In this document: positions 1 through 64,000 of the stretch, in pieces | Layout of the letters: each line of letters opens with the position of its first letter | How positions within the stretch are numbered: position 1 is the first letter of the stretch | Origin: Sporofaciens sp. SGI.106 | GTDB taxonomy: Bacteria > Bacillota > Clostridia > Lachnospirales > Lachnospiraceae | Direction: 5' to 3' | NCBI RefSeq assembly: GCF_050314255.1 | Contig: NZ_JBNPMZ010000003.1 | Span: forward strand, 62,204 to 126,203 | DNA length: 64,000 bases | Position numbers and translations under genes: made by a program | Notes under the pieces: generated by a model | Seen by the model: only the letters and a program-made list of their open reading frames with translations | What the model was told of the DNA's origin: nothing | The model's database searches: none

Positions 1-469
1 CTGCCTTTTCGTCCAGTATTCCTGTAGTTTCTGTCATATAATCTGCCATACTGCTATATTTATAGCGAACAGGATTCTTTATCATCCCCGCTTTTACCGG
101 ATTTAAATGAATATATCTCAAACACGTCCAGAAATACCTCTCATTTTCGATACATTCACTCATGAAGCGATTCTGGAACACATGTCCATTACGGTGGTGT
201 TTATAATTATAATAAGATGCGTATTCGGCCAAAACTCTAGCCATGAATAAAGATAACGTTTCGATTTCTGCCCTGATAATAAAATGAGCATGATTAGACA
301 TAATACAATATGAATATATTTCAACCTTGATTTTTCCTAAAGTCTTTAGAATAATACTCTTCAAGAATATTTTTTCACGCTGCATATTAAATATTTTCTC
401 TTTATTGATACCTTTTACTACAACGTGATAAATACCGGTTGTACTCTTCTTTCTTCTGTGTGTTGCCAC
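1..469 (-). mobile_element. IS200/IS605-family Y1 (HUH) transposase, RAYT-like, partial (runs off the window start)
   Basis: Minus-strand translation from GTG at 469 reads ...TTGIYHVVVKG...CIMSNHAHFII...YKYSS, i.e. YHVV and HxH motifs of Y1 transposases. GGAGGG RBS 6 nt upstream. ORF continues past position 1. Confidence 0.65.
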
Positions 470-484
470 CTTATCCCTCCTTTT

Positions 485-571
485 TATGCAATTAGGGACA
501 GGTACAAATACAATTGGGTACACCACAAATGTTAATTCAGGACGTAGCAAAATGCATTTTGCTACGTCCCC
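485..571. repeat. IS200-like end / REP-like element: two CAATTGGGTACA-type direct repeats followed by a 30-bp perfect palindrome (540-569)
   Basis: GGACGTAGCAAAATGCATTTTGCTACGTCC is a perfect palindrome. Immediately upstream of the transposase start. A second copy is at 56590-56690. Confidence 0.6.
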
Positions 572-576
572 TTTTT

Positions 577-885
577 TTAGCTAAGTTCAACTTTTACTGC
601 CTCTTCCGGCTTAAACTCATTCTCCAGATCATAGATATTGTGTCCTGTAGATTCTCCCAGAACTCTTCCCTCCAGAGAATAGCAGCGGATAAATCTCTTC
701 ACATCGATGCTGGACCAGTGCTCTACATCCCAGCTCATGTATCCGTCTGCATCTGATTTTTTCTCTCCCAGATACAAGTCTACCTGGCGGCCGTTTCTCA
801 TCAACTCAATGAGACCTTTGGTTCCATCCACTTCTAACTCTTCTTTTTTTACTGAATCGTACACTTTCATGCTTATTCCCTCCAA
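577..885 (-). CDS. hypothetical protein (102 aa)
   Basis: ORF only. No recognisable motif. Confidence 0.3.
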   Translation of the reverse strand: MEGISMKVYDSVKKEELEVDGTKGLIELMRNGRQVDLYLGEKKSDADGYMSWDVEHWSSIDVKRFIRCYSLEGRVLGESTGHNIYDLENEFKPEEAVKVELS

Positions 886-932
886 TGCATTTTTGAAAAT
901 TCTGATACTAAGAATTATACCTTTTTTACCTG

Positions 933-1616
933 CTAATGTAAAGAGTCCCGCTCCGCGAGCAATAGCTTTTCACTATATTTAAGAAGCTTCGCCGTATCCT
1001 TCATCAATGCAGATATTCTGATATGCTCAAGTGCCGGAACATTATTCTTCATGGAATCATAGGTCTTCTCATCGATACGAAATCCAAACTGGATTGCAAA
1101 GCGGATTGCGCGGAATATTGTTCTTGGATTTTTCTCGATACTTCTTTCATCGCAGCATCTGATGATTTTATTTTCCATATCCTCTTTTCCACCCATGTAA
1201 TCCACGATTTCCCGACTGTCAATATCATAAGCCATAGCATTCATGGTGAAATCCCGATTACATAGATCTTCTTCCAGACTATTTCCTTTGAATTTGACAA
1301 GATCAATTTTTTCATTATTAATGATAGCGATCACATATCCGACGATACTGCCGGATGCATCGTATTCAATGTTGTTCTCCTTCAATACCTGAACAATTTC
1401 TTCCGGTGATGCTGAGCAGCAGAAATCATAATCATCCGGCGTGCGTTCCAATAACATATCTCTGACGCATCCTCCTACTAAGTATATTTCATATCCCCTT
1501 CTTTTCATCAGATTATGTATCGTCACGACATAGTCCGGAAGTTCACAGTTGTGTTTATATGTTCTTTTTTCCTTCATTCTTAACCTCTTTTTCTTCTTCA
1601 ATCCTTTATCAACCAT
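933..1616 (-). CDS. poly(A) polymerase / CCA-adding-enzyme family nucleotidyltransferase, short (head domain only)
   Basis: GGCVRDMLLERTPDDYDF matches the GGxVRDxLLG...DxD head-domain motif. At 227 aa it is shorter than canonical CCA enzymes. Start may be the internal Met at 1577. Confidence 0.55.
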   Translation of the reverse strand: MVDKGLKKKKRLRMKEKRTYKHNCELPDYVVTIHNLMKRRGYEIYLVGGCVRDMLLERTPDDYDFCCSASPEEIVQVLKENNIEYDASGSIVGYVIAIINNEKIDLVKFKGNSLEEDLCNRDFTMNAMAYDIDSREIVDYMGGKEDMENKIIRCCDERSIEKNPRTIFRAIRFAIQFGFRIDEKTYDSMKNNVPALEHIRISALMKDTAKLLKYSEKLLLAERDSLH

Positions 1617-1712
1617 TTGCAGGACTCAGCCTTTCAAGACTTGCTCGCGAGTCTTGAGAGGGATTCGGGCCTTTACTAATCCGAATCCCTGCACATCTTC
1701 GCACAGCGCATA

Positions 1713-3572
1713 CTATGCCTGCTCCAGCACACCGGCATAAAGATTGTAATATATACCTCTTTTATCAATAAGCTCCTCATGTGTACCGGTCTCTACCACA
1801 CGCCCCTGATCAAGAACTACGATTTTATCCGCATTTTTAATTGTAGAAAGTCTGTGTGCAATCACGAAAACGGTTCTGCCCTTCATCAATGTATCCAGCC
1901 CGCAGTCGATAAGCATCTCCGTTCTTGTATCGATAGAGCTTGTCGCCTCATCCAGTATCAGCACCGGGAATTGTCCGACAGAAGCTCTGGCAATGGCAAG
2001 AAGCTGTCGCTCTCCCTGGCTCAGAGCTGCACCGGCATGTGTCAGAACCGTATCATATCCATCAGGGAGATTGCCAATAAAATAATCGGCATTGGCCAGC
2101 TGTGCAGCCTTTCTGACATCCTCATCTGAGGCATCCAGACGTCCATATCTGATATTTTCTGCAACAGTGTCGGTAAATAAATGTGTTTCCTGAGGAACCA
2201 TACCTGCAGCACGCCTCAAATCCGACTTCTTAATATCCCGGATATTGATGTCATCAAAATATATTTCTCCCGAACGGATTTCATAAAGCCTGTTCAGCAG
2301 GTTAATGATTGTCGTTTTTCCCGCTCCTGTAGTGCCCACAATAGCAATCTTCTGTCCCGGTTGGGCATGCAGATTAAAATCCCGAAGCACGGTCTGATTT
2401 TCCGTATAACCGAATACAACATGTTCAAAGGAAATCTTTCCCTCACAGGGTATGCAGGTTCCATCTTCCAGTTTCCATGCATATTTTCCTGTGTACGTTT
2501 CACACTCCTGTACGTGTTCGCCATCCATTGTGCAGTTGACAAGTGACACCTTTCCTTCATCGATTTCCGGTTCCTGATTCAGAAAATCAAATACTCTCTC
2601 TGCTCCTGCCAGTGCTGAAAACAGATTATTTACCTGCTTGGAAATTCTGGTTACCGGTGAGATCAGGTTCCGGTAATACACAAGAAAGGCTCCGACCGTG
2701 CCCACATCCGCCGCGCCATACAGGGACAAGGCACAACCGCAGGCTGCCACGATCGTATATCCGATATTCGTAAGTCCCTTTGTGAGACTGAACATGCTGT
2801 CAGCAAAAAAATCCGACTTACCGGCTGTCTGAAAAAGCTCTTTATTGATATCACCGAATTTCTTCTTTACTTTTTCTTCCCGTGTAAATGCCTTTATCTC
2901 CATTTTACCATTGATCATTTCCTCCCCGTAAGCATTCAGCTCACCAAGAGAACGCTGCTGACCGATAAAATACACTGCTTTGTTACCAACCAGAAACTTT
3001 AAAGTCAGGGCAAGAAGTGACACACATAGAACAACTACTATTGCCAACGGAATATTTACGAAGAAAATGGTCAGCAAAATGGATAGGCACGTAACCACTC
3101 CTTCAATAATTCTTGGAAAGCTCTGTCTTAACATATTGCTTAATGCATCCACGTCATTAGAATAATAGCTCATAATCCTTCCATTATTGTTCGTACTGAA
3201 ATACGAAACAGGAAGCTTTTCCATTGCCTCAAACATTTCGCTTCTGACCTGACACATAATATTATTACTGATTCCGGCCATAATACCATTCTGTATAAAT
3301 AACGTTGTTACCGAGCAAAGATAAAGCACCGCCATGATAGACAGTATCCGCAAGAATCCGGACATATCCGGATTTTTCTGCCCAATCAGAGGCACAATAT
3401 AATCATTGATAGCCGGTTTTAGATAATAGGTTGCACGTACACCGCTTATGGAACTGATAATTACACATATAAAAACAATGAACAGGCGCACCCTGTAGGA
3501 AGCCATGTATTTGAACAACCTGAAAAAGACCTGTTTAGCATTATTCGGTTTGTTTCTTTTCTTACCGCCCAT
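1713..3572 (-). CDS. ABC transporter ATP-binding/permease protein (exporter half-transporter), with Cys4 insert in the NBD
   Basis: 6-TM N-terminal domain. Walker A GTTGAGKTT, signature LSQGERQ, Walker B ILILDEAT. Start moved to MGGKKRNK (ATG 3572) with GGAGG RBS. Confidence 0.85.
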   Translation of the reverse strand: MGGKKRNKPNNAKQVFFRLFKYMASYRVRLFIVFICVIISSISGVRATYYLKPAINDYIVPLIGQKNPDMSGFLRILSIMAVLYLCSVTTLFIQNGIMAGISNNIMCQVRSEMFEAMEKLPVSYFSTNNNGRIMSYYSNDVDALSNMLRQSFPRIIEGVVTCLSILLTIFFVNIPLAIVVVLCVSLLALTLKFLVGNKAVYFIGQQRSLGELNAYGEEMINGKMEIKAFTREEKVKKKFGDINKELFQTAGKSDFFADSMFSLTKGLTNIGYTIVAACGCALSLYGAADVGTVGAFLVYYRNLISPVTRISKQVNNLFSALAGAERVFDFLNQEPEIDEGKVSLVNCTMDGEHVQECETYTGKYAWKLEDGTCIPCEGKISFEHVVFGYTENQTVLRDFNLHAQPGQKIAIVGTTGAGKTTIINLLNRLYEIRSGEIYFDDINIRDIKKSDLRRAAGMVPQETHLFTDTVAENIRYGRLDASDEDVRKAAQLANADYFIGNLPDGYDTVLTHAGAALSQGERQLLAIARASVGQFPVLILDEATSSIDTRTEMLIDCGLDTLMKGRTVFVIAHRLSTIKNADKIVVLDQGRVVETGTHEELIDKRGIYYNLYAGVLEQA

Positions 3573-3573
3573 A

Positions 3574-5298
3574 TTACACTGACCTCCGCTGACTTTCATA
3601 AATCTCACCATATATCCTGCTCTTGGCCAACAGTTCCTCATGACTTCCGACAGCGTCTATTTCTCCGTCATTGAGCACCACAATTTTATCGGCATTCTGT
3701 ATAGAAGACAAACGCTGCGAAATCATAACAATCGTTGTATCCTTATACTCTTTTAACAGAGAATTGATGATTCTTCCTTCTGTAGCATTGTCCACAGCAC
3801 TCAGGCTATCATCAAAGATGAGGATTTTCGGCCTTTTCAACAATGCACGGGCAATACAGAGTCTCTGCCTTTGCCCGCCGGAAACGGTCAATCCTCCCTG
3901 TCCAATCTGCGTGTCATATCCGTCCGGAAACGACATGATAAAATCATTGGCATCAGCTGCGCAGCAGGCCTTTACAATTTCCTGAGGGGATGCGTCTTCA
4001 TTTCCCCACAGAAGATTCTCTTTTATCGTCCCGGAAAAAAGAACACAATGCTGGGGAACCAGTCCGATTGTCTGCCGCAGCGTTCCAAAACTGTAATCCC
4101 GTATATTCCTGCCGCCAACCTCAATCGTTCCACTCATACACTCATAAAATCTGGGAATGAGATTAATCAAAGAAGTTTTTCCCGAGCCGGAAGAACCGGT
4201 AATCCCTACAAATTCTCCTGATTTGATGTGAATACTAATATTCTTCAAAACCCGTTTTGTCTCATCATTATAGTAACTGAATTTTACATTTTCAAAAATG
4301 ACCGAGCCATCTTCCGGTAAAATGTCAGCATTTTCCATATCTTCAAAGGCGGGTTCTGTATTGATAATCTCGAAAACTCTATCCAGAGAAATCTGTGCAC
4401 TCAGCACCGGAACCATAATCAGTGCAACAATATAAATCTGCAAAAGAATCTGATTCGTGTAACTGATCACACAGAAAAGGTCTCCCGCCTGCATGTTGCC
4501 GGCAATAATTGAGCGGCCCCCCACATACATGATCAGGAGGATGCAGATATTCATTACCATGTGAAGAAGCGGGTCATTTAATACCGTAATGCTTTCTGCC
4601 GCAAATGATTCTTCCTTAAGCTCGTTAGCTTTTCTTATAAACTTTTCATTTTCATACTGCTCTCTGGAAAAGGCCTTGACCGTTCTCTCTGCCGTCACAG
4701 CCTCCTCCAATATGTTACTCAATTCATCATACCGCACAAACATCTGGCGATAATGCTTTAAGGCTACCCGAACAATAAAGAAGAGGATAACTACAAACAA
4801 CACGGCAGCAACAATAAATATCCATGACACATTTGCATAGACACGGACCGTCATAAAAATGGTACATGCGATCATAATCGGACATCGAATCATGGAATGA
4901 TACATTCCCAGAGCTTTTTTTATAAAATTCATGTCTGTGGACATTCTGGTAAGAATCGTCGCAGGCCCATATTTGTCAGTATCAGAAAAGGGAAGCTCCT
5001 GAACCTTCTCAAACAGGGCGTTTCGAAGATTTCTGGTAATCCCCGATGACCAGGTCGCAATCAGATAGCTTTCCAGCATCCCCACAAATACAAGTATGAC
5101 AGAAGCACCGATCATGAGCACACCTTTACTTATGATAATACTCATGTCCTTCCTGTTGATTCCCAGATCCAGCATATCACTCATAAGATATGGAATCAGA
5201 ATTTCCAGTGCCACATCTACCAGAATGGCAAATGGCAGAAGTGCCAGAGCATATTTATATTTACCTGAATAATTCCATAATAATTTAATTCTTTTCAT
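3574..5298 (-). CDS. ABC transporter ATP-binding/permease protein (exporter half-transporter, partner of 1713-3572)
   Basis: TMD plus NBD with GSSGSGKTS, LSGGQRQ, ILIFDDSLSAVD. Confidence 0.85.
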   Translation of the reverse strand: MKRIKLLWNYSGKYKYALALLPFAILVDVALEILIPYLMSDMLDLGINRKDMSIIISKGVLMIGASVILVFVGMLESYLIATWSSGITRNLRNALFEKVQELPFSDTDKYGPATILTRMSTDMNFIKKALGMYHSMIRCPIMIACTIFMTVRVYANVSWIFIVAAVLFVVILFFIVRVALKHYRQMFVRYDELSNILEEAVTAERTVKAFSREQYENEKFIRKANELKEESFAAESITVLNDPLLHMVMNICILLIMYVGGRSIIAGNMQAGDLFCVISYTNQILLQIYIVALIMVPVLSAQISLDRVFEIINTEPAFEDMENADILPEDGSVIFENVKFSYYNDETKRVLKNISIHIKSGEFVGITGSSGSGKTSLINLIPRFYECMSGTIEVGGRNIRDYSFGTLRQTIGLVPQHCVLFSGTIKENLLWGNEDASPQEIVKACCAADANDFIMSFPDGYDTQIGQGGLTVSGGQRQRLCIARALLKRPKILIFDDSLSAVDNATEGRIINSLLKEYKDTTIVMISQRLSSIQNADKIVVLNDGEIDAVGSHEELLAKSRIYGEIYESQRRSV

Positions 5299-8159
5299 TA
5301 TACATACTTCCTGAATTCATCAAGATACAGATTGATAAAATGTTCCACGTTTTCTTTCTTATAAAGAGACGCATGATATTTGAACAGTATCACAGGCTTC
5401 TCATCCCTGTCTCCTTCCAGCATGATGACGTAAAATACATTCGTATTTGCTTTATTATTGTTGATCAGAGACTCTGATCTGACACCATCCGGTATCCACT
5501 GATGTTCTGCCTTCTCGTCACATGGAATATAATTTACGGTAATTGTGTCATCCAAAACAGGACGGGTATCAAAATCTCCCGGTGACAGATCGCTGTATTC
5601 CATATTTTCCTGATTAATGCGGCGTACTTCCTGAATGATGGACTCCATACTTTCAAATTCGGACAGATCCATTGCCACCGGCAGGGCAGTGATCAAAAGT
5701 CCTGTCATATCCTGTTTCAGCCTCGTATTTCTGCCGCCGTACAGCCAGTTTACCACTTCCCTGCTGCTTCCATTGTAGCGTCCCATGGTTCTGAGGGTCA
5801 GCGCGATAAGAAACTCTAATGGCGTAGCATCAATTCCGGACAGCTTCGCCTTAAATTCCTCTGCTGAAACATCCAGCGTAACTGCAATTGTCTCTATCTC
5901 ACAGGAGTCTTCATCATAATCAAATTCAGGATGACGATCAAAGGTTTCATCCGGTTTCACTATATTTTTTATATTACTTCTGATATCGGATAAATATTGT
6001 AAATAGGAGCAATAATAATCCGGAGCCAGCTCTTCGCCCTTCAGAACAGAAAAAATATCTCTTACCGTGATATCCATAGAGCTTTTATCCGAAATAATAT
6101 GCTGCATGTCCAAAAACAGATAAATCGTTTCCGGCGTACAGTAAATCCTGCTTCGATACAAAGGACCGTCTAACAGATGAAATGGCTGTACCATTTTCTG
6201 TTTTTCTTCCTCAAATTCTTCTTCCGAAAAATATATAATCTCAGGTACCGTTACCACTTCAGGCGCTATCCTCTGAACAACACTTCCGTCTTCCTGTCTG
6301 CTCAGGACCAGACTGTAGGAAGGATGATATCTGAGGACCTGATACACGGCTTCTGCCAGCTTCTCCGGATCCACTGTACCGGATGGGATGCTAATCAGCT
6401 GTGGTGTATTGGCCAGAACAATCCCCGGAAAGGATTCCCAGTATCCAAAATAATGCTTCTGATATTCACTCAGCTCGTAGGTTTTCTGTCTGTAAGCGGC
6501 ATCATTTTTCCAATCGATATACTTACCTTTATTCAATTTCAATGCAATCTTCTTCGGTGTCCTGCTGTTTACGATATCCTTTACAAGAAGTCCGTCATCA
6601 TCCAGCATTGCAATCAGCTCCATGACCGACAAAGAATCTCCTCCGATATCGAAGAAATCATCGTTGCGTCCAATTTTCGGAAGATTCAGTATTTTCTCCA
6701 TCGCAGCACAGATCTTTTTTTCCTTCTCATCTGCCGGTGCCTCATAGTCGCGCTGATACGTCTTCTGTTGCGGCGCTTCCAGCCTCTTTCTGTCATATTT
6801 TCCACTGACAGTCAACGGGAATTCATCCATTTCCACAAAATAGGCAGGAATCATGAAAGGCGGCAGCTTCTCTCTTATGTTCGTCTCAATGACTTCCCGT
6901 GTCACATCTTTCCGGTCCGTAATATAGTATGCACAAAGATATGGCTTACCGGATGCATCCCGGAATCCTTTTACAATACTTGCTTTTACACCAGGAACGT
7001 TGCAGATTGCAGCTTCTACTTCAAAAGGCTCCACTCTCTGCCCGTTGATTTTAATCATCCAGTCTTTGCGGTTGACATACACAACATTTCCATTCTCATC
7101 CTTATATCCCATATCGTTGGTTCGAAGCCTGGTCATTCCGTTTTCAAGCTTCTCAAAGGCTTTTGCCGTTTCTTCGGGCTTATGATAATATCCCTCTGCC
7201 ATATAACCGGTCACACAGATTTCCCCTTCTGTAAGATTCGGAACCTCATGTCCTTCTTCATCCAGAATTTCCACTGTAAATCCTCCAAATGCTTTTCCTA
7301 CCGGTGTATTGTCGTATTTCTTATCAATAATGAAATATGTCAGAGCGGTAAATGCTTCTGTCATACCATAAATATTGTAAATCTCGTGCTCGTCCGAATG
7401 TATTCCTACAACTCTCTGCCCGAAAGTAAGCACTCTCTTCAACCCTCTGGTGTGTCCGAAAAAGCGGAGCATACCGGGATTGATGCCACTGCATACGATG
7501 TTATGCTTATTAAAGTAGTCCGTCATAAGATTCACATCCTTGCGAACCTCTTCACTCAGTAAATGAACCGTTCCTCCAAGATAGAGCGGCCCCAGGCAGT
7601 CATGAGAAAAAGCCGCAAAAGACATGGATACTGCCGCAGCTGCAATGATTTCGTCAAGTCCCTCAAACAGCATAGCAGAACGCTTAATATTTTCATCCAC
7701 ACACTTCATGCTGTAATATACCCCTTTGGGATGTCCTGTAGAACCGGAAGTATAATTCATACAGACAATCTGATCCCAGGGAATATCGTTTTCCATATAA
7801 GGTTCGAATTCTTCAATATCCTCAAAAAAGGATTCTGTGATTACCAGCGGTGAGCCACAGTCATTCATAATATACTGTATCCGATCCTCCGGGTATTCTA
7901 AAACTGCAGGCACCAGAGCCAGCCCGGCCCGGATGACTCCATAATAAGCGGCGACGTATTCCGCACATCTTCCCATGCGGATAACAATAAAGCTTCCTGC
8001 AGGGAAATCTAAACTTCTCAGCTTGGACGCAACACGGCCAACCAGTATATCAAAGTCTTTGTAGCTTATGCTTCTTTTCCCGTTCTGATCCACAATAGCG
8101 ATCGTATTCGGGATTCTGTCTGCGGTTTTCGTAAGTACTTCAAGAAAATTCTCCATCAT
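5298..8159 (-). CDS. single-module non-ribosomal peptide synthetase, A-T-C architecture
   Basis: Adenylation core motifs YTSGSTGHPKG, YGMTEA, YRTNDMG, GRKDWMIKINGQRVE, LPPFMIPAYFV...SGKYDRK. Carrier motif FFDIGGDSL. C-terminal ~420 aa condensation-like domain starting LSEYQKHYFGYW, with QHIISD in place of HHxxxDG. Start set to MMENF (8159) with AGGAGA RBS. Confidence 0.8.
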   Translation of the reverse strand: MMENFLEVLTKTADRIPNTIAIVDQNGKRSISYKDFDILVGRVASKLRSLDFPAGSFIVIRMGRCAEYVAAYYGVIRAGLALVPAVLEYPEDRIQYIMNDCGSPLVITESFFEDIEEFEPYMENDIPWDQIVCMNYTSGSTGHPKGVYYSMKCVDENIKRSAMLFEGLDEIIAAAAVSMSFAAFSHDCLGPLYLGGTVHLLSEEVRKDVNLMTDYFNKHNIVCSGINPGMLRFFGHTRGLKRVLTFGQRVVGIHSDEHEIYNIYGMTEAFTALTYFIIDKKYDNTPVGKAFGGFTVEILDEEGHEVPNLTEGEICVTGYMAEGYYHKPEETAKAFEKLENGMTRLRTNDMGYKDENGNVVYVNRKDWMIKINGQRVEPFEVEAAICNVPGVKASIVKGFRDASGKPYLCAYYITDRKDVTREVIETNIREKLPPFMIPAYFVEMDEFPLTVSGKYDRKRLEAPQQKTYQRDYEAPADEKEKKICAAMEKILNLPKIGRNDDFFDIGGDSLSVMELIAMLDDDGLLVKDIVNSRTPKKIALKLNKGKYIDWKNDAAYRQKTYELSEYQKHYFGYWESFPGIVLANTPQLISIPSGTVDPEKLAEAVYQVLRYHPSYSLVLSRQEDGSVVQRIAPEVVTVPEIIYFSEEEFEEEKQKMVQPFHLLDGPLYRSRIYCTPETIYLFLDMQHIISDKSSMDITVRDIFSVLKGEELAPDYYCSYLQYLSDIRSNIKNIVKPDETFDRHPEFDYDEDSCEIETIAVTLDVSAEEFKAKLSGIDATPLEFLIALTLRTMGRYNGSSREVVNWLYGGRNTRLKQDMTGLLITALPVAMDLSEFESMESIIQEVRRINQENMEYSDLSPGDFDTRPVLDDTITVNYIPCDEKAEHQWIPDGVRSESLINNNKANTNVFYVIMLEGDRDEKPVILFKYHASLYKKENVEHFINLYLDEFRKYV

Positions 8160-8169
8160 TTCCCGTCTC

Positions 8170-8739
8170 CTATTTCTGTTCTTTTCTCCATTCCCGGGCT
8201 GCATCTTTCAGCTCCTCCATAAACTGAGCCTTTGCCGGTCCGTACTTGGACGGCTCATCTGCATATTGGGAAATCAGTTTCCGCTTAAGCGCAATATATG
8301 CCTCCCTGGCTTCAGCGTTCGCTGTACAGTAATCCCTTAAATTAATATAGTCATTCCATTTCTTCGTATCCTTTAATACCACATGGATATGACATGCGCG
8401 TTCTGTCGTTCCCGGATTATCCTTATAAAACTCTCTCTGCCCTGTAATAACCTCTCCTGAATAATGGATACCAAGTTTTTCCAGGTCATCCACATATGGA
8501 AGCACATCTTCCAGATTGTTCACAGCAACCGCTATATCGATCAACGGTTTTGAGTACATCCCCGGAATAGCAGTGCTGCCCACATGCTGTACATCCACCG
8601 CATCCTTCATCACACTTTTCAAAACGTCTACCATCTCCTGACCGAGAACTGCCCAATTCGGATCATATTCCTCCATCTGAAGTTTTCCATCTTCTACACC
8701 AAGTCCCATTGTATCTTCCTCCTTTTTTGTATTTACCAT
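8170..8739 (-). CDS. GrpB family protein (nucleotidyltransferase-fold, UPF0157)
   Basis: EEYDPNW... and VQHVGSTAIPGMYSKPLIDI motifs typical of GrpB. Start uncertain. Confidence 0.7.
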   Translation of the reverse strand: MVNTKKEEDTMGLGVEDGKLQMEEYDPNWAVLGQEMVDVLKSVMKDAVDVQHVGSTAIPGMYSKPLIDIAVAVNNLEDVLPYVDDLEKLGIHYSGEVITGQREFYKDNPGTTERACHIHVVLKDTKKWNDYINLRDYCTANAEAREAYIALKRKLISQYADEPSKYGPAKAQFMEELKDAAREWRKEQK

Positions 8740-8751
8740 CCGAAACCTCTA

Positions 8752-10068
8752 TTAGTGATTCCGGATAAACTTCATCCACGCCTTGATTTCTTTTTCTTTT
8801 CCGTTGTCACTCGCCTCATAGAACCGCGTATCTTTTATTTCTTCAGGAAGATACTGCTGCTCTACAAAATGATTTGGATAGTCATGAGCATATTTATATC
8901 CGATTCCATGTCCCAGATTTTTTGATCCGCCGTAATGAGCGTCCTGAAGGTGAGCGGGAACCGTTGTCTTATAGTTTTTTACATTTTCCATGGCCGCTGA
9001 AATGGCATTTACTGCCGAGTTGCTCTTGGGTGCCGTTGCTACGTAGAGCACTGCCTGCGACAGTATAATCTGGGCTTCGGGCATTCCTACCCGCTCAACG
9101 GCCTGAGCTGCCGACACAGCTACTGTAAGCGCCATGGGATCTGCATTTCCCACATCCTCTGAGGCACAGATCATAATCCTGCGGGCGATGAACTTGATAT
9201 CCTCCCCGGCATACAGCATTTTTGCCAGATAGTACACCGCAGCATCCGGATCGGATCCCCGCATGCTTTTGATAAATGCGGAAATGGTATCATAATGGTT
9301 GTCACCTGTTTTGTCGTAACGGACTACCCGCTTCTGGATACATTCGCTGGCCACATCCAGCGTCAGGTGTATCTTTCCATCTGCACTCCTCTCCGTAGTG
9401 AGAATGCCAAGTTCCACTGCGTTCAATGCATTTCTGGCATCTCCACCGGCAATGTCGGCCAGAAATTCCAGCGCATCCTCATCGATTACCGCCCGGTAGC
9501 TTCCCATCCCTTTCTCTGTATCATAAACCGCGCGCTTCAAAAGCACTTTAATATCCTCTTTATCCAGAGGATGCAGCTCAAAAATGCTGGAACGGGAAAT
9601 GAGAGCCCCATTCACCTCAAAATATGGATTTTCCGTGGTTGCTCCAATCAGGATAATCGTTCCGTCTTCCACAAACGGCAGAAGATAATCCTGCTGCCCC
9701 TTATTGAAACGGTGAATCTCATCTACAAAGAGGATCGTCTTCTTTCCATACATTCCCTGCAGTTCTTTTGCCTTTTTCACCACTTCTTCCATATCCTTCT
9801 TGCCCGCCACCGTCGCATTGATCTGTGTAAATTCCGCGCTGGTGGTATTGGCAATCACCTTCGCCAAAGTGGTCTTTCCTGTTCCCGGAGGACCGTAGAA
9901 AATGATCGAGCTTATTTTATCTGCTTTTATGGCACGATATAAAAGCTTGTCCTTTCCTATAATATGCTGCTGCCCCACCACTTCATCCAGCGTGGTCGGA
10001 CGGAGTCTGGAAGCCAAAGGCGACTCCTTCTCCATATTCTGTTCCCGCATATAATCAAATAAATCCAT
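8752..10068 (-). CDS. rarA: replication-associated recombination protein A (AAA ATPase RarA/MgsA)
   Basis: LASRLRPTTLDE, Walker A GPPGTGKTT, and a MgsA C-terminal region. Start set at MDLFDY with GAGGA RBS. Confidence 0.9.
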   Translation of the reverse strand: MDLFDYMREQNMEKESPLASRLRPTTLDEVVGQQHIIGKDKLLYRAIKADKISSIIFYGPPGTGKTTLAKVIANTTSAEFTQINATVAGKKDMEEVVKKAKELQGMYGKKTILFVDEIHRFNKGQQDYLLPFVEDGTIILIGATTENPYFEVNGALISRSSIFELHPLDKEDIKVLLKRAVYDTEKGMGSYRAVIDEDALEFLADIAGGDARNALNAVELGILTTERSADGKIHLTLDVASECIQKRVVRYDKTGDNHYDTISAFIKSMRGSDPDAAVYYLAKMLYAGEDIKFIARRIMICASEDVGNADPMALTVAVSAAQAVERVGMPEAQIILSQAVLYVATAPKSNSAVNAISAAMENVKNYKTTVPAHLQDAHYGGSKNLGHGIGYKYAHDYPNHFVEQQYLPEEIKDTRFYEASDNGKEKEIKAWMKFIRNH

Positions 10069-10113
10069 TTCCTCACCTGTCCTGTTTCTTTTCAAAATCA
10101 CATCTGTCCAAAA

Positions 10114-10830
10114 CTATTTCAGAAGATCCCGCACTGTTTCTCCTGCAATAAGAAGACCTGCCACCGGAGGCACGAAAGAAATACTTCCCGGGACCGATCT
10201 GCGGCTTCCCTTGTCTTCTCCTGTATCTCTCCCGGAAATATCCACAGGTTTTTCCTTAGAATATAATACTTTCAAATGATAAATCCCTCTTGCCTTCAGC
10301 TCCCTGCGCATAACCTTGCACAAAGGGCAGACCGAGGTTTTGCTGATATCCGTAATTTCAAATAATTCTCCGTGAAGCTTATTGCCGGTTCCCATGCTGC
10401 TGATCATGGGAATCCCCCGCTTTTTCGCCTCCTCCACCACAACCAGTTTGGCTGTGACGGTATCGATTGCATCAATAATATAATCTATTTTCTCTTCAAA
10501 TAACTGTTCCACATTATCCGGCAGCACGAACATCTCATAGGTTTTCACCTGAATTTCCGGACAAATGTCCGCAATCCGCTTCTCCATTACCTTTGTTTTA
10601 TACTGGCCTACCGTACTGTGATAGGCGATAGACTGGCGGTTAATATTGGTAAGTGATACCGTGTCGTTATCCACCAGTATCAGCCTTCCAACGCCGCAGC
10701 GGGCCAGCGCCTCGATACAGTGTGAGCCGACACCACCCACTCCCAGCACCATCACTGTGGCACTTTTTAATTTTTCAATTCCTTCTTCCTCCAATAAAAG
10801 CTCTGTTCTTGAAAATTCATTTATCATCAT
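10114..10830 (-). CDS. tcdA: tRNA threonylcarbamoyladenosine dehydratase (ThiF/MoeB-family E1-like)
   Basis: VLGVGGVGSHCIEALARCGVGRLILVDNDTVSLTNINRQ Rossmann/E1 motif. Size about 240 aa. Confidence 0.8.
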   Translation of the reverse strand: MMINEFSRTELLLEEEGIEKLKSATVMVLGVGGVGSHCIEALARCGVGRLILVDNDTVSLTNINRQSIAYHSTVGQYKTKVMEKRIADICPEIQVKTYEMFVLPDNVEQLFEEKIDYIIDAIDTVTAKLVVVEEAKKRGIPMISSMGTGNKLHGELFEITDISKTSVCPLCKVMRRELKARGIYHLKVLYSKEKPVDISGRDTGEDKGSRRSVPGSISFVPPVAGLLIAGETVRDLLK

Positions 10831-10862
10831 ACAAACTTCTTTCTTACAAATTATGTAACAGT

Positions 10863-11654
10863 TCAATTTAAAATCAGCTCATCCACGGTTACAAATTCAT
10901 ATCCTTTTTCCTGCAGAATATCAATAACCCGAAGAGCGGCATCCACCGAGCTGTCATAGCAGTCATGCAATAAAATAATATCATTTTCCCCGGTTTCCGT
11001 CACTACTTTATTCACAATTTCATCCGCATTCTTTGTTGTCCAGTCCAGAGGATCCACGCTCCACATGACCGGAAGCACATCCATCTCCATCTCCAATTCT
11101 CTCTGCCAGGATCCAAAAGGAGGACGCATAAACTCCGGACATGTTCCGGTAATCTTTTCTATCACCTGGTTTGCCTCTTCTATTTCCCTGTATGCTGTCT
11201 CATTACTCACCCTGGATATTTCCACATGATGATAAGTATGGTTGCCGATCAGATGTCCTTCCTCGTCAATGCGCTTCACAATTTCCGGATACCTTTCTGC
11301 ATTTTCTCCGATCAGGAAAAAAGTAGCCTTCACTCCCCGTTCTTTGAGTCCGTCCAAAAGTCTGGGGGTACAGGCAGCACTGGGTCCATCGTCGAAAGTC
11401 AGCGCAATCTGAGGCTTTTCCATTGTCACCGAGGCACTCACATAAGAAACCGCCTCCCTGGTCTGAGCCGGAGTAAGCTGTTTTTCCTTTTTTACTATAT
11501 CCTGCCTGAAAAATCCACCGTCCCCGATTCCTCCCTGTATTTTCGCAGACAAAACGACCAGTATTCCCAAAGCAAATATTCGTATCCATTTTGTTCTATT
11601 TTTACAGGTTCTTTCCAAATGCCACATTTTTTCATACCCTATACGCTCAATCAA
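10863..11654 (-). CDS. polysaccharide deacetylase (NodB-homology domain), membrane-anchored
   Basis: ALTFDDGP motif and HTYHH motif. N-terminal TM segment. Confidence 0.8.
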   Translation of the reverse strand: MIERIGYEKMWHLERTCKNRTKWIRIFALGILVVLSAKIQGGIGDGGFFRQDIVKKEKQLTPAQTREAVSYVSASVTMEKPQIALTFDDGPSAACTPRLLDGLKERGVKATFFLIGENAERYPEIVKRIDEEGHLIGNHTYHHVEISRVSNETAYREIEEANQVIEKITGTCPEFMRPPFGSWQRELEMEMDVLPVMWSVDPLDWTTKNADEIVNKVVTETGENDIILLHDCYDSSVDAALRVIDILQEKGYEFVTVDELILN

Positions 11655-11744
11655 CTATGATACCTACGGATTGTTCCGTGCTTTGCACTCCCACAATCCT
11701 GGTATCCTATTATATGAAAATAACAAATCTCATATGTTGCACGT

Positions 11745-11772
11745 TGCATTATAAATTGGGGAATGTTATAAT
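11745..11772 (+). promoter_or_regulatory. sigma-70-like promoter (TTGCAT-16-TATAAT) for the MATE gene
   Basis: TTGCAT at 11745 and TATAAT at 11767, about 75 nt upstream of the ATG at 11847. Confidence 0.4.
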
Positions 11773-11846
11773 GAAAAACGTTGTGTGAAAACGAAAAATA
11801 AAATGTAAAACTACGAAAGACAAATGAAATCAATGGAGGAATTCTG

Positions 11847-13211
11847 ATGACCGAAACGACAATGCAGGAAAATAAGATGGGGGTAATGCCTGTCCCCAAA
11901 CTTTTAATCACCATGTCACTTCCCATGATGATTTCCATGCTGGTACAGGCTCTTTATAATATCGTAGACAGTATGTTCGTTGCCAAACTAAGCGAAGAAG
12001 CCCTGACAGCGGTATCTCTGGCTTTCCCTGTTCAGAACCTGATGATTGCTGTAGCTGCCGGCACCGGAGTAGGTATCAATGCGTTATTGTCCCGCAATTT
12101 GGGTGAAAAGAACTTTGAGGGAGCGAATAATGCTGCGAAAAACGGTATTTTTCTAGGATTAATGAGCTGTCTGCTATTTGCCCTAATCGGCGGATTGAGC
12201 GCTCATACATTTTTCCGGGCGCAGACCGATAACCCGGTAATCTTAACCTATGGAACGCAGTATATGACCATCATCTGCGTGATATCCGTCGGAATTTTTA
12301 TGCAGGTTACTTTTGAGCGGCTGATGCAGTCTACCGGAAAGACCATTTACAATATGATCAGCCAGGGAACCGGAGCCATTGTGAACATTATCCTGGATCC
12401 GATTCTTATCTTTGGATTATTCGGTCTTCCCAGGCTGGAAGTCGCCGGTGCAGCTATCGCTACCATTATCGGTCAGCTGGTTGCTGTCAGCATTTCCTTT
12501 TATTTTAATCTGACAAGAAATAAAGAGATCAACATTAACATGATGCATTTTCGTCCTCACGCCAGGACGATCGCAGCCATTTATGCAGTGGGCGTTCCAT
12601 CCATCATCATGCAGGCAATCGGTTCCGTCATGACCTTTGGTATGAACAAAATACTCCTGATGTTCTCTTCCACTGCGGCAGCCGTATTCGGTGTATATTT
12701 CAAGCTGCAGAGCTTCATTTTCATGCCGGTATTCGGACTGAATAATGGTATGATTCCGATCATCGCCTATAACTACGGTGCGAGAAACAAAAAAAGGATC
12801 ACACAAACGATCTGGCTGAGTGTAGTGATTGCCGTAAGCCTGATGCTGGTAGGGCTGGTCATCTTCCAGACCATGCCGGAATTCCTGCTTCGCACTCTAT
12901 TCGATGCCTCAGATCACATGGTAGAGATCGGAGTCCCGGCACTGCGCATCATTTCCTTAAGCTTTTTATTTGCCGGATTCTGTATCGTGGCAGGTTCCGT
13001 ATTCCAGGCTTTGGGAAATGGAGTTTACAGTCTGATCGTATCTGCGGCAAGACAATTATTTGTTATCCTTCCGGTAGCATACATCTTTGCCCGGGTATTC
13101 GGACTTCACATGGTATGGTGGTCCATTGCCATCGCAGAGATTGTCTCCCTGACATTCTCCTCACTTCTGCTTCGCAGGATATATGTAAAGAAAATAAAAC
13201 CATTGCCATAA
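11847..13211 (+). CDS. MATE family efflux transporter
   Basis: 12-TM protein with MATE-like N-terminus (PVPKLLITMSLPMMISMLVQALYNIVDSMFV). Confidence 0.85.
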   Translation: MTETTMQENKMGVMPVPKLLITMSLPMMISMLVQALYNIVDSMFVAKLSEEALTAVSLAFPVQNLMIAVAAGTGVGINALLSRNLGEKNFEGANNAAKNGIFLGLMSCLLFALIGGLSAHTFFRAQTDNPVILTYGTQYMTIICVISVGIFMQVTFERLMQSTGKTIYNMISQGTGAIVNIILDPILIFGLFGLPRLEVAGAAIATIIGQLVAVSISFYFNLTRNKEININMMHFRPHARTIAAIYAVGVPSIIMQAIGSVMTFGMNKILLMFSSTAAAVFGVYFKLQSFIFMPVFGLNNGMIPIIAYNYGARNKKRITQTIWLSVVIAVSLMLVGLVIFQTMPEFLLRTLFDASDHMVEIGVPALRIISLSFLFAGFCIVAGSVFQALGNGVYSLIVSAARQLFVILPVAYIFARVFGLHMVWWSIAIAEIVSLTFSSLLLRRIYVKKIKPLP

Positions 13212-13228
13212 ACTCAAAGTTATCATAA

Positions 13229-13275
13229 AAACCAGGCGACTACTGCTATCCGATGGCAGTAGCCTCCTGGTTTTC
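13229..13275. terminator. bidirectional intrinsic terminator-like hairpin between convergent genes
   Basis: CCAGGCGACTACTGC ... GCAGTAGCCTCCTGG stem flanked by A/T runs. Confidence 0.4.
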
Positions 13276-13277
13276 TT

Positions 13278-14054
13278 TTATACCGGTATTGATTCCAGTA
13301 CCTGTGACAACTCGGCAAAGTTAATCTCAAGTCTTCCATCATAGATACGAACCGGCACTTTATCATGAAAGGAATAAATGAGTGGAATCGGATCTTCTTC
13401 AAAGAAGTAAGTTACTACTTTCCTCTTCTGCAGATCAACTATCCAGTATTCTCTCACACCTGCTTCCATGTATTTTATCATTTTCTTTGTATAATCCATC
13501 TTTCTTGTTGATGTTGAAGTAATCTCTATCACCAGGTCAGGTGCTCCATAAAGTCCCTGCTTTAGCAACCGTTCTTTTCTGCATGTCACAACAAGATCCG
13601 GCTGAACTATCGTCCTGTCATCACAGTCCAGCTGTACGTCAAAGGGCGCCGGGATCACCAAACAACCTCCCTGATTTTCCCTGATGAACAATTCAAACAA
13701 AAACGCCAGTTTCATCACAAGAATCTGATGACCGGTCTGTGGCGCTTCCATGAAAATAAGTTCCCCGTCTATCAGTTCAGCCCTCACATCCTCCGGCAAT
13801 CCCCGATAATCTCCTATGGTATACGTGTTTTTCTTTTCGTAAGCCATACTTGTTTCACGGGTTTTATTCAATTCTTCGGTTTCATTGTCCAGCAAAACTC
13901 TCTCCAGTGCCATTTTCGTATCGTATTGTGGTGATTTTATCTCTCCGCTCAATATTTTTTTAATCGTTTCCACCGGCACCCCGGAAAGCTCCGCAAGTTC
14001 TTCTGTAGTAATCCCCTTTTCTTCTTTTTTTTGTTTCAGAATATCAACTATCAT
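13278..14054 (-). CDS. XRE-type HTH fused to Uma2-family (DUF820, PD-(D/E)xK) putative endonuclease
   Basis: N-terminal ELAELSGVPVETIKKILSGE HTH. C-terminal ELIDGEL...PDLVIEITSTSTRKMDYTKK...EYWIVD, typical Uma2. Confidence 0.7.
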   Translation of the reverse strand: MIVDILKQKKEEKGITTEELAELSGVPVETIKKILSGEIKSPQYDTKMALERVLLDNETEELNKTRETSMAYEKKNTYTIGDYRGLPEDVRAELIDGELIFMEAPQTGHQILVMKLAFLFELFIRENQGGCLVIPAPFDVQLDCDDRTIVQPDLVVTCRKERLLKQGLYGAPDLVIEITSTSTRKMDYTKKMIKYMEAGVREYWIVDLQKRKVVTYFFEEDPIPLIYSFHDKVPVRIYDGRLEINFAELSQVLESIPV

Positions 14055-14073
14055 ATAGCTTCACTCCTCACTA

Positions 14074-14200
14074 ATGACACCACGCAGATCACACCTGATT
14101 CCAGTATTGCTCAACATATTTCCACGCGTCTTCACTGGATTTGATTGCTTCTATACGCCTCTGCATGTCTTTAATCCGGTTGTTCTTACAATGACTGCTT
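14074..14200 (-). pseudogene. remnant of an Rpn-family recombination-promoting nuclease gene (internally deleted copy of 16657-17556)
   Basis: 14090-14135 matches 16660-16700 (C-terminal codons). 14138-14200 matches 16935-17000. No intact ORF remains. Confidence 0.6.
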
Positions 14201-14207
14201 ACTTCTT

Positions 14208-14420
14208 TCATTATACGAAAAATCGCAACAATTTACAACTTTTCTTATCTGAAATGTAAAAAATTGGATACACATGAGAGATACTCTCGATACTCTGACC
14301 GACTACACAGTCGATTAGAAAATAAGATATCTGAGTATTATTAACCTGAATGGTCTTATCAAATTCTCAAATGAATTGAAACGATTATATCAAAAATTTT
14401 ATTTTATGTCAATTATTATT
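14208..14420. repeat. about 213-bp segment duplicated at 17568-17780 (upstream region of the Rpn gene)
   Basis: Near-identical strings (cattatacgaaaaatcgcaacaatttacaacttttcttatctgaaatgtaaaaaattggataca...) at both places. Confidence 0.75.
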
Positions 14421-14477
14421 CATTCCCCTGCCTCTTCATTTCTGAAGAAGCAGAGGAATCTTAGTCCTTCTTGATAT

Positions 14478-15440
14478 TTAATACTGAATATCTATATTAT
14501 TAATCAAAATCGTATCATAATTAAGAAGAAAATTAACACTTTCCTCTCCATCCGCTGAACCATACTGAATATATCCCTGTGACTCACCGCAAATCTCTGC
14601 AATCATCTTATTGCTGTCCCATCCAAGACTTTCACATTCCTGAATTGCTTTATCAATCTGCCTGTCACGGATATATTCTACAATCACCTTCCGTTCAATG
14701 TCTTCCGGTGCCTCTTCTACTTTTTGACCTCTTTCCCATATAACCAGACAATCCTTTTCTGTCTTTCCACGGTAAATGATTTCCCGGCAATATTGCGTAA
14801 TCTCTTTATCAGTTTCCACCACAGTACCCTTTCTCTGAGTTGCAAATACAGCTGCCAGTCGATACATTTCAGGTACATTTCCACTCTCCCACGGAGTCAC
14901 TTGCCGAAAACTGATCTCAAGCCGGACATCTTCTGTAGACTTCTCATACGCATAATCCGGTATAATCCAGTCACTGGCAGATTGAATCCCTATCTTCTTA
15001 TCCGATCTCAGCTCACAATAAATATCACCATTTTTCAGCTGATAGATCTGTGTCACCTCTACCCGGTCACTCGGGATTCTGTAAATCATGTCCACGATTC
15101 CCCAATACCCTCCGGACAGATGCTGACAGATTGAATCGGCCGCAAGAACCGCTACGAGGAGCAAAGTAAGTATAACACTCAAAATGATCTTATTTTTGCG
15201 GGTAATTCTCTTTTTCAACTTTTTCATTATTGCAACAGCTGCATCCTCCTGTTCTGCCTCAGTTTGTTCTGTCACTTCACAGCTTATCGATAATTCTTTT
15301 CCGGTGTTTTCATAAATCTTCATGCACTCCTCACACCCCCGGATATGCTCCTCAATCATCTGCATACTCTCTTCCTGCAGCATCCCATCTTCATAAAGCA
15401 CAAGAAGATCCTGCACGATAGCACACTCTCTATTTTTCAT
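14478..15440 (-). CDS. anti-sigma factor, zf-HC2 type, single-pass membrane protein
   Basis: N-terminal CAIVQDLLVLYEDGML...HIRGCEECMK (zf-HC2), a TM helix near residue 90, and a large extracytoplasmic domain. Shares start/stop context with the ECF sigma gene (ATGA). Confidence 0.7.
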   Translation of the reverse strand: MKNRECAIVQDLLVLYEDGMLQEESMQMIEEHIRGCEECMKIYENTGKELSISCEVTEQTEAEQEDAAVAIMKKLKKRITRKNKIILSVILTLLLVAVLAADSICQHLSGGYWGIVDMIYRIPSDRVEVTQIYQLKNGDIYCELRSDKKIGIQSASDWIIPDYAYEKSTEDVRLEISFRQVTPWESGNVPEMYRLAAVFATQRKGTVVETDKEITQYCREIIYRGKTEKDCLVIWERGQKVEEAPEDIERKVIVEYIRDRQIDKAIQECESLGWDSNKMIAEICGESQGYIQYGSADGEESVNFLLNYDTILINNIDIQY

Positions 15441-15983
15441 CTATGGCACCTCCTTTATCAGTTCCTGAATCTTTAATTTTGCTCTGTGATAAGTCACTCT
15501 CGCCCATCCTTCCCCGTGTCCGAATATCTCACCGATTTCCCGGTAGGAAAGATCTCCCAGCGTTCTCAGCGTAAATACTTCTTTATACGGCTCGTCCAAA
15601 ATGTGAAGAATCTTATAGATGGACAGAGTTTCTTCTTTTCGGATGTACATGGCCTCCGGCACATTTCTTTCTGCATGTCCTGCTTCTCCTGCATCCATGA
15701 TACGCTCCTCCTGAATTTCCCCATTCGAGAGATGCTTCTGCTTCTTTATCCAGGACAGATATGTATTTTTTGCAATCTGACAGAGCCAGGTCTTCAAATG
15801 GCAGTTTCCCTTAAATCTGTGTATATTTTGCAGAGCCCTGTAAAATGTCTCCTGCGTAAGCTCTTCTGCAGTCTGGGGATTCCCACTTAAAGACAGGAGA
15901 AAATAATATACATCACGATAATACAGCTTATATACATCTTCGAATTGCAAGCATCTCACCTCCCTCTTTTCTCTTTCGTACAC
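15441..15983 (-). CDS. RNA polymerase ECF-type sigma-70 factor
   Basis: Region 2 (YYFLLSLSGNPQTAEELTQETFYRAL) and region 4 HTH (LSYREIGEIFGHGEGWARVTYHRAK). Confidence 0.85.
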   Translation of the reverse strand: MYEREKREVRCLQFEDVYKLYYRDVYYFLLSLSGNPQTAEELTQETFYRALQNIHRFKGNCHLKTWLCQIAKNTYLSWIKKQKHLSNGEIQEERIMDAGEAGHAERNVPEAMYIRKEETLSIYKILHILDEPYKEVFTLRTLGDLSYREIGEIFGHGEGWARVTYHRAKLKIQELIKEVP

Positions 15984-16022
15984 CTATTAGACTCCTCTGC
16001 TCACACTTCGTTACAAAGATTT

Positions 16023-16577
16023 TCATATTTTAATTAACTCTTCAATCTCTTTTCCCTCTTTCCATTGCTTATAGCATATGTCCGAACACTTTTTATACTG
16101 TTCAAATGTCCTCTTTGCCGCCTGCACATCCCCATACACCTTCCAGTATCCGGCGAATTTATAGTTTTTTGCATGATTCTCAATGAATCCCCTCACATCC
16201 TCCGGCGGATATCCCAGAAAAAGCCCAATCTCATGCGGAAATTCCCCGGATTGACACAGACGCATTTGAAGCCTCTCAATGCATTTTCTCATATTATCCA
16301 CAGAATAACCACATCTCCTCAGAATCCCGGCTACCTTTTCTGAGCTTAAGTCAGCCTTAAGCTTCTCCGGACGGAAAATATAGATTAAAATCCTGTTCTC
16401 AGACATAGTGAAAGGCATCACGCAGATTCCACGTGATGCCAGTCTTTGAGCCATATTATTCACTGTTTCTAAAAAAGATTCTCTGTCTGCACAGGTACAG
16501 TTCATCAGATTTCCTGTTTTTATTCCCGCGAGCGTCGGAGCACAATACCTTACCATCATTTCATCCAGCATAACCAT
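16023..16577 (-). CDS. DUF3793 family protein
   Basis: MVRYCAPTLAGIKTGNL N-terminus typical of DUF3793. A decayed copy is at 17790-17905. Confidence 0.55.
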   Translation of the reverse strand: MVMLDEMMVRYCAPTLAGIKTGNLMNCTCADRESFLETVNNMAQRLASRGICVMPFTMSENRILIYIFRPEKLKADLSSEKVAGILRRCGYSVDNMRKCIERLQMRLCQSGEFPHEIGLFLGYPPEDVRGFIENHAKNYKFAGYWKVYGDVQAAKRTFEQYKKCSDICYKQWKEGKEIEELIKI

Positions 16578-16656
16578 ACCTCCTGTGAGATATTGGTGTC
16601 CAAATGATGTACAGATTATACCCTGCTGTCAGTGTGAAAAAAGAGTACAATTTTCT

Positions 16657-17556
16657 TTACTTCCAGTATTGCTTAACATATTTCCACGCATCTTCACTGG
16701 ATATCTGACATTTATTTATCACCTTTGTTACTGTATCCTCTTTAGACATCCCAAATTCTCTATAAGTTTCTACCAGAGTCATGATTGTACCCTCAACTCT
16801 ACCCTGCTCTATTCCTTCTGTTCTGCCCTGCTCTATTCCTTCTGTTCTGCCCTGCTCTATTCCTTCTTCCCTTGCTTTCCGCTGAACCAATATCTTTTCT
16901 TCCCACGCCTGCATATATCTTACACCTACCTCTTCACTGGATTTGATTGCTTCTATTCGCCTCTGCATGTCCTTAATCCGGTTACTCTGACAACGATTGC
17001 TTACTTCTTCCGAGGTATGTTCTATGTAATGCAGCAATTCAACAAGTTCCTCACTGACTTCTCCAGCATTCGTACCGCGTGTATTTAAGAAAATCCTTGT
17101 CGCATCGTCTTCCAGTGATATTTCCGGTCTTTCTTTACATTTCATCTCAAAAGTATACTTATAAAGTCCTTTGCCGAATAAATCAAACGGCGTAATCATA
17201 ATAACAAAGACTTTATTCAACCTGTTGAAATCAATCTCACCTGGTTCCAGCAGCTTAACATCGATCATCGCCTGATACAGACGGCTTCTCTTCGGAAGGT
17301 TCTTCGTATCCTCTTTTTGAACCTCAGTATCATACACGACGTCGTCTGTATCCCATGCCCACACATCCAGTTTTACAAATCGTTTGAGTGGTGACGTGCG
17401 TTGCTCCTTCTCCGTATGCGGAAGATACTTTAATGCAATTTCTTTCCCCAAAACAATTTCAAGCACAGATTTTACAATTACCGGATCTTCCATAGCCTCA
17501 GCAAAAAGAAATCTGTCCAGAAGATTCAAATCCCTTAAATTTTTTCTTTTTTCCAT
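16657..17556 (-). CDS. Rpn family recombination-promoting nuclease / putative transposase (PD-(D/E)xK)
   Basis: LLDRFLFAEAMEDP... N-terminus and C-terminal EEGIEQGRTEGIEQGR repeats typical of the Rpn/YhgA family. Confidence 0.75.
   Translation of the reverse strand: MEKRKNLRDLNLLDRFLFAEAMEDPVIVKSVLEIVLGKEIALKYLPHTEKEQRTSPLKRFVKLDVWAWDTDDVVYDTEVQKEDTKNLPKRSRLYQAMIDVKLLEPGEIDFNRLNKVFVIMITPFDLFGKGLYKYTFEMKCKERPEISLEDDATRIFLNTRGTNAGEVSEELVELLHYIEHTSEEVSNRCQSNRIKDMQRRIEAIKSSEEVGVRYMQAWEEKILVQRKAREEGIEQGRTEGIEQGRTEGIEQGRVEGTIMTLVETYREFGMSKEDTVTKVINKCQISSEDAWKYVKQYWK
16800..16872. repeat. 24-bp tandem repeats x3 encoding EGIEQGRT repeats inside the Rpn gene
   Basis: ctgccctgctctattccttctgtt repeated three times. 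Confidence 0.75.
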
Positions 17557-17567
17557 CCTGTGTCTCC

Positions 17568-17780
17568 TTTCATTATACGAAAAATCGCAACAATTTACAA
17601 CTTTTCTTATCTGAAATGTAAAAAATTGGATACATATGAGAGATGCTCTCGATACTCTGACCGACTGTACAGTCGATTAGAAAATAAGATTTATGAGTAT
17701 TATTAACCAGAATGGTCTTATCAAATCCTCAGATGAATTAAAGAAATTATATCAAAAATTTTGTTATATGTCAACTTTTA
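17568..17780. repeat. second copy of the 213-bp segment (see 14208-14420)
   Basis: Direct sequence comparison. Confidence 0.75.
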
Positions 17781-17789
17781 TGCTGTCCA

Positions 17790-17905
17790 AATATCCTCTT
17801 TGCTTTCTGCACATCCACATACACCTTCCAGTATCCGGAGTGTTCATAGGCATAGTGAAAGGCATCACGCAGATTCCGCGTGATGCCAGTCTTTGAGCCA
17901 TATAT
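17790..17905 (-). pseudogene. remnant of a DUF3793 gene (internally deleted copy of 16023-16577)
   Basis: 17800-17850 matches 16100-16150. 17850-17905 matches 16400-16455. Confidence 0.5.
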
Positions 17906-17918
17906 TTCATTTACACCA

Positions 17919-18881
17919 TTAATTATTTACTTCATTTCTATAATCCATGAACGCGTCATAGGTGTCTTCTTCCAGCTCCAGAGATTCCATGACCTGTTTT
18001 GCAATATCACTGTCTATCGCGATACAGAACATGGTAATAGACAGATAGTGATCTCCACCGTCCACATCCATAAGGAACTGAGCGCTTGGCAGATCAGACC
18101 AGGTGAATGTCAAAGCTCTCCAGGTATAATCTCCATAGGTCACTTCTCCCACATCTTCATACCCTGTATCTCTTCCTAATTGAGATTCCACCGCTTCGTC
18201 CACCGTTCCTTTTTTCATATAGAAACCGATTCGCTGATCATCAGAGCCATCAAAGTTTTCCTGAAATTTTTCATCCTGCAGTGTAAATCCATCCGGCACA
18301 TCAAAGGAATAATATCCGTCATAGAGTTTTCCCTTTTCCTCTGCTTCTTTCTCTTCAACCTCTTCTTCCTCAGTCTCTTCTTCCTCCGTGTACTCGCCAA
18401 ACACGATGCTTTCCATCATGGTTGTCACATCCTCCGAATCAATATCCAGCACATCTCCGCCGACCACACAAACCACATGAGGAATACCATTTACAAGGGT
18501 AATATAGTGATAGGAAGCTTCTGCGTTAGTTGTAACATCCATACGCATATAATCATAGGACCCCACTGTCACTTCTGTCGGATTGGAAAATACATTCGGA
18601 CGTTCTTCGATATCTGTATTAATATCCTCTTTCAAAGCATCCATCGTATATTCTTCTCCCGATACATAGCCAAAGGTTTCAGCAAAGATATTTCCAACAT
18701 CGTTAGGACCGGCAATCTCTATATAATCACTGTTCGTGCTCTTGCTGCCTTCCGGTGCGATGGTAAGTACCTCCTGACTTTCAGATACCGTTACTGTATA
18801 CCCTTCTAACGGAGTCACCTCAATCACCCCGTGAGCGGATTTTACAGAAACAGGAGCCTTTGCTTCCTCATTTTCAAGCAT
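17919..18881 (-). CDS. hypothetical protein with poly-acidic stretch (TEEEETEEEEVEEKEAEEK)
   Basis: ORF with a 26-nt gap to the upstream lipoprotein gene. No signal peptide. Confidence 0.45.
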   Translation of the reverse strand: MLENEEAKAPVSVKSAHGVIEVTPLEGYTVTVSESQEVLTIAPEGSKSTNSDYIEIAGPNDVGNIFAETFGYVSGEEYTMDALKEDINTDIEERPNVFSNPTEVTVGSYDYMRMDVTTNAEASYHYITLVNGIPHVVCVVGGDVLDIDSEDVTTMMESIVFGEYTEEEETEEEEVEEKEAEEKGKLYDGYYSFDVPDGFTLQDEKFQENFDGSDDQRIGFYMKKGTVDEAVESQLGRDTGYEDVGEVTYGDYTWRALTFTWSDLPSAQFLMDVDGGDHYLSITMFCIAIDSDIAKQVMESLELEEDTYDAFMDYRNEVNN

Positions 18882-18907
18882 TTTCTCCTGATTATTCTTA
18901 CTGTCTT

Positions 18908-20356
18908 TTATTCATCCAACCAGAGCTGTGCGCTATAGCCACCGAAATTCTCACCCGGTGAGAACCAGCACTCGAAGGATGTGTTATAGAACCGGTAATT
19001 TCCGTCGGAATAATAATACCTGTATTCACAGCTGTTAAGATCCTTATCCAGATTCTGGTTCCACTCATCCAGCGTATAATAAGTTGACTCCATGAAAAGG
19101 TAATCCCCATCAATAAATTTTGCTCCATTATTGACATATTCAGACATCTCTGTCTCCCATGTGCGAAGATTCACTCTGCCCAAATGATACTGTTCAAAAT
19201 CCTCTGTTGTATCAAAATACAGATATTCTCCGCAGATCACAGGATTATAAGAACGTACCTCTGTGATCTTCTTCTCGATCTTCTCTCCCACATGGTAAAC
19301 GTGAAGCGTCTCTCCATCCGCATCATCCTGAAATACGATCCATCCGTCTCCCACCTGATACGGGTAGTACACTTCCCTGTCATCAATGATCGGTGTGATA
19401 TTCTTACCATCCAGATCCATAGAACAGTAATGATGGTTTTCATCCGTAAAATATAGTTTCCCGTCGTAGACCTGCTGATACTCTACAGCCTTATCATACA
19501 GAAACTCCGTCTTGTTGTTCTTTACATTAATTTTGACAATACCCAGATTTTTCTCTCCGTTTACCGTAGCATATACATATCCTTCCTCATACTGGAAGTT
19601 AGCCGGATTACAAATCTCGCCGTCAAGAAGAGCCTGCACATCATCCAGGACTACATCTGAACCGTCTTTGCTGATCTTGGCACAGGCAAGCTTTCCATGG
19701 GCTTCATAGCCATATGCCATGTCATCTGCAACAATGGCGTAGCCGCCACTGGAAAAGGCACTCATTTTTCTCACATCTTCCTCGGTAAATTCCGGAGCAA
19801 AGTTGTAAATGCTGACCTTGGGCTCACCCGCATACTCAAACTGGTACGCCTCGTCACCCTCTCCTGCTGCTGATTTTAGAGTCAGGATGAGGATCTCGCC
19901 GTCAAAGGCTGCCGCCGCGCCGCTGTAGGATTCTGTCACCTCCGGATTCTCAAGGGTAAGCGTATAGCTGTCATTCTCTTCTGTCCACAACATCGCCAGT
20001 TCCGCTGTTCTTTCTTCCCCTTCTTCGTCCTCCTCTATCACAGAAAAAGCACAGTTCCCTGTCTCCCATCCTGTGAAAGAGATCGTAGCAAGCATGTCGT
20101 ATCCCAGCAGTTCCTTACAGTCCTCACTGGTCAGCGTTCCCAGATCATCCGTTGTCATAGACGTACACTTCCACTGACCTACGATGTCGCCCGCCTCATG
20201 TGCCGGTTTCTCCGGCTCAGCCTCCTCTTCTGATTCCTTTTCTTCCTTTGCCGTATCTTCCTTCGGTGCTTCTTTCTTGTCAGAACCGCAGGCACACAGG
20301 CCAAGCACCATCGACAATACCAATAATACTGTCAACAGTTTTCTTTTCATAAACAA
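18908..20356 (-). CDS. lipoprotein, hypothetical (possibly beta-propeller-like)
   Basis: Signal peptide plus lipobox LGLCACGS. Acidic linker. Repeated aromatic-rich segments. Confidence 0.55.
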   Translation of the reverse strand: MFMKRKLLTVLLVLSMVLGLCACGSDKKEAPKEDTAKEEKESEEEAEPEKPAHEAGDIVGQWKCTSMTTDDLGTLTSEDCKELLGYDMLATISFTGWETGNCAFSVIEEDEEGEERTAELAMLWTEENDSYTLTLENPEVTESYSGAAAAFDGEILILTLKSAAGEGDEAYQFEYAGEPKVSIYNFAPEFTEEDVRKMSAFSSGGYAIVADDMAYGYEAHGKLACAKISKDGSDVVLDDVQALLDGEICNPANFQYEEGYVYATVNGEKNLGIVKINVKNNKTEFLYDKAVEYQQVYDGKLYFTDENHHYCSMDLDGKNITPIIDDREVYYPYQVGDGWIVFQDDADGETLHVYHVGEKIEKKITEVRSYNPVICGEYLYFDTTEDFEQYHLGRVNLRTWETEMSEYVNNGAKFIDGDYLFMESTYYTLDEWNQNLDKDLNSCEYRYYYSDGNYRFYNTSFECWFSPGENFGGYSAQLWLDE

Positions 20357-20370
20357 CTTCCTCCCTTCTG

Positions 20371-21636
20371 TCAGAATTTTCCTCCACTTCCTCCATGCGT
20401 CGTTCCGGAAGAGCTGGTATGAGTACTGCTTCCTCCGCTGTCCTCTTTTACAATTTTTCTTTGTGTCACGGTCTTATTCACCAAGCGATCCCAGTTAGCA
20501 GTCAAGATCATGCTTCCCGGCACAGCATAATCACGCGCATTCGTCTTTCTTACGACTGATTTCAGGCTTGCCTTCTTCTTCGTGCCGAGAATAAATGCAA
20601 TCACAATTCCGATCAGCACAGAGATGGGAATCATAACCGGAGAAATGGTACCTTTGGGGAGATTTCCCTTATCATAAGGTTCTCCGGACTTTGCCTGTGT
20701 AATAAATTCATCACAGAGCGTAGCATATTTTGTAAATGCCTCGCTGTAAAACCCGTCACTGAGCAACGGGGTAAATTTGTCAGCCATGTAGTCCATGCCT
20801 GCATCGGTGAATGCGGTAATTCCATAGCCACAGGTACTCATATGCCAGTCACGTTCCTCCATGCTGATAAGCAACAGGATACCGTCCCTGTTTTCTCCGA
20901 ATCCATAACCGTTATAATCATAGAAATCATCGGCGTATTCCATGGCTGTTCTGCCTTGTAAACTGTCCGTCGTCACCACCACGACATCACACTGCTGCCG
21001 CTCACTGATCTCGTCAAGCATTGCCAGAAGCTCTTCTTCTTCGGAATCGGTCAGAAGGTCTCCGTTATCCACCAGACGCGACTGAAGTCGTTCAGTAGGA
21101 ATGCCGCCTGCCTCCGGCTCTTCAGCCTCTGCCTGAGCCTCAGCCTGAGCAGCCTCCAATGCAGCTTTATCCATGACGATTCCTGTTTTTACTTCCAGTA
21201 TCTCCTGTGCCTTATCCAGATAAGCGTCTACAGCCTCATCATAATATCCGTAATAATCATATTCCGCCCACAGTGCGTCCTCATCTTCAACCGTAATAAG
21301 ATCTACCGCACTTCCGGACTTATACAAGTACCACTCCTGATCCTCCGTACTCTCGATCAGCATGATTCCGTCCGCTTCTCCGAAGCATCCCTGATAGATC
21401 TGCTCAGAATAAGCCACTGTTCCCTGTCCTCCGGTTGACTCTGTCAGCAGGATGCTCACAGTGAACCCATAAGTATCTGAAATCACAGATGCCTTCGCAT
21501 TCAATTCCGGTATAAAACCGGTCACACATCCCCGCTGATCGATTATATAGAGCATACTGTCAACGGCTGATACCGGAAGCACCATAAGGAGCGCCAGGAG
21601 AACTGTTAAAAATATTGATACGATCCGTTTCTTCAT
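20371..21636 (-). CDS. TPM-domain protein (YgcG/UPF0603-like), signal peptide, C-terminal TM and Gly-rich tail (cassette A)
   Basis: Signal peptide. Two TPM-like units (GxxLxLxxxxxxDxxxx pattern, DDFYDYNGYGFGE..GILLLISMEERDW). TM helix. GGSSTHTSSSGTTHGGSGGKF tail. Paralog at 29481-30299. Confidence 0.75.
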   Translation of the reverse strand: MKKRIVSIFLTVLLALLMVLPVSAVDSMLYIIDQRGCVTGFIPELNAKASVISDTYGFTVSILLTESTGGQGTVAYSEQIYQGCFGEADGIMLIESTEDQEWYLYKSGSAVDLITVEDEDALWAEYDYYGYYDEAVDAYLDKAQEILEVKTGIVMDKAALEAAQAEAQAEAEEPEAGGIPTERLQSRLVDNGDLLTDSEEEELLAMLDEISERQQCDVVVVTTDSLQGRTAMEYADDFYDYNGYGFGENRDGILLLISMEERDWHMSTCGYGITAFTDAGMDYMADKFTPLLSDGFYSEAFTKYATLCDEFITQAKSGEPYDKGNLPKGTISPVMIPISVLIGIVIAFILGTKKKASLKSVVRKTNARDYAVPGSMILTANWDRLVNKTVTQRKIVKEDSGGSSTHTSSSGTTHGGSGGKF

Positions 21637-21649
21637 CTATATGTCCCTC

Positions 21650-22762
21650 CTAAAACAGCAGCAGCCTTATCCACAGCAGAGCATAGATAAGTGCTCCGAT
21701 GATTACGCCTCTTGCCGTAACATATTTCCAGAATGCTCCGTTATCCGCCGGAAGGTCTCCTACCATCTTACCGGTCTGTCCATTCATGGCAAAGATATAT
21801 TTCTCACCCTTCCATGTAGTATTCAGGATCCATACCGGATACAGCGCATACAGGTACCGCGCATTGTAGATGTTCACATTACTCTCTACCGGTGTCACAG
21901 AATGATATCCCGTCACTGTATCTTCAAATGACTGCTGCGCACTTTTTTTGATCCGCTCCTTTGCCCGCACCAGTCGTTCTTCCATGTCCACATCGTAGCG
22001 GTCAGCCACGTATCCTGCCAGATAGGCTGGCTGGAACGGTACTGCTTCCGAAAAGTCATACGGCTCAATAGATTCCATCAGATCATCATCCATCTTTCTG
22101 GAACCATCTGCGGGGATATGCTCAAAACGGATGCCTCCGGATCTCTTCACCTGATAATGTTCATGCTCCGTGTATTCAATATCTCCGCTTTCCCATACCT
22201 GCACACGCTCCGCACTATATGTAATATCTGCCTTTGTATCTGCATCAAACAACCAGAACGGCACATACACACCCTTGATCTCATCAATATGGTTCTCCTG
22301 CTTAAACACCTTCGGCAGGAACTTCTTTCCATGCAGGTGCTTATGATAAGCCTCCTTTGCAGCCTTCTTATCCAGCTTGAAGGGGATGATATAGTCCGGC
22401 TTCAGATCTCCTGAGAACTGTCCCTTCATAACCACACGGTTCCCGCAGAACGGACAGCTTGTAGCTCCGGTATTCTCATCTGCCACGATCTCGCCGCCAC
22501 AGGATTCGCAGGCATATACCCTCATGCCGTTTGTCTCGCCTTCACTCCACTGTCCATCACTGGCTGCCTGCCAGTTCACATCATCCGAAGCACTTCCGCC
22601 CGGTGCATTTTCTGCACCGTCCTGTTTTCCCTGCTGCGTCTGCTGGAATTCTTCAATGCTCATCTCTGTATCACAGTACGGACATTTCATCTTCTGGCTC
22701 TTACTGTCAAATTCCATGGCACCACCACAGGCCGGACATTTATATTCCATTATGTCAGACAT
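21650..22762 (-). CDS. double zinc-ribbon protein with C-terminal TM anchor (cassette A)
   Basis: CPACGG...CPYCDT and CESCGG...CPFCGN zinc ribbons. C-terminal hydrophobic helix. Paralog at 30321-31385. Confidence 0.7.
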   Translation of the reverse strand: MSDIMEYKCPACGGAMEFDSKSQKMKCPYCDTEMSIEEFQQTQQGKQDGAENAPGGSASDDVNWQAASDGQWSEGETNGMRVYACESCGGEIVADENTGATSCPFCGNRVVMKGQFSGDLKPDYIIPFKLDKKAAKEAYHKHLHGKKFLPKVFKQENHIDEIKGVYVPFWLFDADTKADITYSAERVQVWESGDIEYTEHEHYQVKRSGGIRFEHIPADGSRKMDDDLMESIEPYDFSEAVPFQPAYLAGYVADRYDVDMEERLVRAKERIKKSAQQSFEDTVTGYHSVTPVESNVNIYNARYLYALYPVWILNTTWKGEKYIFAMNGQTGKMVGDLPADNGAFWKYVTARGVIIGALIYALLWIRLLLF

Positions 22763-22783
22763 AGCTTTCTCCTTTCCTGCATG

Positions 22784-23725
22784 CTAGCAGATATCATTTA
22801 TATCAAAAGGATCTCCGCACTGTGGGCAGAATTTCGGAATATTATTAGGATCTTCCGGAACCCACCCGCACTTGTCACATCGAACCATTCTTCTTTGTTG
22901 CTGCATGCCCTGCTGCATTCCCTGGTTCATCCCATTCATCTGCTGACCGTACATTCCGTTATTCATCATGCCGCCCTGCATTCCCTGATTCATTCCATTC
23001 ATCTGCTGACCGTACATTCCGCCATTCATCATGCCGCCCTGCATTCCCTGATTCATCCCATTCATCTGCTGGCCATACATTCCGTTATTCATCATACTGC
23101 CCTGCATTCCCTGATTCATTCCGCCCATGGGCTGAGCACAGCCGGTAAGAGCTGCCACGATCTGATTTCCTGTATTTTCCATCATCATCATCTTGTTACG
23201 GTCACTATCCTCAATAGAAAATGTATTGAGCTGGAAGTCCATGTCGTCAAACCACGGAGAGTTTACTCCGATCTTGATCCAGTAATCATAGGAATATTTG
23301 TATCTCGGCGGATTGTAGCTTCTCATATTACCGTCATTGTCCTCATACTGCTCTTCATCACAATCCTGCTTAATCTCCAGTCTGCAGCTGGTTATCTGGG
23401 AAAGTGAAACAATATCCGGATTGGTATCAACACTCATTCTGGTAGCAATTGCGAACTGTCCCTTTGTATCGTCAACAAAAACATGATAGCGTTCTCCTGC
23501 CAGATCCCTGGTAATCTGGAAATTTTTTACCTTTGCTTTGTTGGCTTCACGGTAAGCCAACTGCTCTTTAATAGATGCGACGGTGCTGTGGCGGCGCTCT
23601 TCAAACCACGGGGAAAGCTTCTTTGCACATTCTTTACAGAGGTTACCGTCATCCAGCTTCCGGTTACCAAGCATTCCTATCTTTTCTCCACAAATATCAC
23701 AGTATTTCTTATCAAATAATCCCAT
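22784..23725 (-). CDS. DUF4428-like zinc-ribbon protein with M/G/Q/N-rich 21-aa repeats and C-terminal zinc ribbon
   Basis: [15 protein letters not shown]...CKEC N-terminus. Four [21 protein letters not shown] repeats. C-terminal [31 protein letters not shown]. Confidence 0.6.
22894..23135. repeat. 63-bp tandem direct repeats x4 (coding, inside the DUF4428 gene)
   Basis: ctgcattccctgRttcatYccattcatctgctgRccRtacattccg... recurring at 22912, 22975, 23038 and 23101. Confidence 0.8.
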
Positions 23726-23744
23726 ATTCTTTTCCTCCTTTTGC

Positions 23745-25166
23745 TTATACTATGTCGTTCTCATTAAAAGGATCTCCGCACTCCGGACAGAATCTCGGTG
23801 GATTCTTCGGATCTGCAGGCTCCCATCCGCACTTGTCACAGCGGTATAATGGCGCTCCTGCCGGTTTCTTTGCTCCGCATTCCGTGCAGAACTTTCCTTT
23901 ATTGACTGCTCCACAGGAACAGGTCCAGCCTTCCTCAGTCGGTTTCGGAGAACCACACTCCGGACAGAATTTACCGGTAACCGTTGCACCGCAGGAGCAT
24001 TTCCATGCATCTGCCTTCACTGGTTCCGGCTTTTTAGCCCCACACTCCGGACAGAATTTGCCGGTTGCTGTTGCCCCACAGGAACACTTCCACCCTGCCG
24101 GAACCGCTGCTGCAGGTGCAGCCTGTTGCTTCATCTGCTGTGCCTGCTGCATCTGTTGCTGCTGACCCATGGCAAACAGATTCTGTGCATTTATGCCGCC
24201 TGCCTGCTGAGCCATTCCCATTCCCATAAATCCCATCATAGCTCCGTTTGGATTATTTGCCGCTGATTTCATTGCCTCAGACTGTGCTCCAACCAGTGTT
24301 GCTGCTGCCATAGTAGGATCTCGCATGATGGCTGCCCTCTGTGCCTGCTTGATCATCTCTGCATCCTCTTCCGGAAGTGTGATCGGATTCATCGCAATAG
24401 ACACAACAGAAAGTCCTCTAAGTTCTACCCATTTTTTTGTCAGTGCCTCGTTCATTGCCTCTGAAAGCTCTTCCGCATGTCCCGGAAGTGCACTCGGGCG
24501 GATCTGAAGCTCAGAAATTTTTGCAAATGCCGGCTGGAGAGCACTGATAAATTCCGTCTTTAACTGACTCTCAATCTCTTCCCGATTATATTCCTGCTCC
24601 ACATTTCCGCACACGTTCGTATAGAACAGAAGCGGGTTGGTAATTTTGTAGGAATAAACGCCGGAACACCTTACAGATACATCAATATCCAGACCGATAT
24701 TGCGGTCTACTACCCGGAACGGAATCGGATTCGGTGTGCCGAATTTATTATCGATCAGTTCCTTTGTATTAAAGTAATACACCCGCTGATCTTTCCCGGT
24801 ATCTCCTCCATACGTAAAACGCTTACCTATGGTCCTAAAAGTTGCTTTAATACTGTCTCCCAGGTCTCCTGCAAAGATACTTGGTTCTGTAGATGTGTTA
24901 TATGTATATTCACCGGGTTCAGCACACACTTCAACAATCTTTCCCTGTTCTACGATCATCATGCACTGTCCGTCTGCCACAGCAATGCCGGAACCGTTGG
25001 AGATAATATTGTCATTCCCTTTCGTATTGGACGAACGTCCTGTGATCCGTTTCTGCCCTTTTTTCACCATTACATCTTTGTCCAGCGCTTCGCAGTAGAA
25101 AAATTCTTTCCACTGATCTGCCATTGCACCGCCAAATGCTCCCATTCCTGCTTTGATAAGTCCCAT
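23745..25166 (-). CDS. SPFH/band-7 domain protein (COG4260-like) with four C-terminal zinc ribbons (cassette A)
   Basis: [13 protein letters not shown]...ADQWKEFF N-terminus typical of this SPFH family. Three [18 protein letters not shown] repeats plus a terminal [31 protein letters not shown]. Confidence 0.8.
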
Positions 25167-25246
25167 AACTTATCCTCCTTTCGATTTCACTTTGTTCGTT
25201 TTATCCGTATTTCCCGTACTCTTATTCCGTGAATCTGCATCCTTAC

Positions 25247-25636
25247 TTATAATGAATCCAGCGCCGCCGCAAGATACTCGGCTGTCACAGAAGCATAGAA
25301 AAATGCGTCAATCTTTCCTGCCTGCTTCGCCCGCATTACATCACGTGCCAGCTCCGGATATGCTATCTCATCACAGAGCAGCACCATCTTACACGCAGAC
25401 AGCTCTCTGCGCATTTTATCAATCAATGCTAACCGTCCCTCCAGTCTGGTCTCCAATGACGAGGGTGTCACATCCATTAATAATATGTCTGGTCCGGCAG
25501 CCTGGCATTCAATCAGGATCATCTCCTGCTGCCGTGGCGGAACATATAGCGGATGAAAATCGCCGGTCTGTTTCAGCATCAAATAAACACTTTCCGCAAA
25601 AACACGATTAGAGATACTGATTGCAATTTTCTTCAC
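25247..25636 (-). CDS. degenerate receiver (REC)-like domain protein
   Basis: ILLMDV aspartate context and a K near the C-terminus, but it lacks the N-terminal acidic pair. Stand-alone 129 aa. Confidence 0.35.
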   Translation of the reverse strand: MKKIAISISNRVFAESVYLMLKQTGDFHPLYVPPRQQEMILIECQAAGPDILLMDVTPSSLETRLEGRLALIDKMRRELSACKMVLLCDEIAYPELARDVMRAKQAGKIDAFFYASVTAEYLAAALDSL

Positions 25637-25868
25637 TTTCTTTTCCCCTTTCCATAAAACTTCTTACTTTAGACACACTTTATTCCTCATATTATTTTCA
25701 GTCTATTCTATATACCATTATATGAGATTCTGAAAATTGTACATGACACGAAAGTACTATAAAGGAACAAAGAGTTCCGCCCATGGAGGGTTTTTGCTTT
25801 ATGGAAACGCAGTTTCCTATAGAGCAAAAAAGATTGCGCACCAGGCGCAATCTCAGACACTGCAATCT

Positions 25869-26498
25869 CTAATCAATATTTACTACAATTCCGCTGACCC
25901 TTGCCTCAATAGCAAGTTCCGTCCTGCTTCCACATCCGGTTTTTTCCATCATATGACGAATGTGATTCTTCACAGTATTTTCTGTGATTCCAAGCTTCTG
26001 TGCAATGATGGCATTGGACACCCCTGTCGTCATTACACGAAGCACTTCCAGCTCCCGCTCGGTAAACTCCCCGCTGTTGCTAAGACCTAATTTTACCATT
26101 GGCACATGATCCGGATAAACCGATTCTCCAGCCATTGTCCGGTCCATCACTTCGAGAATGGTCTCACTGGATGCCTCCTTAAACCAGAAGCTTTCGATGC
26201 CTATTTTCCGCGCCCTGTTAAGCCAGGATGCTTCCGGCATAGACGTAACAGCAATGATTTTTATATTCGGACGGTTCTTCTTGATTCTTGCAGCAGCTTC
26301 CAATCCATTGGATCCATCATTCATTAAAATATCCATAAGCACAAGGTCAATCGAGTTCTTCAGTACAAAGGTATCAGCAAAGGCCGCCGATTCTATTGCA
26401 TATACCAACTCATAGTTTTCTGATGACTTTACATACATCTCAAAAAGCTGTCGTGAGATATATTGATCATCTACAATCATTACTCTTGTTCTGCCCAT
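25869..26498 (-). CDS. response regulator, NarL/LuxR family (LiaR-like)
   Basis: REC domain (VMIVDDQ...LVLMDILM) plus LuxR HTH (LTERELEVLRVMTTGVSNAIIAQKLGITENTVKNHIRHMMEKTG). Confidence 0.85.
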   Translation of the reverse strand: MGRTRVMIVDDQYISRQLFEMYVKSSENYELVYAIESAAFADTFVLKNSIDLVLMDILMNDGSNGLEAAARIKKNRPNIKIIAVTSMPEASWLNRARKIGIESFWFKEASSETILEVMDRTMAGESVYPDHVPMVKLGLSNSGEFTERELEVLRVMTTGVSNAIIAQKLGITENTVKNHIRHMMEKTGCGSRTELAIEARVSGIVVNID

Positions 26499-27802
26499 TC
26501 CTCTTCATCCCCTTTCGGAAGTAACACCCGCAGTACAAAACGGGGCATACTCTCTATCTTCATGTCTCCACCTGCCGATTCTACCATATGACGAAGATTT
26601 TTTAAACCTCCGGTCTCTCTGATCTCGCCAGCCGGAGAGTGCCCGTTGTTGGAAAGCTCTGCCATAATATTCCTGTCACTTTGTCTGACTGCAATAATCA
26701 ATCGGTTACCGTCTGCATGCTTAACTGTATTTGTCAGGCATTCATGGATTGCAGCCATCAGAACGGCTCTGTTCTTCTTATCTTCCGGAAATTCCCCGTC
26801 TCGAACAAGAGCCACATCCACAGATTCTGCCGCCTCCAAAAGCATCTCCCAGTCATTATTCTGCGCTGGCAGCGCAGCCTCATTCTTCATCACAGAAATA
26901 GTATGTCTCCATAAAATCAGCAGTTTATCGCGGTCCCTCATCTTTCCTGACTGAGCAAGGTAAGAACGAAATGCAAGCAATGACCGCCCCACATCGTCAT
27001 GCACCCGCATCTTTGCAGCCAAAATCTCCTTCTCTCTTGTGATATGTTCTACCTCCCGGCTGTACCTGCGCAGTCTCTCATTTACGCAACTAAGCGCCTC
27101 ATTTCGTTCCTCCAGCTCTCTCCTAAGCCCATACTGCTTTGTCACATCGTAAGCCACCAGCTCCTGTAATCTCTGATGTCCTACCTTCAGTATGTTCCTG
27201 TGAAAATCCCAGACCTTTTCGTCTCCGGTCCGGGCAATTACAGTTGGCTCTGTACGAATGATCTCACTGTCTTCTCCGACTGTTTTTCTTTTCAGTCTGT
27301 CAAAAAACAACTCACCATTCAAAATCTCCGTGTCAACCAATTCTCCACTAAGTTTTTGCATCTGTTCATTAACCAGAAGTGGCTGTCCATCTTCAGCAAA
27401 AAAACAGATTCCGTCCGGCAGTGCATCAAGACTCTCTTTAATAGCATCAGGTGTCAGCATATTTTTACGTTTCTGCTTAATCTGGATAATAAATTTCACT
27501 TCAGCAATACTTATCACCGTCATAAGGAAGACAATCCCTAACCACGGGAGATTTCCCACCACAATAGCAAAAAATGAAAACGAAAACCCACATTCCAAAC
27601 TTATGCCTGTATCCGCAAGTCCCTGCAATAAAAACAAGGCTGACAGCGCCAACATACCGGAAATCCCCCGGTATTTCCATTGAAGCTGCATTACATAGGA
27701 ATTTACAAAAATCAGCAAAGCCGCTGTTAAAACCAGCACCCCACATATTCCAAGCGGCAATATCTGCATACTGGAAAGCTCACGGCATATCGTCATAACC
27801 AT
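26480..27802 (-). CDS. sensor histidine kinase, HisKA_3 (NarX/LiaS/DesK) type
   Basis: Multi-TM N-terminus. H-box RVHDDVGRSL. HATPase_c C-terminus (ECLTNTVKHADGN...GGLKNL). Overlaps the RR gene by 19 nt. Confidence 0.85.
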   Translation of the reverse strand: MVMTICRELSSMQILPLGICGVLVLTAALLIFVNSYVMQLQWKYRGISGMLALSALFLLQGLADTGISLECGFSFSFFAIVVGNLPWLGIVFLMTVISIAEVKFIIQIKQKRKNMLTPDAIKESLDALPDGICFFAEDGQPLLVNEQMQKLSGELVDTEILNGELFFDRLKRKTVGEDSEIIRTEPTVIARTGDEKVWDFHRNILKVGHQRLQELVAYDVTKQYGLRRELEERNEALSCVNERLRRYSREVEHITREKEILAAKMRVHDDVGRSLLAFRSYLAQSGKMRDRDKLLILWRHTISVMKNEAALPAQNNDWEMLLEAAESVDVALVRDGEFPEDKKNRAVLMAAIHECLTNTVKHADGNRLIIAVRQSDRNIMAELSNNGHSPAGEIRETGGLKNLRHMVESAGGDMKIESMPRFVLRVLLPKGDEEEWAEQE

Positions 27803-29472
27803 TCACCTCCCAATGGCAAAGCAAGAGAAATATACTCTGTCTGCTGATCCTTTTCTATCTCCAGCGTTCCATGTAATTTTTCAATCTTATCCTGAATACT
27901 GCGATTTGACAGCACCTTCCTCGGATTGTTCAGTTCCATTCTTAAAGCAAGTACGTCTTCCGATATATTCAGATTAACAAGTACCGCATCTGTACCGGGA
28001 ATCCCCGCTTCCAGTACCGCCTCAACCAGTTCATATGCTGTCAGGATACTCTCTCCCGGAAGGGTTCCTTTCACACGATAGGACCCATAAGTCTTAATTC
28101 CGTACAGTCGCACATATTCCAGTGATTCTGCAATCGCCAGATGAAGCTCTTCGCCATGAATCTCCCGCCCCTGATGACAAAGAAGCAAAAGATTCGAATG
28201 GCGTTTAATGTATGCATTCAGAATACAGGCAAATTTCATTGTCTGCTCAAACTGCTCTTCTTCAGACGAAAGACCATCCAGCAAACTGCTCAGTCTGTCA
28301 ATCTGAAGACGGACACTCTCTGTAATACTGTCATATAATTTGTTCTGCTGCTCAATACGAAACCGGCTCTCCGCCAGTTTATTTTCCGCATCCAGCATAG
28401 CATTTTCTTCAGCCAGTACATCTCCCAGTTCTTCAAGCTCCCGATTCAGATGATTAATCTCTGAAATATCTCTGGTCCAGTACCCATAACCTCCCTGTAC
28501 TGCATGGCTTCTCAGACTGACATTGCCATCCTTAAGCAATACTTCATGTTCCTGCGCTTCCAGGATCTGTTCCGGGGATGGTGACACATTCTGTTCCGAG
28601 CGATAGCGGATCACTCCATCTTTATCCATAATCCCTGCACCTATTGACGACGCATTCCAGAAGTCACCGTATCCGTCATTCGAAGGAAGAAGATGTGTCG
28701 CGATAAGTCCCTCCATAAATGCGGCAAATATCACGCAGACCATTTCCGGTACCCTGAACATAAATTGCAGAATATTATCCGGATCAACAAAAAACATCAC
28801 AAGATAACAGATTCCAACACCTAACGGCACCAGTGATATCCAGACCTTTCTGCGCCTTCCCGGTACGGCACACCGAATCAGTACAATCGCCAATATGGCA
28901 GTGAAAAGCACAAAAATCCACAGCAGAGCTGCAAAATAAAATGGACCATGTATATATGGTGTATCACTCGAGTTTATCATACCCTCCGGGAACCGAAATG
29001 CCAGCTGGTGCATATCGTTGGTCAGAATTCCGGCTGTAATAATAATCGCAGGTATGTAAAGCAGTTTCCACAACCGACTGATGGGACGGTCATACGGACG
29101 CCCAATATAAAGTACTGAAAAAAACATCAGAAGCACACAAAATGTCTGAGGAATGTAGTACAGATACCAGGCATATCGCTCTGTAAAATGTCCCCTCAAA
29201 AGGAACATATACTTTACAGTCCGAAGCCCCATCCAAAAAACCATCAGATATGCAGCCGCAATTAGATTCCTTCGCACTTCCGGCTGAAGAACACGCCTTC
29301 TGATCTGCGAGATCCAGATAAACGCTGCTGTCGAATAAAATGCATAAATAATAATATTATGAGTAATCTCTGTTCCGTACAGCAAAAGACGTGCCACGCC
29401 GGAAAACAACACCAGCATAATACAGACTGTATTCAGAATTTTCGTTTCTTTACTTCCAGCATAATTTAACAT
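27793..29472 (-). CDS. multi-pass membrane sensor protein with coiled-coil and degenerate histidine-kinase-like C-terminal domain
   Basis: About 8 predicted TM helices, then a coiled-coil (LNRELEELGDVLAEENAMLDAENKLAES). A C-terminal ATPase-like region with no clear H-box. Confidence 0.4.
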   Translation of the reverse strand: MLNYAGSKETKILNTVCIMLVLFSGVARLLLYGTEITHNIIIYAFYSTAAFIWISQIRRRVLQPEVRRNLIAAAYLMVFWMGLRTVKYMFLLRGHFTERYAWYLYYIPQTFCVLLMFFSVLYIGRPYDRPISRLWKLLYIPAIIITAGILTNDMHQLAFRFPEGMINSSDTPYIHGPFYFAALLWIFVLFTAILAIVLIRCAVPGRRRKVWISLVPLGVGICYLVMFFVDPDNILQFMFRVPEMVCVIFAAFMEGLIATHLLPSNDGYGDFWNASSIGAGIMDKDGVIRYRSEQNVSPSPEQILEAQEHEVLLKDGNVSLRSHAVQGGYGYWTRDISEINHLNRELEELGDVLAEENAMLDAENKLAESRFRIEQQNKLYDSITESVRLQIDRLSSLLDGLSSEEEQFEQTMKFACILNAYIKRHSNLLLLCHQGREIHGEELHLAIAESLEYVRLYGIKTYGSYRVKGTLPGESILTAYELVEAVLEAGIPGTDAVLVNLNISEDVLALRMELNNPRKVLSNRSIQDKIEKLHGTLEIEKDQQTEYISLALPLGGEWL

Positions 29473-29480
29473 ATTCCCCG

Positions 29481-30299
29481 TCAGAATTTTCCGCCTCCGC
29501 CTCCGTGTGTTCTTCCTGATGAACTGGTGTGAGTGCTGCTTCCTCCACTGTTTTCATTTCTCTCAATCTTCCTGGTTGTGACGGTCTTATTCACCAGATG
29601 ATCCCAGTTTTTTGTAAGAACCATACTTCCCGAAACCATATAGTCCTGCGCCTGTGTATTTTTAACCACTGATTTCAAAGCTGATTTTTTTATCATACCA
29701 ATAATAAGCGCAATCACAAATCCAATCAACAGATCCACGAATATCCAGAAAGCCGGAACCGTTCCTTTGGGAAGATTTCCCACATCATATGGCTCCCCGG
29801 TCCTTGCCTGTGTAATAAAATTGTCGCAAAGCTCTGCATATTTTTCAAATGCGTCACTGTAATCTCCGTCACTGAGCATTGGTAAGAATTCATCTGCCAC
29901 ATACTCTATACCTGCATCAGTCAGTGCTGTAATTCCGAAACCACAGGTAGAAATATACCAATCTCTTTCCTCCATACTGACCAGAAGCAGGATACCGTCT
30001 TTTTCCTCGCCGAACCCATAACCATTATAATCATAGAAATCATCGGCATATTCCATGGCACTCTTACCATCCAACCCGTCGACCGTCACTACTGCAACAT
30101 CACATTCCTGCCGTTCACTGATCTCATCGAGCTGCTCCAAAATATCTGCCTCTTCCTCATCTGTCAGGAGATCCGCTTCATCTACAAGACGCGGCAAAAG
30201 CCGCTCGGGTGGCATTTCTTCCACTGCTGCTGATACCGGAAGTACTGTGGAGAAAATCAAAATAACTGTAAATAATATCGTAAATAACCGTTTCTTCAT
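29481..30299 (-). CDS. TPM-domain protein (YgcG-like), signal peptide, TM and Gly-rich tail (cassette B)
   Basis: C-terminal two-thirds near-identical to 20371-21636 (DDFYDYNGYGFGEEKDGILLLVSMEERDW...GGSSTHTSSSGRTHGGGGGKF). Confidence 0.8.
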   Translation of the reverse strand: MKKRLFTILFTVILIFSTVLPVSAAVEEMPPERLLPRLVDEADLLTDEEEADILEQLDEISERQECDVAVVTVDGLDGKSAMEYADDFYDYNGYGFGEEKDGILLLVSMEERDWYISTCGFGITALTDAGIEYVADEFLPMLSDGDYSDAFEKYAELCDNFITQARTGEPYDVGNLPKGTVPAFWIFVDLLIGFVIALIIGMIKKSALKSVVKNTQAQDYMVSGSMVLTKNWDHLVNKTVTTRKIERNENSGGSSTHTSSSGRTHGGGGGKF

Positions 30300-30320
30300 T
30301 TTCCTGTCCGCCCTTCCATT

Positions 30321-31385
30321 CTATATCAGCATGATTACCCACGTGAGAGCATACAGGATTGCCCCTGTAATTACTCCCCATGTTGCAACAAATCGCCAGA
30401 AAGCTCCTTTGTCTGCAGGAAGATCACCTACCATCTTTCCGGTCTGTCCATTCATGGCAAAAGTATATTTTTCACCATTCCATGTAGTATTCAGAATCCA
30501 TACAGGATATAGCGCATAACTATATTTTGCATTACAGATATTTACATGACTCTGTGCCGTCATCACGGAATGATATCCTGTTACTGTATTTGCAAATGAA
30601 TCCTCTGCACTGCGTTTCATTCTTTCTTCGGCACGCTTCATCCGTTCATCTTTATCCACATCATAGCGGTCGGCCACATATCCGGCCAGATATGCCGTCT
30701 GAAACGGAACAGCCTCCGAGAAATCATAAGGCTCTATGGATTCCATCAGCGTATCGTCCATTTTTACTGACCCATCCGCCGGAATGTGCTGAAAGCTGAT
30801 TCCACCGGCTCTTTGTGCCTGATAAAAGGAATGTTCCGTATATTCCACATCACCGGTTCTCCATACCCGCGTCTTCTGGGCATTATATGTAATATCTGCT
30901 TCCACATCCGCGTCAAACAGCCAGAACGGAACATAGACTCCTTTGATTTCATCAATATGGTTTTCCTCTTTGAAAATAGCAGGCAGAAACTTCTTTCCAG
31001 ATAAATGCCTGTGATAGGCTTCTTTCGCATCCTTCTTATCCAGTTTAAATGGAATAATATAGTCTGGCTTTAAGTCTCCGGCAAACTGACCTTTCATTAC
31101 TACACGGTTACCACAGAAAGGACAGGTAGTTGCACCGGTACTGTCATCTGCAATAATTTCCCCACCGCAGGATTCGCAGACATAGATGTGCATTCCATCC
31201 GTCTCACCCTCCTGCCAGTTTCCGTCACCTTTTGCCTGCCAGTCTGCCTGCTGTTGCTGCATCTGCTGATACTCTTCAATACTCATCTGTGTATCACAAT
31301 ACGGGCATTTCATCTGCTGGCTCTTACTGTCAAATTCCATGGCTCCGCCACAGGCAGGACATTTATATTCTATTATATCTGACAT
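30321..31385 (-). CDS. double zinc-ribbon protein with C-terminal TM anchor (cassette B)
   Basis: Paralog of 21650-22762 (MSDIIEYKCPACGGAMEFDSKSQQMKCPYCDTQMSIEE...). Confidence 0.7.
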   Translation of the reverse strand: MSDIIEYKCPACGGAMEFDSKSQQMKCPYCDTQMSIEEYQQMQQQQADWQAKGDGNWQEGETDGMHIYVCESCGGEIIADDSTGATTCPFCGNRVVMKGQFAGDLKPDYIIPFKLDKKDAKEAYHRHLSGKKFLPAIFKEENHIDEIKGVYVPFWLFDADVEADITYNAQKTRVWRTGDVEYTEHSFYQAQRAGGISFQHIPADGSVKMDDTLMESIEPYDFSEAVPFQTAYLAGYVADRYDVDKDERMKRAEERMKRSAEDSFANTVTGYHSVMTAQSHVNICNAKYSYALYPVWILNTTWNGEKYTFAMNGQTGKMVGDLPADKGAFWRFVATWGVITGAILYALTWVIMLI

Positions 31386-31399
31386 AGATTTCTCCTCTC

Positions 31400-32602
31400 C
31401 TAACGGATGTCATTTTCATTAAAGGGATCACCACATTCCGGACAGAATTTCGGAGGATTCTTCGGATCTGCAGGCTCCCAGCCACATTTATCACAGCGAT
31501 ATAACGGAGCTGCTGCAGGTTTCTTCGCCCCACACTCTGTACAGAATTTGCCTTTATTTACCGTTCCACATGTACAGGTCCAGCCTCCCTGTTGCTGCTG
31601 TCCCATGGCAAACAAATTCTGTGCATTTATGCCACCTGCCTGCTGAGCCATGCCCATTCCCATGAATCCCATCATGGCACCATTGGGATTATTTGCCGCT
31701 GCTTTCATAGCATCAGCCTGTGCTCCTGTAAGTGTTGCAGCTGCCATAGTAGGATCACGCATGATTGCAGCTTTCTGTGCCTGCTTGATCATCTCAGCAT
31801 CTTCTTCCGGAAGCGAAATGGTATTCATAGCTATGGATATAACAGAAAGCCCGCGAAGCTCTGCCCATTTTTTTGTAAGAGCCTGATTCATTGCCTCTGA
31901 CAGCTCCTCTGCATGACCCGGAAGTGCATTCGGCCGAATCTGCAGTTCGGAAATTTTTGCAAATGCCGGTTGAAGAGCACTGATAAATTCTGTTTTTAAC
32001 TGGCTTTCAATCTCTTCGCGATCATATTCCTGTTCCACATTTCCACACACATTTGTATAAAACAGAAGCGGATTAGTGATTTTATAAGAATAAACACCGG
32101 AACATCTGACAGATACATCAATATCCAATCCAATATTGCGGTCAACCACCCGGAACGGGATCGGATTCGGTGTGCCGAATTTATTATCCATCAATTCTTT
32201 CGTGTTAAAATAATAAACGCGCTGATCTTTTCCCGTATCTCCACCATACGTGAAACGTTTTCCAATGGTCCGGAAGGTTGCTTTAATGCTGTCTCCGAGA
32301 TTTCCCGCAAAAATACTGGGCTCTGTAGATGTATTGTAGGTATATTCTCCCGGTTCTGCACATACCTCTACAATCTTTCCCTGCTCTACAATCATCATAC
32401 ACTGGCCATCTGCCACCGCAATTCCCGATCCGCTGGAAATAATATTGTCATTCCCTTTCGTATTGGAAGAACGACCGGTAATACGCTTTTGTCCCTTTTT
32501 CACCATCACTTCTTTGTCCATTGCCTCGCAGTAGAAAAACTCCTTCCACTGATCTGCCATTGAACCGCCAAGAGCTCCCATTCCTGCTTTAATAAGTCCC
32601 AT
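31400..32602 (-). CDS. SPFH/band-7 domain protein (COG4260-like) with two C-terminal zinc ribbons (cassette B)
   Basis: N-terminus more than 90% identical to 23745-25166. C-terminal [18 protein letters not shown] plus [31 protein letters not shown]. Confidence 0.8.
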   Translation of the reverse strand: MGLIKAGMGALGGSMADQWKEFFYCEAMDKEVMVKKGQKRITGRSSNTKGNDNIISSGSGIAVADGQCMMIVEQGKIVEVCAEPGEYTYNTSTEPSIFAGNLGDSIKATFRTIGKRFTYGGDTGKDQRVYYFNTKELMDNKFGTPNPIPFRVVDRNIGLDIDVSVRCSGVYSYKITNPLLFYTNVCGNVEQEYDREEIESQLKTEFISALQPAFAKISELQIRPNALPGHAEELSEAMNQALTKKWAELRGLSVISIAMNTISLPEEDAEMIKQAQKAAIMRDPTMAAATLTGAQADAMKAAANNPNGAMMGFMGMGMAQQAGGINAQNLFAMGQQQQGGWTCTCGTVNKGKFCTECGAKKPAAAPLYRCDKCGWEPADPKNPPKFCPECGDPFNENDIR

Positions 32603-32605
32603 ATC

Positions 32606-33232
32606 TTATCTTCCTTTCGTTTTTACTTTTCCGGAATTTTTCCGTTTCTCAGGTCTTCCGGTTTTCTTCTTTTTCACAACACTGTACCCAAATGTCCCTA
32701 TCTTCCTGCCAAGGCCAAGATATGTCCCGTGGGAATAAGCCAGAAGGCCCGTATCGTTCAGTTCGAACTTTCCGTTTTCCTTCATATATGCCTCATCTAC
32801 ATGAACTGCCACAACCTCCGCCAGAAACATATGATGACTTCCAAGCTCTTTTATTTCCACCACACGGCACTCAATATTTACCGGGCTTTCTTTTATAAGC
32901 GGAGCATACTGAAGCTTCTTGGCCTTCTCCGGTGTCAGCTTCATTTCCTTCCACTTATCACCATCTCTTCCGGATTTCACTCCGCACCAGTCCGTTGCCC
33001 GCGCCAGCTTCTCCGTCGTAAGATTCACCACAAATTCTTTTGTTTCGCGTATCATACGGTAGGAATACCTCTCCGGTCTCACAGATATATAGAGCATGGG
33101 CGGGTTGGTACACACCGTCCCCGTCCATGCTACTGTGATAATATTCTGATTTCCTTCCCGGTCTGCAGCACTTACCATAACCGCCGGAAGCGGATAAAGC
33201 ATATTGCCTGGTTTCCATGTTTGCTTTGCCAT
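32606..33232 (-). CDS. flavin reductase-like (FMN-binding split-barrel) protein with Lys-rich C-terminal tail
   Basis: MLYPLPAVMVSAAD...NIITVAWTG...PPMLYISVRP pattern typical of the flavin reductase-like domain. Tail KKKKTGRPEKRKNSGKVKTKGR. Its stop is 3 nt from the SPFH-B start. Confidence 0.65.
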   Translation of the reverse strand: MAKQTWKPGNMLYPLPAVMVSAADREGNQNIITVAWTGTVCTNPPMLYISVRPERYSYRMIRETKEFVVNLTTEKLARATDWCGVKSGRDGDKWKEMKLTPEKAKKLQYAPLIKESPVNIECRVVEIKELGSHHMFLAEVVAVHVDEAYMKENGKFELNDTGLLAYSHGTYLGLGRKIGTFGYSVVKKKKTGRPEKRKNSGKVKTKGR

Positions 33233-33249
33233 AACTTTATTTTCCTCTC

Positions 33250-34896
33250 TTACTGTTGCAGCGCTCCCACCAGCGTTGGTATCAGCTGCTTCTTACGGGA
33301 TACCACACCCTTTAATATCATGTGAGATCCATCTTCCGGCAGATTGAAGGCGTCAATGATCGGTGCTTTTGCTCCCTGACCACAGCAGAGAAGCTCTGTC
33401 GATTCATCCAGAATGTCCGTCAGCATAAAATAAATCATATTCAGATTATGCTCTTTCAATGCTTTTGGAAGATGCGGTGTCAGCATTTCCTTGATTTCTT
33501 TCAATTCATCCTTACTCATGGAATTGATCTGGCCCACACCAAAGACCTTTTCTCCCACCGTAAACTGCTTGAAATCCTGGAAACAGATTTCCTCCGGTGT
33601 CTTTCCCTTAAGATTGCTTCCCGCATTGAACATCTCTGCAGCCAGCTCATCCAGATTGACATCTGCAATCTTCGCAAGCGTCTGTGCAGCCAGTTCATCT
33701 ACCACCGTACAGGTTGGGGAGCGGAATAACAGTGTATCTGACACAATAGCGGAGCAAAGCAGTCCGGCTATCGTCGGTGTAATCTCCACACCTGATTCCT
33801 GATACATCTGATAGACAATCGTAGCCGTACATCCCACCGGCTGATTCCGGAAAAATACCGGTCCCATTGTTTCAATATTTCCCAGTCTGTGGTGATCGAT
33901 GATCTCCATGATCTCTGCTTCTTCAATACCGTCCACCGCCTGAGATTTCTCATTATGATCCACCAGAATCACCCGCTTCTTGCTCACACTCATGAAACGG
34001 CGTCTGGAAATAAATCCCTTGAAATTGCCATGACGATCCAGGATCGGGAAATCACGGTATTTCTTCTGAGTCATAACTTCCTTAATGTCATCTACATAAT
34101 CATTCATCCGGAAAGTCACCAGCGGTCCCTTACTCATAAAATATTTCACCGGAATACTCTGATTAATAAGCCGGGCTGCCGTAAATGTATCATAAGGAGT
34201 TCGTATAATAACAATACTCTGCTCCTCTGCCTTACGGATCAATTCCTCCGAAACCTCTGCATTCTGGCAGATGACCATACAGCTGGCATCGATATTAACC
34301 GCGCAGGCCTGAGATTCATAACGGTTTCCCAGAATTACCAGGTCATCCTTCTGTATAAATTCCTGCATCATATCCGGGCTGGACGCACCGATGGTTACCT
34401 TTCCTTTTACAAAATATCCATGCTCGTTTCCCGTCACCAGAGTTCCATCCAGAGTTTCAATAATATTCTTATACTGGGTTCTTGCCTCTGCAAGAATCGT
34501 ACTTCCATACACATCCATATAAGATGTAGCAATATCTCCTGTAGAAATAACACCCATCAGCTCTCCATCCTTCAGTACCGGAATCGTCTTTACCCCTTCT
34601 TTTTTCATTAATTCCCAGGTATCTTTGATGGACACATTCGGTGCAACACCTTTGATCTTATGAATATCCATATCCTTTACCTGCAGCTTTACATCTGCAA
34701 GATATCTTGGCGCATCCACCTTAAATCTGCGGAGCACATACTGTGTCTCCTCATTAATCTGACCGGCCCGCTTTGCGATATAGTCTCCTCCGGTCATTTC
34801 TCTCTTCAAATGTGCATATGCAATGGCGGAACAAATGGAATCTGTATCCGGATTCTTGTGTCCCACTACGTATATTTTCCCTGATTTTTTTTCCAT
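33250..34896 (-). CDS. ppaC: CBS-domain-containing manganese-dependent inorganic pyrophosphatase (family II, DHH/DHHA2)
   Basis: YVVGHKNPDTDSICSAIAYA DHH N-terminus. CBS pair insert. DHHA2 region with GGGHxxAAG-like motif (GQGAKAPIIDAF...). Confidence 0.85.
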   Translation of the reverse strand: MEKKSGKIYVVGHKNPDTDSICSAIAYAHLKREMTGGDYIAKRAGQINEETQYVLRRFKVDAPRYLADVKLQVKDMDIHKIKGVAPNVSIKDTWELMKKEGVKTIPVLKDGELMGVISTGDIATSYMDVYGSTILAEARTQYKNIIETLDGTLVTGNEHGYFVKGKVTIGASSPDMMQEFIQKDDLVILGNRYESQACAVNIDASCMVICQNAEVSEELIRKAEEQSIVIIRTPYDTFTAARLINQSIPVKYFMSKGPLVTFRMNDYVDDIKEVMTQKKYRDFPILDRHGNFKGFISRRRFMSVSKKRVILVDHNEKSQAVDGIEEAEIMEIIDHHRLGNIETMGPVFFRNQPVGCTATIVYQMYQESGVEITPTIAGLLCSAIVSDTLLFRSPTCTVVDELAAQTLAKIADVNLDELAAEMFNAGSNLKGKTPEEICFQDFKQFTVGEKVFGVGQINSMSKDELKEIKEMLTPHLPKALKEHNLNMIYFMLTDILDESTELLCCGQGAKAPIIDAFNLPEDGSHMILKGVVSRKKQLIPTLVGALQQ

Positions 34897-35071
34897 ACTT
34901 TTCTTCCTTTCACAATTAAGGCACCAAAACCTCTCAAAGTAAGATTAACATTTTTTTAAGCCCCCCTCAACCTGAAAATAAGACTTTCCTCTTTTTTTCT
35001 TTCAAATACACCTCCTTATGTGCTATACTATCCTTATGAAAAAATTACGGAATGAGAAAGGACTATTCACT

Positions 35072-35755
35072 ATGAGCGAAGAATTGTTACAGGAAAACCA
35101 GACAGAAGAATCCATGGCCGATTATGAAGCACACTTTGATGACGCCAATCCATGGAATGTTGTACAGGATTATATGGAAAAAGGCACCAATCTTCCGGTC
35201 AAGGTAGAGGGTATCGTAAATGGCGGTGCCATTGCAATGGTAGAAGGTCTGCGCGGCTTTATCCCTGCTTCCAAACTGTCTCTCTCCTATATCGAGGATC
35301 TGGAATCCTATCTTCTTAAAGATATCGAGGTTCGGGTTATTGATGTAGACCAGGCTGAGAACCGTCTGGTATTATCCGCACGGGAGATTCTGAAGGAAAA
35401 GGAAAAACAGGAAATGGAAGCAAAGCTTGCCAGCGTCAAAGTAGGAAGTGTTCTTAACGGAACAGTAGAGAGCCTTCAGAATTACGGCGCGTTCGTACGT
35501 CTGGAGAACGGATTATCCGGTTTGGTACACGTATCCCAGATCAGCCAGAAGCGTGTAAAATCACCGAAAGATGTATTAAATACCGGTGATGAGGTTACCG
35601 TAAAGGTTATCGGCGTCAAAGACGGCAAGATCAGCCTCAGCATGAAAGCACTGGAGGAAGTAGTCGAGGAACCGGAAGAAAAGGTAGAGATACCAAAATC
35701 CGAAAACATCGGCACGAGCCTCGGTGACTTATTCAAAGGGCTGAAGCTTTCATAA
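35072..35755 (+). CDS. S1 RNA-binding domain protein (two S1 repeats)
   Basis: VEGIVNGGAIAMVEGLRGFIPAS and GTVESLQNYGAFVRLENGLSGLVHVSQIS S1 motifs. Start moved to ATG 35072 after GAGAAAGGA RBS. Confidence 0.75.
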   Translation: MSEELLQENQTEESMADYEAHFDDANPWNVVQDYMEKGTNLPVKVEGIVNGGAIAMVEGLRGFIPASKLSLSYIEDLESYLLKDIEVRVIDVDQAENRLVLSAREILKEKEKQEMEAKLASVKVGSVLNGTVESLQNYGAFVRLENGLSGLVHVSQISQKRVKSPKDVLNTGDEVTVKVIGVKDGKISLSMKALEEVVEEPEEKVEIPKSENIGTSLGDLFKGLKLS

Positions 35756-35766
35756 AAGCAGTATAT

Positions 35767-35819
35767 AAAGGGGCGTTACAAAAAGATGACTACTCATCTA
35801 TTTTGCAATGCCCCTTTTA
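35767..35819. terminator. intrinsic terminator-like hairpin between convergent S1 and C_GCAxxG_C_C genes
   Basis: AAGGGGCG ... GCCCCTTTT stem. Confidence 0.45.
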
Positions 35820-35829
35820 CGTGGGATAA

Positions 35830-36243
35830 TTACATATCCTTCAGAAATTCATCCACGATCTCTGCCGCATCTTCCACACACCGGATACAGCAATGTACCG
35901 GCTGCTGACCTTTATCTGTTAGAAGATCCCTGCAATAAATTGATGGATGCTTTTCTTTGAATTTTGCCGCTGCTGCCTGGAATTTAGCATAAGTATCCAT
36001 CTTTGTAAGCTTCGGCTGAGTCATATCTCCCGCACTGTTGGCAAGACTTAATGTCAGAAACATGCCTGTCACCGCACCGCAGGTATCTTTAAGCCCTCCC
36101 ATTCCGGAACCAAATCCCTCCGTCATACGGAAAACATCCTCTTCTTTTACACCAAAGGATTCACAGTAAGTACATGCCACTGCCTGACAGCAGTTATATC
36201 CTTTTTTAAACTTCTCTACTGCTATTTCTTTTCTCTGTTCCAT
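35830..36243 (-). CDS. C_GCAxxG_C_C family redox-motif protein
   Basis: YNCCQAV...TCGAVTG...CC motif arrangement. Confidence 0.7.
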   Translation of the reverse strand: MEQRKEIAVEKFKKGYNCCQAVACTYCESFGVKEEDVFRMTEGFGSGMGGLKDTCGAVTGMFLTLSLANSAGDMTQPKLTKMDTYAKFQAAAAKFKEKHPSIYCRDLLTDKGQQPVHCCIRCVEDAAEIVDEFLKDM

Positions 36244-36271
36244 CCCGGTTTCCCCTTTCTGGCATTACCGA

Positions 36272-38200
36272 CTATGCATCTGCCTCAGGCTGAATCTTCT
36301 CCAGATCCCGGATCCAGCTTGCCACACACGCGTCACTTGGCATTCTCCAGTCACCTCTCGGTGACAGAGCAACACTACCTACCTTCGGACCATCCGGCAG
36401 ACAGGATCGCTTGAACTGCTGACTGAAGAATCTCCAGCAGAAGGTACGAAGCCATTTCAGAATAGTAGCATCGTCATATTCTCCTGCAAATGCTCTCTTT
36501 GCGAGCCGGAATATTTTTGTCGGTTCGTATCCGAAACGAAGCATGTAATACAGATAGAAATCGTGCAGCTCATATGGTCCTACCAGATCCTCTGTCTTCT
36601 GTGCGATCTCTCCATCCTTCGGTGGAAGCAGCTCCGGACTTACCGGAGTATCCAGCACATCGTACAGAACCTCCCGAAGTTCCTGATCCTCTGTAGTATC
36701 TGCATAATAACGTACCAGATGGCGCACCAGTGTCTTCGGAATAGAACCATTTACACCGTACATGGACATATGGTCTCCATTATAGGTTGCCCATCCCAGT
36801 GCCAGCTCAGACATGTCACCTGTACCGATAACCATACCATTTTCCTGATTGGCAATATCCATCAGCACCTGGGTTCTCTCTCTGGCCTGTGCATTTTCAA
36901 ATGTTACACTGTGATCTTCCATATCATGTCCGATATCTTTAAAATGCTGTGTCACAGAATCTGCGATCGGTACCTCCCGAAGAGTGGCACCCAGTTTTCT
37001 CGTCATCTTGCAGGCGTTATTGTAAGTTCTTCCCGTTGTTCCAAAACAGGGCATGGTCACTGCTATAATGTGATCTCTGCTGATCTCAAGTGCATCGAAA
37101 GCCTTTACCATCACCAGAAGTGCCAGAGTTGAATCCAGTCCTCCGGAGATACCTACAACTGCGCTCTTTGCATGAGTATGAGCAAGTCTCTTCTTCAGAC
37201 CCATTGCCTGAATGGTCAGGATTTCTTCACATCTTTTTGCCCTTTCTGCCTCCTGACTCGGAACAAATGGTCTGGATGCAAAATATCTGGTCAGGACTGT
37301 TTCCTCAATCTTTACAGAAAATGGAACCCGAATCAGCGTGCGCTCCTTCGCAGTCTGGAAAGTGGTATTTCTCCTTCTCTCGCTTACGAGACGTTTCACG
37401 TCAATTTCGGAATAAACTACTCCGTTCTGATATCTCTTTGTCGCACCGAGTATTGCTCCATTCTCCGCAATAATATTGTGCCCTCCAAATACCAGGTCAG
37501 TGGTAGACTCTCCATCACCGGCATTGGCATACACGTATCCCGCAATCAGTCTTGCAGACTGTCCCGCAATCAGGCTCTTGCGATAATCCGCCTTTCCGAT
37601 CGTCTCATCACTGGCGGAACAGTTTACAATAATTGTTGCTCCCTCGCGGGCAGCCTTGATGCTTGGCGGAATCGGAGACCAGACATCCTCACAGATTTCT
37701 GCGGACACGATCAGCTGCTCCATCCCTTTTGCCGTAAACAGGATCTGAGGACCGAAAGGTACCTTCTTCCCGTCAAATTCTATCTCTCTTGCCACATCCG
37801 GGCCGGCACTGAACTGACGCATCTCGTAGAATTCGCCGTAGTTTGGCAGAAATGTCTTGGTGGTAAGTCCCAGGATTTCTCCATGGTTCAGCGCAGCTGC
37901 CACATTATAGAGTTCTCCTTCCACGGATAACGGTACACCTACGAAAATCAACGCGTCCTTTTCTGCCGTATACGCTGTAATTTCCCGGAGTGCCTCTCTG
38001 GCGTGATCCAGGAGAACCTCCTGTGTAAATAAATCGCTGCAGGTATAACCGGTAATACAAAGCTCCGGAAATACCACTATCTTAGCTCCCTCTGCTACGG
38101 TCTCATCAATCATCCGGCAAATCTGCTCTGTGTTATACTGAACATCTGCCACACGGATATCCGGCGTCACAGCAGCCACTTTTATAAATCCCTGTTTCAT
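36272..38200 (-). CDS. nadE: glutamine-dependent NAD+ synthetase (CN-hydrolase plus PP-loop synthetase)
   Basis: N-terminal nitrilase-like domain. ISGGLDSTLALLV PP-loop. Confidence 0.9.
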   Translation of the reverse strand: MKQGFIKVAAVTPDIRVADVQYNTEQICRMIDETVAEGAKIVVFPELCITGYTCSDLFTQEVLLDHAREALREITAYTAEKDALIFVGVPLSVEGELYNVAAALNHGEILGLTTKTFLPNYGEFYEMRQFSAGPDVAREIEFDGKKVPFGPQILFTAKGMEQLIVSAEICEDVWSPIPPSIKAAREGATIIVNCSASDETIGKADYRKSLIAGQSARLIAGYVYANAGDGESTTDLVFGGHNIIAENGAILGATKRYQNGVVYSEIDVKRLVSERRRNTTFQTAKERTLIRVPFSVKIEETVLTRYFASRPFVPSQEAERAKRCEEILTIQAMGLKKRLAHTHAKSAVVGISGGLDSTLALLVMVKAFDALEISRDHIIAVTMPCFGTTGRTYNNACKMTRKLGATLREVPIADSVTQHFKDIGHDMEDHSVTFENAQARERTQVLMDIANQENGMVIGTGDMSELALGWATYNGDHMSMYGVNGSIPKTLVRHLVRYYADTTEDQELREVLYDVLDTPVSPELLPPKDGEIAQKTEDLVGPYELHDFYLYYMLRFGYEPTKIFRLAKRAFAGEYDDATILKWLRTFCWRFFSQQFKRSCLPDGPKVGSVALSPRGDWRMPSDACVASWIRDLEKIQPEADA

Positions 38201-38225
38201 AGTTATCCTCCTGCATTATTTTTGT

Positions 38226-39125
38226 TTATTTGCTGCGTTTAATGATATCTTTTAACTCCTCGATGGTATAGGTGTATGCGGTATTACAGAAATGGCATTT
38301 CACTTCTATATCCTTACCTTCATCAATCATTTCCTGGATTTCTTTTCTTCCGATACTGACAACAGCCTGCTCCACACGCTCTTTGGAACAGTTACAGTAA
38401 AACCGGGTCGGCATGGTATCCGTAATCTCAAGCCCCAGATTGCCCAGAAGCTCCTCCAGAAGCTGTTCCGGTGTATAGCCTTTGTCAAGAAGCTCTGTTA
38501 CGGAAGTTACCCTTTTTAAATTCTCCTCCAGCTGGTCAATGGTCTTATCCTCAGCAAATGGCATAAGCTGAATGATAAATCCGCCTGCACACTTTACCTT
38601 ATTGTCCTTTTCCATCAGAACTCCCAGCCCTACGGAAGAAGGCACCTGCTCAGAATTAGCGAAATAATAAGTCAGGTCTTCCGCAATCTCACTGGTCACC
38701 AGTATGGTCTGTCCTACATAAGGCTCTTTCAGTCCCATATCTTTTATAACGTTCAGAAGCCCAATACCCACAGCACCGCCTACATCCAGCTTTCCATTCT
38801 TCGGCGGCATCATTGCCTCCGGATTCAGCACATAGCCTTTGGCATTTCCCTGACTGTCTGCCGTGACCGTAATCCCCCCGAGCGGACCGTCACCACGCAC
38901 CTGAAGGGTCAGCATATCCGTATCATTCTTCATCATGCTTCCCATCATGGCACCTGCCGTCAGTAGCCGGCCCAGTGCCGCCGTAGCCACAGGACTTGTC
39001 CCATGGTGCTCTCTGGCAGTCTCCACCATTTCTCTCGTTGTAGCTGCAAATGCACGAATCTGATTATTTGCAGCCGTTGCTCTCACTATATAATCTGTCA
39101 TAAATCTATTATCCCTCGTTTTCAT
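38226..39125 (-). CDS. hslO: Hsp33 family redox-regulated chaperone
   Basis: C-terminal CNCSKERV ... CHFCNTAY zinc centre. Hsp33-like N-terminal domain. Confidence 0.9.
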   Translation of the reverse strand: MKTRDNRFMTDYIVRATAANNQIRAFAATTREMVETAREHHGTSPVATAALGRLLTAGAMMGSMMKNDTDMLTLQVRGDGPLGGITVTADSQGNAKGYVLNPEAMMPPKNGKLDVGGAVGIGLLNVIKDMGLKEPYVGQTILVTSEIAEDLTYYFANSEQVPSSVGLGVLMEKDNKVKCAGGFIIQLMPFAEDKTIDQLEENLKRVTSVTELLDKGYTPEQLLEELLGNLGLEITDTMPTRFYCNCSKERVEQAVVSIGRKEIQEMIDEGKDIEVKCHFCNTAYTYTIEELKDIIKRSK

Positions 39126-39887
39126 TTATTTTCCATGCTCCCGGGCAATCACACAGATACGTTCGCTATCCTCACCCGGCGCGTTTCTTGTATAGGCATC
39201 ATAGGCCGTCTCAAACACAAGCCCGGATTCTTCTATCAGACGCTTCATGGTATCCAGTGTATAGGCCTTTTGGAAATGCTGCTCCTGATATTTGCGGTAC
39301 AGACCTTCCTTCTCCCGGATAAACAGAGTCAGTTCATATTCATTGATCTGATCCTCTTCATCATAATAATTATCCCAGATAAAGCTACACTCTTCCCGAT
39401 CCTCCGCAATCGTACTCTCTCCCAGAACTTCCCGGTACTTGTATTCCGTATTGAAATCAAAGAGAAAAATGCCCTTCGGATCCAGATAATTATTCACCAG
39501 GCGAAATACCTGCACAAGCTCCTCCTCTTCCGTAATATAATTGACGGAATCACAGGCACTGACTACCGCCCGTACCGTACCATAAAGCTCGAATTCACGC
39601 ATATCCTGAAGAAGATACAGGATGTCAGCTCCGCTCTTTTCTCTTTTATCCATGGCAATCTCCAGCATTTCGCCGGAATAATCCACGCCGATCATGTCAT
39701 ATCCACGACCTGCCAGCTCCTGAGTCATGCTTCCGGTGCCACAGCCAAGATCCAGCACCAGCCCATCTTCGATACCGTACTCCTTCAGTATATCCTCTAT
39801 ATAGTCAGCCCACTCTTCGTAAGGCACATTATCCATGAAAATGTCGTAAACTTCCGCAAAACCGGTATACGCCTCCATGATATTCAC
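39126..39887 (-). CDS. class I SAM-dependent methyltransferase
   Basis: VLDLGCGTGSMTQELAGRGYDMIGVDYS motif I. Confidence 0.75.
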   Translation of the reverse strand: MNIMEAYTGFAEVYDIFMDNVPYEEWADYIEDILKEYGIEDGLVLDLGCGTGSMTQELAGRGYDMIGVDYSGEMLEIAMDKREKSGADILYLLQDMREFELYGTVRAVVSACDSVNYITEEEELVQVFRLVNNYLDPKGIFLFDFNTEYKYREVLGESTIAEDREECSFIWDNYYDEEDQINEYELTLFIREKEGLYRKYQEQHFQKAYTLDTMKRLIEESGLVFETAYDAYTRNAPGEDSERICVIAREHGK

Positions 39888-39965
39888 ATCCTTTACTCAA
39901 CCAGCACTTCGTGCTAATTATAACACGACAAATGGATATTTGCCACCAAAATAACGAAAGAGACA

Positions 39966-40022
39966 AAAAGGGGACGGTTCTCTCTCCTGTCTGCTGACAA
40001 GCCAGGACAGAGAACCGTCCCT
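39966..40022. repeat. about 57-bp hairpin / terminator-like element, copy 1 (second copy 45078-45136)
   Basis: GGGGACGGTTCTCT...CTGCTGACAAGCCAGGAC...AGAGAACCGTCCC. Arms and loop both conserved between copies. Confidence 0.55.
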
Positions 40023-40023
40023 A

Positions 40024-42183
40024 TTAATCTTCCACTCCTACCGTCTCTATGATGAATTTGGTGCTTCCCTGCATACCATCTTTGATTCCTGCGAATGAAC
40101 GGTAGGATGATCCCAGATCACTCATCGCCTGAATCCTTGCAGTCACTTTACTGATATCTCCGTCAAATATTTCTGCCAGTTTATCCACACCTTCGGCTTT
40201 GAATTCTGCCATTCCATCTGCGAGAGTACGGTTACCTTCAGCCAAAGCCGATGCTCCTTTGGCCAGTTCAGACGCACCGCCCGCCAGGGTTCCGGCTCCT
40301 TTGGCTGCCGTATCGGCTCCCTCTGCCAGCTGGCTCACACCGGAGGCCAGAGCAGCTCCGCCTTCTTTCAGCTTTGATCCGCCGATGTTCAGAAGACTGC
40401 TGTTCTGATTCAGCCCTTCGGCGCCCTGTGCCAGAGCTTTCGTACCGGCTGCCAGAGTTCCGGCACCTTCCGCAAGAGCAGCACTTCCATTGCTTAATCC
40501 GTCATTACCGGTCGGTCCATCTCCAAGACCGGTCTGGAGACTGAGTGCTCCCGCATACAGCTGATTCATTGCTGACTGCAGACCCTGCTGAGGATCTGTG
40601 ATTTTACCATTAATCTGACCGATTCCATCCAGAGCACCGCTTAAATATGCATTTGCCGCCTCGGTACCGCTGACTGTTACTGTCTGGTTATTCAGTGTGC
40701 TGTCCACTGCACCGCTGATTGCTTCCCGAACACTGGATTCAATGGCGGCTCTCTGTTCTTCTGTCAGATCTGCCGGAAGGGAACTGATTACATTCTGTGT
40801 TGCCGAAGCTACAATTGCAGTTTTTGAATCCTCTGTGATCACAGAACTTCCTGTAATACTACCCAGGCTATTCTTCGCTGCTCCAACCGCACCAGCCACA
40901 CTGTCCAATCCTTCCGGAAGACTGTCCACACCATTCTTCGCTGCTCCAAGTCCTGCTGCCAGAGCATCTGCACCGGATTTTGCACTTGCAACACCCACTT
41001 GAAGTCTTGCTGCTCCATCGGATATCCCCTGAGCGCCATCTGCCAGAAAAGCACTCTTAGATGCCAGTTCACTCACACCTCCGGTGTAGGCAGTAATGCC
41101 ATCTGCCAGATCATTTACGCCACTGATCAGGTCTCCGGATTTCTCATTCAGAGTGTTGACACCCGAGGCCAGAGACTGGTTACCGGCAGCCAGCGTTCCG
41201 GCTCCCTCTGCCAGTGTATCGGCACCTTCTGATAAGGTTGCGGCTCCCTTGGCTGCCTCTTCTGAACCATCTTTCAGCTGCTGTGCAGCATTGACAAGCT
41301 CATCGATGGAACCTCCAAAGCTGTCGAAATCTGTCACATCGCTGAGTCCGAATTTCTCCATAATATCGGAAGATGCCACTGTAATTGTCGGACCTACGGA
41401 AGCATTTTTCACATCCGCAGTAATCGTAACACTCTCCGGAATATCAATATCCAGGTCTTCCAGATTCAGGTTTTCCGTAAGTCCCGGAAAACCAAGTCCC
41501 ACCACAATATTTTTATCCGCATCGGAAACGATTTTTCCACTGTCTATCGTCACATTCGTATACTCATCCGTTGGAAGCATCATTGCCGTGATCATGGTAA
41601 ATGGTGTGAACATCTCCTCCTCATTTCCATTTACAGAAACGATCTCTTTGGAATGATTCAGATATTCGATATGAATTTCCACTTTACCGCTTTTTCCCTT
41701 TAAATCTTCCGGAGTGATCTCTTTTCCATCCAGTTTGTAGGACAGCTTCACCTCCACCGGCAGTTCTTTCTTCGTCGTTCCCTGATAATAAATGTCCTGT
41801 CCTTCTGATTTCCAGCTGAGGCTGCCATTGCTTCCCTCTGTAAATGTCTCATCGCCTTTGATATTTTTGATATCGGATAGCTCTGATACATCGGAAAGCT
41901 CTCCGCTTCCCGGATTCCTAAGCCACTCTGTAACAGTAGTCAAAGTTACATTTCCCGTCGTATCCGCCTTTACATACACAGATTCTTCCTTTCCCGTTTC
42001 ATTACCGTTAAGTCCGGTAGAATCTCCCAGTGCATCCTGAGCCATCTGCTGAAGCTCGGTTGTCTCAGCCGCATACACCTGATTCAGATATCTCTGATAA
42101 CCATAAGTTCCTGTCATTCCCATCGTCAGAATGAATGCCATGGAGCCTGCTACTACTTTTTTTCTTATATTCTTCTTCATCAC
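40024..42183 (-). CDS. YhgE/Pip-like surface protein with Ala/Gly-rich heptad (xxxLxxG) repeats, signal/anchor N-terminus
   Basis: N-terminal hydrophobic segment. Long LAEGAGTLAAG / LSEGADTLAEGAG repeat region. No C-terminal TM bundle. Adjacent to an MMPL gene. Confidence 0.5.
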   Translation of the reverse strand: MMKKNIRKKVVAGSMAFILTMGMTGTYGYQRYLNQVYAAETTELQQMAQDALGDSTGLNGNETGKEESVYVKADTTGNVTLTTVTEWLRNPGSGELSDVSELSDIKNIKGDETFTEGSNGSLSWKSEGQDIYYQGTTKKELPVEVKLSYKLDGKEITPEDLKGKSGKVEIHIEYLNHSKEIVSVNGNEEEMFTPFTMITAMMLPTDEYTNVTIDSGKIVSDADKNIVVGLGFPGLTENLNLEDLDIDIPESVTITADVKNASVGPTITVASSDIMEKFGLSDVTDFDSFGGSIDELVNAAQQLKDGSEEAAKGAATLSEGADTLAEGAGTLAAGNQSLASGVNTLNEKSGDLISGVNDLADGITAYTGGVSELASKSAFLADGAQGISDGAARLQVGVASAKSGADALAAGLGAAKNGVDSLPEGLDSVAGAVGAAKNSLGSITGSSVITEDSKTAIVASATQNVISSLPADLTEEQRAAIESSVREAISGAVDSTLNNQTVTVSGTEAANAYLSGALDGIGQINGKITDPQQGLQSAMNQLYAGALSLQTGLGDGPTGNDGLSNGSAALAEGAGTLAAGTKALAQGAEGLNQNSSLLNIGGSKLKEGGAALASGVSQLAEGADTAAKGAGTLAGGASELAKGASALAEGNRTLADGMAEFKAEGVDKLAEIFDGDISKVTARIQAMSDLGSSYRSFAGIKDGMQGSTKFIIETVGVED

Positions 42184-42195
42184 ACGAACCTCCCG

Positions 42196-44277
42196 TTATT
42201 TTACTGCTGCCCCTTTTGGCAGAAAATCCTTACTTGTCTTCACAATTACTTTGTCAAATACCATGAACATGGATGGCAGAACCAGCACAACCACTACCAT
42301 ACTGACAATTGCTCCTCTCGCCATCAGAATGCAGAGAGAACTGATCATATCAATATTCGAATAAAGTCCTACACCTACGGTTGCTGCAAAAAAACTCAGC
42401 GCACTTACGATAATGGACTGGGCTGATGCCTGATGCGCCGTTGTGATCGCGTGGAATTTATCTGCACCTCTACTCCGCTCCCGTTTGTACCGGGTCGTCA
42501 TCAGAATCGCGTAATCCACCGTTGCTCCAAGCTGTATGGTTCCAATTACAATAGATGCCACAAATGGCAGCGTCGTTCCTGTATAAAACGGAATACCCAT
42601 ATTTACAAATATGGCAAATTCAATGACTCCTACCAGAATCACCGGAATGGTAACCGAACCGAACAGAATCATAATAATCACAAATATAATTCCGATGGAT
42701 ACGGCACTGACTGTCTTAAAATCTCTATCTGTGATGGAAATCAGATCGCTGGTCAGCGGTCCTTCTCCTACCAGCATGGCATTTTCGTCATACTGATCCA
42801 TAATATCGTTAATCTCTGCAATTTGTGCATTGACCTCATCACTTGCCACCTTGTATTCCGAATTGATCAGGACCATCTGATATTTATCATTTTTCAGCAT
42901 CTTTGTCACAGAATCCGGAATCATATCCGAGGGGATTCCCGGTCCTACCAGTTTATCCAGACCAAGAGCCCATTTCACACCATCTACATTCTCAATCTTC
43001 TTCAGCATTTTATTGACATCCGAAGACGGAACAGCGCTGTCTATCAAAAGCATATGAGTGGTATTCATATCATAATCTTCCTTCAGCTTCTCATTTGCAA
43101 TGATACTGGGCAGATCTTTTGGAAGCGTCTCATCCAGGTTGTAATATACTTTCGTATGACTGTTTCCGTAGATTGCCGGAACCAGAAGAACCAGGAATAT
43201 CACAACATACACCAGATACCGTTTGGTAACCTTTTCCGATATCTTGCTGATATCCGGAAGCAATGGTTTGTGCTTTGTCTTCTCGATCAGCTTATCACAG
43301 CAGAGGATCATGGACGGGAGAATAGTCACACAGGTAATGACTCCGAAAATAACTCCCTTCGCCATAACAACTCCGATATCTTTTCCCAATGTAAAGCTCA
43401 TGAAGCAAAGGGCGATAAAGCCTGCCACTGTGGTAACCGAACTTCCGATTACCGATGAAAATGTCTGGGAGATGGCATGTGCCATTGCTCTTTTCTTATC
43501 TCCGTCATAGCGAACCTGCTGTTCCTCATAGCTGTGCATCAGGAAAATGGAATAGTCCATGGTAACTCCAAGCTGAAGAACCGCCGTCAGCGCTTTTGTA
43601 ATATAGGAAATCTCTCCCAGGAAATAATTGCTTCCCAGATTATATAAAATTGCCATACCGATACTCAGCAGGAATAAGATCGGTACAAAAAAGGAATCCA
43701 TGGTAAGGCCAAGCACCAGTGTGGAAAGCGCTACCGCAATCAGTACATAAATCGGTGTCTCCTTTTCTGCCAGGTCTCTGGTATCTGTAACGATTGCCGA
43801 CATCCCGCTTAAAAAGCACTGCTTCCCTGCCAGCTTTCTGATATCGGCAATGGCATCCATGGTAGCATCCGCGGATGTTCCCTCATCAAAAAAGATTGCC
43901 ATCATCGTTCCGGTATCTGAATTAAATACTTTGTAAATTTCATCCGGCAGCATACTCTCCGGAACAGAAATGTCTGCAACAGAATCATACCAGAGCACCT
44001 TCGTCACATGATCCACCTGCTCAATCTCTGCTTTTAGTTTCGCGACATTTTTATCCTCCATACCATCAACGATGAACATGGAAAATGCTCCTGTTCCGAA
44101 GTCGTCTATCATGATCTCCTGCCCCTTCATTGTCTCAATATCTTCCGGGAGGTAGGTCAGTACATCGTAGTTTACTCTGGTGTTCACATAGCCGAATACC
44201 GAAGGAATCAAAAGCAGAATGCTGATGATCAGAATCGGTATCCTGTATTTCACCACTTTCTTTCCGAATGCAACCAT
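42196..44277 (-). CDS. MMPL/RND-superfamily membrane transporter (YdfJ-like)
   Basis: Two 6-TM blocks, each preceded by an extracytoplasmic domain. 693 aa. Confidence 0.8.
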   Translation of the reverse strand: MVAFGKKVVKYRIPILIISILLLIPSVFGYVNTRVNYDVLTYLPEDIETMKGQEIMIDDFGTGAFSMFIVDGMEDKNVAKLKAEIEQVDHVTKVLWYDSVADISVPESMLPDEIYKVFNSDTGTMMAIFFDEGTSADATMDAIADIRKLAGKQCFLSGMSAIVTDTRDLAEKETPIYVLIAVALSTLVLGLTMDSFFVPILFLLSIGMAILYNLGSNYFLGEISYITKALTAVLQLGVTMDYSIFLMHSYEEQQVRYDGDKKRAMAHAISQTFSSVIGSSVTTVAGFIALCFMSFTLGKDIGVVMAKGVIFGVITCVTILPSMILCCDKLIEKTKHKPLLPDISKISEKVTKRYLVYVVIFLVLLVPAIYGNSHTKVYYNLDETLPKDLPSIIANEKLKEDYDMNTTHMLLIDSAVPSSDVNKMLKKIENVDGVKWALGLDKLVGPGIPSDMIPDSVTKMLKNDKYQMVLINSEYKVASDEVNAQIAEINDIMDQYDENAMLVGEGPLTSDLISITDRDFKTVSAVSIGIIFVIIMILFGSVTIPVILVGVIEFAIFVNMGIPFYTGTTLPFVASIVIGTIQLGATVDYAILMTTRYKRERSRGADKFHAITTAHQASAQSIIVSALSFFAATVGVGLYSNIDMISSLCILMARGAIVSMVVVVLVLPSMFMVFDKVIVKTSKDFLPKGAAVK

Positions 44278-44304
44278 AATTTCAGCTCCTTTTCTTTTAT
44301 CTAA

Positions 44305-44395
44305 TTCATTTAATGACTATTAGTCATTTATCACATTAGGCACTATACACCATAAATGACTATTAGTCAATATATTTTATGACTTTTGGTCATTT
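44305..44395. promoter_or_regulatory. three palindromic operator-like sites (AAATGACTATTAGTCATTT x2, ATGACTTTTGGTCAT) in the TetR / MMPL divergent region
   Basis: Seen directly at 44309-44329, 44354-44371 and 44379-44393. Confidence 0.5.
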
Positions 44396-44478
44396 TTTAT
44401 TTCCAGGTACTTGCATTTCCATTAAAATCCGTTATAATTACAACTAATCAATCTTGAATAAAGAAGGGAATTGTGGTT

Positions 44479-45075
44479 ATGGGAAAAGTAGATGATAATA
44501 AGAAAAAAAAGAAAGAAGCCCTCTTCAATACGGCATACGAATTATTTACCACCAAGGGACTGAATTCTACCGCAATCTCCGATATTGTACAGAAAGCCGG
44601 AGTTGCCAAGGGAACCTTCTATCTGTATTTTAAAGATAAATATGATATAAAAAATAAACTGGTCGCTCACAAGACCCATGAACTCTTTGACGCTGCCTGG
44701 ACTGCTTTGGACGCATCCGGCATCAGGGGTCTGGAGGACCAGCTTATCTTTATTATTGATCAAATTATACAGACACTGATGGAAAATAAAGAACTTCTGA
44801 ATTTTATTTCCAAAAATCTGGTAATGGGCGCTTTGAAATCAGCCCTGTTAACCGGTGAAAATTCCGACAGAGATATTTACGACCGCTTTCTCACCATGGT
44901 CAGCCAGGACGAACACGAGTATAACGATGTAGATGTCATGCTTTTTACCATCGTAGAACTGGCCGGTTCAACCGCCTACAATTCCATCATATACTCCGAG
45001 CCCCTTCCCATCGAAGAGTACAAGCCATTTCTGTATCGGACAGTACGACTCATAATAGAAAGCCACCGCCGTTGA
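44479..45075 (+). CDS. TetR/AcrR family transcriptional regulator
   Basis: N-terminal HTH (FTTKGLNSTAISDIVQKAGVAKGTFYLYF). Start at ATG 44479 after AAGAAGGGAA. Confidence 0.85.
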   Translation: MGKVDDNKKKKKEALFNTAYELFTTKGLNSTAISDIVQKAGVAKGTFYLYFKDKYDIKNKLVAHKTHELFDAAWTALDASGIRGLEDQLIFIIDQIIQTLMENKELLNFISKNLVMGALKSALLTGENSDRDIYDRFLTMVSQDEHEYNDVDVMLFTIVELAGSTAYNSIIYSEPLPIEEYKPFLYRTVRLIIESHRR

Positions 45076-45077
45076 TA

Positions 45078-45136
45078 AAAAGGGGACGGTTCTCTGTCCC
45101 GGCTGCCGACAAGCCAGGACCAAGAACCGTCCCCTT
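45078..45136. repeat. about 57-bp hairpin / terminator-like element, copy 2
   Basis: AAAAGGGGACGGTTCTCTGTCC...GACAAGCCAGGACCAAGAACCGTCCCCTTT between convergent genes. Confidence 0.55.
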
Positions 45137-45140
45137 TACT

Positions 45141-45797
45141 TCAAAGTTCTTTTTTCTCCATGATACGGACAGATACCTGATAGGAAATTACCAGCAAGGC
45201 TATCCCAATAAGAACAAGTATGATAAATGTTCTTGCCAGGCTATCCTGAAAGAGACCATCTAAGACAGCCTCCAGATTCACACCTGCAGCTTCCGTAGCT
45301 TTCACTGTCAGAAATCCGATCAGCACGGCAATACCCATCACCAGTAAAAGGGCAACTCTGCTTCTTTCTGCCCCGAATTTCAGCTGAACAGGTAAAGAAA
45401 ACGCGAGGATAAAGCTTGCCATCACAAGACTCATTGCTGCTACCGATACGAACTCATCCATGCTAAATTCAATCTTCTGGACAGCTCCGATTCCGAAAGC
45501 AATTGCTGCTGCCGCCACAAGAGCCAGAAACGTAGACAAGACTCCAAAAAGATACTTTTCCATCACATATTCCCTGCGGCTGATGGGAAGCGTAAAAAGA
45601 TAAGCCATTCCATTTTCATAATCATCATAACTGATCGTGCTAATTGTAAATATGGAAACCAGAGAGGTAGCATATCCTATAGCAAAGAACGGGTTTTCCC
45701 ACATGGCAGAAAATGCAATGCTCATAAAAATAATCGCAATAAAAAACATCATCTGATTCTTCATTAATTTTACATCTTTAATCAACATACCCTTCAT
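45141..45797 (-). CDS. ABC-2 family transporter permease
   Basis: 6-TM hydrophobic protein directly downstream of the ABC ATPase, with a 1-nt overlap. Confidence 0.7.
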   Translation of the reverse strand: MKGMLIKDVKLMKNQMMFFIAIIFMSIAFSAMWENPFFAIGYATSLVSIFTISTISYDDYENGMAYLFTLPISRREYVMEKYLFGVLSTFLALVAAAAIAFGIGAVQKIEFSMDEFVSVAAMSLVMASFILAFSLPVQLKFGAERSRVALLLVMGIAVLIGFLTVKATEAAGVNLEAVLDGLFQDSLARTFIILVLIGIALLVISYQVSVRIMEKKEL

Positions 45798-46651
45798 TAC
45801 TTTTCACCTCGAATCATCATCATAATCAATTCATCAACATTTCCTTTTTCCACCACAATACCCGGGTAATTTTCCAGATAGAACTGCTTTTGATTGGTCA
45901 GGCAGCTGTATCCGTATTCTTCTTTCTTATGGCGCAGAAGATATTCTTTATCCAGTGTCTGATACTGTTCTGCCGTCACTTTCAGAATTGCATATTCGGA
46001 AAGCAGTACATCTGTTTCCTCATAGAGCACGATTTTTCCGTCATCTATCATGTAGATATCATCACAGAAACTCTCCAGATCACTGGAAATATGAGAACTG
46101 ACAAGAATGGATCTGTCTCCCTGCTCCATATATTCCCGCAGCATCTCCAGAAGTTCATCTCTGGCAATCACATCTAATCCCGCTGTTGGCTCATCCAGAA
46201 CCAGTAGCTTCGCATCGTGGGAAAGAGCCGCCAGCACCTGAAGCTTCCGTTTCATTCCTGTTGAGAAATCCTTGATTTTCTTATCCAGAGGAAGACCGAA
46301 CTGTTCACATTTTCTCACAAAATCTTCTTTCACAAACCGGCTATACAGACTATCCATAACCGGAATCAGATCCTTAATCGTCAGATAGCCGCTGAACCCG
46401 GAATCCGCAAGTACCACACCAATATTTTCCTTATCTTTGGATTTCAGCTGTGATACAGGCTTTCCAAACATCTCAATCTCACCGCCATCAGTGGAAATCA
46501 ATCCAAGCAGTGCCTTAAAAGTCGTACTCTTGCCAGCTCCATTCTTACCGATCAATCCGGTTACAGAACCTTCCTGAACTTCCATCGTACAATCCAGTGT
46601 AAAATTTTTATAATTCTTTTTAACGTTCTTCAATTTTAACATTGCTCTCAA
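45797..46651 (-). CDS. ABC transporter ATP-binding protein
   Basis: GKNGAGKST, LSTGMKRKL, LLVLDEPTAGLD. Confidence 0.9.
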   Translation of the reverse strand: MRAMLKLKNVKKNYKNFTLDCTMEVQEGSVTGLIGKNGAGKSTTFKALLGLISTDGGEIEMFGKPVSQLKSKDKENIGVVLADSGFSGYLTIKDLIPVMDSLYSRFVKEDFVRKCEQFGLPLDKKIKDFSTGMKRKLQVLAALSHDAKLLVLDEPTAGLDVIARDELLEMLREYMEQGDRSILVSSHISSDLESFCDDIYMIDDGKIVLYEETDVLLSEYAILKVTAEQYQTLDKEYLLRHKKEEYGYSCLTNQKQFYLENYPGIVVEKGNVDELIMMMIRGEK

Positions 46652-47019
46652 TCCTCCAAAACAATCTGAAACAACTCTGTAATCTCCTGATTACTCATTC
46701 CGCAGCTTCTGCCTTTTCGGATGGCCATTTCCAAATCAGCTTCTACTTCCTTTTTCTTCTCCTCCAGCATCAACTCCTGATTGGCCAGAGTAACAAAGCT
46801 TCCCTTGCCATGGACGGTAACGACAAATCCTTCCGTCTCCAGAGCATCATATGCCTTCTTCACGGTCAGGGCACTGACCTTTAATTCTTTAGCTAAAGTA
46901 CGAACTGATGGGAGCATCTCTTCTTCCCGCAATTCCCCATGCATGATCTTCGACTTCATCTGCGTAACAATCTGTTCATAGATCGGCTGCATGGAAGAAT
47001 TATTGATAATCAACTTCAT
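46648..47019 (-). CDS. GntR family (YtrA-like) transcriptional regulator
   Basis: LPSVRTLAKELKVSALTVKKAYDALE winged HTH. 123 aa. Overlaps the downstream ABC gene. Confidence 0.85.
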   Translation of the reverse strand: MKLIINNSSMQPIYEQIVTQMKSKIMHGELREEEMLPSVRTLAKELKVSALTVKKAYDALETEGFVVTVHGKGSFVTLANQELMLEEKKKEVEADLEMAIRKGRSCGMSNQEITELFQIVLED

Positions 47020-47047
47020 GTTACCCCTCCTTCGTTGTAAACAGTAT

Positions 47048-47068
47048 ATAACAGTTTATAACTGTTGT
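47048..47068. promoter_or_regulatory. palindromic operator-like site AACAGTTTATAACTGTT upstream of the GntR operon
   Basis: Perfect 7-3-7 palindrome about 30 nt upstream of the GntR start. Confidence 0.4.
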
Positions 47069-47147
47069 CAACTGTTATATGGTGTTTATTTGATTTTTTT
47101 AAAAAGTGGTATTGTGCTTGCTGAAAAAGCGAGCTTTTACACAATAA

Positions 47148-47400
47148 TTACGTGTCAAAGTTTTATTTTTCATTATTTACATGTAGAAAAAACTAGTATA
47201 TACATGTCAGATGAGAAAAAGGCCATTTTTCCACGTAAAAAATAACAAACGCTACGTGTGAAAGAAAAAAAATAGTAATTTTCCATGTAGAGTTAGCCGA
47301 AAACTACGTGTCAGATGGAAGAAAATGAGATTTTCCACGTAAGGAACTCCAAAATATACGTGCTAAATGTAAGAAAAGTAATTATCCCACGTAAAAAGGG
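47148..47400. repeat. five tandem imperfect about 52-bp repeats, each a dyad TACGTGTCA...N26...CCACGTAA
   Basis: Units start near 47148, 47201, 47252, 47304 and 47356. Confidence 0.6.
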
Positions 47401-47419
47401 CATTGCAAAATAGATAAGT

Positions 47420-47452
47420 GAAAAAAGCGCAACCGAAGCTGCGCCTTTCATA
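47420..47452 (-). terminator. intrinsic terminator of the alcohol dehydrogenase gene
   Basis: Minus-strand RNA GGCGCAGC-UUCG-GUUGCGC followed by UUUUUU. Confidence 0.55.
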
Positions 47453-47457
47453 TATTT

Positions 47458-48603
47458 TTACATCAGTTTTCTAAATAAATCTTTCAAATCTTCTACGCTT
47501 GTGTCTTTCGGATTTCCCGGTGCACAGGCATCTGCAAATGCGGATTCTGCAAGGAACTGTAAATCCTCCTCCTTTAATGCTTCCAGTTTTGTCGGGATTC
47601 CTACATCAACAGAAAGCTGCTGAACAGCATCTACTGCTGCCTTTCTGTATTCTTCTACAGACATCTCGTCCACACCTTTTACTCCCATCGCTCTGGCAAT
47701 CTCACGATATTTCTCACCGGTGCACTCAGCGTTATACTCCATTACGATTGGAAGCATCATTGCACATGCCACACCGTGTGGTGTATCATAAACAGCTCCC
47801 AGAGTATGTGCCATGGAATGTGCGATTCCAAGACCTACGTTAGAGAATCCCATACCTGCAATGTACTGTCCCAATGCCATTCCCTCGCGACCTTCTTTCT
47901 CGTTGGCAACTGCTCCGCTTAAGGACTTGGAAATGATCTCAATTGCTTTGATATGGAACATATCTGTCATCTCCCATGCTCCCTTAGTTGTATATCCTTC
48001 GATCGCATGAGTCAGAGCATCCATTCCTGTAGAAGCTGTCAGTCCCTTTGGCATAGAAGACATCATATCCGGGTCAACCACTGCGATAACCGGCATATCA
48101 TGCGGGTCTACGCACACAAATTTTCTTTTCTTCTCAACATCAGTGATAACGTAATTAATCGTAACCTCTGCTGCTGTTCCGGCTGTTGTCGGCACTGCAA
48201 TAATCGGTACACATGGGTTCTTTGTCGGTGCAACACCCTCGAGACTTCTTACATCTTCAAATTCCGGATTTGCAATAATGATTCCTACTGCTTTTGCTGT
48301 ATCCATGGAAGAACCGCCGCCGATTGCAATAATATAATCTGCCTCAGCTTTTTTGAATGCTGCAACACCATTCTGTACATTCTCGATAGTCGGATTTGCC
48401 TTGATATCGGAATAAATCTCATAAGCAAGACCTGCCTCGTCCAACACATCTGTTACCTTACCTGTTACTCCGAACTTAATCAGATCAGGGTCAGAGCATA
48501 CGAACGCTTTGCGAAATGCTCTTGCTTTCGCTTCTGCAGCAATCTCCTTGATTGCTCCGGCACCATGGTAAGAAGTTTCATTCAACATAATTCTGTTTGC
48601 CAT
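47458..48603 (-). CDS. iron-containing alcohol dehydrogenase (lactaldehyde / propanediol oxidoreductase-like)
   Basis: GGGSSMDTAKA, three-His iron-site context (HAIE..., HSMAH), 381 aa. Confidence 0.85.
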   Translation of the reverse strand: MANRIMLNETSYHGAGAIKEIAAEAKARAFRKAFVCSDPDLIKFGVTGKVTDVLDEAGLAYEIYSDIKANPTIENVQNGVAAFKKAEADYIIAIGGGSSMDTAKAVGIIIANPEFEDVRSLEGVAPTKNPCVPIIAVPTTAGTAAEVTINYVITDVEKKRKFVCVDPHDMPVIAVVDPDMMSSMPKGLTASTGMDALTHAIEGYTTKGAWEMTDMFHIKAIEIISKSLSGAVANEKEGREGMALGQYIAGMGFSNVGLGIAHSMAHTLGAVYDTPHGVACAMMLPIVMEYNAECTGEKYREIARAMGVKGVDEMSVEEYRKAAVDAVQQLSVDVGIPTKLEALKEEDLQFLAESAFADACAPGNPKDTSVEDLKDLFRKLM

Positions 48604-48786
48604 TTTTGTTCTCTCCTTTTTTTAATATCGATCAGTTTCTATGTCTATATTTTAACAATCTCACATGTAAATGGAAAGTTACAAAACAGCAAATCTGTCA
48701 CTTGCATAATAAAAAAGAGAGTGTCACATCATCACTGGTGATTTTGCGATACTCCCTCGCGCCTTCGGCGGTTGCCTGCGACATCA

Positions 48787-49350
48787 TTATATTAAATGCA
48801 AACTTCGAAAAACACCGGCAAGCTCCATGGGCATCGCTTCCACCAGCGACCTGGCCAGCTCCTGAGGCGTTGCCTTCTTTCTTCCAAGCACCCACTGTAC
48901 TGTCATATAAATCGATCCCTGACAATACATTTCCAGAAGAAATTTCAGTTCTTCCGTCATCTTCTTTCCGGACTTCGATTCTATCTTATTCGTGTAGAAT
49001 TCTGTGATCAGCTGAAAATCATGATCCTTCAGACAATTCTGTTCATCAGATTTGAAAGCCGCACGGAAGAACAGTCTCTCCTGCGAAATAAATTCAAACT
49101 TCTTTACAAGCCCCTCGTAGACGGTTCTTCCCTCTCCCATATGCTCAAAGGATTCCTGGAGGATCTTATCAAAATACCAGTTGATCAGATCATATTTATC
49201 CTGAAAATTCCGGTAAAAGGTCTGTCTCGTTGTCCCACATGTTTCAACAATTTCCTTTACCGTGATTCGCTCCACCGGTGTATCCTTCATACACTTCTTC
49301 ATGGCTTCCGCCAGCCGGTATTTCATCTGCTCCTGTTTTCCTGCTTCCAT
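48787..49350 (-). CDS. TetR family transcriptional regulator (DhaS-like)
   Basis: ITVKEIVETCGTTRQTFYRNFQDKYDL HTH. Confidence 0.8.
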   Translation of the reverse strand: MEAGKQEQMKYRLAEAMKKCMKDTPVERITVKEIVETCGTTRQTFYRNFQDKYDLINWYFDKILQESFEHMGEGRTVYEGLVKKFEFISQERLFFRAAFKSDEQNCLKDHDFQLITEFYTNKIESKSGKKMTEELKFLLEMYCQGSIYMTVQWVLGRKKATPQELARSLVEAMPMELAGVFRSLHLI

Positions 49351-49353
49351 ATC

Positions 49354-50379
49354 CTAGCAAACTACATGAATCCATCCTTCTGGAGCTTCGATACGTCCCA
49401 TCTGGATTCCGGTCAGTGTATCATATAATTTCTTAATTGTCGGTCCCATCTCTTCCATTCCGCTTGGGAAGCAGATATCTGTACCATGATCAACAATCTT
49501 TCCTACCGGTGAGATAACGGCTGCTGTACCACACAGGCCGCACTCTGCGAAGTCTTTCACTTCATCCAGGTATACTTCTCTCTCTTCCACTTCCAGCCCA
49601 AGATATTTCTCTGCCACATACATCAGAGAACGTCTGGTAATAGATGGAAGAATTGTGCTGGACTTCGGTGTTACCACTTTATTGTCTTTTGTAATAAAGA
49701 TAAAGTTTGCTCCGCCTGTCTCTTCTACCTTTGTTCTGGTAGCTGCATCCAGATACATATTCTCATCATATCCCTGCTTGTGAGCATCTACGATTGCATG
49801 AAGGCTCATAGCATAATTAAGTCCTGCCTTTACATGGCCGGTACCATGCGGAGCTGCACGGTCAAAATCACACACTCTAATGGTAATCGGCTTTGCGCCG
49901 CCCTTGAAATATGGTCCTACCGGTGTGGTGAATACACGGAACTGGTACTCATCTGCAGGTTTTACACCGATAACCGGATTGGAACCAAACATGTACGGAC
50001 GAACATAAAGTGTTGCTCCGGAACCAAACGGCGGAACATACGCTGCATTAGCCTCTACTACTTTATGAACTGCCTCTACAAATCTGTCCTCCGGAAATAC
50101 CGGCATTTCCAGTCTTTCTGCAGAACTTGCCATTCTGGATGCATTCAGATCCGGACGGAACATTACGATATGTCCATCTTCTGTTGTATATGCCTTCAAT
50201 CCCTCAAAACAGGTCTGTGCATACTGAAGCACGCCTGCACATTCGTTAATTACTACATTTGCATCGGAGGTCAGCACGCCTTCGTCCCACGCTCCATCTT
50301 TATAATTGGAAACGTATCTCTTATCTGTCTGTACATAACCGAACCCAAGGTTCTTCCAGTCAATATTCTTCTTTTCCAT
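49354..50379 (-). CDS. ilvE: branched-chain amino acid aminotransferase
   Basis: Fold-type IV aminotransferase pattern. 341 aa. Downstream of ilvBN. Confidence 0.9.
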   Translation of the reverse strand: MEKKNIDWKNLGFGYVQTDKRYVSNYKDGAWDEGVLTSDANVVINECAGVLQYAQTCFEGLKAYTTEDGHIVMFRPDLNASRMASSAERLEMPVFPEDRFVEAVHKVVEANAAYVPPFGSGATLYVRPYMFGSNPVIGVKPADEYQFRVFTTPVGPYFKGGAKPITIRVCDFDRAAPHGTGHVKAGLNYAMSLHAIVDAHKQGYDENMYLDAATRTKVEETGGANFIFITKDNKVVTPKSSTILPSITRRSLMYVAEKYLGLEVEEREVYLDEVKDFAECGLCGTAAVISPVGKIVDHGTDICFPSGMEEMGPTIKKLYDTLTGIQMGRIEAPEGWIHVVC

Positions 50380-50502
50380 CGAAAATTCCTCCGTTCTTTG
50401 ATGACTTTTTCATTCTAGTGTCATTATAATACGATTATTTTTAAAATTCAAGAGTGCGCTCTGTTTTTTCTGTAAAAACATGGAAGCCCTCTTCATGTCT
50501 CT

Positions 50503-51012
50503 CTATCGTTCCATCATGCTGATAGACTCGATTCCCACGCTTCCGCCTCTTACAACCTCAATACTGCGGAATTCTTCCTTCATCAACTTGATAACCGCGT
50601 CATTTTTCGTTGCTGTCTGAACAAATTCCAGGAGCAGGCTGTCTTTTCCGTAATCAATAACCTTGGCCTTGAATGTCTCTGCGATCTGGAACAGCTCCAC
50701 CTTATCCTCCGGTGTACATTTACGTACCTTTACATAGAGAATCTCCTTCATTCTTACAAACACATCTGTGAAGTCGATAACTTTGATTACCTCCACCAAT
50801 CGATTCAGCTGCTTTTTAATCTGTTCAAATGTCTCATCGTCACTGACTGTAGCAATGGTCATTCTGGATACAGTCGGGTCTTCTGTTGTTCCAACAGTCA
50901 GACTGTCCAGGTTATAACATTTGCCGGAAAATAATCCGGAAATCTTCGAGAGAACACCCACCTGGTTCTCCACATACAGGGATATCCATCTTTTTTTCAT
51001 TCCGTTACTCAT
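50503..51012 (-). CDS. ilvN: acetolactate synthase small (regulatory) subunit
   Basis: ACT domain ISLYVENQVGVLSKISGLFSGKCYNLDSLTV. Confidence 0.85.
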   Translation of the reverse strand: MSNGMKKRWISLYVENQVGVLSKISGLFSGKCYNLDSLTVGTTEDPTVSRMTIATVSDDETFEQIKKQLNRLVEVIKVIDFTDVFVRMKEILYVKVRKCTPEDKVELFQIAETFKAKVIDYGKDSLLLEFVQTATKNDAVIKLMKEEFRSIEVVRGGSVGIESISMMER

Positions 51013-51028
51013 CTTCTCCCGCTCCTTC

Positions 51029-52750
51029 CTAACAATCCATAATCATGTCTTCCAGTGTTCCACCTGGCTGAATCATCGGATAAACCAGATCTTCCGGATC
51101 GATCTCAAATTCTATAATGGTCGGCACCTTTGTACTCTTTCTTGCCTCTTCAAATGCCGGTACGATTTCTTCCTTCTGTGTTACCCGGATTCCCTTCGCG
51201 CCATAGCTTTCTGCGAGTTTGATAAAATCAGGAGTGTACGGAGGACATGGGACTTCTCCACATTTTCCTCTGCAGGCTGCACCGGAACGAAGACAGGTCA
51301 TGGAATATCTCTTTCCATAGAAAAGTTTCTGCCACTGACGAACCATTCCCAGATTACTGTTATTAAAAATACAGCAAATGATCGGCAATTCCTCAAGTAC
51401 CGCTGTTGCCAGCTCCTGGATATTCATCTGCATACCACCGTCACCGGAAATAGAGATAACCGGAGTATCCGGATTGCCGATCCTGGCTCCGATTGCTCCC
51501 GGCAGGCCGTATCCCATGGTTCCCAGTCCACCGGACATCAGAAGCTTCTTATTCTCATCCAGCTCCAGGAACTGAGCTGTAAACATCTGATGCTGACCTA
51601 CATCCGTTACCACAATTGCTTTATCAAACATTGTATTAATCGTCTCAATTATATCCTGTGGTGTCATGATCGGTTTTTTCTTCATGGTCAGAGGATATCT
51701 GTGTTTCCACTCTCCGATCTCATCCAGCCATTTCTTTGTATCACACGCTTCCACATATTCCAGCATTTTGGTAATGGCCTCTTTTGCATCGGCAACGATC
51801 GGTACATCTACCTGTACATTTTTGGAAATTGCAGCTGTATCAATATCAATATGTACAATCTGCGCATTTGGTGCAAATGAATGAAGCTTACCGGTAATAC
51901 GGTCATTAAATCTGGTACCGATGGAGAACAGAAGATCGCATTCTCCCACAGACATATTTGCCGCATAGGCACCATGCATACCCAGATTTCCAATGAACAG
52001 CGGATGGTTAGTAGGAATTGCCCCACGTCCCATGACGGTTGTAATAACCGGAACATTGGTAAGCTCTACCAGCTTCTTAAATTCTGCATTTGCACCGGAA
52101 ATATTTACGCCGCCTCCTGCAAGAAATACCGGACGCTCTGCCTTATTCAGCATCTTGATGGCACGCTTCAGCTGTCCGATATGGACGCTGGTATTCGGTT
52201 TGTAACCGCGGATATTTACATCCTCCGGATACTCATTGCTTCCCATCTCCGCCATCATATCTTTTGGAAGGTCCACAAGAACCGGTCCCGGACGTCCTGT
52301 TCTGGCAATGTAAAATGCTTCCTTTATAATTCTTCCCAGATCCTCTCTCCTGCGGACGGTTACACCATATTTGGTAATGCTTCTCGTAATTCCTACGATA
52401 TCAACCTCCTGGAAAGCATCATTTCCGATCAGATGTCTTGCCACCTGACCGGTAAAGCACACCAGCGGCACACTGTCATAATATGCAGTCGCAAGTCCTG
52501 TTACCAGATTGGTCGCTCCCGGACCGCTGGTTACCAGACAAACGCCCACCTTTCCCGTAGACCGTGCATAGGCATCCGCCTCATGCACCAGTGCCACTTC
52601 CTGTCTCGGAAGAATGACCTTCGTATAGTCCTGCTTATAAAGCTCATCGCTGATATCAATGGTACATGCACCCGGATAACCGAAGATTGTATCAACACCT
52701 TCTTCTTTCAGCGCTTTTACCAACAATTTGTTTCCTGAAATCTTTTTCAT
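51029..52750 (-). CDS. ilvB: acetolactate synthase large subunit (biosynthetic type)
   Basis: ThDP enzyme motifs (GDGGMQMNIQELAT), FAD domain. Followed by ilvN. Confidence 0.9.
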   Translation of the reverse strand: MKKISGNKLLVKALKEEGVDTIFGYPGACTIDISDELYKQDYTKVILPRQEVALVHEADAYARSTGKVGVCLVTSGPGATNLVTGLATAYYDSVPLVCFTGQVARHLIGNDAFQEVDIVGITRSITKYGVTVRRREDLGRIIKEAFYIARTGRPGPVLVDLPKDMMAEMGSNEYPEDVNIRGYKPNTSVHIGQLKRAIKMLNKAERPVFLAGGGVNISGANAEFKKLVELTNVPVITTVMGRGAIPTNHPLFIGNLGMHGAYAANMSVGECDLLFSIGTRFNDRITGKLHSFAPNAQIVHIDIDTAAISKNVQVDVPIVADAKEAITKMLEYVEACDTKKWLDEIGEWKHRYPLTMKKKPIMTPQDIIETINTMFDKAIVVTDVGQHQMFTAQFLELDENKKLLMSGGLGTMGYGLPGAIGARIGNPDTPVISISGDGGMQMNIQELATAVLEELPIICCIFNNSNLGMVRQWQKLFYGKRYSMTCLRSGAACRGKCGEVPCPPYTPDFIKLAESYGAKGIRVTQKEEIVPAFEEARKSTKVPTIIEFEIDPEDLVYPMIQPGGTLEDMIMDC

Positions 52751-52789
52751 GCAAAAACCTCCTTATTACGTATATAGATTGCGTGAATG

Positions 52790-53200
52790 CGCAATCTTTG
52801 CGCGCGAGCGGACTGCAAAGCAGTGTTTTCATCTCCGCAAGCTGCGCATCATCGCACGAAGTGCTTTTTTATGTAGCAGGAAATTCCAGAAGAATTTCCT
52901 GCTACATAAAAAGCCCTAAGCCAGATATAGCTTAGGGCGAATCTTACAATCCGTGTTACCACCTAAATTCAGAGAATGTCTTCTCTGCACTCTGCCAATA
53001 CGGGAATCTGCCTGCTGTTCTTTCCTTATACAGCTGCCACTCCGATACTGCTCCCCTTTAACGCTGGGACTGCGTTGAAGTCTACTGGCATCCACTACGA
53101 TTCTACAGGCAGATGTGTTCGGTTCACTGCTCAAAGGCTACTTCCATAAGCACTTCATAAGGATTCTCACCGGCCATCCTCTCTCTTTGCTTCCGAATAC
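52790..53200 (-). promoter_or_regulatory. T-box leader with intrinsic terminator upstream of ilvB
   Basis: Minus strand AAUUUAGGUGGUAACACGG (T-box consensus AAnnnGGGUGGnACCGCG) at 52951-52969. Terminator GCCCUAAGC-loop-GCUUAGGGC-UUUUU at 52908-52938. An additional 22-bp perfect hairpin at 52866-52912. Confidence 0.6.
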
Positions 53201-53306
53201 TTATGTACTCCTCCTTGTCATAGCATTTCTCTGATAATTGTAAATATTATAGTTGATGAAGTACCTCTCTGTCAACCATTGTTAGAAATTTGTCCGATAC
53301 CTATTT

Positions 53307-53951
53307 CTATATATCTTTCAGAAATTTATCCACATCCAGGACATGATATTTTCCATCTTTATAATATGCCGGTTTTAGATTTTTCTTCGTAAAGGCAGCA
53401 ACCAGTTCTTCCACCGTATGCACCTCTTCCGGAAAATAAGTCGCATAGACGCCCACTTTTTCCGGCACATGGCAGTCGCTTGCCCCTACCGGAACCAGAT
53501 CCAGTGCCCGGGCATATTCTGCCGCTTTCTGGCATGCGGCTTTCAGCGTACTTCCATTCAGGACCTCAATGCCATCCAGCCCACGCACTTCATTTAAGTG
53601 CTCTTCCAGACCACGCCGGTTATTACGGAATGGATGAGCGCTGTAACAGACGCCGCCCTGTGCTTTCACAAAATCGATAAATTCCTGTGCGCTGATCCTG
53701 TGATCCGGATAGGAATCAATACCAAATGCAATAATGTCTCCCTGAAGAGAGAAAAATTCAATCCCAACAAAAATCGGGAAATTTACTTTTTTCGAATAAG
53801 ACGCCGCAAATTCCCTGAGTCCCATACTGTCATGGTCTGTGATGCAAATTCCATCCAGCCCTTTTTCTTTCGCAATCTCTACGATTTCTTCCAGAGGAAG
53901 AAAGCTGTCCCCTGAGTAACGCATCTCATGCATATGTAAGTCGATAAACAT
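53307..53951 (-). CDS. PHP-domain metal-dependent phosphoesterase
   Basis: MFIDLHMHEMRYSGDS...CITDHD motifs. Start at ATG 53951 after AAGGAGGA. Confidence 0.75.
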   Translation of the reverse strand: MFIDLHMHEMRYSGDSFLPLEEIVEIAKEKGLDGICITDHDSMGLREFAASYSKKVNFPIFVGIEFFSLQGDIIAFGIDSYPDHRISAQEFIDFVKAQGGVCYSAHPFRNNRRGLEEHLNEVRGLDGIEVLNGSTLKAACQKAAEYARALDLVPVGASDCHVPEKVGVYATYFPEEVHTVEELVAAFTKKNLKPAYYKDGKYHVLDVDKFLKDI

Positions 53952-53970
53952 TGGTGTCCTCCTTACCCTC

Positions 53971-55227
53971 TCAATTTTTCTTTTCTGTATCCATCTGATT
54001 CTGACATCTGTCATTTTCCCTCAGAACGATGCTACAGATATTTCCCCATGATATCTGTGTGAGATCCGGACTTTCCGTCACTCTCATCTGTGCACATTCC
54101 TGAATTTTCTCTGCCAGTTCCCGCTCAAACCCCGGGAGGCTCTCCGGTACCGGCTCATCTGTATTATACATCTTTGGCGGCTGCACGTAGACGATCGGTG
54201 CATCCGGCACATGCTCTTCTACCCAGGATGGGATTCCCGGGAGAGCAGTGATCACTACCCTGTCTCCACAGGCCATGGCCTCGATCATCGTAAGAGGCAT
54301 CCCATCGAAGAAAGACGGGAGCACAAAGATGTCACTGCTTCGATATTCTTCAGCCAGCTCTTCCTGTGAGATCCGCCCTGTGAATCTCACAGGATAAGGT
54401 GCTTCTGCTGCCAGACTTCGAATCTGTGCGTACTCTTCCTCATTTCCATATCCGCCTGCAAGAACCAACTCTGCCTCGTCCGTCTTCCATGGAAGATAGG
54501 AAAGGCTCCGAAGAAGGCTTATGACTCCCTTCTTCTCTGACAGCTTACCTGCAAAAATGAGACGAAGCTTTTTCTTCTCCGACTGATTCTTATTTTCTTC
54601 TGCGGTCTCATTTTTCTCCGCCATTCGGAATAAATGGTGATTATATCCCGTTCCGACTGTGAAAATTTTCTCTCCGCTCATGTCATATATCTGACAGATT
54701 TCCTCTTTCTGCTCTTCATGAATTGCAAAAACTGCATCCAGCTTCGGAATTTGGGAACGGATATATTTCCGCTGAAAATCCGTCTTCTGCATCTGGCGAA
54801 GATCTGTATTATGGCAGAATCCAAATACCCGGTATCCCTCCAACTCCTCTCTGGCAAGTGCCGTTACCAGATACAGATGATGGCAGATAACAAGATCCGG
54901 TCCGAACTCCTCCGCCGCCTTGCGGATTACCCGTCTGAATGCTCTCACAAAAGCCTCTGTCATCTCCGGTGTCATCTGGCCATACACCGTGCTTTCATAG
55001 GGCATCTCATCCGACATTCCGGCTATTGGAAATGGAAGCTCGTCTGTCTTAAAATAAACAGGATACAGCTTCACTCCTTCCGGGGATTCCACTGTGTCCT
55101 CCTGATAAATACCTGCGATCACTGCCTGTTCATGTCCAAGCCCGGCAAACTCTTTTACGAGCTCTGTCAGATATACCCCGCTCCCCGTGCTGTTCGGCTT
55201 CTGAGCTGTAATGCTTAATATTTTCAT
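53971..55227 (-). CDS. glycosyltransferase family 4 (group 1)
   Basis: C-terminal SDIFVLPSFFDGMPLTMIEAMACGDRVV GT4 signature. Confidence 0.8.
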   Translation of the reverse strand: MKILSITAQKPNSTGSGVYLTELVKEFAGLGHEQAVIAGIYQEDTVESPEGVKLYPVYFKTDELPFPIAGMSDEMPYESTVYGQMTPEMTEAFVRAFRRVIRKAAEEFGPDLVICHHLYLVTALAREELEGYRVFGFCHNTDLRQMQKTDFQRKYIRSQIPKLDAVFAIHEEQKEEICQIYDMSGEKIFTVGTGYNHHLFRMAEKNETAEENKNQSEKKKLRLIFAGKLSEKKGVISLLRSLSYLPWKTDEAELVLAGGYGNEEEYAQIRSLAAEAPYPVRFTGRISQEELAEEYRSSDIFVLPSFFDGMPLTMIEAMACGDRVVITALPGIPSWVEEHVPDAPIVYVQPPKMYNTDEPVPESLPGFERELAEKIQECAQMRVTESPDLTQISWGNICSIVLRENDRCQNQMDTEKKN

Positions 55228-55228
55228 G

Positions 55229-55720
55229 CTATTTAACTATCCTCTCATATACCGTAAAATAATACTCCAGATTAAAGCAGGTCTGCTCCTCACTGATTTT
55301 TGTCATCCTCCATCCCTCATCCTCATCCAGATTCGGAAAATAGGTATCTGCATCATAAGCGTGATCAATCTTCGTCACCAGAGCCGTATCGCAATACGGA
55401 AGCATTGCCCGGTAAACACTCTCGCCACCGATTACAAACACTTCTCCTTCATATTTTTTACTTTCTTCAATAGCCTCTTCGATACTGTGTACCAGAACCG
55501 CTCCTTTTACTTTATAGTCCGGATTCTTCGTAATAACAATATTCACCCGGTTTGCCAGCGGCTGCCCCTGCGGAAAGCTCTCCAGAGTCTTTCGACCCAT
55601 GATCACGATATTTCCCTTTGTCGTCTCCCGGAAATACTTCATATCCGCCGGGATACTCCACATCAGTTTATTGTCCTTTCCAATTGCCCAGTTTTTATCT
55701 ACTGCAACGATTAATTTCAT
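55229..55720 (-). CDS. folA: dihydrofolate reductase
   Basis: MKLIVAVDKNWAIGKDNKLMWSIPADMKYFRETT. Confidence 0.9.
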   Translation of the reverse strand: MKLIVAVDKNWAIGKDNKLMWSIPADMKYFRETTKGNIVIMGRKTLESFPQGQPLANRVNIVITKNPDYKVKGAVLVHSIEEAIEESKKYEGEVFVIGGESVYRAMLPYCDTALVTKIDHAYDADTYFPNLDEDEGWRMTKISEEQTCFNLEYYFTVYERIVK

Positions 55721-55739
55721 AAAAATTCTCCATTCTGTT

Positions 55740-56588
55740 CTATATTGCTACCGGAATATTCCGAATCTGCTCATGCGTCTGATAGTCGATAAGTTTCACA
55801 TCATCCGGCGTAAAATCATAGAAATCCTTCACTTCCGGATTCAGCCAGAACTTCGGTGCCGGAAGCGGCTCTCTACTGATCAATTCCTCAATCAAAGGAA
55901 CGTGCCTGTCATAAATATGGGCATCTGCAATCACATGAACAAATTCACCCACCTCCATGTCACACACCTGCGCCAGCATATGCATCAGCACAGAGTACTG
56001 GCATACATTCCAGCTGTTTGCCGCCAGCACATCATTGGAACGCTGATTCAGGATTCCGTTTAAGGTCAGCTTCTCATGTCCCGGCTTCTTCGTCACATTA
56101 AATGTCATACTGTATGCGCAGGGATACAGATTCATCTCATGAAGATCCTGATGCACATATATATTGGTCATAATCCGCCGACTGTAAGGATTATTTTTCA
56201 GGTCATAGATCACACGATCCACCTGGTCATACATTCCTTCTTTATACTGATGCTTGACTCCCATCTGATACCCGTAGGCTTTTCCGATTGAACCTTCCTC
56301 GTCGGCCCAGCTGTCCCAGATATGGCTGTTCAGATCATGGATATTATTCGATTTTTTCTGCCATATCCACAAAAGCTCGTCCGTACAGCTCTTAATAGCA
56401 GTTCTTCTAAGTGTCAGCGCCGGGAATTCTTGGCTCAGATCGTAGCGATTCACCACACCGAATTTCTTAATCGTATAGGCAGGTGTGCCGTCTTCCCAGA
56501 CCGGGCGCACCTTTTCACCTCTGGTGTCCGTGCCGTTGTCGATAATGTCGCGGCACATGTCTATAAATATTTTATCTGCATAACTCAT
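55740..56588 (-). CDS. thyA: thymidylate synthase
   Basis: ThyA motifs (...RRIMTNI..., LNQRSNDV, PCAY/H). Start at MSYADKIF (ATG 56588) with AAGGAGG RBS. Confidence 0.9.
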   Translation of the reverse strand: MSYADKIFIDMCRDIIDNGTDTRGEKVRPVWEDGTPAYTIKKFGVVNRYDLSQEFPALTLRRTAIKSCTDELLWIWQKKSNNIHDLNSHIWDSWADEEGSIGKAYGYQMGVKHQYKEGMYDQVDRVIYDLKNNPYSRRIMTNIYVHQDLHEMNLYPCAYSMTFNVTKKPGHEKLTLNGILNQRSNDVLAANSWNVCQYSVLMHMLAQVCDMEVGEFVHVIADAHIYDRHVPLIEELISREPLPAPKFWLNPEVKDFYDFTPDDVKLIDYQTHEQIRNIPVAI

Positions 56589-56589
56589 A

Positions 56590-56690
56590 TTTAACCTCCT
56601 TGGGGACGTAGCAAAACGCATTTTGCTACGTCCCCAGTTGCATTTTGCCCTGTACCCAATTGTATCACACCCTGTACCCAATTGACAATC
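56590..56690. repeat. solo copy of the IS200-end / REP-like element (34-bp palindrome 56602-56635 plus two CAATTGGGTACAGGG direct repeats), inverted relative to 485-571
   Basis: GGGGACGTAGCAAAACGCATTTTGCTACGTCCCC. Directly abuts the thyA RBS. Confidence 0.6.
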
Positions 56691-57131
56691 TCAAGGCTCA
56701 GCCACATTATAAAGCACTTTATTAAGCATTTTCTGCAATGCCTGTATTTCTTTTTTGGTCATTCCAATCGTCAGATTCTTATCGATTTTCCTGCGGTCAG
56801 ACTCCATACGTTTCTGAATGTCGTAGGCTTTCTCTGTCAGATACACATTCTTGCGTCTCTTGTCCTTAGCATTTGGAACGATCAGTATGAACCCTTTCTC
56901 ATCCAGCCTTTTCAGGATTCCGGTTACCGTAGGATTCTTCAGGCTTAATGCCTTCTCGATGTCTCTCTGATTCACTTCCTCTTTCTGGCAGTTGAAGAGA
57001 TAATCCAGCACTTCGCACTGGGATGACGTGATTCCCAGCCTCCGCAGTCGATTGTTGAAATCCTTCTCATATACATTATTAATCTGCTTGAACAGAAATC
57101 CTATTGGCAGTCTCTCCTGCATATTTCTCAC
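56691..57131 (-). CDS. MarR family transcriptional regulator
   Basis: LGITSSQCEVLDYL...NPTVTGILKRLDEKGFI winged HTH. Confidence 0.85.
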   Translation of the reverse strand: MRNMQERLPIGFLFKQINNVYEKDFNNRLRRLGITSSQCEVLDYLFNCQKEEVNQRDIEKALSLKNPTVTGILKRLDEKGFILIVPNAKDKRRKNVYLTEKAYDIQKRMESDRRKIDKNLTIGMTKKEIQALQKMLNKVLYNVAEP

Positions 57132-57245
57132 CCTTCCCTTATTATCAGGAACATCTGACGCCCCACCACTCTCATTTAATAGTCCCCTGTTAAAAGATAG
57201 TATGCTATATTTTTATCAAAAAAACAAGTGGGAACAGAAGATTTT

Positions 57246-58622
57246 TCAATCTTCTGCCGTCCGCATTATTTTCAGTTCCCGCAGCGCAAATCCAACAGCA
57301 ACTGCTGCCGATGCACCATCTGCAATAGGTCCCGCATACATCACACCGTCAATTCCCATAAATATTGGAAATATCACAATCAGCGGAAGCAGAAACAGCA
57401 CCTGTCTTGTAAGTGAAACAACGATTCCCAGTCTCGCCTTACCGATAGAAGTGAAAAATCCGGAAGACATGGGCTGAATTCCATTGATGAACGTCATGAA
57501 CATGTAAATTTTAAAATACCGCTCTGCAAAATAAAAATAGGCTTCGCTTCCTGTTCCGAAGATGCTCACCAATTGCCTTGGAAATGTCTGAAAACACCCG
57601 AAAAAGACTATTCCCACCATAAGGGATACCGTTGCTGCCTTCCGGTAGGTTTCTCTTACTCTTCCATAATTCTCCGCCCCGTAATTGAACCCCCATATAG
57701 GCTGGCATCCCTGCGATATTCCAATGCAGATTGCCATGAACACCATATTTACCTTGGAAATTACGCCGACGCAGGCGAGAGGGATATCCGTGCCGTACAT
57801 GGACATAGCTCCGTAATGCCGAAGCGTATTATTCATCACAATCTGAACCACAGCCATTGAAATCTGATTGATGCAGGATGCCATTCCCAAAGATACAATT
57901 GCTTTCAGGGCATGTCCCCTGGGGATCAGCATCTCTGCCTTCAATTCCATATTACAGCGTTTTGCAAAATAAAATATGACCATCATGCCGGATATCACCT
58001 GTCCGATCACCGTCGCCCATGCTGCACCTTGAATTCCCCAATGAAATCCAAATATAAACAGGGGATCCAGTATGGTATTGATAATAGCGCCCGTGAGCAT
58101 ACATGTCATGGAATAGGTTGGGCTTCTGTCCGCGCGGATCAGATGATTCCCACCGGTAGTCAGCACCAGAAAGGGAATTCCCCATGCCGTAATCCCCGTA
58201 TAATCCTGCGCAAAAGGAAGCACCTCCGGCGTTACTCCGAACAGCTGTAACAGCGGATTCAAAAAAAGAAGTACGATTACAGCGATAATACATCCACAGA
58301 TCACCAGCATGGAAAGCCCTGTTCCGGCAATGCGGACCGCCTCTTCCTTTCTGCCTGCCCCCGACTCAAGATTAAAATTAGATGCACTTCCGATTCCCAG
58401 AAGCAGAGCTGTTGCCGTACAGATAATGGAAATCGGAAATGCAATATTTGTTGCCGCATTTCCCAGCATTCCGACTCCCTGACCGATAAAAATCTGATCC
58501 ACTATATTATACAATGAACTAACCAGCATACTGATAATTGCCGGTATGGCAAATTTTGCAATCAGGCGGCTAATCCTCTCTGTGGCAAGTGGATTCGTCG
58601 TCTGCCCGTTTTTCATCTCCAT
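57246..58622 (-). CDS. MATE family efflux transporter
   Basis: 12 TM. MATE-like N-terminus (RLIAKFAIPAIISMLVSSLYNIVDQIFIG). Start chosen at MEMKNGQ. The longer ORF start lies in a repeat motif. Confidence 0.8.
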   Translation of the reverse strand: MEMKNGQTTNPLATERISRLIAKFAIPAIISMLVSSLYNIVDQIFIGQGVGMLGNAATNIAFPISIICTATALLLGIGSASNFNLESGAGRKEEAVRIAGTGLSMLVICGCIIAVIVLLFLNPLLQLFGVTPEVLPFAQDYTGITAWGIPFLVLTTGGNHLIRADRSPTYSMTCMLTGAIINTILDPLFIFGFHWGIQGAAWATVIGQVISGMMVIFYFAKRCNMELKAEMLIPRGHALKAIVSLGMASCINQISMAVVQIVMNNTLRHYGAMSMYGTDIPLACVGVISKVNMVFMAICIGISQGCQPIWGFNYGAENYGRVRETYRKAATVSLMVGIVFFGCFQTFPRQLVSIFGTGSEAYFYFAERYFKIYMFMTFINGIQPMSSGFFTSIGKARLGIVVSLTRQVLFLLPLIVIFPIFMGIDGVMYAGPIADGASAAVAVGFALRELKIMRTAED

Positions 58623-58812
58623 AACAATCTCTCTTTCTTTTCTCAACTTTCCCGTTACATGAACAAAGAGTTCCGCTCGCGGAACTCTCGCGCCTCCGGC
58701 GGTAGCCTGCGACATCTTCTGCTCACGCCGGAGTGCGTATCCCCCGGAAGGTTTTGTCGAATGTACGACAAAAACAAAAGACTTCTTGATTTCTCAAGAA
58801 GTCTTTACCAAG

Positions 58813-58885
58813 AGCGACAGACGGGGTTCGAACCCGCGACCCCGACCTTGGCAAGGTCGTACTCTACCAACTGAGCCACTGTCGC
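58813..58885 (-). tRNA. tRNA-Gly (anticodon GCC), no encoded CCA
   Basis: Minus strand GCGACAG-UG-GCUCAGUUGGUAGAGU-AC-GACCUUGCCAAGGUCG-GGGUC-GCGGGUUCGAACCCCGU-CUGUCGC-U. Cloverleaf with 7-bp acceptor stem. Anticodon loop UUGCCAA. Confidence 0.85.
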
Positions 58886-58995
58886 ATTTCTTATTTTGTG
58901 TTCCTCAGAACAATACATACTATACTACAGTGGCTCATGTTTGTCAACATCTTTTTTAAACTTTTTTTATTTTTTTTGCTTTTATTATTTTCCTG

Positions 58996-59433
58996 CTATT
59001 CTATAACCGGATCAGGGAATTCCGGCATATCACTTTCATCCATATCAGGTCCCGGTGTAACTGTCTTCTGTACAAAAGTGACCTGCATATCCTCACTGAC
59101 TTCAAACTCATAGGACACAGCATAAAGATACTCATTTTCTTCCCACTCTCTGCCGTAATAAAAATCCACAACCGTGCTGCCGGCATGTTCCGGGGAAAGA
59201 ACGAATTTCTGCACTCCCGGAGCACCGAGTTCATCGGACTCTGACGGAATCATCTCATCCTCAATCTCGAAAATCTCTTCACCGGATACCTCTTTCTGTT
59301 CGTCATCCCACTCGTACCCCGTTGTCGGATTTGACTCCAGTTCAATGGTAACCTTCTGTGCCTTTGTCGTGGAACAGCCTGTAAGCGCAAGCCCCAGGAC
59401 CAGAATAATAGATAGTATTCTGCTTCTCTTCAT
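58996..59433 (-). CDS. lipoprotein, chagasin-like (I42 family) protease inhibitor
   Basis: Lipobox LTGCS. NPTTGYEW motif characteristic of the chagasin family. Confidence 0.55.
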   Translation of the reverse strand: MKRSRILSIILVLGLALTGCSTTKAQKVTIELESNPTTGYEWDDEQKEVSGEEIFEIEDEMIPSESDELGAPGVQKFVLSPEHAGSTVVDFYYGREWEENEYLYAVSYEFEVSEDMQVTFVQKTVTPGPDMDESDMPEFPDPVIE

Positions 59434-59445
59434 ATTTTTCTCCTT

Positions 59446-61236
59446 TTACTCTTCCTCTGGTACAACTGTAAGTCCCAGTTCATCCAACTGCTTCTGATCC
59501 ACTCTGGCAGGTGCTTCCGTCATCAGGTCAGATGCATCCTTTACCTTCGGGAACGCAATGACATCACGGATACTGTCCTCTTTTGCCATCAGCATAACCA
59601 GACGATCCAGTCCATAAGCCAGTCCTGCATGTGGCGGTACGCCATATTTGAACGCCGTCAGAAGGAATCCGAACTGCTCCTGTGCCTGTTCCGGTGTAAA
59701 TCCAAGCACCTCGAACATCTTGCTTTGAACCTCCGGATTGAAGATACGCACACTTCCTCCGCCAATCTCATTTCCATTTAATGTAATATCATAAGCCTTT
59801 GCGCGGACACGTCCCGGATCACTGTCAATATACTGTAAATCCTCTTCCATCGGCATGGTAAACGGATGATGCATTGCGGTGAAACGGTTCTGCTCTTCAC
59901 TCCACTCCAGAAGCGGGAATTCGGTAATCCACAGGAACTTGTATTCATTCTTATCAAGAAGATCCATCTGGCGTGCCAGCTCCAGACGAAGTGCTCCCAG
60001 CACATCCCATACTACTTTATTTTTATCAGCTGCAAATAACAGAAGGTCTCCATTTTCTCCGCCCATGGCCTCGATCAGCGCCTTCATGCCTTCCTCTGTC
60101 ATAAATTTTGCAAAAGAAGATTTCACAGTACCGTCTTCCTGAATTGCGATATAAGCAAGACCCTTTGCACCGTAATCCTTAGCAAAATCAACCAGCTTGT
60201 CAATTTTCTTTCTTGGCATTGCGCCCTGGCCCTTCGCGTTAATACCACGGACAGTTCCTCCATTTTCAATTGCATTTTTAAATACAACAAACTCACAGTC
60301 TTTTACTGTTTCCGTTACGTTCTGAAGCTCCATTCCAAAACGGACATCCGGTTTATCAGAACCGTAACGATCCATTGCCTCCTGCCAGGTCATTCTCGGA
60401 ATCGGCAGCTCGATTTCCAGACCGAGAACCTCGTTAAATAATTTTGCAAGAAGTCTTTCATTTACATCAATAACATCGTCCACATCTACGAAGGACAGCT
60501 CCATATCAATCTGGGTAAATTCCGGCTGACGGTCTGCACGCAGATCCTCGTCACGGAAACATTTTACAATCTGGAAATAACGGTCATATCCGGAGCACAT
60601 CAGAAGCTGTTTGAAAATCTGAGGTGACTGCGGAAGCGCATAGAAATTCCCCGGATGAACACGGCTCGGCACAAGATAGTCTCTTGCGCCTTCCGGTGTA
60701 CTCTTAATCAGGAAAGGAGTCTCGATCTCCAGGAATCCTTCCTCTGCCAGGAACTGACGGGTAAGAGTTGCCACCTGACTTCTCATCATCAGATTTCTCT
60801 GAATGTCAGGTCTTCTAAGGTCCAGGAAACGATATTTCAGTCGAAGTTCTTCCTTTGTCTTGGAATTCTCCTCAATCGGGAACGGTGGTGTCTCGGACTC
60901 GGACAAAACACGAAGCTCTGTCGGCAGAATCTCGATCTCACCGGTTGCCAGATTCGTATTCACTGCACCGGAGCGCTTTTCTATTTTTCCCACCATTGCC
61001 ACAACATATTCAGAACGGAGGCCTGCCGCTTTCTCAATTAATGCGGCATCGCAGCTTCCCTCCTCGAATACTGCCTGTATAATACCGGAACGGTCTCTTA
61101 CATCTACAAAGACCAGTCCACCTTTGTTACGATTCTTCTGCACCCATCCCATAATGGTTACAGTCTCACCCACATTTGCTGCAGATAATTCGCCACAGCG
61201 GTGAGTTCTCTTTAATCCCTGCATTGTTTCAGCCAT
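59446..61236 (-). CDS. aspS: aspartate--tRNA ligase
   Basis: Class II aaRS motifs (FRDEDLRADRQPEFTQ..., GGGSVRI, GLDRLVM). OB-fold N-terminus. Confidence 0.95.
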   Translation of the reverse strand: MAETMQGLKRTHRCGELSAANVGETVTIMGWVQKNRNKGGLVFVDVRDRSGIIQAVFEEGSCDAALIEKAAGLRSEYVVAMVGKIEKRSGAVNTNLATGEIEILPTELRVLSESETPPFPIEENSKTKEELRLKYRFLDLRRPDIQRNLMMRSQVATLTRQFLAEEGFLEIETPFLIKSTPEGARDYLVPSRVHPGNFYALPQSPQIFKQLLMCSGYDRYFQIVKCFRDEDLRADRQPEFTQIDMELSFVDVDDVIDVNERLLAKLFNEVLGLEIELPIPRMTWQEAMDRYGSDKPDVRFGMELQNVTETVKDCEFVVFKNAIENGGTVRGINAKGQGAMPRKKIDKLVDFAKDYGAKGLAYIAIQEDGTVKSSFAKFMTEEGMKALIEAMGGENGDLLLFAADKNKVVWDVLGALRLELARQMDLLDKNEYKFLWITEFPLLEWSEEQNRFTAMHHPFTMPMEEDLQYIDSDPGRVRAKAYDITLNGNEIGGGSVRIFNPEVQSKMFEVLGFTPEQAQEQFGFLLTAFKYGVPPHAGLAYGLDRLVMLMAKEDSIRDVIAFPKVKDASDLMTEAPARVDQKQLDELGLTVVPEEE

Positions 61237-61266
61237 GATTTTCTCCTCTTTCTTCTCTCTTCTATT

Positions 61267-62538
61267 CTACAGACGATCCACGGAATCTGCATAACAGTCA
61301 ACGATCTCTGTATATCCTTCTGCTTCCAGCTGTTCCTTCTGGAATTTCTTATTCTTCTTCATATTTGCGATCAGAGTCTGACATCCTGCTTCACGGTCTG
61401 CCTTTGCCAGTGAAAGCACCTTCAGCATGCCTTCCTTCGGCATCTTCTTCTCAATCAGATATGCTTTCTTCTTACCTGCACTTGGCACCTCGTATCCATT
61501 TTCCAGAAGCAGCATGACAATACGCTCAAATCCAATGGAGAATCCACATGCCGGCGTATCCTGTCCGGTAAATTTGCCGATCATCTTATCGTATCGTCCG
61601 CCTCCGGCAACGGAGCCTCCGAAGTCGTCCATGGTAATCTCGAAAATAGTTCCTGTATAGTAGGACTGACCGCGTACAAGGGTCGGATCAAAACGAATCT
61701 GGAATTCTGCCTCTTTTGCCGCCTCAACACTGGAAATGATCATCTCCATACCATCTGCGGTCTCATCCTTCAGGCAGTCGCCGAGCTTCTCCTTCAGATA
61801 ACGGATACCGGCTATATCCGGAGTTACCTCATCGAACAGTCCGAGATATGCATCCACACTGGCTTTTGCATAACCCATTTCTTCCAGTTCTGCAGCAACG
61901 CCGTCTTTGCCGATCTTGTCCATCTTGTCCAGGATAATGAATACTTCATCATAATCCTCTTCCCTGAATCCACAGTATGCTGCCATTGCCTTCAGGATAT
62001 TTCTGTCATTGATGTTCACAGTAAAGTTCCTGAAATTCAATTTACCAAGCATGGCAGTCGTTGCCAGGATCAGCTCGATCTCCGCAAGATTTCCTGCCTC
62101 ACCCAGAATGTCGATATCGCACTGGGTAAACTGGCGGAATCTTCCTCTCTGCGGACGGTCTGCGCGCCATACGCTTCCGATCTGCATCGCCTTAAATGGT
62201 GAAGGAAGTTCATTGGCATGATTGGAATAATATCTTGCAAGCGGAACGGTCAGGTCATAGCGAAGTCCGCCGTCCACCAGATCATTTTCCTCTTTTGCCT
62301 CAGCAATCTTAAGCTTCTCTCCACGCTTTAAGATCTTGAAAATTAACTTCTCATTGTCACCGCCCTGCTTGCTGCAGAGATTCTCAATATGCTCTACGCA
62401 AGGGGTCTCCATAGAAGAAAATCCGTATGTTTTGTAAGTTTCCTTAATCAGGTGAATTACATAATCGCGAATCTCCATCTCCTTTGGAAGGATGTCCTTC
62501 ATTCCTGTGACCGGTTTTTTCTTTAACGCCATAACCAT
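61267..62538 (-). CDS. hisS: histidine--tRNA ligase
   Basis: GMKDILPKE, class II motifs, HGG-like insertion, 423 aa. Confidence 0.9.
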   Translation of the reverse strand: MVMALKKKPVTGMKDILPKEMEIRDYVIHLIKETYKTYGFSSMETPCVEHIENLCSKQGGDNEKLIFKILKRGEKLKIAEAKEENDLVDGGLRYDLTVPLARYYSNHANELPSPFKAMQIGSVWRADRPQRGRFRQFTQCDIDILGEAGNLAEIELILATTAMLGKLNFRNFTVNINDRNILKAMAAYCGFREEDYDEVFIILDKMDKIGKDGVAAELEEMGYAKASVDAYLGLFDEVTPDIAGIRYLKEKLGDCLKDETADGMEMIISSVEAAKEAEFQIRFDPTLVRGQSYYTGTIFEITMDDFGGSVAGGGRYDKMIGKFTGQDTPACGFSIGFERIVMLLLENGYEVPSAGKKKAYLIEKKMPKEGMLKVLSLAKADREAGCQTLIANMKKNKKFQKEQLEAEGYTEIVDCYADSVDRL

Positions 62539-63989
62539 TCTCCTTTTCGCTCTATCATTTCATCAATACGGGAAATATAGGATCTGATATCCTTCACATT
62601 CTCCACACGCATTAATGTTGTCTTTCGCTTATTTTTGCTGCCCGGAACTTCCATCGGCTCATCCAGCACGATCTTCGTAGAGGCCCCTGCTCCTGCCGCA
62701 GCAATGGATTGCTTTTCTTCCATAATAAGTATATTGTATATTCCGGCTTTGTCAACCTTTGCATAACCAACATTTTCAAAATTACCGGCAATATTTTTCT
62801 GACGATACAGGTAGTAGGGCACCAGTCCCAGATCCCCGGCCGCTTCATACGCAAGCTCGATCATATCAGACAGCGAACGGGCCATTTTCTGCGGTTGCCT
62901 CTTAAGTTCTTCCATTCCTTCTACAAATCCTCTGACCGTCTGCTCCTGCCCCATCTTCGCCGCCCGTTTGATAGCTAAAGAGTGAACCGTCAGGCTATCC
63001 GGCCTCATTTCTTTAATCTGGCGCAGCGTATCAGCCATATCCGTGACATTCTCTCCCGGAAGCCCGGCAATCAGATCCATGTTAATATTATCAAAGCCCA
63101 GCGAACGGGCCATCTCATAGACTCTTCTGATGTCCTCCACCGTGTGTTTCCTTCCGATCACATCCAGCGTTTTCTGCTGCATGGTCTGCGGATTGATGGA
63201 AATACGGGTAATATCATGCTCTCTCAGAACCCGGAGCTTTGCTTCCGTAATACTGTCAGGACGCCCCGCCTCCACCGTATATTCCAGAAGATGCTCTCTG
63301 GAAAATGTCCGGTCGATGCAGGATAGAAGTCTGTCCAGCTGTTTTTCAGTCAGCGTCGTCGGAGTACCGCCTCCGATATAAATCGTATTCAGTTTCTTAT
63401 TTTCAGATACACTTCCGATAAAGGCAATCTCCTTACACAATGCATCCAGATATGCATCCACATAATCCTTCCATTCGGAAATGGCACCGGAACTGAATGA
63501 ACAATAGCTGCACACGGTCGGGCAGAAAGGGATCCCGACGTAGAGGCTGTAGCCGTTCTGATAATCTAGAGGCCGGAGAATTTCCCGTTCTCTGAGGGCA
63601 ATCTCGTAAGCCAGCTTTGCCTTTTTTTCACTGACCAGCGAATCACTCTGGAACCATTTGATAAAGGATTCCCGATCCATCCCCTCTTCCACCTTCTGCA
63701 TGGCAATTTTGGTGGGACGGACGCCGGTCAGAATTCCCCATGCAAGAGAACGGCCGGTCTTCTCCTCCAAATTCTGATACAGCCAGGTATCGATCAGATA
63801 TTTACGCTGTCTGCGCAGATTCTCTGAACGTTCAGCCCCAGGCTCTTCCTGCCGTATTTCCCTGTTTTGTTCCAGATCCTCTATATTTACTTCCATCTGC
63901 TGTCCATCCGGAAGCGTAATTTTCAAAAGCCTGTCAGCTTCCGCATCCACCTGCTGTCGTACTTCCTCTCCCGGGAAAAAGGCCTTCAC
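62523..63989 (-). CDS. radical SAM protein, HemN/HemZ (coproporphyrinogen dehydrogenase)-like
   Basis: GIPFCPTVCSYCSF CxxxCxxC motif after an N-terminal extension of about 150 aa. Confidence 0.7.
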   Translation of the reverse strand: MKAFFPGEEVRQQVDAEADRLLKITLPDGQQMEVNIEDLEQNREIRQEEPGAERSENLRRQRKYLIDTWLYQNLEEKTGRSLAWGILTGVRPTKIAMQKVEEGMDRESFIKWFQSDSLVSEKKAKLAYEIALREREILRPLDYQNGYSLYVGIPFCPTVCSYCSFSSGAISEWKDYVDAYLDALCKEIAFIGSVSENKKLNTIYIGGGTPTTLTEKQLDRLLSCIDRTFSREHLLEYTVEAGRPDSITEAKLRVLREHDITRISINPQTMQQKTLDVIGRKHTVEDIRRVYEMARSLGFDNINMDLIAGLPGENVTDMADTLRQIKEMRPDSLTVHSLAIKRAAKMGQEQTVRGFVEGMEELKRQPQKMARSLSDMIELAYEAAGDLGLVPYYLYRQKNIAGNFENVGYAKVDKAGIYNILIMEEKQSIAAAGAGASTKIVLDEPMEVPGSKNKRKTTLMRVENVKDIRSYISRIDEMIERKGEWLWR

Positions 63990-64000
63990 AAGGTGATAAA

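Follow-up and report, generated by a model that had tools for sequence, protein, structure and literature searches.

A GrpB-associated single-module synthetase and exporter cassette of gut and rumen Lachnospiraceae, and its possible nucleotidyl transfer step

The window, that is the whole stretch of 64,000 nucleotides of Sporofaciens sp. SGI.106 DNA that was analysed, contains directly downstream of rarA/MgsA (MgsA_C, E 2e-73) a group of five genes, all on the minus strand. A preliminary description of the same DNA had recognized here a compact cluster of GrpB, an A-T-C synthetase, two half-transporters and a short nucleotidyltransferase (NTase), and all of these were found again with the stated domain content by Pfam and NCBIfam, as was the IS200/RAYT-like transposase placed at the boundary. 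The features are the following.

8170..8709, minus strand: GrpB family protein (179 aa; PF04229, E 3e-39)
5298..8159, minus strand: A-T-C synthetase (953 aa; AMP-binding, AMP-binding_C, PP-binding and Condensation in Pfam)
6798..8132, minus strand: adenylation (A) domain of the synthetase (residues 25-469 in the 968-aa numbering)
6594..6716, minus strand: thiolation or carrier (T) domain (PF00550, E 1e-7; FFDIGGDSLS)
5331..6488, minus strand: terminal condensation (C) domain (residues 573-958; PF00668, E 2e-28)
3574..5298, minus strand: ABC half-transporter 1, ABC1 (TMD-NBD, 574 aa; PF00664 and PF00005)
1713..3572, minus strand: ABC half-transporter 2, ABC2 (619 aa; ABC_membrane and ABC_tran)
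1578..1712, minus strand: ABC2-NTase intergenic spacer with two hairpins
933..1577, minus strand: short class-II NTase, head and neck only (214 aa; PF01743, E 5e-28)
2-469, minus strand: IS200/RAYT-like gene (PF01797 Y1_Tnp, E 1e-10; cut by the window edge)

The starts of GrpB, the synthetase, ABC2 and the NTase were reset on the basis of ribosome-binding sites and homologue lengths. GrpB starts with the ATG at 8709, which has an AGGAGG ribosome-binding site (the earlier ORF of 189 aa began at 8739), and the synthetase at 8159 instead of 8204, where its earlier 968-aa ORF began; the synthetase residue numbers used below follow the 968-aa ORF. The ATG of ABC1 overlaps the stop codon of the synthetase, and the ATG of ABC2 stands one base past the TAA of ABC1 and is preceded by a GGAGG site. 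The NTase starts with the ATG at 1577, with an AAGAGG site (the earlier ORF of 227 aa began at 1616). The two hairpins that had been described as stable in front of this gene (1617-1712) are present at 1659-1690 (10-bp stem) and 1634-1657 (8-bp stem), both devoid of a U tract, yet their stability is unexceptional: the spacer RNA folds at -39.9 kcal/mol, with a z of -1.6 against shuffles, 14 of 200 of which were equally stable. Neither an Rfam match nor a terminator-like site was called in the spacer.

Parts of the cassette recur in six independent loci (L001, L083, L084, L085, L094 and L095), whose synthetases are 45-54% identical, and the neighbours beyond the cassette are unrelated in all four of the loci with readable flanks (L001, L083, L084, L085); the gene set is therefore beyond chance and represents a real unit. 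This five-gene cassette is a conserved, patchily distributed unit of gut and rumen Lachnospiraceae, and such a patchy, mobile distribution is consistent with the horizontal acquisition suggested earlier. The bracketing of the synthetase by two proteins of NTase fold, which had been noticed as unusual, is likewise non-random, GrpB being upstream of or fused to the synthetase and the short NTase occurring in three relatives.

The synthetase consists of exactly one module in A-T-C order and nothing further, as had been claimed (AMP-binding, E 3e-50; Condensation, E 2e-28). The annotations of Sporofaciens sp. SGI.106 and of a Lachnoclostridium MAG contain the identical or a nearly identical protein, and the relatives P0002-P0017 are 44-54% identical. 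In the A domain all the core motifs A1-A10 are recognisable. Of the two residues that had been singled out for judging its activity, the equivalent of Lys517 is intact (Lys469, 6798-6800) and that of Asp235 is replaced by Ala197 (7614-7616); with Lys469 and the other core motifs in place, the domain is not dead but is predicted to be active. The specificity code, the extraction of which had been recommended, was read from an alignment to LgrA anchored at Phe234 and Asp/Glu240 as AAHPTGITAK, for which no assignable match was found. The pattern AA[HNVQ]P[TSA]G[VIL][TA][ACV]K is shared by 13 of the 14 relatives at least 44% identical to the window protein, and none of 19 relatives has Asp at position 235. 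Since this residue is Ala across the clade, the enzyme probably activates a carboxylic acid that lacks an alpha-amino group, not an amino acid, and the amino-acid-amine conjugate formerly considered as a likely product becomes improbable. The phosphopantetheine attachment site of the T domain is Ser524 (6633-6635); Gly521 and Ser524 are invariant in 19 relatives.

The C3 motif of the terminal C domain reads MQHIISDK where relatives have HHII[ST]D, so the deviating first position and the retained second, catalytic His were correctly observed; this His702 (6099-6101) and Asp706 are both invariant among the relatives. In profile searches against the PDB the domain matched BacC (3e-36), the LCL domain of TycC (8e-26), the E domain of TycA (3e-20) and also SrfA-C, while the C-starter domain of the CDA synthetase gave only an E of 0.2.

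The synthetase indeed continues into an asymmetric ABC pair. According to the motif scan the NBD of ABC1 is degenerate, with Walker B FDDS (the catalytic Glu is missing) and H-loop ISQR, and ABC2 combines a canonical Walker B (LDEAT) and H-loop (IAHR) with a deviant signature motif (LSQGE). With one degenerate and one consensus ATP site, ABC1 and ABC2 are predicted to form an obligate heterodimer. TM287/288, BmrCD, LmrCD and PatAB are type IV ABC exporters of this heterodimeric kind, with a single degenerate ATP site; the pair described here resembles them in the adjacent TMD-NBD arrangement, in the loss of the catalytic Glu and the H-loop His from one NBD, and in the deviant signature motif of the partner. 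The NCBIfam equivalog cut-off was reached by neither protein. The counterparts in L001, L083, L084 and L094 are 50-73% identical for ABC1 and 54-73% for ABC2, thus the exporter (50-73%) is conserved among cassette relatives at least as well as the synthetase (45-54%). Over the wider family, 43 of the 96 unique loci have a MATE exporter at most three genes from the synthetase.

In each of the five loci whose 5' side is readable, GrpB is situated immediately 5' of the synthetase. In P0002/L001 the two are a single continuous ORF, a fusion known from one contig of one sample, and in L093 a protein made up of a degenerate GrpB and the N-terminus of an A domain is colinear with it (E 2e-35). Judged by these sequences, the synthetase has in GrpB an obligate upstream partner. 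The GrpB proteins of cassette type fall into a group of their own, 17 clusters scoring 236-324 bits, after which there is a gap down to 174 bits or less, and 4 of the 17 are found on contigs of the same size as those of the synthetases P0006, P0007, P0010 and P0011. Compared with the GrpB/UPF0157 family as a whole (PF04229; structure 2nrk; C-terminal domain of mycobacterial CoaE), they are a discrete subfamily which occurs only beside or fused to this synthetase clade. GrpB has an NTase fold with conserved active-site-like residues: His42, Gly44, Ser45, Lys54, Pro55 and Asp58 are invariant in 52 diverse GrpB proteins and His109 is nearly so. Additionally, a fusion of a pyrophosphatase with GrpB exists elsewhere (P0315), and together with the fold and the active-site-like residues it suggests that GrpB would fit a PPi-releasing chemistry. 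Against this, GrpB carries one Asp at the place of the DxD of canonical Pol-beta NTases, and to our knowledge enzymatic activity has been demonstrated for GrpB nowhere; the family is without an established catalytic function. The cassette gives this long-orphan family a first clear pathway partner, and the context is in itself new information on the family.

In sister clades of the synthetase GrpB is replaced by a kinase. The synthetase has an APH domain fused to its C-terminus in L002/L096 and is followed directly by one in L097/L098, and a P-loop kinase of PRK06762 type is encoded divergently upstream of the synthetase in L092 and L093 (67% identical between the two), with a weak chloramphenicol-phosphotransferase-like match. 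On account of this replacement an NTP-dependent O-modification seems to be needed, and a phosphoryl or nucleotidyl transfer step appears to be integral to the pathway.

The domains, the intact catalytic motifs, the cross-lineage synteny, the GrpB-synthetase fusion and the asymmetric ABC pair are observed, and on this basis we tentatively favour, somewhat short of an even chance, that the cassette makes and exports a small acylated metabolite and that GrpB performs a nucleotidyl transfer onto a hydroxyl. The A domain would adenylate a carboxylic acid without an alpha-amino group and transfer it, in thioester linkage, to the phosphopantetheine arm of Ser524. Because there is no second carrier domain, the terminal C domain, through His702 and Asp706, would pass the acyl group to a free nucleophile, either an amine or an alcohol. 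The amide release onto a free amine proposed previously is plausible, and an ester is equally possible; VibH is an example of condensation with a free amine. Capture of a free nucleophile has precedents in fungal A-T-C enzymes (PMC10720950) and in the fatty-acid-amide (FAA) pathway (PMC13310621). GrpB, acting directly with the synthetase, would nucleotidylate a hydroxyl of either the acceptor or the product with release of PPi, a single NTP-dependent O-modification that could either tailor the molecule or transiently activate or mask it, and the ABC1/ABC2 heterodimer would export the product.

Among the single-module A-T-C synthetases that act on a free nucleophile, we know of none that has GrpB, APH or a CCA-type NTase as a partner or fused domain. 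The identical domain order, with a terminal C domain presumed to act as releasing acyltransferase, is found in the fungal terpene-amino-acid meroterpenoid enzymes (PMC10720950); these and the VibH-type enzymes are fungal or proteobacterial, activate amino acids and keep Asp235, and they were compared with the present synthetase at the level of the shared domains. The FAA pathway (OaaA/OaaACP/OaaC of Coprococcus eutactus, ebf/ecf of Enterocloster; PMC13310621, PMC10871352) is another of the closest known systems. It is conceivable, but unlikely, that the cassette is an FAA-like or amino-acid-amine conjugate pathway, in which the synthetase N-acylates a biogenic amine and GrpB and the NTase are incidental or loosely coupled. 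The habitat and the bacterial class are shared with these FAA clusters of gut Clostridia, and so would be the logic of a single adenylating enzyme, a carrier and a condensation enzyme transferring an acyl group without an alpha-amino group to a free small-molecule nucleophile; the missing Asp235 suits a fatty or other non-amino acid, and the C3 motif, variable at its first position and non-Gly after the Asp, recalls the (D/H)HxxxD[S/A] of the FAA enzymes. However, A, T and C are joined here in one polypeptide and the FAA partners (stand-alone A, ACP and C, PPTase, SCP2-like protein, hydrolase) are all absent, their place being taken by GrpB, the ABC heterodimer and the short NTase. Furthermore the FAA C domains are described as grouping with the C-starter type, in contrast to the LCL/E-type scores of the present domain, and the fusion-level link to GrpB and the sister-clade kinases would be left unexplained.

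The same partners could also be understood as self-protection, GrpB, the NTase and the sister kinases masking a toxic product by O-nucleotidylation or O-phosphorylation until export. Their folds (Pol-beta NTase, APH, P-loop kinase) are the classic antibiotic-modifying folds, exporters are always nearby, and the arrangement resembles ANT/APH antibiotic-modifying enzymes and phosphorylated protoxins. We consider this unlikely, since resistance enzymes are rarely fused to a synthetase, as GrpB is N-terminally and APH C-terminally, an unmasking phosphatase or phosphodiesterase is not conserved in the cassette, and neither GrpB nor the NTase had a PADLOC or resistance-family match.

By analogy with MbtH-like proteins, GrpB might instead assist the folding or the activity of the A domain without being catalytic itself. 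Its position directly upstream, the close-set or overlapping genes and the N-terminal fusion to the A domain would agree with this, and the GrpB (UPF0157) domain of mycobacterial CoaE was reported to aid folding, not catalysis (PMC2765170, PMC13629385). Nevertheless the invariance of the active-site-like residues, the existence of the pyrophosphatase fusion and the fact that sister clades swap in kinases, not chaperones, make such a role decidedly unlikely. GrpB is fused not only to this carrier-containing synthetase but, in actinobacteria, to dephospho-CoA kinase, and no Sfp-type or other phosphopantetheinyl transferase was found in the window or in close loci, yet six distant family loci (L122, L135, L112, L011, L009, L154) carry an Sfp-type enzyme. 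The NTase-fold proteins CitX and MdcG attach the CoA-derived prosthetic group to the ACPs of citrate lyase and malonate decarboxylase, and GrpB, possibly with the NTase, might similarly prime the carrier by placing a CoA-derived group onto Ser524 in a reaction of nucleotidyl transfer type. This is highly improbable: the argument is entirely indirect, in such short loci a missing PPTase is of little significance, the kinase-only sister clades could not prime the carrier so, and the GGDSL site of the T domain is of the standard kind served by ordinary PPTases.

The short NTase belongs to a subfamily of about 24 clusters (199-250 aa) well apart from the full-length enzymes, in which the catalytic motifs GGCVRDM...DYDF, KIDL and RDFTMNA are invariant. 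Its AF2 model (pLDDT 95) reaches a Foldseek TM of about 0.8 over the query to CCA-adding enzymes, with less than half of each target covered. It shares with the class II CCA-adding enzymes and bacterial poly(A) polymerase (PF01743) the head and neck, motif A (GGxVRD...DxD), motif B (RDxTxN) and motif C; unlike them it is only 214 aa long, without RNA-binding body, tail or PF12627, it has lost the flexible-loop segment, and it has EKNPR at the position of the templating EDxxR motif, which is not conserved. That the NTase lengthens or mends the 3' end of an RNA used or acylated by the synthetase, as in a tRNA- or RNA-linked step, is hardly credible. Its closest relatives in sequence and structure are indeed CCA-adding enzymes and poly(A) polymerase, and its catalytic carboxylates and ribose-sensing motif B are intact, but the tRNA-holding parts and a conserved EDxxR are lacking, no tRNA gene or Rfam RNA is near the cassette (the sole tRNA gene of the window is 50 kb away) and some cassettes do without the NTase; the aminoacyl-tRNA-related step formerly hinted at is thus unsupported. 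In the nucleotidyl transfer reading that we favour, the head-only NTase would act as another transferase by the same logic as GrpB, one that the cassette can do without. It adjoins the cassette in three loci, on the same strand in L001 and convergently in L083 and L085, which means that in the strict sense it is no part of the operon: the compact unit described earlier stands, its tight operon ending in the NTase does not in these two relatives. Of the more distant members of the subfamily a single one was examined (L176), and it has no adjacent synthetase in the available sequence. The NTase is missing from other relatives too and from L084, where a convergent STAS-APH protein replaces it, and it is a frequent but dispensable accessory of the cassette. 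The STAS-domain kinases, and the partner-switching genes found close to relatives, could have a regulatory and not a tailoring role.

The first 12 kb of the window carry on the minus strand, in this order, genes for a polysaccharide deacetylase, a ThiF/TcdA-like protein, RarA/MgsA, GrpB, the synthetase (953-968 aa), two ABC proteins and a short protein corresponding to a PolyA_pol head, after which come an orphan ORF of 97 aa and an IS200-like gene that the window edge cuts. The starts were revised according to ribosome-binding sites and homologue lengths (GrpB 8709, synthetase 8159, ABC2 3572, short nucleotidyltransferase 1577), and the features at this end of the window are the following.

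Features of the cassette and of its downstream edge
2-469 (-), IS200/IS605 Y1 transposase, RAYT-like (PF01797 Y1_Tnp, E 1e-10, profile positions 5-119 of 121), gene cut by the window edge
580-870 (-), orphan 97-aa ORF with a GGAGGG ribosome-binding site, just downstream of the short nucleotidyltransferase
933-1577 (-), short nucleotidyltransferase of CCA/poly(A)-polymerase type
1713-3572 (-), ABC2, half-transporter
3574-5298 (-), ABC1, half-transporter
5298-8159 (-), synthetase
8170-8709 (-), GrpB

The start of ABC2 lies one base past the stop codon of ABC1, and 42 nt separate the rarA stop from the GrpB start, a gap in which no terminator-like site was called. The preliminary description had placed two stable hairpins in 1617-1712; both exist, but they lack a U tract and fold no more stably than shuffled sequence. 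Its IS200/RAYT-like transposase at the boundary was borne out by the Y1_Tnp domain. ORF 580-870 was rejected as a sixth member of the cassette, as it has no family match, no homologue at any related locus and a strong promoter-like site of its own (TTTACA-17-TATAAT at 914-942); a 13-bp hairpin (540-569) follows it. An exact-sequence match of the locus is also present in a 'Lachnoclostridium sp.' MAG (Lachnospiraceae, like Sporofaciens sp. SGI.106), and the consecutive accession numbers of the matching records indicate that the gene order is kept.

The gene set is a unit, as can be seen at the loci of the closest synthetase relatives.

Gene content at loci of synthetases with 45-54% identity to the window synthetase
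L001: GrpB fused to the synthetase in one ORF, ABC, ABC, nucleotidyltransferase
L083: GrpB, synthetase, ABC, ABC, convergent nucleotidyltransferase
L084: GrpB, synthetase, ABC, ABC, convergent STAS-APH; nucleotidyltransferase absent
L085 (Butyrivibrio): GrpB, synthetase, convergent nucleotidyltransferase; no ABC
L095: GrpB, synthetase, contig end
L094: synthetase, ABC, ABC

The genes flanking the cassette differ in all four readable loci (L001, L083, L084, L085), and the ABC proteins of the window are 50-73% identical to their counterparts, a conservation at least equal to that of the synthetase. The metagenome scan, performed with a motif-trimmed synthetase alignment, yielded five close loci, the close contigs being mostly short; in the genome collection, where the whole synthetase alignment was used, the generic YTSGSTGxPK motif overwhelmed the scan, which returned generic NRPSs only, at 31% identity or less.

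Pfam recognizes AMP-binding, AMP-binding_C, PP-binding and Condensation domains in the synthetase, in that order and with no further domain, in agreement with the single A-T-C module described earlier. The core motifs of the adenylation domain are present: NYTSGSTGHPKGV (A3), NIYGMTEA (A5), LRTNDMGY (A7), NRKDWMIKINGQRVEP (A8) and SGKYDRK (A10). The loss of the equivalents of Asp235 and Lys517 had been named beforehand as a sign of an inactive domain. The A10 lysine, Lys469, which corresponds to Lys517, is in place and invariant across 19 relatives, but the equivalent of Asp235, the residue to which the alpha-amino group of an amino-acid substrate binds, is missing: when SFAAF of the synthetase was aligned to SFSFDGS of LgrA, with Phe234 and Asp/Glu240 as anchors, the position was occupied by Ala. 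Asp is found here in none of the 19 relatives, 14 of which have Ala and five Val or Ile, and Ala is the residue in all 12 relatives with at least 45% identity to the window synthetase. The ten-residue pocket code reads AAHPTGITAK, and similar codes occur throughout the relatives of at least 45% identity. Since Asp235 is replaced by Ala while the rest of the domain is evidently constrained, the alignment points to a domain that would select an acid without an alpha-amino group and not to a dead domain.

The carrier domain contains FFDIGGDSLS with the GGDSL site (PF00550, E 1e-7), and its phosphopantetheine-attachment serine, Ser524, is invariant; no phosphopantetheinyl transferase was seen in the window or in the close loci. 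In the condensation domain the C3 motif reads MQHIISDK, thus the first His and the Gly of HHxxxDG are not kept in the window synthetase, and most relatives have HHII[ST]D. The earlier statement that the second, catalytic His survives in QHIISDK holds, as His702 and Asp706, the structural Asp of the motif, are invariant in the alignment of the 19 relatives. The condensation fold was assigned by profile matches (Pfam and a PDB-sequence profile search). The domain is divergent: its family profile matches solved LCL and E-type domains of Bacillales synthetases (E about 3e-36 to 1e-19), and the same profile gave E 0.2 against a C-starter domain. No chain of OaaC, the condensation protein of the gut Clostridia fatty-acid-amide (FAA) pathway, was among the PDB sequence matches. 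A search of a representative library with the condensation-domain profile was uninformative, since giant multi-module NRPSs add up scores from many domains and took the top of the results. Because a downstream carrier is lacking, the domain would be expected to transfer its acyl group to a free nucleophile, and fungal single-module A-T-C enzymes are described to release their product in this manner (PMC10720950).

The two ABC proteins are TMD-NBD half-transporters in which the consensus residues of one ATP site have been lost in complementary fashion. In ABC1 the Walker B motif is FDDS, without the catalytic Glu, and the H-loop is ISQR, without the His; in ABC2 the Walker B motif LDEAT and the H-loop IAHR are canonical and the signature motif is LSQGE. 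Complementary asymmetry of this kind characterizes obligate heterodimers in which one ATP site is degenerate, so the heterodimeric ABC exporter of the preliminary description is backed by more than adjacency of the two genes.

The GrpB of the cassette matches PF04229 above the gathering score, has the GrpB fold and retains the H, GS, KP.ID and HxH residues that are invariant over 52 diverse GrpB proteins; it has one Asp at the place where Pol-beta enzymes have two. The GrpB proteins of the cassette type stand apart as a subfamily: their 17 clusters score 236-324 bits, after which the scores drop to 174 bits or below, and four of these clusters are on contigs equal in size to those of the synthetases P0006, P0007, P0010 and P0011. 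Among 96 unique loci of the wider synthetase family GrpB was encountered only in the close clade and at L093. The fusion of GrpB to the synthetase at L001 (P0002) comes from one contig. At L093 a 391-aa protein (5119-6294, minus strand) combines a GrpB domain of altered GS motif (HVGGTS) with a degenerate A-domain N-terminus without YTSGSTG; it is colinear with the P0002 fusion (E 2e-35), stands 1.7 kb from an intact A-T-C gene and looks like a decayed paralogue of the fused form. Given the colinearity, the fusion architecture is not a one-off.

GrpB (UPF0157) proteins are widespread and a structure has been available since 2006, and we know of no enzymatic activity demonstrated for them. In mycobacterial CoaE the GrpB domain was reported to help folding, not catalysis (PMC2765170, PMC13629385). 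In the literature searched we found no link of GrpB or a CCA-type nucleotidyltransferase with an NRPS. Two other fusions were met in the family: P0352, where GrpB is joined to a GNAT acetyltransferase, and P0315 (292 aa), where it is joined to an inorganic pyrophosphatase (PF00719), the latter hinting that GrpB chemistry might release PPi.

The synthetases of two sister clades have kinases as neighbours. In the 44% clade an APH domain of TIGR02172 type is fused to the condensation domain (L002, L096) or encoded directly 3' of the synthetase (L097, L098), and a homologous kinase is part of the STAS-APH-TCAD9 protein that is convergent on the cassette at L084. In the 37% clade a P-loop kinase of PRK06762 type, an uncharacterised family, is transcribed divergently from a position directly upstream of the synthetase.

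Kinases associated with related synthetases
L002, 12881-13723, APH-fold kinase, TIGR02172 type
L097, 12063-12893, APH-fold kinase, TIGR02172 type
L084, 8887-10128 (-), APH-fold kinase, TIGR02172 type
L092, 2780-3307 (-), P-loop kinase, 175-180 aa
L093, 7372-7914 (-), P-loop kinase, 175-180 aa, 67% identity between the two loci

With GrpB, APH and P-loop kinase as respective partners, three related synthetase clades are each tied to one hydroxyl-acting NTP-dependent transferase. The STAS-linked kinases may be regulators. Genes for a YfbR-like HD protein, a NUDIX protein and an NT5C nucleotidase were also noticed close by at L092.

The short nucleotidyltransferase was correctly recognized as the head of a CCA/poly(A)-polymerase-type enzyme, since the catalytic carboxylates of motif A and motif B are present; its motifs A, B and C, and with them the sequences GGCVRDM...DDYDF, KIDL and NRDFTMNA, do not vary within its subfamily, which is small and well delimited (about 24 clusters, 199-250 aa). 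The 214-aa protein is devoid of PF12627 and of the body and tail domains and has lost the flexible-loop segment. Motif D, the templating EDxxR, is not conserved: the window has EKNPR at this position, and relatives have DDDVA or EEAPT. No NCBIfam score comes near its cut-off. The similarity of the predicted model (pLDDT 95) to CCA-adding enzymes and poly(A) polymerase is confined to their head and neck, and it spans under half of every CCA-enzyme structure. Furthermore, the sole tRNA gene of the 64-kb window is located at 58.8 kb and an Rfam scan of 1-14000 gave no match inside the cassette. With the RNA-binding domains and EDxxR lost, the tRNA gene distant and the cassette empty in Rfam, the aminoacyl-tRNA-related step suggested previously found no support. 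A scan of viral sequences with the protein retrieved ordinary phage CCA-type enzymes only (about 30% identity), and no synthetase was seen beside P0189, a more distant short nucleotidyltransferase whose contig ends 670 bases upstream.

On the basis of these features a six-step scheme can be proposed, which as a whole we hold tentatively, at slightly less than an even chance. The A domain would activate a carboxylic acid lacking the alpha-amino group and the acid would be loaded onto Ser524, from where the terminal C domain would hand the acyl group over to a free amine or alcohol. GrpB, in complex with the synthetase, might then nucleotidylate the acceptor or the product, a task that would be performed in an equivalent way by the kinases of the sister clades. 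The resulting compound would be exported by the ABC heterodimer, and the short nucleotidyltransferase could serve as a second transferase, frequent yet dispensable. The gene and domain anatomy, the motifs, the synteny, the fusion and the asymmetry of the exporter are observed; the class of substrate, the capture by a free nucleophile, a catalytic role of GrpB and the direction of transport are inferred from them. Several points given above count against the scheme: the lack of a demonstrated GrpB activity together with the folding role reported in CoaE, the one Asp of GrpB, the single contig behind the L001 fusion, the absence of the short nucleotidyltransferase from L084, the potential regulatory role of the STAS-linked kinases and the absence of a visible PPTase.

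It is rather unlikely, in our estimate, that GrpB is a catalytic nucleotidyltransferase and an integral NRPS subunit, either nucleotidylating the acceptor or product, by which a nucleotide-linked acyl conjugate would be exported, or installing a CoA-derived prosthetic group on the carrier. The first would mean a nucleotide-linked acyl conjugate of a kind so far undescribed from gut bacteria, the second a further, Sfp-independent priming route, and with either of them, if true, UPF0157 proteins would have a biochemical function for the first time. Clades of A-T-C synthetases would at once be defined that each need a dedicated NTP-dependent transferase (GrpB, APH or P-loop kinase). The finding is of value mainly because the link to the synthetase at the level of fusion places the orphan GrpB family in a concrete setting where its role can be tested.

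Among characterised systems the FAA pathway comes closest in logic and habitat; it consists of free-standing A, ACP and C proteins together with a PPTase, an SCP2-like protein and a hydrolase (PMC13310621, PMC10871352). The logic is shared with the cassette, but the architecture and the partners differ: the synthetase is a single fused polypeptide, and FAA-type PPTase, SCP2-like and hydrolase neighbours were detected neither in the window nor in the close loci. The FAA condensation motif is (D/H)HxxxD[S/A] and its clade adjoins the C-starter domains (PMC13310621, PMC10871352); the motif is similar in spirit here (QHIISDK in the window, HHIITDA in relatives), while the affinity of the domain seems to differ on a crude test. 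If the product is a plain N-acyl amide, the cassette is only a new architectural variant of this known pathway. Host receptors are known targets of the small acyl conjugates that Lachnospiraceae export by the FAA pathway, and for microbiome chemistry a class of products related to these yet chemically distinct would be of interest. A one-module A-T-C ligase with an exporter and one NTP-dependent transferase is a recurring design in gut and rumen anaerobes, and no publication on this pattern was found in the literature searched.

In the wider family the A-T-C proteins have about 960 aa and 30-35% identity and are frequent in metagenomes from rumen and gut, Bacteroidales included; among the relatives there are also split T-C and stand-alone C forms (P0503, P0505). 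Neighbours were counted within three genes of the synthetase at 96 unique loci (L003-L012, L083-L173). The commonest is a MATE exporter of about 580 aa (43 loci), it is followed by histidine kinases, additional A-T-C paralogues and partner-switching genes (response-regulator-SpoIIE, HATPase_c_2 and STAS; 11 loci), and TonB-receptor-like genes (16), Acyl_transf_3 (9) and Sfp-type PPTase (5) were counted as well. These neighbours fit regulated small-molecule synthesis and export, not a defence system. TIR, HD-CE and STAND-like genes near distant relatives could recall defence, but exporters dominate the neighbourhoods, viral contigs are without the synthetase, no PADLOC defence-system model was matched by the synthetase, GrpB or the short nucleotidyltransferase, and the PADLOC matches of the ABC proteins (best mad3, E 5e-25 to 5e-27, part of the nucleotide-binding domain) were taken as generic ATPase-domain similarity.

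In two further loci (L174, 5897-8710; L175, 716-3532) stand-alone A-T didomains, which share 40% identity with the corresponding A-T region of the window synthetase, come after a gene for a lipase-like DUF3089 protein and have no C domain; this branch may thus use another enzyme for release. Just past the polysaccharide deacetylase gene of the window (10863-11654) there is a 454-aa MatE transporter (11847-13211, plus strand), which was discarded as a part of the cassette as it is only distant kin of the wider-family MATE genes (22-28% identity), and beyond the deacetylase an HTH-Uma2 protein, putatively restriction-endonuclease-like, is encoded at 13278-14054 (minus strand). Directly upstream of the deacetylase gene a sub-threshold Rfam match to Clostridiales-1 RNA was noted at 11658-11771 on the minus strand (34.7 bits, the gathering score being 48; E 1.6e-4), which is overlapped by a promoter-like site, TTTTCA-18-TATAAT (11748-11777).

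Follow-up and report, generated by a model that had tools for sequence, protein, structure and literature searches.

The question raised by this locus is whether two similar groups of minus-strand genes, each encoding an SPFH, a zinc-ribbon (ZnR) and a TPM protein, belong to the YdjI/YdjG/YdjH (SamI/SamG/SamH) family of Bacillus, and whether the kinase and regulator genes between them control either group. A 64-kb stretch of DNA (the window) was analyzed. The reading we favor, at a probability of roughly 65%, is that two old SamI-SamG-SamH cassettes (A and B) are combined with a dedicated signaling unit that controls cassette A as a membrane/envelope stress response. The SamI/SamG/SamH envelope-stress module is itself already known, if little studied. 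What is new is its recurrent link to a 7TM pseudokinase, a kinase, a NarL/LuxR-type regulator and a pseudo-receiver, together with an activator-type promoter that in many genomes lies shortly downstream of the regulator gene and in the window heads cassette A.

Gene layout and core proteins

Between positions 17919 and 34896, 15 ORFs of at least 120 aa were found on the minus strand, all co-directional (Table 1). The original prediction had counted 17 co-directional genes; their common direction stands and the number does not, while every gene it described was found in place and the 3–26 nt gaps inside both cassettes were measured at the same values. Base composition is uniform across the window, the neighbors of the locus are housekeeping genes, and a Uma2 gene and a PDDEXK_2 gene occur in its vicinity (Pfam). 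Gene order is stable across four same-species contigs. The flavin reductase gene, previously assigned to cassette B, lies 3 nt upstream of SPFH-B and is probably co-transcribed with the cassette. It is a neighbor only, as it adjoins the SPFH gene in the same-species contigs (L096–L099) and is absent from beside the cassette in all other surveyed loci. The PPase is also a neighbor, outside the module.

Table 1. Features of the locus (window coordinates).
Feature	Position	Strand	Evidence or remark
PPase	33250-34896	-	neighbor of cassette B
Flavin reductase-like	32606-33232	-	Pfam Flavin_Reduct E=2.7e-33
SPFH-B	31400-32602	-	Pfam PF13421 (Band_7_1) E=2.4e-23
ZnR-B	30321-31385	-	SamG/YdjG-like
TPM-B	29481-30299	-	Pfam TPM E=3e-33; SamH/YdjH-like
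7TM protein	27793-29472	-	Pfam PF16927 (HisKA_7TM) E=2.3e-8
Histidine kinase, membrane	26480-27802	-	weak HATPase_c match; H, N, G boxes
Response regulator	25869-26498	-	Pfam Response_reg E=6.5e-16, GerE E=1.6e-17
Intrinsic terminator	25830-25854	-	10-bp stem + T run
Activator-type promoter (predicted)	25717-25754	-	CTTTCGTGTCATGTA-N-TATAAT
129-aa pseudo-receiver	25247-25636	-	hhalign vs REC of regulator family
SPFH-A	23745-25166	-	Pfam PF13421 E=6.5e-23
DUF4428 protein	22784-23725	-	Pfam DUF4428 E=7e-18
ZnR-A	21650-22762	-	tblastn with YdjG E=3.6e-74; SamG/YdjG-like
TPM-A	20371-21636	-	Pfam TPM, 2 stretches, E=1.6e-38; SamH-like
Lipoprotein, acidic	18908-20356	-	Pfam DUF5050 E=1.9e-12
Acidic 320-aa protein	17919-18881	-	last gene, cassette A

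The core proteins were compared by direct BLASTP with the pspA-ydjGHI locus of Bacillus stercoris (B. subtilis group), obtained via a published primer. Three alignments were collinear and full-length: ZnR-B with YdjG/SamG (34% identity, E=7e-74), TPM-B with YdjH/SamH (E=2e-13) and SPFH-B with YdjI/SamI (E=8e-12), the last pair also having the same architecture. TPM-A was found by tblastn with YdjH (E=1.5e-9). By these alignments, the SPFH, ZnR and TPM proteins of both cassettes are full-length homologs of Bacillus SamI, SamG and SamH. The YdjGHI-type assignment is thereby borne out, and it also fits the domain descriptions of PMC11237479 and PMC8581546. The profile searches proposed as a check recovered Band_7_1 (E about 1e-23) and TPM (E=1e-33 to 1e-38); for the ZnR proteins the Pfam zinc-ribbon families gave sub-threshold matches only.

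In SPFH-B a Band_7_1 domain is joined by an M/G/Q-rich linker to two zinc ribbons at the C-terminus; SPFH-A has the same domain with a Q/M/G-rich linker and four such ribbons. No TM segment was found in SPFH-B by hydropathy scan, which points to a soluble SPFH protein. ZnR-B begins with two zinc ribbons, continues with a beta-rich YpeB/PepSY-like region and is tail-anchored by a C-terminal TM. TPM-B, with two hydrophobic segments in the same type of scan, has a signal or N-terminal TM segment, an extracytoplasmic TPM domain, a TM and, on the cytoplasmic side, a G/S-rich tail whose last residue is F; TPM-A possesses a second, degenerate TPM domain at its N-terminus. The predicted topology is equal to that of Bacillus for SPFH/YdjI and TPM/YdjH, and the C-terminal TM was seen by hydropathy scan in the ZnR proteins of the window but not in Bacillus YdjG, for which the TM segment is taken from PMC11237479.

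The duplication had been judged recent from SPFH N-termini more than 90% identical. The similarity itself is real, as SPFH-A and SPFH-B share 78% identity overall and about 94–95% over the first 338 residues, with 74% for the ZnR pair and 68% over 222 shared residues for the TPM pair (BLASTP). Its dating does not hold. Paralog dS is 1.2–1.8 and saturated, each of the two ZnR proteins has a separate 91–92% ortholog (P0008, 91%, for ZnR-A), the pair coming out as sisters in 0 of 100 bootstraps, and the SPFH domain is as conserved between species as between paralogs (94.5% identity to an ortholog in another species vs 93.9%). Judged from these divergences, the two cassettes are old, anciently diverged paralogs.

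Cassette A has three further products. The DUF4428 protein, comprising an N-terminal DUF4428 zinc ribbon, a PH-like domain and disordered Q/N/M/G repeats, shares its terminal zinc ribbon with the SPFH proteins and is proposed to serve the SamG/H anchor as a second cytosolic client or adaptor. The lipoprotein, with a beta-propeller-like DUF5050 domain and a lipoprotein-like N-terminus, looks like a lineage-specific addition: a homolog with 80% identity follows the TPM gene in L014, and in L009 this place is taken by a similar-sized gene with no detectable similarity to it. The acidic protein (75 D+E vs 17 K+R) gave no Pfam or NCBIfam match and has a homolog, 76% identical, in the same position in L014.

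Signaling genes and the predicted promoter of cassette A

The 7TM gene begins 8 nt downstream of TPM-B and overlaps with the kinase gene. Its product has a HisKA_7TM N-terminus, a PAS-like region and a DHp/CA-like C-terminus lacking the phospho-acceptor His; in the family alignment a Tyr is conserved at the H-box His position and there is no N-box. Comparison with the kinase family by hhalign was collinear over 218 columns (E=0.0015) at a probability of only 17%; on this weak profile match the protein is a probable pseudokinase co-sensor. The membrane sensor expected between the cassettes is therefore present, with its nature corrected. In the kinase, the HD..G..L H-box and the N and G boxes are conserved (alignment of 14 sequences), while NCBIfam matches to UhpB/LiaS/MctS are weak and far below cut-off. 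Its earlier naming as a HisKA_3 kinase found no significant HisKA_3 Pfam match, and we describe it as a divergent, HisKA_3-like membrane histidine kinase. The regulator gene overlaps the kinase gene by 19 nt, and Pfam confirmed the expected LuxR-type regulator as a REC domain with a GerE/LuxR HTH, of the NarL class (NCBIfam NarL 82.7 bits, below cut-off). The description LiaSR-type applies at class level only (NarL/LuxR-type regulator, HD-type H-box kinase), since the LiaS model reached 22.8 bits (cut-off 450) and a LiaF/Toastrack partner is missing. The 129-aa protein had no Pfam match. Against the REC domain of the regulator family it gave a probability of 96.3% (hhalign, E=1.7e-9), retaining the REC fold without the DD pair and Lys and with Asp or Glu at the family's acceptor position; on this profile comparison it is a pseudo-receiver, in agreement with the degenerate receiver of the original prediction. 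Its gene also follows the signaling genes in L009, L077, L094, L101, L102, and L107.

A strong terminator starting 15 nt past the regulator stop codon, the best terminator-like site in the region, closes the operon of cassette B and the signaling genes. This first operon comprises SPFH-B, ZnR-B, TPM-B, 7TM pseudokinase, kinase and regulator (with PPase and flavin reductase in front), with 3–21 nt gaps or overlaps. The second comprises the pseudo-receiver, SPFH-A, DUF4428/PH-like protein, ZnR-A, TPM-A, lipoprotein and acidic protein genes. It is preceded by CTTTCG-N26-27-TATAAT, with no usable -35, and this predicted promoter appears to drive the 129-aa gene and cassette A. From position and conservation, the regulator is predicted to bind the conserved CTTTCG element, which is centered at about -41/-42. 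The element, 26–27 nt from the -10, comes right behind the regulator gene in L009, L014, L077/L094, L088, L100, L106, and L107, and also precedes homologs of the pseudo-receiver gene in L052/L055, L061, L101, and L102. Within 350 nt of a regulator stop codon 9 matches were observed against 0.09 expected, and the succession of terminator and CTTTCG-N26-27-TATAAT after the regulator gene occurs in the window and in at least eight other distinct sequences. Flanking inverted repeats vary by lineage, with the geometry kept. No copy of the element was found upstream of cassette B or the signaling genes, which gives no support to autoregulation; transcription of the first operon may start at the promoter of the housekeeping PPase gene. 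No sigma-W-type promoter was found at the locus.

In Bacillus, SamG/SamH act as membrane anchor and sensor, recruiting the SPFH scaffold to the inner membrane face (PMC8581546; bioRxiv 10.64898/2026.02.06.704340). By analogy, the SamG/SamH-like proteins of the window may have this role. Membrane or envelope perturbation would be detected by the kinase and its pseudokinase partner, with the co-expressed SamG/H-B complex as a possible co-sensor or brake on the kinase. The phosphorylated regulator would act at the -41.5 element and switch on cassette A, supplying more SPFH scaffold, extracytoplasmic components and a second client that shares the terminal zinc ribbon, and the pseudo-receiver could feed back on the regulator. 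PspA, if used at all, would be encoded elsewhere in the genome. We infer the function in envelope or membrane stress, and likewise which signal is sensed and which way information flows.

Distribution of the module and alternative explanations

As expected, tblastn with Bacillus PspA detected no homolog in the 64-kb window, and there was none among the flanking ORFs scanned with Pfam (those outside 50–64 kb of the window). The same search with 10-kb flanks found pspA near SPFH-ZnR-TPM in 0 of 48 dereplicated loci of gut Clostridia. Among ZnR-anchored metagenome loci, also dereplicated, SPFH is upstream in 37 of 39 and TPM downstream in 44 of 44. Inverted gene order and missing PspA, previously listed as peculiarities, are hence the normal form in gut Clostridia and Enterococcus.

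The proposed neighborhood survey showed that the signaling unit does recur beside the module, but within 10 kb in only 3 of 18 fully covered SamIGH-type loci. With the unit near about one locus in six, the module can do without it in cis. The 15 loci without it favor a different explanation, in which the cassettes are constitutive housekeeping scaffolds, the unit is a mere neighbor controlling the pseudo-receiver and variable downstream genes, and cassette A is read from its own unrecognized promoter, for instance in the 80-nt gap before SPFH-A. This also agrees with the Enterococcus triad lying among housekeeping genes, with the varying first gene behind the conserved promoter (pseudo-receiver, 745-aa, SpaA-like, SLH protein, lipoprotein), with L102, where the unit and pseudo-receiver have no Sam gene within 10 kb, and with YdjI levels in B. 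subtilis that barely shift under stress (Bramkamp papers). We nevertheless consider it unlikely. In the 7TM-anchored survey, 7 of 8 informative loci have a co-directional SPFH gene no more than 10 kb behind the unit, and the linkage outlasts rearrangement, the unit being upstream, downstream (L032/L033) or divergent (L012); a lone 7TM gene lies downstream at a contig end in L086. The unit also accompanies SamG-SamH pairs without SPFH (L005–L008, L026, L032), in L005–L008 in one tight string with the regulator, and the stretch from the promoter to SPFH-A in the window contains no predicted terminator. Recurrent synteny and the conserved promoter element thus lend further support to the two-component wiring first suggested.

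Instead of sensing stress, the triad could mainly chaperone the assembly or repair of extracytoplasmic or membrane protein complexes, or work as a TPM phosphatase system, with the two copies serving different client complexes. TPM domains have been proposed to help membrane-linked complexes assemble, SPFH proteins scaffold proteases and synthases, and the beta-propeller-like lipoprotein and double TPM of cassette A could be clients or adaptors. This idea overlaps with the favored stress-response reading and does not exclude it; as a replacement for it we find it improbable, as B. subtilis deletion phenotypes point to SamG/H signaling and the dedicated kinase/regulator linkage and inducible-type promoter favor a regulated response. 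Very improbable, in our estimate, is an anti-phage or conflict system whose SPFH/zinc-ribbon complex senses phage injection or envelope damage and triggers a protective or abortive response. Some homologs of SNIPE, a membrane nuclease, do have DUF4428 and PH domains in place of the membrane anchor, phage is one of the stresses to which sigma-W and the psp/sam operon of B. subtilis respond, and the Uma2 and PDDEXK_2 genes are close by. However, PADLOC gave a single chance-level match of 14.6 bits, none of the genes has an effector domain (nuclease, NADase, pore, protease) by Pfam, and phage-database matches were few, mostly to small unannotated fecal contigs. The uniform composition, housekeeping neighbors, stable same-species synteny and core-genome contexts of the family also argue against it.

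Comparison with known systems

The locus resembles pspA-ydjGHI (pspA-samGHI) of B. subtilis in its three adjacent core genes within one operon, encoding full-length homologs with the same domain order and topology: Band_7_1, low-complexity linker and C-terminal zinc ribbon in SPFH; two zinc ribbons, YpeB-like region and TM in ZnR; signal peptide/TM, TPM, TM and G/S tail in TPM. It differs in the order I-G-H instead of G-H-I, in lacking pspA and a sigma-W-type promoter, in its two diverged copies, in the extra zinc ribbons on its SPFH proteins and in the added DUF4428/PH-like protein, pseudo-receiver, lipoprotein and acidic protein. Its link is to a kinase/regulator system, that of B. subtilis to an ECF sigma factor. 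The order I-G-H without pspA, in tight or overlapping genes, is shared with Enterococcus gallinarum pK205-4a-A (PML87_RS12925-12935, annotated merely as SPFH, hypothetical and TPM proteins) and about 48 dereplicated gut metagenome loci; these triads are single-copy and mostly without the adjacent 7TM/kinase/regulator unit, DUF4428 gene and pseudo-receiver.

With FloA/FloT and HflK/C the SPFH proteins share the fold of oligomeric membrane scaffolds and a weak Band_7 match. They differ in Pfam family (Band_7_1) and in having no N-terminal membrane anchor, and Pfam gave nothing beyond Band_7_1/Band_7 and weak C-terminal zinc-ribbon matches; membrane attachment is presumably through SamG/H. YdjI of B. 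subtilis is found in fluid, not ordered, membrane regions (Bramkamp papers). LiaFSR-LiaIH of Firmicutes, an envelope-stress system, offers a parallel in wiring, with an accessory membrane protein, an HD-type H-box kinase and a NarL/LuxR-type regulator in the same order and with gene overlaps, and a regulated promoter (predicted in the window) for membrane-protecting proteins behind the regulator gene. The window's accessory protein is a probable 7TM pseudokinase instead of LiaF/Toastrack, its kinase and regulator are not LiaS/LiaR orthologs by NCBIfam cut-offs, and its predicted target, with a pseudo-receiver added, is the SPFH/SamGH module instead of LiaI/LiaH (PspA family).

Gene content of the locus and kinship with SamGHI

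The region between 17919 and 34896 is an uninterrupted series of minus-strand ORFs, of which 15 were counted rather than the 17 originally predicted. The common direction and intra-cassette gaps of 3–26 nt that had been described were both confirmed by the ORF coordinates, with neighbouring core genes of the SPFH/ZnR/TPM cassettes lying 13–21 nt apart. Cassette B (SPFH-B, ZnR-B, TPM-B) and cassette A (SPFH-A, a DUF4428 protein, ZnR-A, TPM-A, a lipoprotein and an acidic protein) are set in an ordinary chromosomal context (Hsp33, NAD synthetase, MMPL and ABC transporter genes) of even base composition across the window. The nearest named relatives of the locus proteins are found in Lachnospiraceae such as Faecalicatena contorta.

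Pfam searches identified Band_7_1 (PF13421, E about 1e-23) in SPFH-A and SPFH-B and TPM (PF04536) in TPM-B (E=3e-33) and TPM-A, the latter with two TPM stretches, as well as DUF4428, Flavin_Reduct, a CBS-DHH-DHHA2 pyrophosphatase (PPase), REC and GerE in the regulator and HisKA_7TM in a 559-aa membrane protein. Of the profile matches anticipated for the core families, those to Band_7_1 and TPM were obtained, while zinc-ribbon models were reached only below threshold by both ZnR-A and ZnR-B. No solved structure related in sequence to SPFH-B was found. An Rfam search of the window matched only a T-box and a tRNA, both elsewhere, with no riboswitch or leader RNA match within the locus itself (see table, which also lists neighbouring genes). 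Among the latter, the group formed by an NRPS-like gene with its GrpB and ABC exporter neighbours may be a cluster whose product is a small peptide or an amide.

Work on SamGHI (YdjGHI) is confined to B. subtilis and to two papers; there the module serves as membrane tether for the ESCRT-III-like protein PspA and, according to a 2026 preprint, is also a membrane stress sensor (bioRxiv 10.64898/2026.02.06.704340). YdjG has been described as combining a pair of zinc ribbons with a YpeB/NTF2-like region and a TM (PMC11237479), YdjH as a TPM domain with a low-complexity tail and YdjI as a band-7 domain with a C-terminal ribbon and without a membrane anchor. The ydjG forward primer (Table 4 of PMC8581546) was used to locate the pspA-ydjGHI locus in four B. 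subtilis-group species, and that of Bacillus stercoris, a sister species and not B. subtilis 168 itself, served as reference (L002). Using BLASTP, ZnR-B matched YdjG over its whole length (34% identity, E=7e-74) and TPM-B matched the full length of YdjH (24%, E=2e-13), including a G/S-rich tail ending in F. SPFH-B and YdjI (20%, E=8e-12) are collinear through the SPFH domain, an M/G/Q-rich linker and terminal ribbons. The same outcome was obtained for cassette A by tblastn. In a hydropathy scan the SPFH and TPM layouts were those of Bacillus, with no TM in SPFH and two hydrophobic segments in TPM-B and YdjH; a C-terminal TM was seen in ZnR-A and ZnR-B but not in YdjG, the TM of which is taken from its published description. 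On the strength of these matches, the published architectures and the hydropathy profiles, the cassettes are judged to be genuinely SamGHI-type, and the original prediction recognised them correctly.

The DUF4428, SPFH-A and SPFH-B proteins share one type of terminal zinc ribbon (RCDKCGW.P.DP.N.P.FCP.CGDP), which follows a low-complexity stretch rich in Q, M and G; in SPFH-A and SPFH-B this ribbon terminates in (R/K)FCPECGDPF. Some homologs of the SNIPE nuclease carry a DUF4428 or PH domain in place of the membrane anchor, and DUF4428-ZnR-TPM cassettes lacking SPFH exist. Together with the shared ribbon, these points suggest that SPFH and DUF4428/PH-like proteins could be alternative cytosolic clients, for which the ribbon may be a common docking tag. 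Such a docking rule would be a simple one.

Distribution of the module and age of the duplication

A search with ZnR-B gave at least 8000 significant matches, nearly all of them, among the matches listed, to unnamed proteins of gut Clostridia. A ZnR-anchored metagenome scan then provided 80 loci, annotated by tblastn with the window proteins and Bacillus PspA and dereplicated to 48 clusters. SPFH lies directly upstream of ZnR in 37 of 39 dereplicated clusters and TPM directly downstream in all 44 of 44, while tblastn detected PspA within 10 kb of ZnR in none of the 48. The same SPFH/hypothetical/TPM string occurs amid housekeeping genes in Enterococcus gallinarum. From these counts and the Enterococcus case, I-G-H without pspA is the usual arrangement, and it is the Bacillus operon that departs from it. 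In human-gut Clostridia the module is very common, as a rule without pspA. The inverted order and missing PspA originally noted are therefore both present here but are not peculiar to this locus. What is unusual is the occurrence of two cassettes 8.6 kb apart, as none of the 80 metagenome loci has a second ZnR gene within 10 kb.

A PspA encoded in cis was rejected on the basis of the window and the 48 dereplicated related loci. In the window, tblastn with Bacillus PspA gave nothing below E=5, and no PspA_IM30 domain was found in the Pfam-scanned flanking ORFs, a scan that took in ORFs within the first 50 kb of the window.

The paralogs share 78% (SPFH), 74% (ZnR) and 68% (TPM, shared part) identity by BLASTP. 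The SPFH domains are about 94–95% identical, in agreement with the figure of more than 90% first reported for the N-termini, but the recent duplication read from it is rejected. Nei-Gojobori dS between the paralogs is saturated (SPFH 1.16, ZnR 1.82, TPM 1.40), dN/dS of the SPFH pair is about 0.03 and no low-dS tract was found between the SPFH genes in 60-codon windows. ZnR-A has a 91% identical ortholog (P0008) and ZnR-B a 92% identical one (P0001), each of which is only 70–76% identical to the opposite paralog; in an NJ tree both pairs were recovered at 100% bootstrap, and monophyly of the two window ZnR proteins in 0 of 100 replicates. The SPFH-A domain is also as similar to its ortholog in L014, a related locus (94.5%), as to SPFH-B (93.9%). 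Neither recent tandem duplication nor gene conversion fits this combination. Given the saturated dS and the equally similar L014 ortholog, the high SPFH identity reflects very strong purifying selection. The order of PPase, flavin reductase, cassette B and 7TM genes is kept in same-species contigs from four samples, and a sister lineage (7TM protein 91% identical) has a HisKA_7TM+GerE gene where the window has cassette B.

The signalling unit and the promoter downstream of it

Between the cassettes lie genes for the 559-aa 7TM protein, a kinase and a regulator, which overlap by 10 and 19 nt, the first beginning 8 nt past TPM-B. The regulator is of the NarL class (REC+GerE). The kinase (440 aa) is divergent, with only a weak HATPase_c match; the HisKA_3 domain originally attributed to it gave no Pfam match, though an H-box (HD..G..L), N-box and G-box are kept among 14 homologs. 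The 559-aa protein begins with a HisKA_7TM domain, and its whole C-terminal half, PAS-like region onwards, aligns collinearly with the kinase in a tentative match (probability 17%, E=0.0015 by hhalign). Its family has a conserved Tyr at the position of the phospho-acceptor His and no N-box, and we tentatively regard it as a pseudokinase partner of the kinase. Downstream, a 129-aa protein is a receiver homolog (hhalign probability 96%, E=1.7e-9), as predicted; this pseudo-receiver lacks the acidic pair and Lys, and the acceptor position is Asp or Glu across the family. The LiaSR-type label holds at class level and not as orthology, given that the kinase scores 22.8 bits against NCBIfam Strep_LiaS (cut-off 450) and the best NCBIfam match of the regulator is NarL at 82.7 bits (cut-off 250).

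Related loci encode further GerE proteins. In Faecalicatena contorta and a sister lineage of the window's organism (L100 8932–9876, L106 22–972), the gene directly preceding that of the 7TM pseudokinase encodes a protein of 314–316 aa, with a HisKA_7TM membrane domain fused directly to a GerE HTH in the manner of a one-component membrane regulator. Another protein, of 524–532 aa with a C-terminal GerE HTH only and absent from the window, is encoded in several loci in the interval from the signalling unit to the SPFH gene (L012 4768–6342, L014 3873–5471, L100 14894–16474, L103 9324–10916), accompanied there by small proteins of 115–122 aa and 344 aa.

Linkage of the unit to the Sam genes was assessed from both sides. 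Starting from ZnR, the 7TM, kinase and regulator genes were found within 10 kb in only 3 of the 18 clusters with full coverage, and in six when all clusters are counted; one of these six, L086, has a 7TM gene alone at a contig end. Placement relative to ZnR is upstream, downstream (L032/L033) or divergent (L012), and 7TM identities are only 22–61%. Starting from the 7TM gene, a co-directional SPFH gene lies downstream within 10 kb in 7 of 8 informative loci (the window, L009, L014, L100 of Faecalicatena contorta, L101, L103 and L107; the exception is L102). In SPFH-less variants, the 7TM, kinase and regulator genes, a 58-aa ORF, ZnR and TPM form a tight string (L005–L008, 6335–11931), or a DUF4428 protein replaces SPFH with the same type of signalling unit adjacent (L026, 4088–11853; L032/L033, L032 2537–9208). 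These loci suggest that it is SamG/SamH, and not SPFH, with which the kinase system is constantly paired.

Directly 3' of the regulator gene, a terminator is followed by a promoter without a recognisable -35 (see table). CTTTCG (once GTTTCG) is found 26–27 nt from TATAAT in the same position in L009, L014, L077/L094, L088, L100, L106 and L107, and the element also precedes pseudo-receiver homologs in L052/L055, L061, L101 and L102. The strict pattern has 31 matches in 2.6 Mb, 9 of them no more than 350 nt beyond the stop codon of a regulator gene, against an expectation of 0.09. Its arms are inverted repeats that vary with lineage (e.g., TGTCCTC-ACTTTC-GAGGACA, ACTACCC-GTTTC-GGGTAGT), and its centre stays at about -41/-42. 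This geometry matches that of class II activator sites, which a dimeric regulator of the LuxR type would be predicted to use. The wiring to a two-component system originally proposed is supported by the recurrent synteny and the conserved promoter element; that this regulator binds this operator is what we infer from them.

Other candidate control elements were rejected. A search for a second CTTTCG promoter ahead of cassette B and of the signalling genes gave only a 3-mismatch match, which falls within the SPFH-B coding sequence and is no better than chance. The perfect palindrome GGAAACGCAGTTTCC was rejected as operator, since related loci do not keep it and the near matches found elsewhere seem to be chance ones; the element that is conserved is CTTTCG. 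Control by sigma-W/ECF on the Bacillus pattern was discarded with the finding of no GAAAC-N15-18-CGTA motif in the window; the motif is that of sigma-W and may not be that of the local ECF factor.

Features of the window and genes neighbouring the locus
Feature	Position	Strand	Remarks
Terminator	25854–25830	minus	10-bp stem; directly after regulator gene
Palindrome GGAAACGCAGTTTCC	25803–25817		flanked by the regulator's terminator and the conserved promoter
Promoter	25754–25717	minus	CTTTCGTGTCATGTA, 26-nt interval, TATAAT (25717–25722); no recognisable -35
C-terminus with shared ribbon, DUF4428 protein	22784–22900	minus	
C-terminus with shared ribbon, SPFH-A	23745–23860	minus	
C-terminus with shared ribbon, SPFH-B	31400–31520	minus	
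T-box leader	52930–53230	minus	Rfam, 110.6 bits
tRNA gene	58813–58885	minus	Rfam
NRPS-like gene	1713–8204	minus	range covers a gene group: single-module NRPS-like protein of 968 aa (adenylation, carrier, condensation), GrpB gene before, two ABC exporter genes after
HTH_3–Uma2 fusion gene	13278–14054	minus	Uma2 is a putative restriction endonuclease-like domain
ECF group	14478–16577	minus	ECF sigma factor (15441–15983), zf-HC2 anti-sigma (14478–15440), DUF3793 gene; just downstream of cassette A
PDDEXK_2 (Rpn-like) gene	16657–17774	minus	triple GIEQGRTE repeat near C-terminus; range includes the promoter below
Promoter of PDDEXK_2 gene	17774–17746		perfect TTGACA-17-TATAAT with TG extension
719-aa protein gene	40024–42183	minus	no Pfam match; adjoins MMPL-family transporter gene; pair also in same-species contig L096

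Cassette B and the signalling genes would form one operon ending at the terminator, possibly starting as far upstream as the PPase or flavin reductase gene, given spacings of just 17 and 3 nt. In our model a second operon, driven by the regulated promoter, would comprise the pseudo-receiver, SPFH-A, DUF4428, ZnR-A, TPM-A, lipoprotein and acidic protein genes.

Proposed role and comparison with known systems

From the homology, architecture, operon structure, terminator, conserved synteny and promoter element directly observed, a stress circuit can be proposed. By extension from the Bacillus work, SamG/H would anchor an SPFH scaffold at the membrane and sense stress under the restraint of SPFH. 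The kinase/pseudokinase pair would detect envelope or membrane perturbation and the regulator would turn on cassette A. Cassette B would be expressed together with the signalling proteins and may be their co-sensor or brake, and the pseudo-receiver would give feedback. The full reading, in which SamG-SamH complexes are the input of a hitherto undescribed four-part system for envelope stress (7TM pseudokinase, divergent kinase, NarL-type regulator and pseudo-receiver), SPFH and DUF4428 proteins are interchangeable ribbon-addressed clients and cassette B is brake or co-sensor, is tentative, and we would give it a probability of roughly 0.3. If true, the four-part system would supply the signalling output still missing for the Bacillus SamGH stress sensor.

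The signalling unit could instead be a coincidental neighbor of the cassettes, and its presence in only a minority of ZnR clusters has to be weighed here. The synteny seen from each of the two sides and the conserved cis element make three lines of evidence that argue for a functional tie, and coincidence is less well supported. The same applies to the proposal that the locus is an anti-phage system: a search of ten proteins against PADLOC-DB v2 gave no significant match (the sole one at 14.6 bits, E=0.003), the locus genes carry no effector domains, and phage and plasmid searches give few matches, mostly to chromids or small faecal contigs. A defence role was rejected on these grounds. The module might also be purely an assembly chaperone, again a less well supported reading, and its core-genome context weighs against the rivals generally.

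In several lineages the module is tied physically, and through the conserved promoter probably also regulatorily, to a kinase/pseudokinase/regulator unit. The original suggestion that this arrangement may be undescribed stands, as the searchable literature yielded no description of the module coupled to such a 7TM-pseudokinase/kinase/NarL-type/pseudo-receiver unit via a conserved activator-type promoter, nor of the SPFH-less and DUF4428 variants or the double-cassette arrangement. The locus and its relatives offer a concrete candidate route from SamGH-type sensors to transcription, and suggest that abundant gut commensals possess an envelope-stress circuit yet to be studied.

Like B. subtilis SamGHI, the locus has an SPFH protein with Band_7_1, a ZnR protein with two ribbons, a YpeB/NTF2-like part and a C-terminal TM, and a TPM membrane protein with TM and low-complexity tail, encoded by three adjacent genes in one operon. 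It differs in the order I-G-H, in the DUF4428 gene inserted in cassette A, in the lack of the pspA that heads the Bacillus operon, and in having a sigma-70-type -10 with an upstream activator element instead of a sigma-W (ECF) promoter. Classical flotillins (FloA/FloT) are attached to the membrane through an N-terminal anchor or hairpin and carry a flotillin (PHB C-terminal) domain, whereas the window SPFH proteins have no hydrophobic segment and match only Band_7_1/Band_7 in Pfam, with weak C-terminal zinc-ribbon matches. With LiaFSR the likeness of kinase and regulator to LiaS and LiaR is one of class only. The accessory protein LiaF carries LiaI-LiaF-TM and Toastrack/DUF4097 domains, whereas its counterpart here matches HisKA_7TM only and has a C-terminus that aligns with the DHp/CA region of the kinase. 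The target operon of LiaFSR encodes LiaI and LiaH (PspA family), whereas that of the present system would encode the pseudo-receiver, SPFH, DUF4428, ZnR and TPM proteins and further gene products.

Follow-up and report, generated by a model that had tools for sequence, protein, structure and literature searches.

A Portable C-Terminal Zinc-Ribbon Tail on Clostridial SPFH and DUF4428 Proteins, Probably a Docking Tag

A Shared Terminal Module and Its Upstream Ribbons

Three minus-strand genes of the window, by which we mean the whole stretch of 64,000 nucleotides analyzed here, encode two SPFH proteins (SPFH-A and SPFH-B) and a DUF4428 protein that all end with the same 32-residue Cys4 module, and the tail to which this module belongs is probably a docking tag, not a part specific to this locus. 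On the minus strand, the module occupies positions 23748..23843 in SPFH-A (residues 442–473, net charge –3), 22787..22882 in the DUF4428 protein (residues 282–313, modeled with a pLDDT of 88–91), and 31403..31498 in SPFH-B (residues 369–400, located by translation and by a back-translated pattern). The two SPFH copies agree at 30 of 32 residues and 80 of 96 nucleotides; the DUF4428 copy shares 23 of 32 residues and 71 of 96 nucleotides with that of SPFH-A, and 24 of 32 residues with that of SPFH-B. A 75-nucleotide degenerate back-translation of the module has exactly three matches in the window and none in 100 shuffles, and a six-frame scan of the 64 kb gave no further copy of the module. The common C-terminal module that a preliminary description of this DNA had reported for the three proteins is thus real. 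What is shared exceeds the 30 residues given there: a low-complexity linker rich in Met, Gln, Gly, and Asn precedes the ribbons in both types of protein.

Upstream of the module, SPFH-A carries three ribbons and SPFH-B one, all on the minus strand, visible in the translations, and of the type W-x-C-x-C-G…F-C-x-x-C-G. In SPFH-A, the ribbons of 18 residues each (ribbon 1, 24039..24092, residues 359–376; ribbon 2, 23952..24005, residues 388–405; ribbon 3, 23874..23927, residues 414–431) follow a low-complexity Met/Gly/Gln/Ala linker read from the translation (24093..24257, minus strand, residues 304–358), and up to 16 cysteines fall within the last 115 residues of the protein. Ribbons 1 and 2 are near identical (17/18 residues, 45/54 nucleotides), as had been proposed for all three, but ribbon 3 matches them at only 13 of 18 residues; it is the counterpart of the single ribbon of SPFH-B (31529..31582), with which it shares 16 of 18. 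The layout of SPFH-B, one ribbon plus the module, was borne out as first described.

With cysteine spacings of C-x2-C-x13-C-x2-C in the module and C-x-C-x9-C-x2-C in the upstream ribbons, both fit the two-knuckle zinc-ribbon pattern, and in the AF2 model of the DUF4428 protein the module has short strands and follows an 80-residue disordered linker. The module consensus is C-D-K-C-G-W-x-P-x-D-P-x-x-x-P-K-F-C-P-x-C-G-D-P; the four cysteines are invariant in 45 sequences, and the residues W, P-x-D-P, P-K-F, and G-D-P are as conserved as the cysteines. This last observation bears on the view that the cysteine clusters are a metal or thiol-redox sensor switching the activity or assembly of a stress system. 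The abundance of cysteines in SPFH-A, the sensor kinase system adjoining the locus, and the acceptance of iron as well as zinc in vivo by SecA-like metal-binding domains (10.1101/613315) would all suit such a sensor, but the conservation outside the cysteines points to a binding surface beyond the metal site, and we regard a sensor as very improbable. A terminator-like hairpin at 22831-22813 sits inside the coding sequence of the module and was disregarded.

Every terminal module has an acidic net charge (–3 to –5), and the upstream ribbons range in charge from 0 to +3. Nucleic-acid binding, raised as an option in the preliminary description and within the general capacity of zinc ribbons (PMC3581485), would give the tail a regulatory function. 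We consider it extremely unlikely: nothing in the analysis supports it, the module is acidic, the heads and their operon belong to a membrane setting, and the carriers are without a DNA-binding domain.

Distribution and Relatives of the Tail

A profile search with the module at E ≤ 1e-3 across 1.84 billion cluster representatives matched only 661 of them. At least 598 module copies were confirmed in species genomes, nearly all of them from Clostridia, and in 79 of the 80 best genome loci the host is an SPFH protein. The module also ends 111 of the 120 closest homologues of the DUF4428 protein, and the same ribbon-plus-module tail is found in 103 of 120 homologues of a third, unrelated head, a large family that is weakly EcsC-like (EcsC PF12787 at 15.5–27.8 bits in three members against a cut-off of 30.4; precomputed match in 2/120; poor AF2 model with a pLDDT of 52.5). 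A scan of viral sequences returned a single real carrier (L090), again a DUF4428-family protein, the other three matches being unrelated phage proteins with generic ribbons. It should be noted that the best 150 profile matches were left out of these architecture counts, as they are mostly fragments, frameshifted pieces, and probable chimeras (e.g., a GldL N-terminus joined to the tail), and that a query with a 43-residue module sequence returned only short fragments (37–76 residues), which are uninformative on architectures.

The tail is therefore portable, ending three unrelated heads, and specific, as had been suggested; the module constitutes a narrow family that is neither a generic ribbon nor confined to one locus. 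Its proposed tie to a single locus was not supported: the EcsC-like carriers lie in unrelated, defence-island-like or ICE-like contexts, 27 of 79 SPFH carriers have no detected SamG/SamH-like neighbor, and some DUF4428 carriers have no adjacent SPFH gene. The preliminary description had itself taken occurrence on unrelated proteins without locus association as speaking against a system-specific module; with carriers outside this type of locus, the module is not system-specific in that sense, nor is it a generic ribbon.

One likeness is to generic bacterial zinc ribbons. Two Cys knuckles are shared with DZR (PF12773), Zn_Ribbon_1 (PF13240), and Zn_ribbon_3 (PF13248). The upstream W-x-C-x-C ribbons look like members of these families, to which precomputed matches exist in homologue fragments. 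In contrast to them, the module stays below the curated cut-offs (for DZR, 21.4 bits in SPFH-A and 19.6 in the DUF4428 protein against 27.3), has its own invariant signature outside the cysteines, and is narrowly distributed. A second likeness is to the C-terminal tail of SecA, in which a flexible linker likewise leads to a very small, Cys-based metal-binding domain that closes the protein, with the motif C-x-C-x-S-G-x8-C-H/C. The SecA domain docks to SecB and to the ribosome and is also present on the otherwise unrelated YecA and YchJ (PMC6620043; 10.1101/613315). SecA-like domains differ from the tail described here in motif, hosts, and partners, and SEC-C gave no match at E ≤ 0.01.

The third likeness is to SHOCT (PF09851), which is also short, portable, and mostly C-terminal, has Band_7_1 as its commonest partner, can likewise accompany bacterial PH domains or double zinc ribbons, and has been proposed to mediate oligomerization (PMC3581485). 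SHOCT and the tail thus agree in where they sit and in the kinds of head that bear them. SHOCT is helical and lacks conserved cysteines and histidines, whereas the tail is Cys-based, and no SHOCT match was found in these proteins at E ≤ 0.01; the resemblance is one of analogy, not of homology. By this analogy, the tail could be an oligomerization or cross-linking element, its ribbons binding like ribbons or the SPFH assembly so that tail-bearing proteins join the SPFH oligomer. Such a role would explain the carriers without SamG or SamH neighbors, it fits the presence of multiple ribbons in one chain, and the B. subtilis SPFH protein YdjI does self-interact (PMC8581546). The uniformly acidic terminal modules disfavor simple self-association, however, and oligomerization is ascribed to the SPFH domain itself (PMC8581546), so that we give this explanation a low, though not negligible, probability.

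The DUF4428 Protein

The DUF4428 gene (22784..23725, minus strand, 313 residues) lies between SPFH-A and G_A, the gene of a membrane-anchored double-ribbon protein. Its product starts with a Cys4 ribbon (23561..23701, minus strand, residues 9–55; PF14471 at 64.7 bits, cut-off 27.8), followed by a tentative PH-like beta-sandwich with a C-terminal helix (23141..23518, minus strand, residues ~70–195), a disordered Met/Asn/Gln/Gly linker (22895..23131, minus strand, residues 199–277, pLDDT <50), and the terminal module. A Foldseek search of the model against the PDB, in which a seven-stranded beta-sandwich with a C-terminal helix cap (PH, PTB, or FERM-F3) was to count as PH-like, gave no significant match. 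The gene is located between an SPFH gene and a G gene in five of eight contexts, this window included. Many DUF4428 homologues carry the W-x-C-x-C ribbon as well, and at three loci (L014, L069, and L079) the DUF4428 neighbor of the SPFH gene has this ribbon only; the terminal module is therefore dispensable for the DUF4428 protein.

Age of the Modules and Ribbons

The modules of the old paralogues SPFH-A and SPFH-B differ at 16 of 96 nucleotides with only two amino acid changes, a pattern which indicates that the module evolves under purifying selection. Host-specific signatures classify 113 of 114 modules correctly into SPFH and DUF4428 types, and the SPFH-borne and the DUF4428-borne modules are old, separate lineages, both under purifying selection. 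Recent gene conversion between the copies was considered and rejected: where residues agree, the share of codons that also agree is similar in the SPFH, G, and H pairs (0.61, 0.57, and 0.55), and the two types of module have fixed diagnostic residues.

The copy number of the upstream ribbons does vary between species, with one, two, or three ribbons in 12, 55, and 8 hosts, respectively; the active expansion that had been read from this variation was not supported. Ribbons 1 and 2 of SPFH-A agree at no more than 45 of 54 nucleotides, and SPFH-A has its three-ribbon layout in common with orthologues from loci of Faecalicatena, Blautia, and Oliverpabstia, which marks the duplication as old. Recent gain and loss of repeats is instead found in the DUF4428 linker, where a 63-nucleotide unit is repeated 3.3 times in tandem (22913-23119, TRF, 92% matches).

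Kinship with the SamGHI System of Bacillus subtilis

The locus holds the clostridial counterpart, lacking PspA, of the YdjGHI/SamGHI system of B. subtilis (for domain descriptions, see 10.1101/2020.09.24.301986). It comprises two paralogous minus-strand clusters (SPFH-A/G_A/H_A and SPFH-B/G_B/H_B), one on each side of a HisKA_7TM two-component system, and a profile scan places genes for Band_7_1, TPM, and double-ribbon proteins next to each other. SPFH-A (23745..25166, minus strand, 473 residues) is a soluble SPFH protein of the SamI/YdjI type (Band_7_1 PF13421, E = 6.5e-23, 81.9 bits), and its paralogue SPFH-B (31400..32602, minus strand, 400 residues, 83.3 bits against the same cut-off of 24) is 94% identical to it over 400 aligned residues. 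G_A (21650..22762, minus strand) is YdjG/SamG-like, with two N-terminal zinc ribbons (sub-threshold matches at residues 5–33 and 83–110) and a C-terminal membrane anchor (residues 347–365); G_B (30321..31385, minus strand) has the same two ribbons and transmembrane segment and is 77% identical. It is the G proteins, and not the tail, that match RpoP and TFIIB-type ribbon models. H_A (20371..21636, minus strand) is a YdjH/SamH-like TPM-domain membrane protein (PF04536, E = 1.6e-38) with a signal peptide, a transmembrane segment, and a basic cytoplasmic tail of charge +8, and H_B (29481..30299, minus strand; PF04536 match and transmembrane segment) is 69% identical to it. The cytoplasmic tails of the H proteins have charges of +6 to +8 and carry a conserved C-terminal motif, GGS.TH.SSSG..HGG..G.F. 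The SPFH and DUF4428 proteins have no hydrophobic segment, G is tail-anchored, and H has a signal peptide and one transmembrane segment.

The regulatory genes between the clusters (25869..29472, minus strand) encode the HisKA_7TM protein, a second kinase-like protein, and a LuxR/GerE response regulator, a gene set that recurs upstream of DUF4428 genes elsewhere. A 129-residue ORF (25247..25636, minus strand) matches no family; at other loci, too, it is conserved between the regulator and the SPFH/DUF4428 genes. The SPFH, DUF4428, and H_A proteins belong to no NCBIfam family, PADLOC gave no relevant match for SPFH-A, the DUF4428 protein, G_A, H_A, a DUF5050 protein, or the 129-residue ORF, and no PDB relative of SPFH-A was found by sequence.

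The parallel with B. subtilis is close in several respects. YdjI is also an SPFH protein without a membrane anchor, in which a low-complexity region is followed by a C-terminal zinc finger (PMC8581546), so that, going by the published description of this finger, both have a soluble Band_7_1 protein with a Cys-rich ribbon at its end; in both, the genes that accompany the SPFH gene encode one membrane protein with a double ribbon (YdjG/SamG) and another with a TPM domain (YdjH/SamH). The two differ in gene order, which is SPFH-G-H here and G-H-SPFH in B. subtilis, and in their regulation, with a HisKA_7TM two-component system adjoining here and sigma-W control in B. subtilis. Whereas the B. subtilis operon starts with pspA, no pspA adjoins either cluster: a profile scan of the genes between 17919 and 34896 gave no match to a PspA family. 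A simple listing of ORFs upstream of G-H-SPFH loci, aimed at pspA, showed these to differ between loci. The clostridial locus additionally holds the DUF4428 gene, a proposed client, and its tail is elaborated into one to three ribbons and a distinctive acidic terminal module.

A Putative Docking Tether

Our best reading, which we hold with about even confidence, is that the tail is a portable C-terminal tether, composed of linker and zinc ribbons, by which soluble heads dock at a platform beneath the membrane. In order, the parts of this conserved tail are a disordered linker rich in Met, Gln, Gly, and Asn, zero to three slightly basic ribbons, and one acidic Cys4 ribbon last. Stabilized by zinc, the tail would hold otherwise soluble heads at a platform on the cytoplasmic side of the membrane, its long linker providing reach and the repeated ribbons on an oligomeric SPFH assembly providing avidity. 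The most likely receptor in this locus, at a guess, would be the SamG/SamH-like pair; SamG and SamH are both required for the anchor-less SamI of B. subtilis to reach the membrane (PMC8581546). YdjH and YdjI interact in two-hybrid assays (PMC8581546; 10.64898/2026.02.06.704340). The cytoplasmic tail of the TPM protein, which is basic and rich in His and Gly, could be the partner with which the acidic terminal ribbon pairs, although such a fit of charges is weak evidence. On this reading, the DUF4428 protein would be another client of that platform, expressed together with it from a single operon, and the adjacent HisKA_7TM two-component system probably controls this operon of the 129-residue ORF, SPFH-A, DUF4428, G, and H.

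The dependence of SamI on SamG and SamH also bears on whether the ribbons bind membrane lipids directly, the tail being a peripheral membrane anchor. The three heads are all soluble proteins for which a membrane location is expected, the upstream ribbons carry a mildly basic charge, and in some homologues of the SNIPE nuclease the transmembrane segment is replaced by DUF4428 or PH domains (10.1101/2025.11.03.685801). The behavior of SamI, however, argues against autonomous lipid binding, as does the acidity of the conserved terminal module, and we think a direct lipid anchor decidedly unlikely.

A G-like neighbor is present at 50 of 79 SPFH loci, and at other SPFH loci Tim44-like (NTF2 fold) plus ribbon membrane proteins take the place of G. 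The EcsC-like carriers and 27 of the 79 SPFH carriers have no SamG/SamH-like gene close by, and the receptor may therefore be more general or encoded elsewhere. A common docking partner, as raised in the preliminary description, is plausible for the tail carriers. A bolder and rather unlikely version would make the tail a dedicated address label for a single conserved receptor on the cytoplasmic side of the clostridial membrane, so that chromosomal stress proteins (the SPFH scaffold and the PH-like DUF4428 adaptor) and the EcsC-like proteins of mobile elements and defence islands would share one SPFH platform; candidate receptors would be the His/Gly-rich C-terminal motif of the TPM protein and the ribbons or NTF2-like domain of SamG or of the Tim44-like partners.

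The published work on B. subtilis SamGHI names the C-terminal zinc finger of SamI, and we found no test of the finger's role there. The tail offers a concrete candidate determinant for the membrane recruitment of anchor-less SPFH scaffolds such as SamI/YdjI: the C-terminal finger of these SPFH proteins is strongly constrained and forms part of a portable tail, which recurs in no fewer than two further protein families. The locus also provides a first functional context for a DUF4428 subfamily that is abundant in gut Clostridia, downstream of a HisKA_7TM two-component system and often within a SamGHI-like operon. Should the EcsC-like proteins borne on mobile elements prove to rely on this label as well, scaffolds of the membrane stress response would be tied to the biology of mobile elements or of defence.

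The C-terminal zinc-ribbon tail

The two SPFH (Band_7_1) scaffold proteins and the DUF4428 protein encoded in the window end in the same module (32 aa), which confirms the sharing noted in the preliminary description. SPFH-A (23745-25166, minus strand; 473 aa, Band_7_1 match) carries three ribbons (W-x-C-x-C-G-x7-F-C-x-x-C-G; aa 359, 388, and 414) followed by the module, SPFH-B (31400-32602, minus strand) carries one ribbon and the module, and in the DUF4428 protein (22784-23725, minus strand; 313 aa, DUF4428 match at the N-terminus) the module likewise forms the C-terminal end. The SPFH-A and SPFH-B modules share 30/32 residues, and the SPFH and DUF4428 copies 23-24/32. A degenerate 75-nt back-translation of the module gave exactly three matches in the window (0 in 100 shuffles), and no fourth copy was found across it. 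The likeness between SPFH and DUF4428 proteins is more extensive than first described, as it includes the Met/Gln/Gly/Asn-rich linker before the ribbons. Ribbons 1 and 2 of SPFH-A are indeed near-identical (17/18 aa), whereas ribbon 3, which had been grouped with them, is the counterpart of the single SPFH-B ribbon. The proposed active expansion of the ribbons was not supported: ribbons 1 and 2 are identical at only 45/54 nt, and the three-ribbon arrangement also occurs in orthologues adjoining DUF4428 genes (Faecalicatena, Blautia, and Oliverpabstia loci). The recently changing part is instead a 63-nt tandem repeat in the DUF4428 linker (22913-23119; 3.3 copies, 92% matches), which codes for 21-aa Met/Asn/Gln/Gly units, since homologues at least 90% identical (283-313 aa) have linkers of different length.

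More than 6,200 homologues of the DUF4428 protein were found (E ≤ 1e-3). Their first ~195 residues show high conservation and precede a hypervariable MYGQQ-type linker. The module forms the C-terminal end of 111 of the 120 closest, and most others end in a W-x-C-x-C ribbon. AF2 (46 sequences) predicted the head (aa 1-198) and the module (pLDDT 88-91) with confidence, and disorder in the linker between them (199-277; pLDDT <50).

SPFH-borne and DUF4428-borne modules show fixed differences at column 8 (Glu vs. Val/Met/Thr), 15 (Pro vs. Ile/Val), and 26 (Phe vs. Ile), and a nearest-neighbour test returned the right host for 113 of 114 distinct modules. The window modules conform to this rule; as they keep their host-type signatures, recent exchange within this genome was rejected, and the column patterns indicate that the sharing is ancient and maintained.

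Specificity and distribution of the module

A search for the motif across genomes, already suggested in the preliminary description, revealed a narrow distribution. The profile (32 positions, from 45 modules), scored against 1.84 billion representative proteins, matched only 661 clusters at E ≤ 1e-3, of which 226 reached E ≤ 1e-10. With a single genome scanned for each species, at least 598 copies were confirmed (598 of the 600 stretches listed). Among the matches listed, nearly all copies are from Clostridia (Lachnospiraceae, Oscillospiraceae, Ruminococcus, and relatives), with a few in Peptoniphilus, Synergistales, Succiniclasticum, and Erysipelotrichales.

The host is an SPFH protein in 79 of the best 80 loci, with one (12), two (55), or three (8) ribbons upstream of the module in the full-length hosts. 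The SPFH-module loci of this set include 50 with a neighbour resembling the double-ribbon protein YdjG, 31 with a detected TPM neighbour (an underestimate at the phmmer threshold applied), five with a DUF4428 neighbour, and 27 in which neither a YdjG-like nor a TPM neighbour was detected. In some loci, the place of the YdjG-like protein as SPFH partner is taken by a membrane protein that has both a Tim44-like (NTF2-fold) domain and a C-terminal zinc ribbon of its own (L017, 7105-7866; L018, 3360-5095; L100, 3999-4985; L-numbers denote loci from other genomes). Monoglobus is a further case, in which RefSeq annotates the pair as "TIM44-like domain-containing protein" and "SPFH domain-containing protein". 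Such a partner corresponds, in permuted order, to the one with ribbon, NTF2-like domain, and TM. Several Lachnospiraceae have a "solo" SPFH-module gene (L006, L007, and L021; about 2500-7100) with a large helicase-like gene just downstream and, by eye, a sigma factor-like gene and several small membrane-protein genes upstream.

The remaining locus of the 80, L071 (gene 6092-7126), has a different host, a 344-aa protein with a ribbon, the module, and a helical head with sub-threshold similarity to EcsC. This EcsC-like family comprises about 4,800 homologues (E ≤ 1e-3) of ~338 aa, and the module, with the SPFH-type signature, ends 103 of the best 120. Besides a +16 amphipathic stretch, the head includes marginally hydrophobic segments; the AF2 model is poor. 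No SPFH, YdjG-like, or TPM genes were found near the EcsC-like genes of L071 and L094-L098 (8001-9017 or 7001-8017 in L094, L095, L096, and L098). Their neighbours are housekeeping genes (L071), AAA_15, DUF4435, and helicase genes (L094), HEPN and TIR genes (L095), or ParA/ParB and Tad-like secretion genes (L096-L098); the last are typical of integrative elements, and AAA_15 with DUF4435, HEPN, and TIR are defence genes.

Operon structure and comparison with samGHI

Clusters A and B, the neighbourhoods of the two SPFH genes, lie on either side of genes for a HisKA_7TM protein, a second kinase-like protein, and a LuxR/GerE response regulator (25869-32602, minus strand, for these genes and cluster B together). 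Both SPFH genes are followed by two membrane-protein genes, encoding a YdjG-like protein (G_A, G_B; two N-terminal zinc ribbons and one C-terminal hydrophobic segment) and a YdjH-like TPM protein (H_A, H_B; signal peptide, a single transmembrane segment, and a cytoplasmic tail that is basic). No hydrophobic segment was found in the SPFH and DUF4428 proteins. Cluster A is set off from the regulator gene by a strong terminator-like hairpin (25854-25830) on the 3' side of the latter; the SPFH-A, DUF4428, G_A, H_A, and DUF5050 lipoprotein genes then follow one another with gaps of 13-21 nt, which suggests a single operon. Only 8 nt separate cluster B from the 7TM gene downstream of it, and its cotranscription with the sensor genes is possible. 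Clusters A and B are paralogues that separated long ago: where residues are identical, the codons are identical too in a fraction of 0.61 (SPFH), 0.57 (G), and 0.55 (H), so that the 94% identity of SPFH-A and SPFH-B reflects constraint, and recent conversion was rejected.

The same domain set is known from the Bacillus subtilis pspA-ydjGHI (samGHI) operon, where YdjG combines two zinc ribbons with an NTF2-like domain and a TM, and YdjH is a TPM protein (10.1101/2020.09.24.301986; PMC8581546; 10.64898/2026.02.06.704340). Both systems combine an SPFH protein with a double-ribbon and a TPM membrane protein. The window locus differs in its SPFH-G-H order, its two paralogous clusters around the sensor genes, the DUF4428 gene between SPFH-A and G_A, and the lack of an adjoining pspA (no PspA gene was found between 17.9 and 34.9 kb); pspA linkage is the missing one of five testable SamI-family features, the other four being present in the window SPFH proteins.

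In eight distinct DUF4428 contexts (the window and retrieved loci), SPFH and G flank the gene in five, and it has no SPFH, G, or TPM neighbours in three; HisKA_7TM or GerE-type regulatory genes are upstream in all eight. A conserved 127-129-aa ORF occurs together with it in six. This ORF (25247-25636, minus strand; also L003, L005, L086, L088, and L089), between the GerE-type regulator and the SPFH/DUF4428 genes, had no match in Pfam or PADLOC and by eye resembles a degenerate receiver domain.

Short gaps separate H_A from the DUF5050 beta-propeller lipoprotein (18908-20356) and an acidic 320-aa protein (17919-18881; both minus strand); beta-propeller or large LRR_5 proteins follow H in L001, L003, L087, and L088. 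A perfect sigma-70 consensus (17774-17746, minus strand; TTGACA, 17 nt, TATAAT, upstream TG) precedes a PD-(D/E)XK transposase-like gene (16657-17556). Further downstream (13278-15983, minus strand), the genes for an HTH-containing Uma2-family nuclease (13278-14054) and an anti-sigma-like protein of the zf-HC2 type (14478-15440), and after them a 180-aa ORF, are unconnected with the tail.

Possible role of the tail

The C-terminal zinc ribbon of the SamI-type family is already known. Full-text searches found no description of the distinctive terminal module, of the module within the whole tail on DUF4428/PH-like or EcsC-like proteins, or of the tight link of this DUF4428 subfamily to the HisKA_7TM system.

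The module is a conserved Cys4 unit with a confidently predicted fold, which follows a long linker predicted to be disordered and is always at the extreme C-terminus; the tail is under purifying selection and is carried by three unrelated soluble heads. As less likely alternatives, such ribbons could serve redox or metal sensing, or bind nucleic acid. They could also bind lipid directly. Oligomerization through the ribbons would be analogous to SHOCT (PMC3581485), a domain that, with the SecA C-terminal linker and metal-binding domain (common to YecA and YchJ), offers the closest functional analogies to the tail. We favor a tether, by which the tail would attach soluble heads to a platform beneath the membrane; reach would come from the linker, and avidity from multiple ribbons on an oligomeric scaffold. 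SamI-type proteins depend on SamG and SamH for membrane arrival: in B. subtilis, YdjI and YdjH interact, and deletion of ydjG or ydjH abolishes its membrane foci (PMC8581546). In some SNIPE nuclease homologues, DUF4428 or PH domains replace an N-terminal transmembrane segment (preprint, 10.1101/2025.11.03.685801), which fits a membrane role for DUF4428.

A candidate receptor is the TPM cytoplasmic tail, since it is basic (net charge +6 to +8) against the acidic module (-3 to -5) and ends in a conserved motif. This motif (GGS.TH.SSSG..HGG..G.F), at the C-termini of H_A (20371-20440) and H_B (29481-29550), is common to the TPM proteins of 30 loci, and much of the TPM domain is less conserved. 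The EcsC-like carriers and solo SPFH genes indicate that a receptor gene in the neighbourhood is not required, and the receptor may be a more general one.
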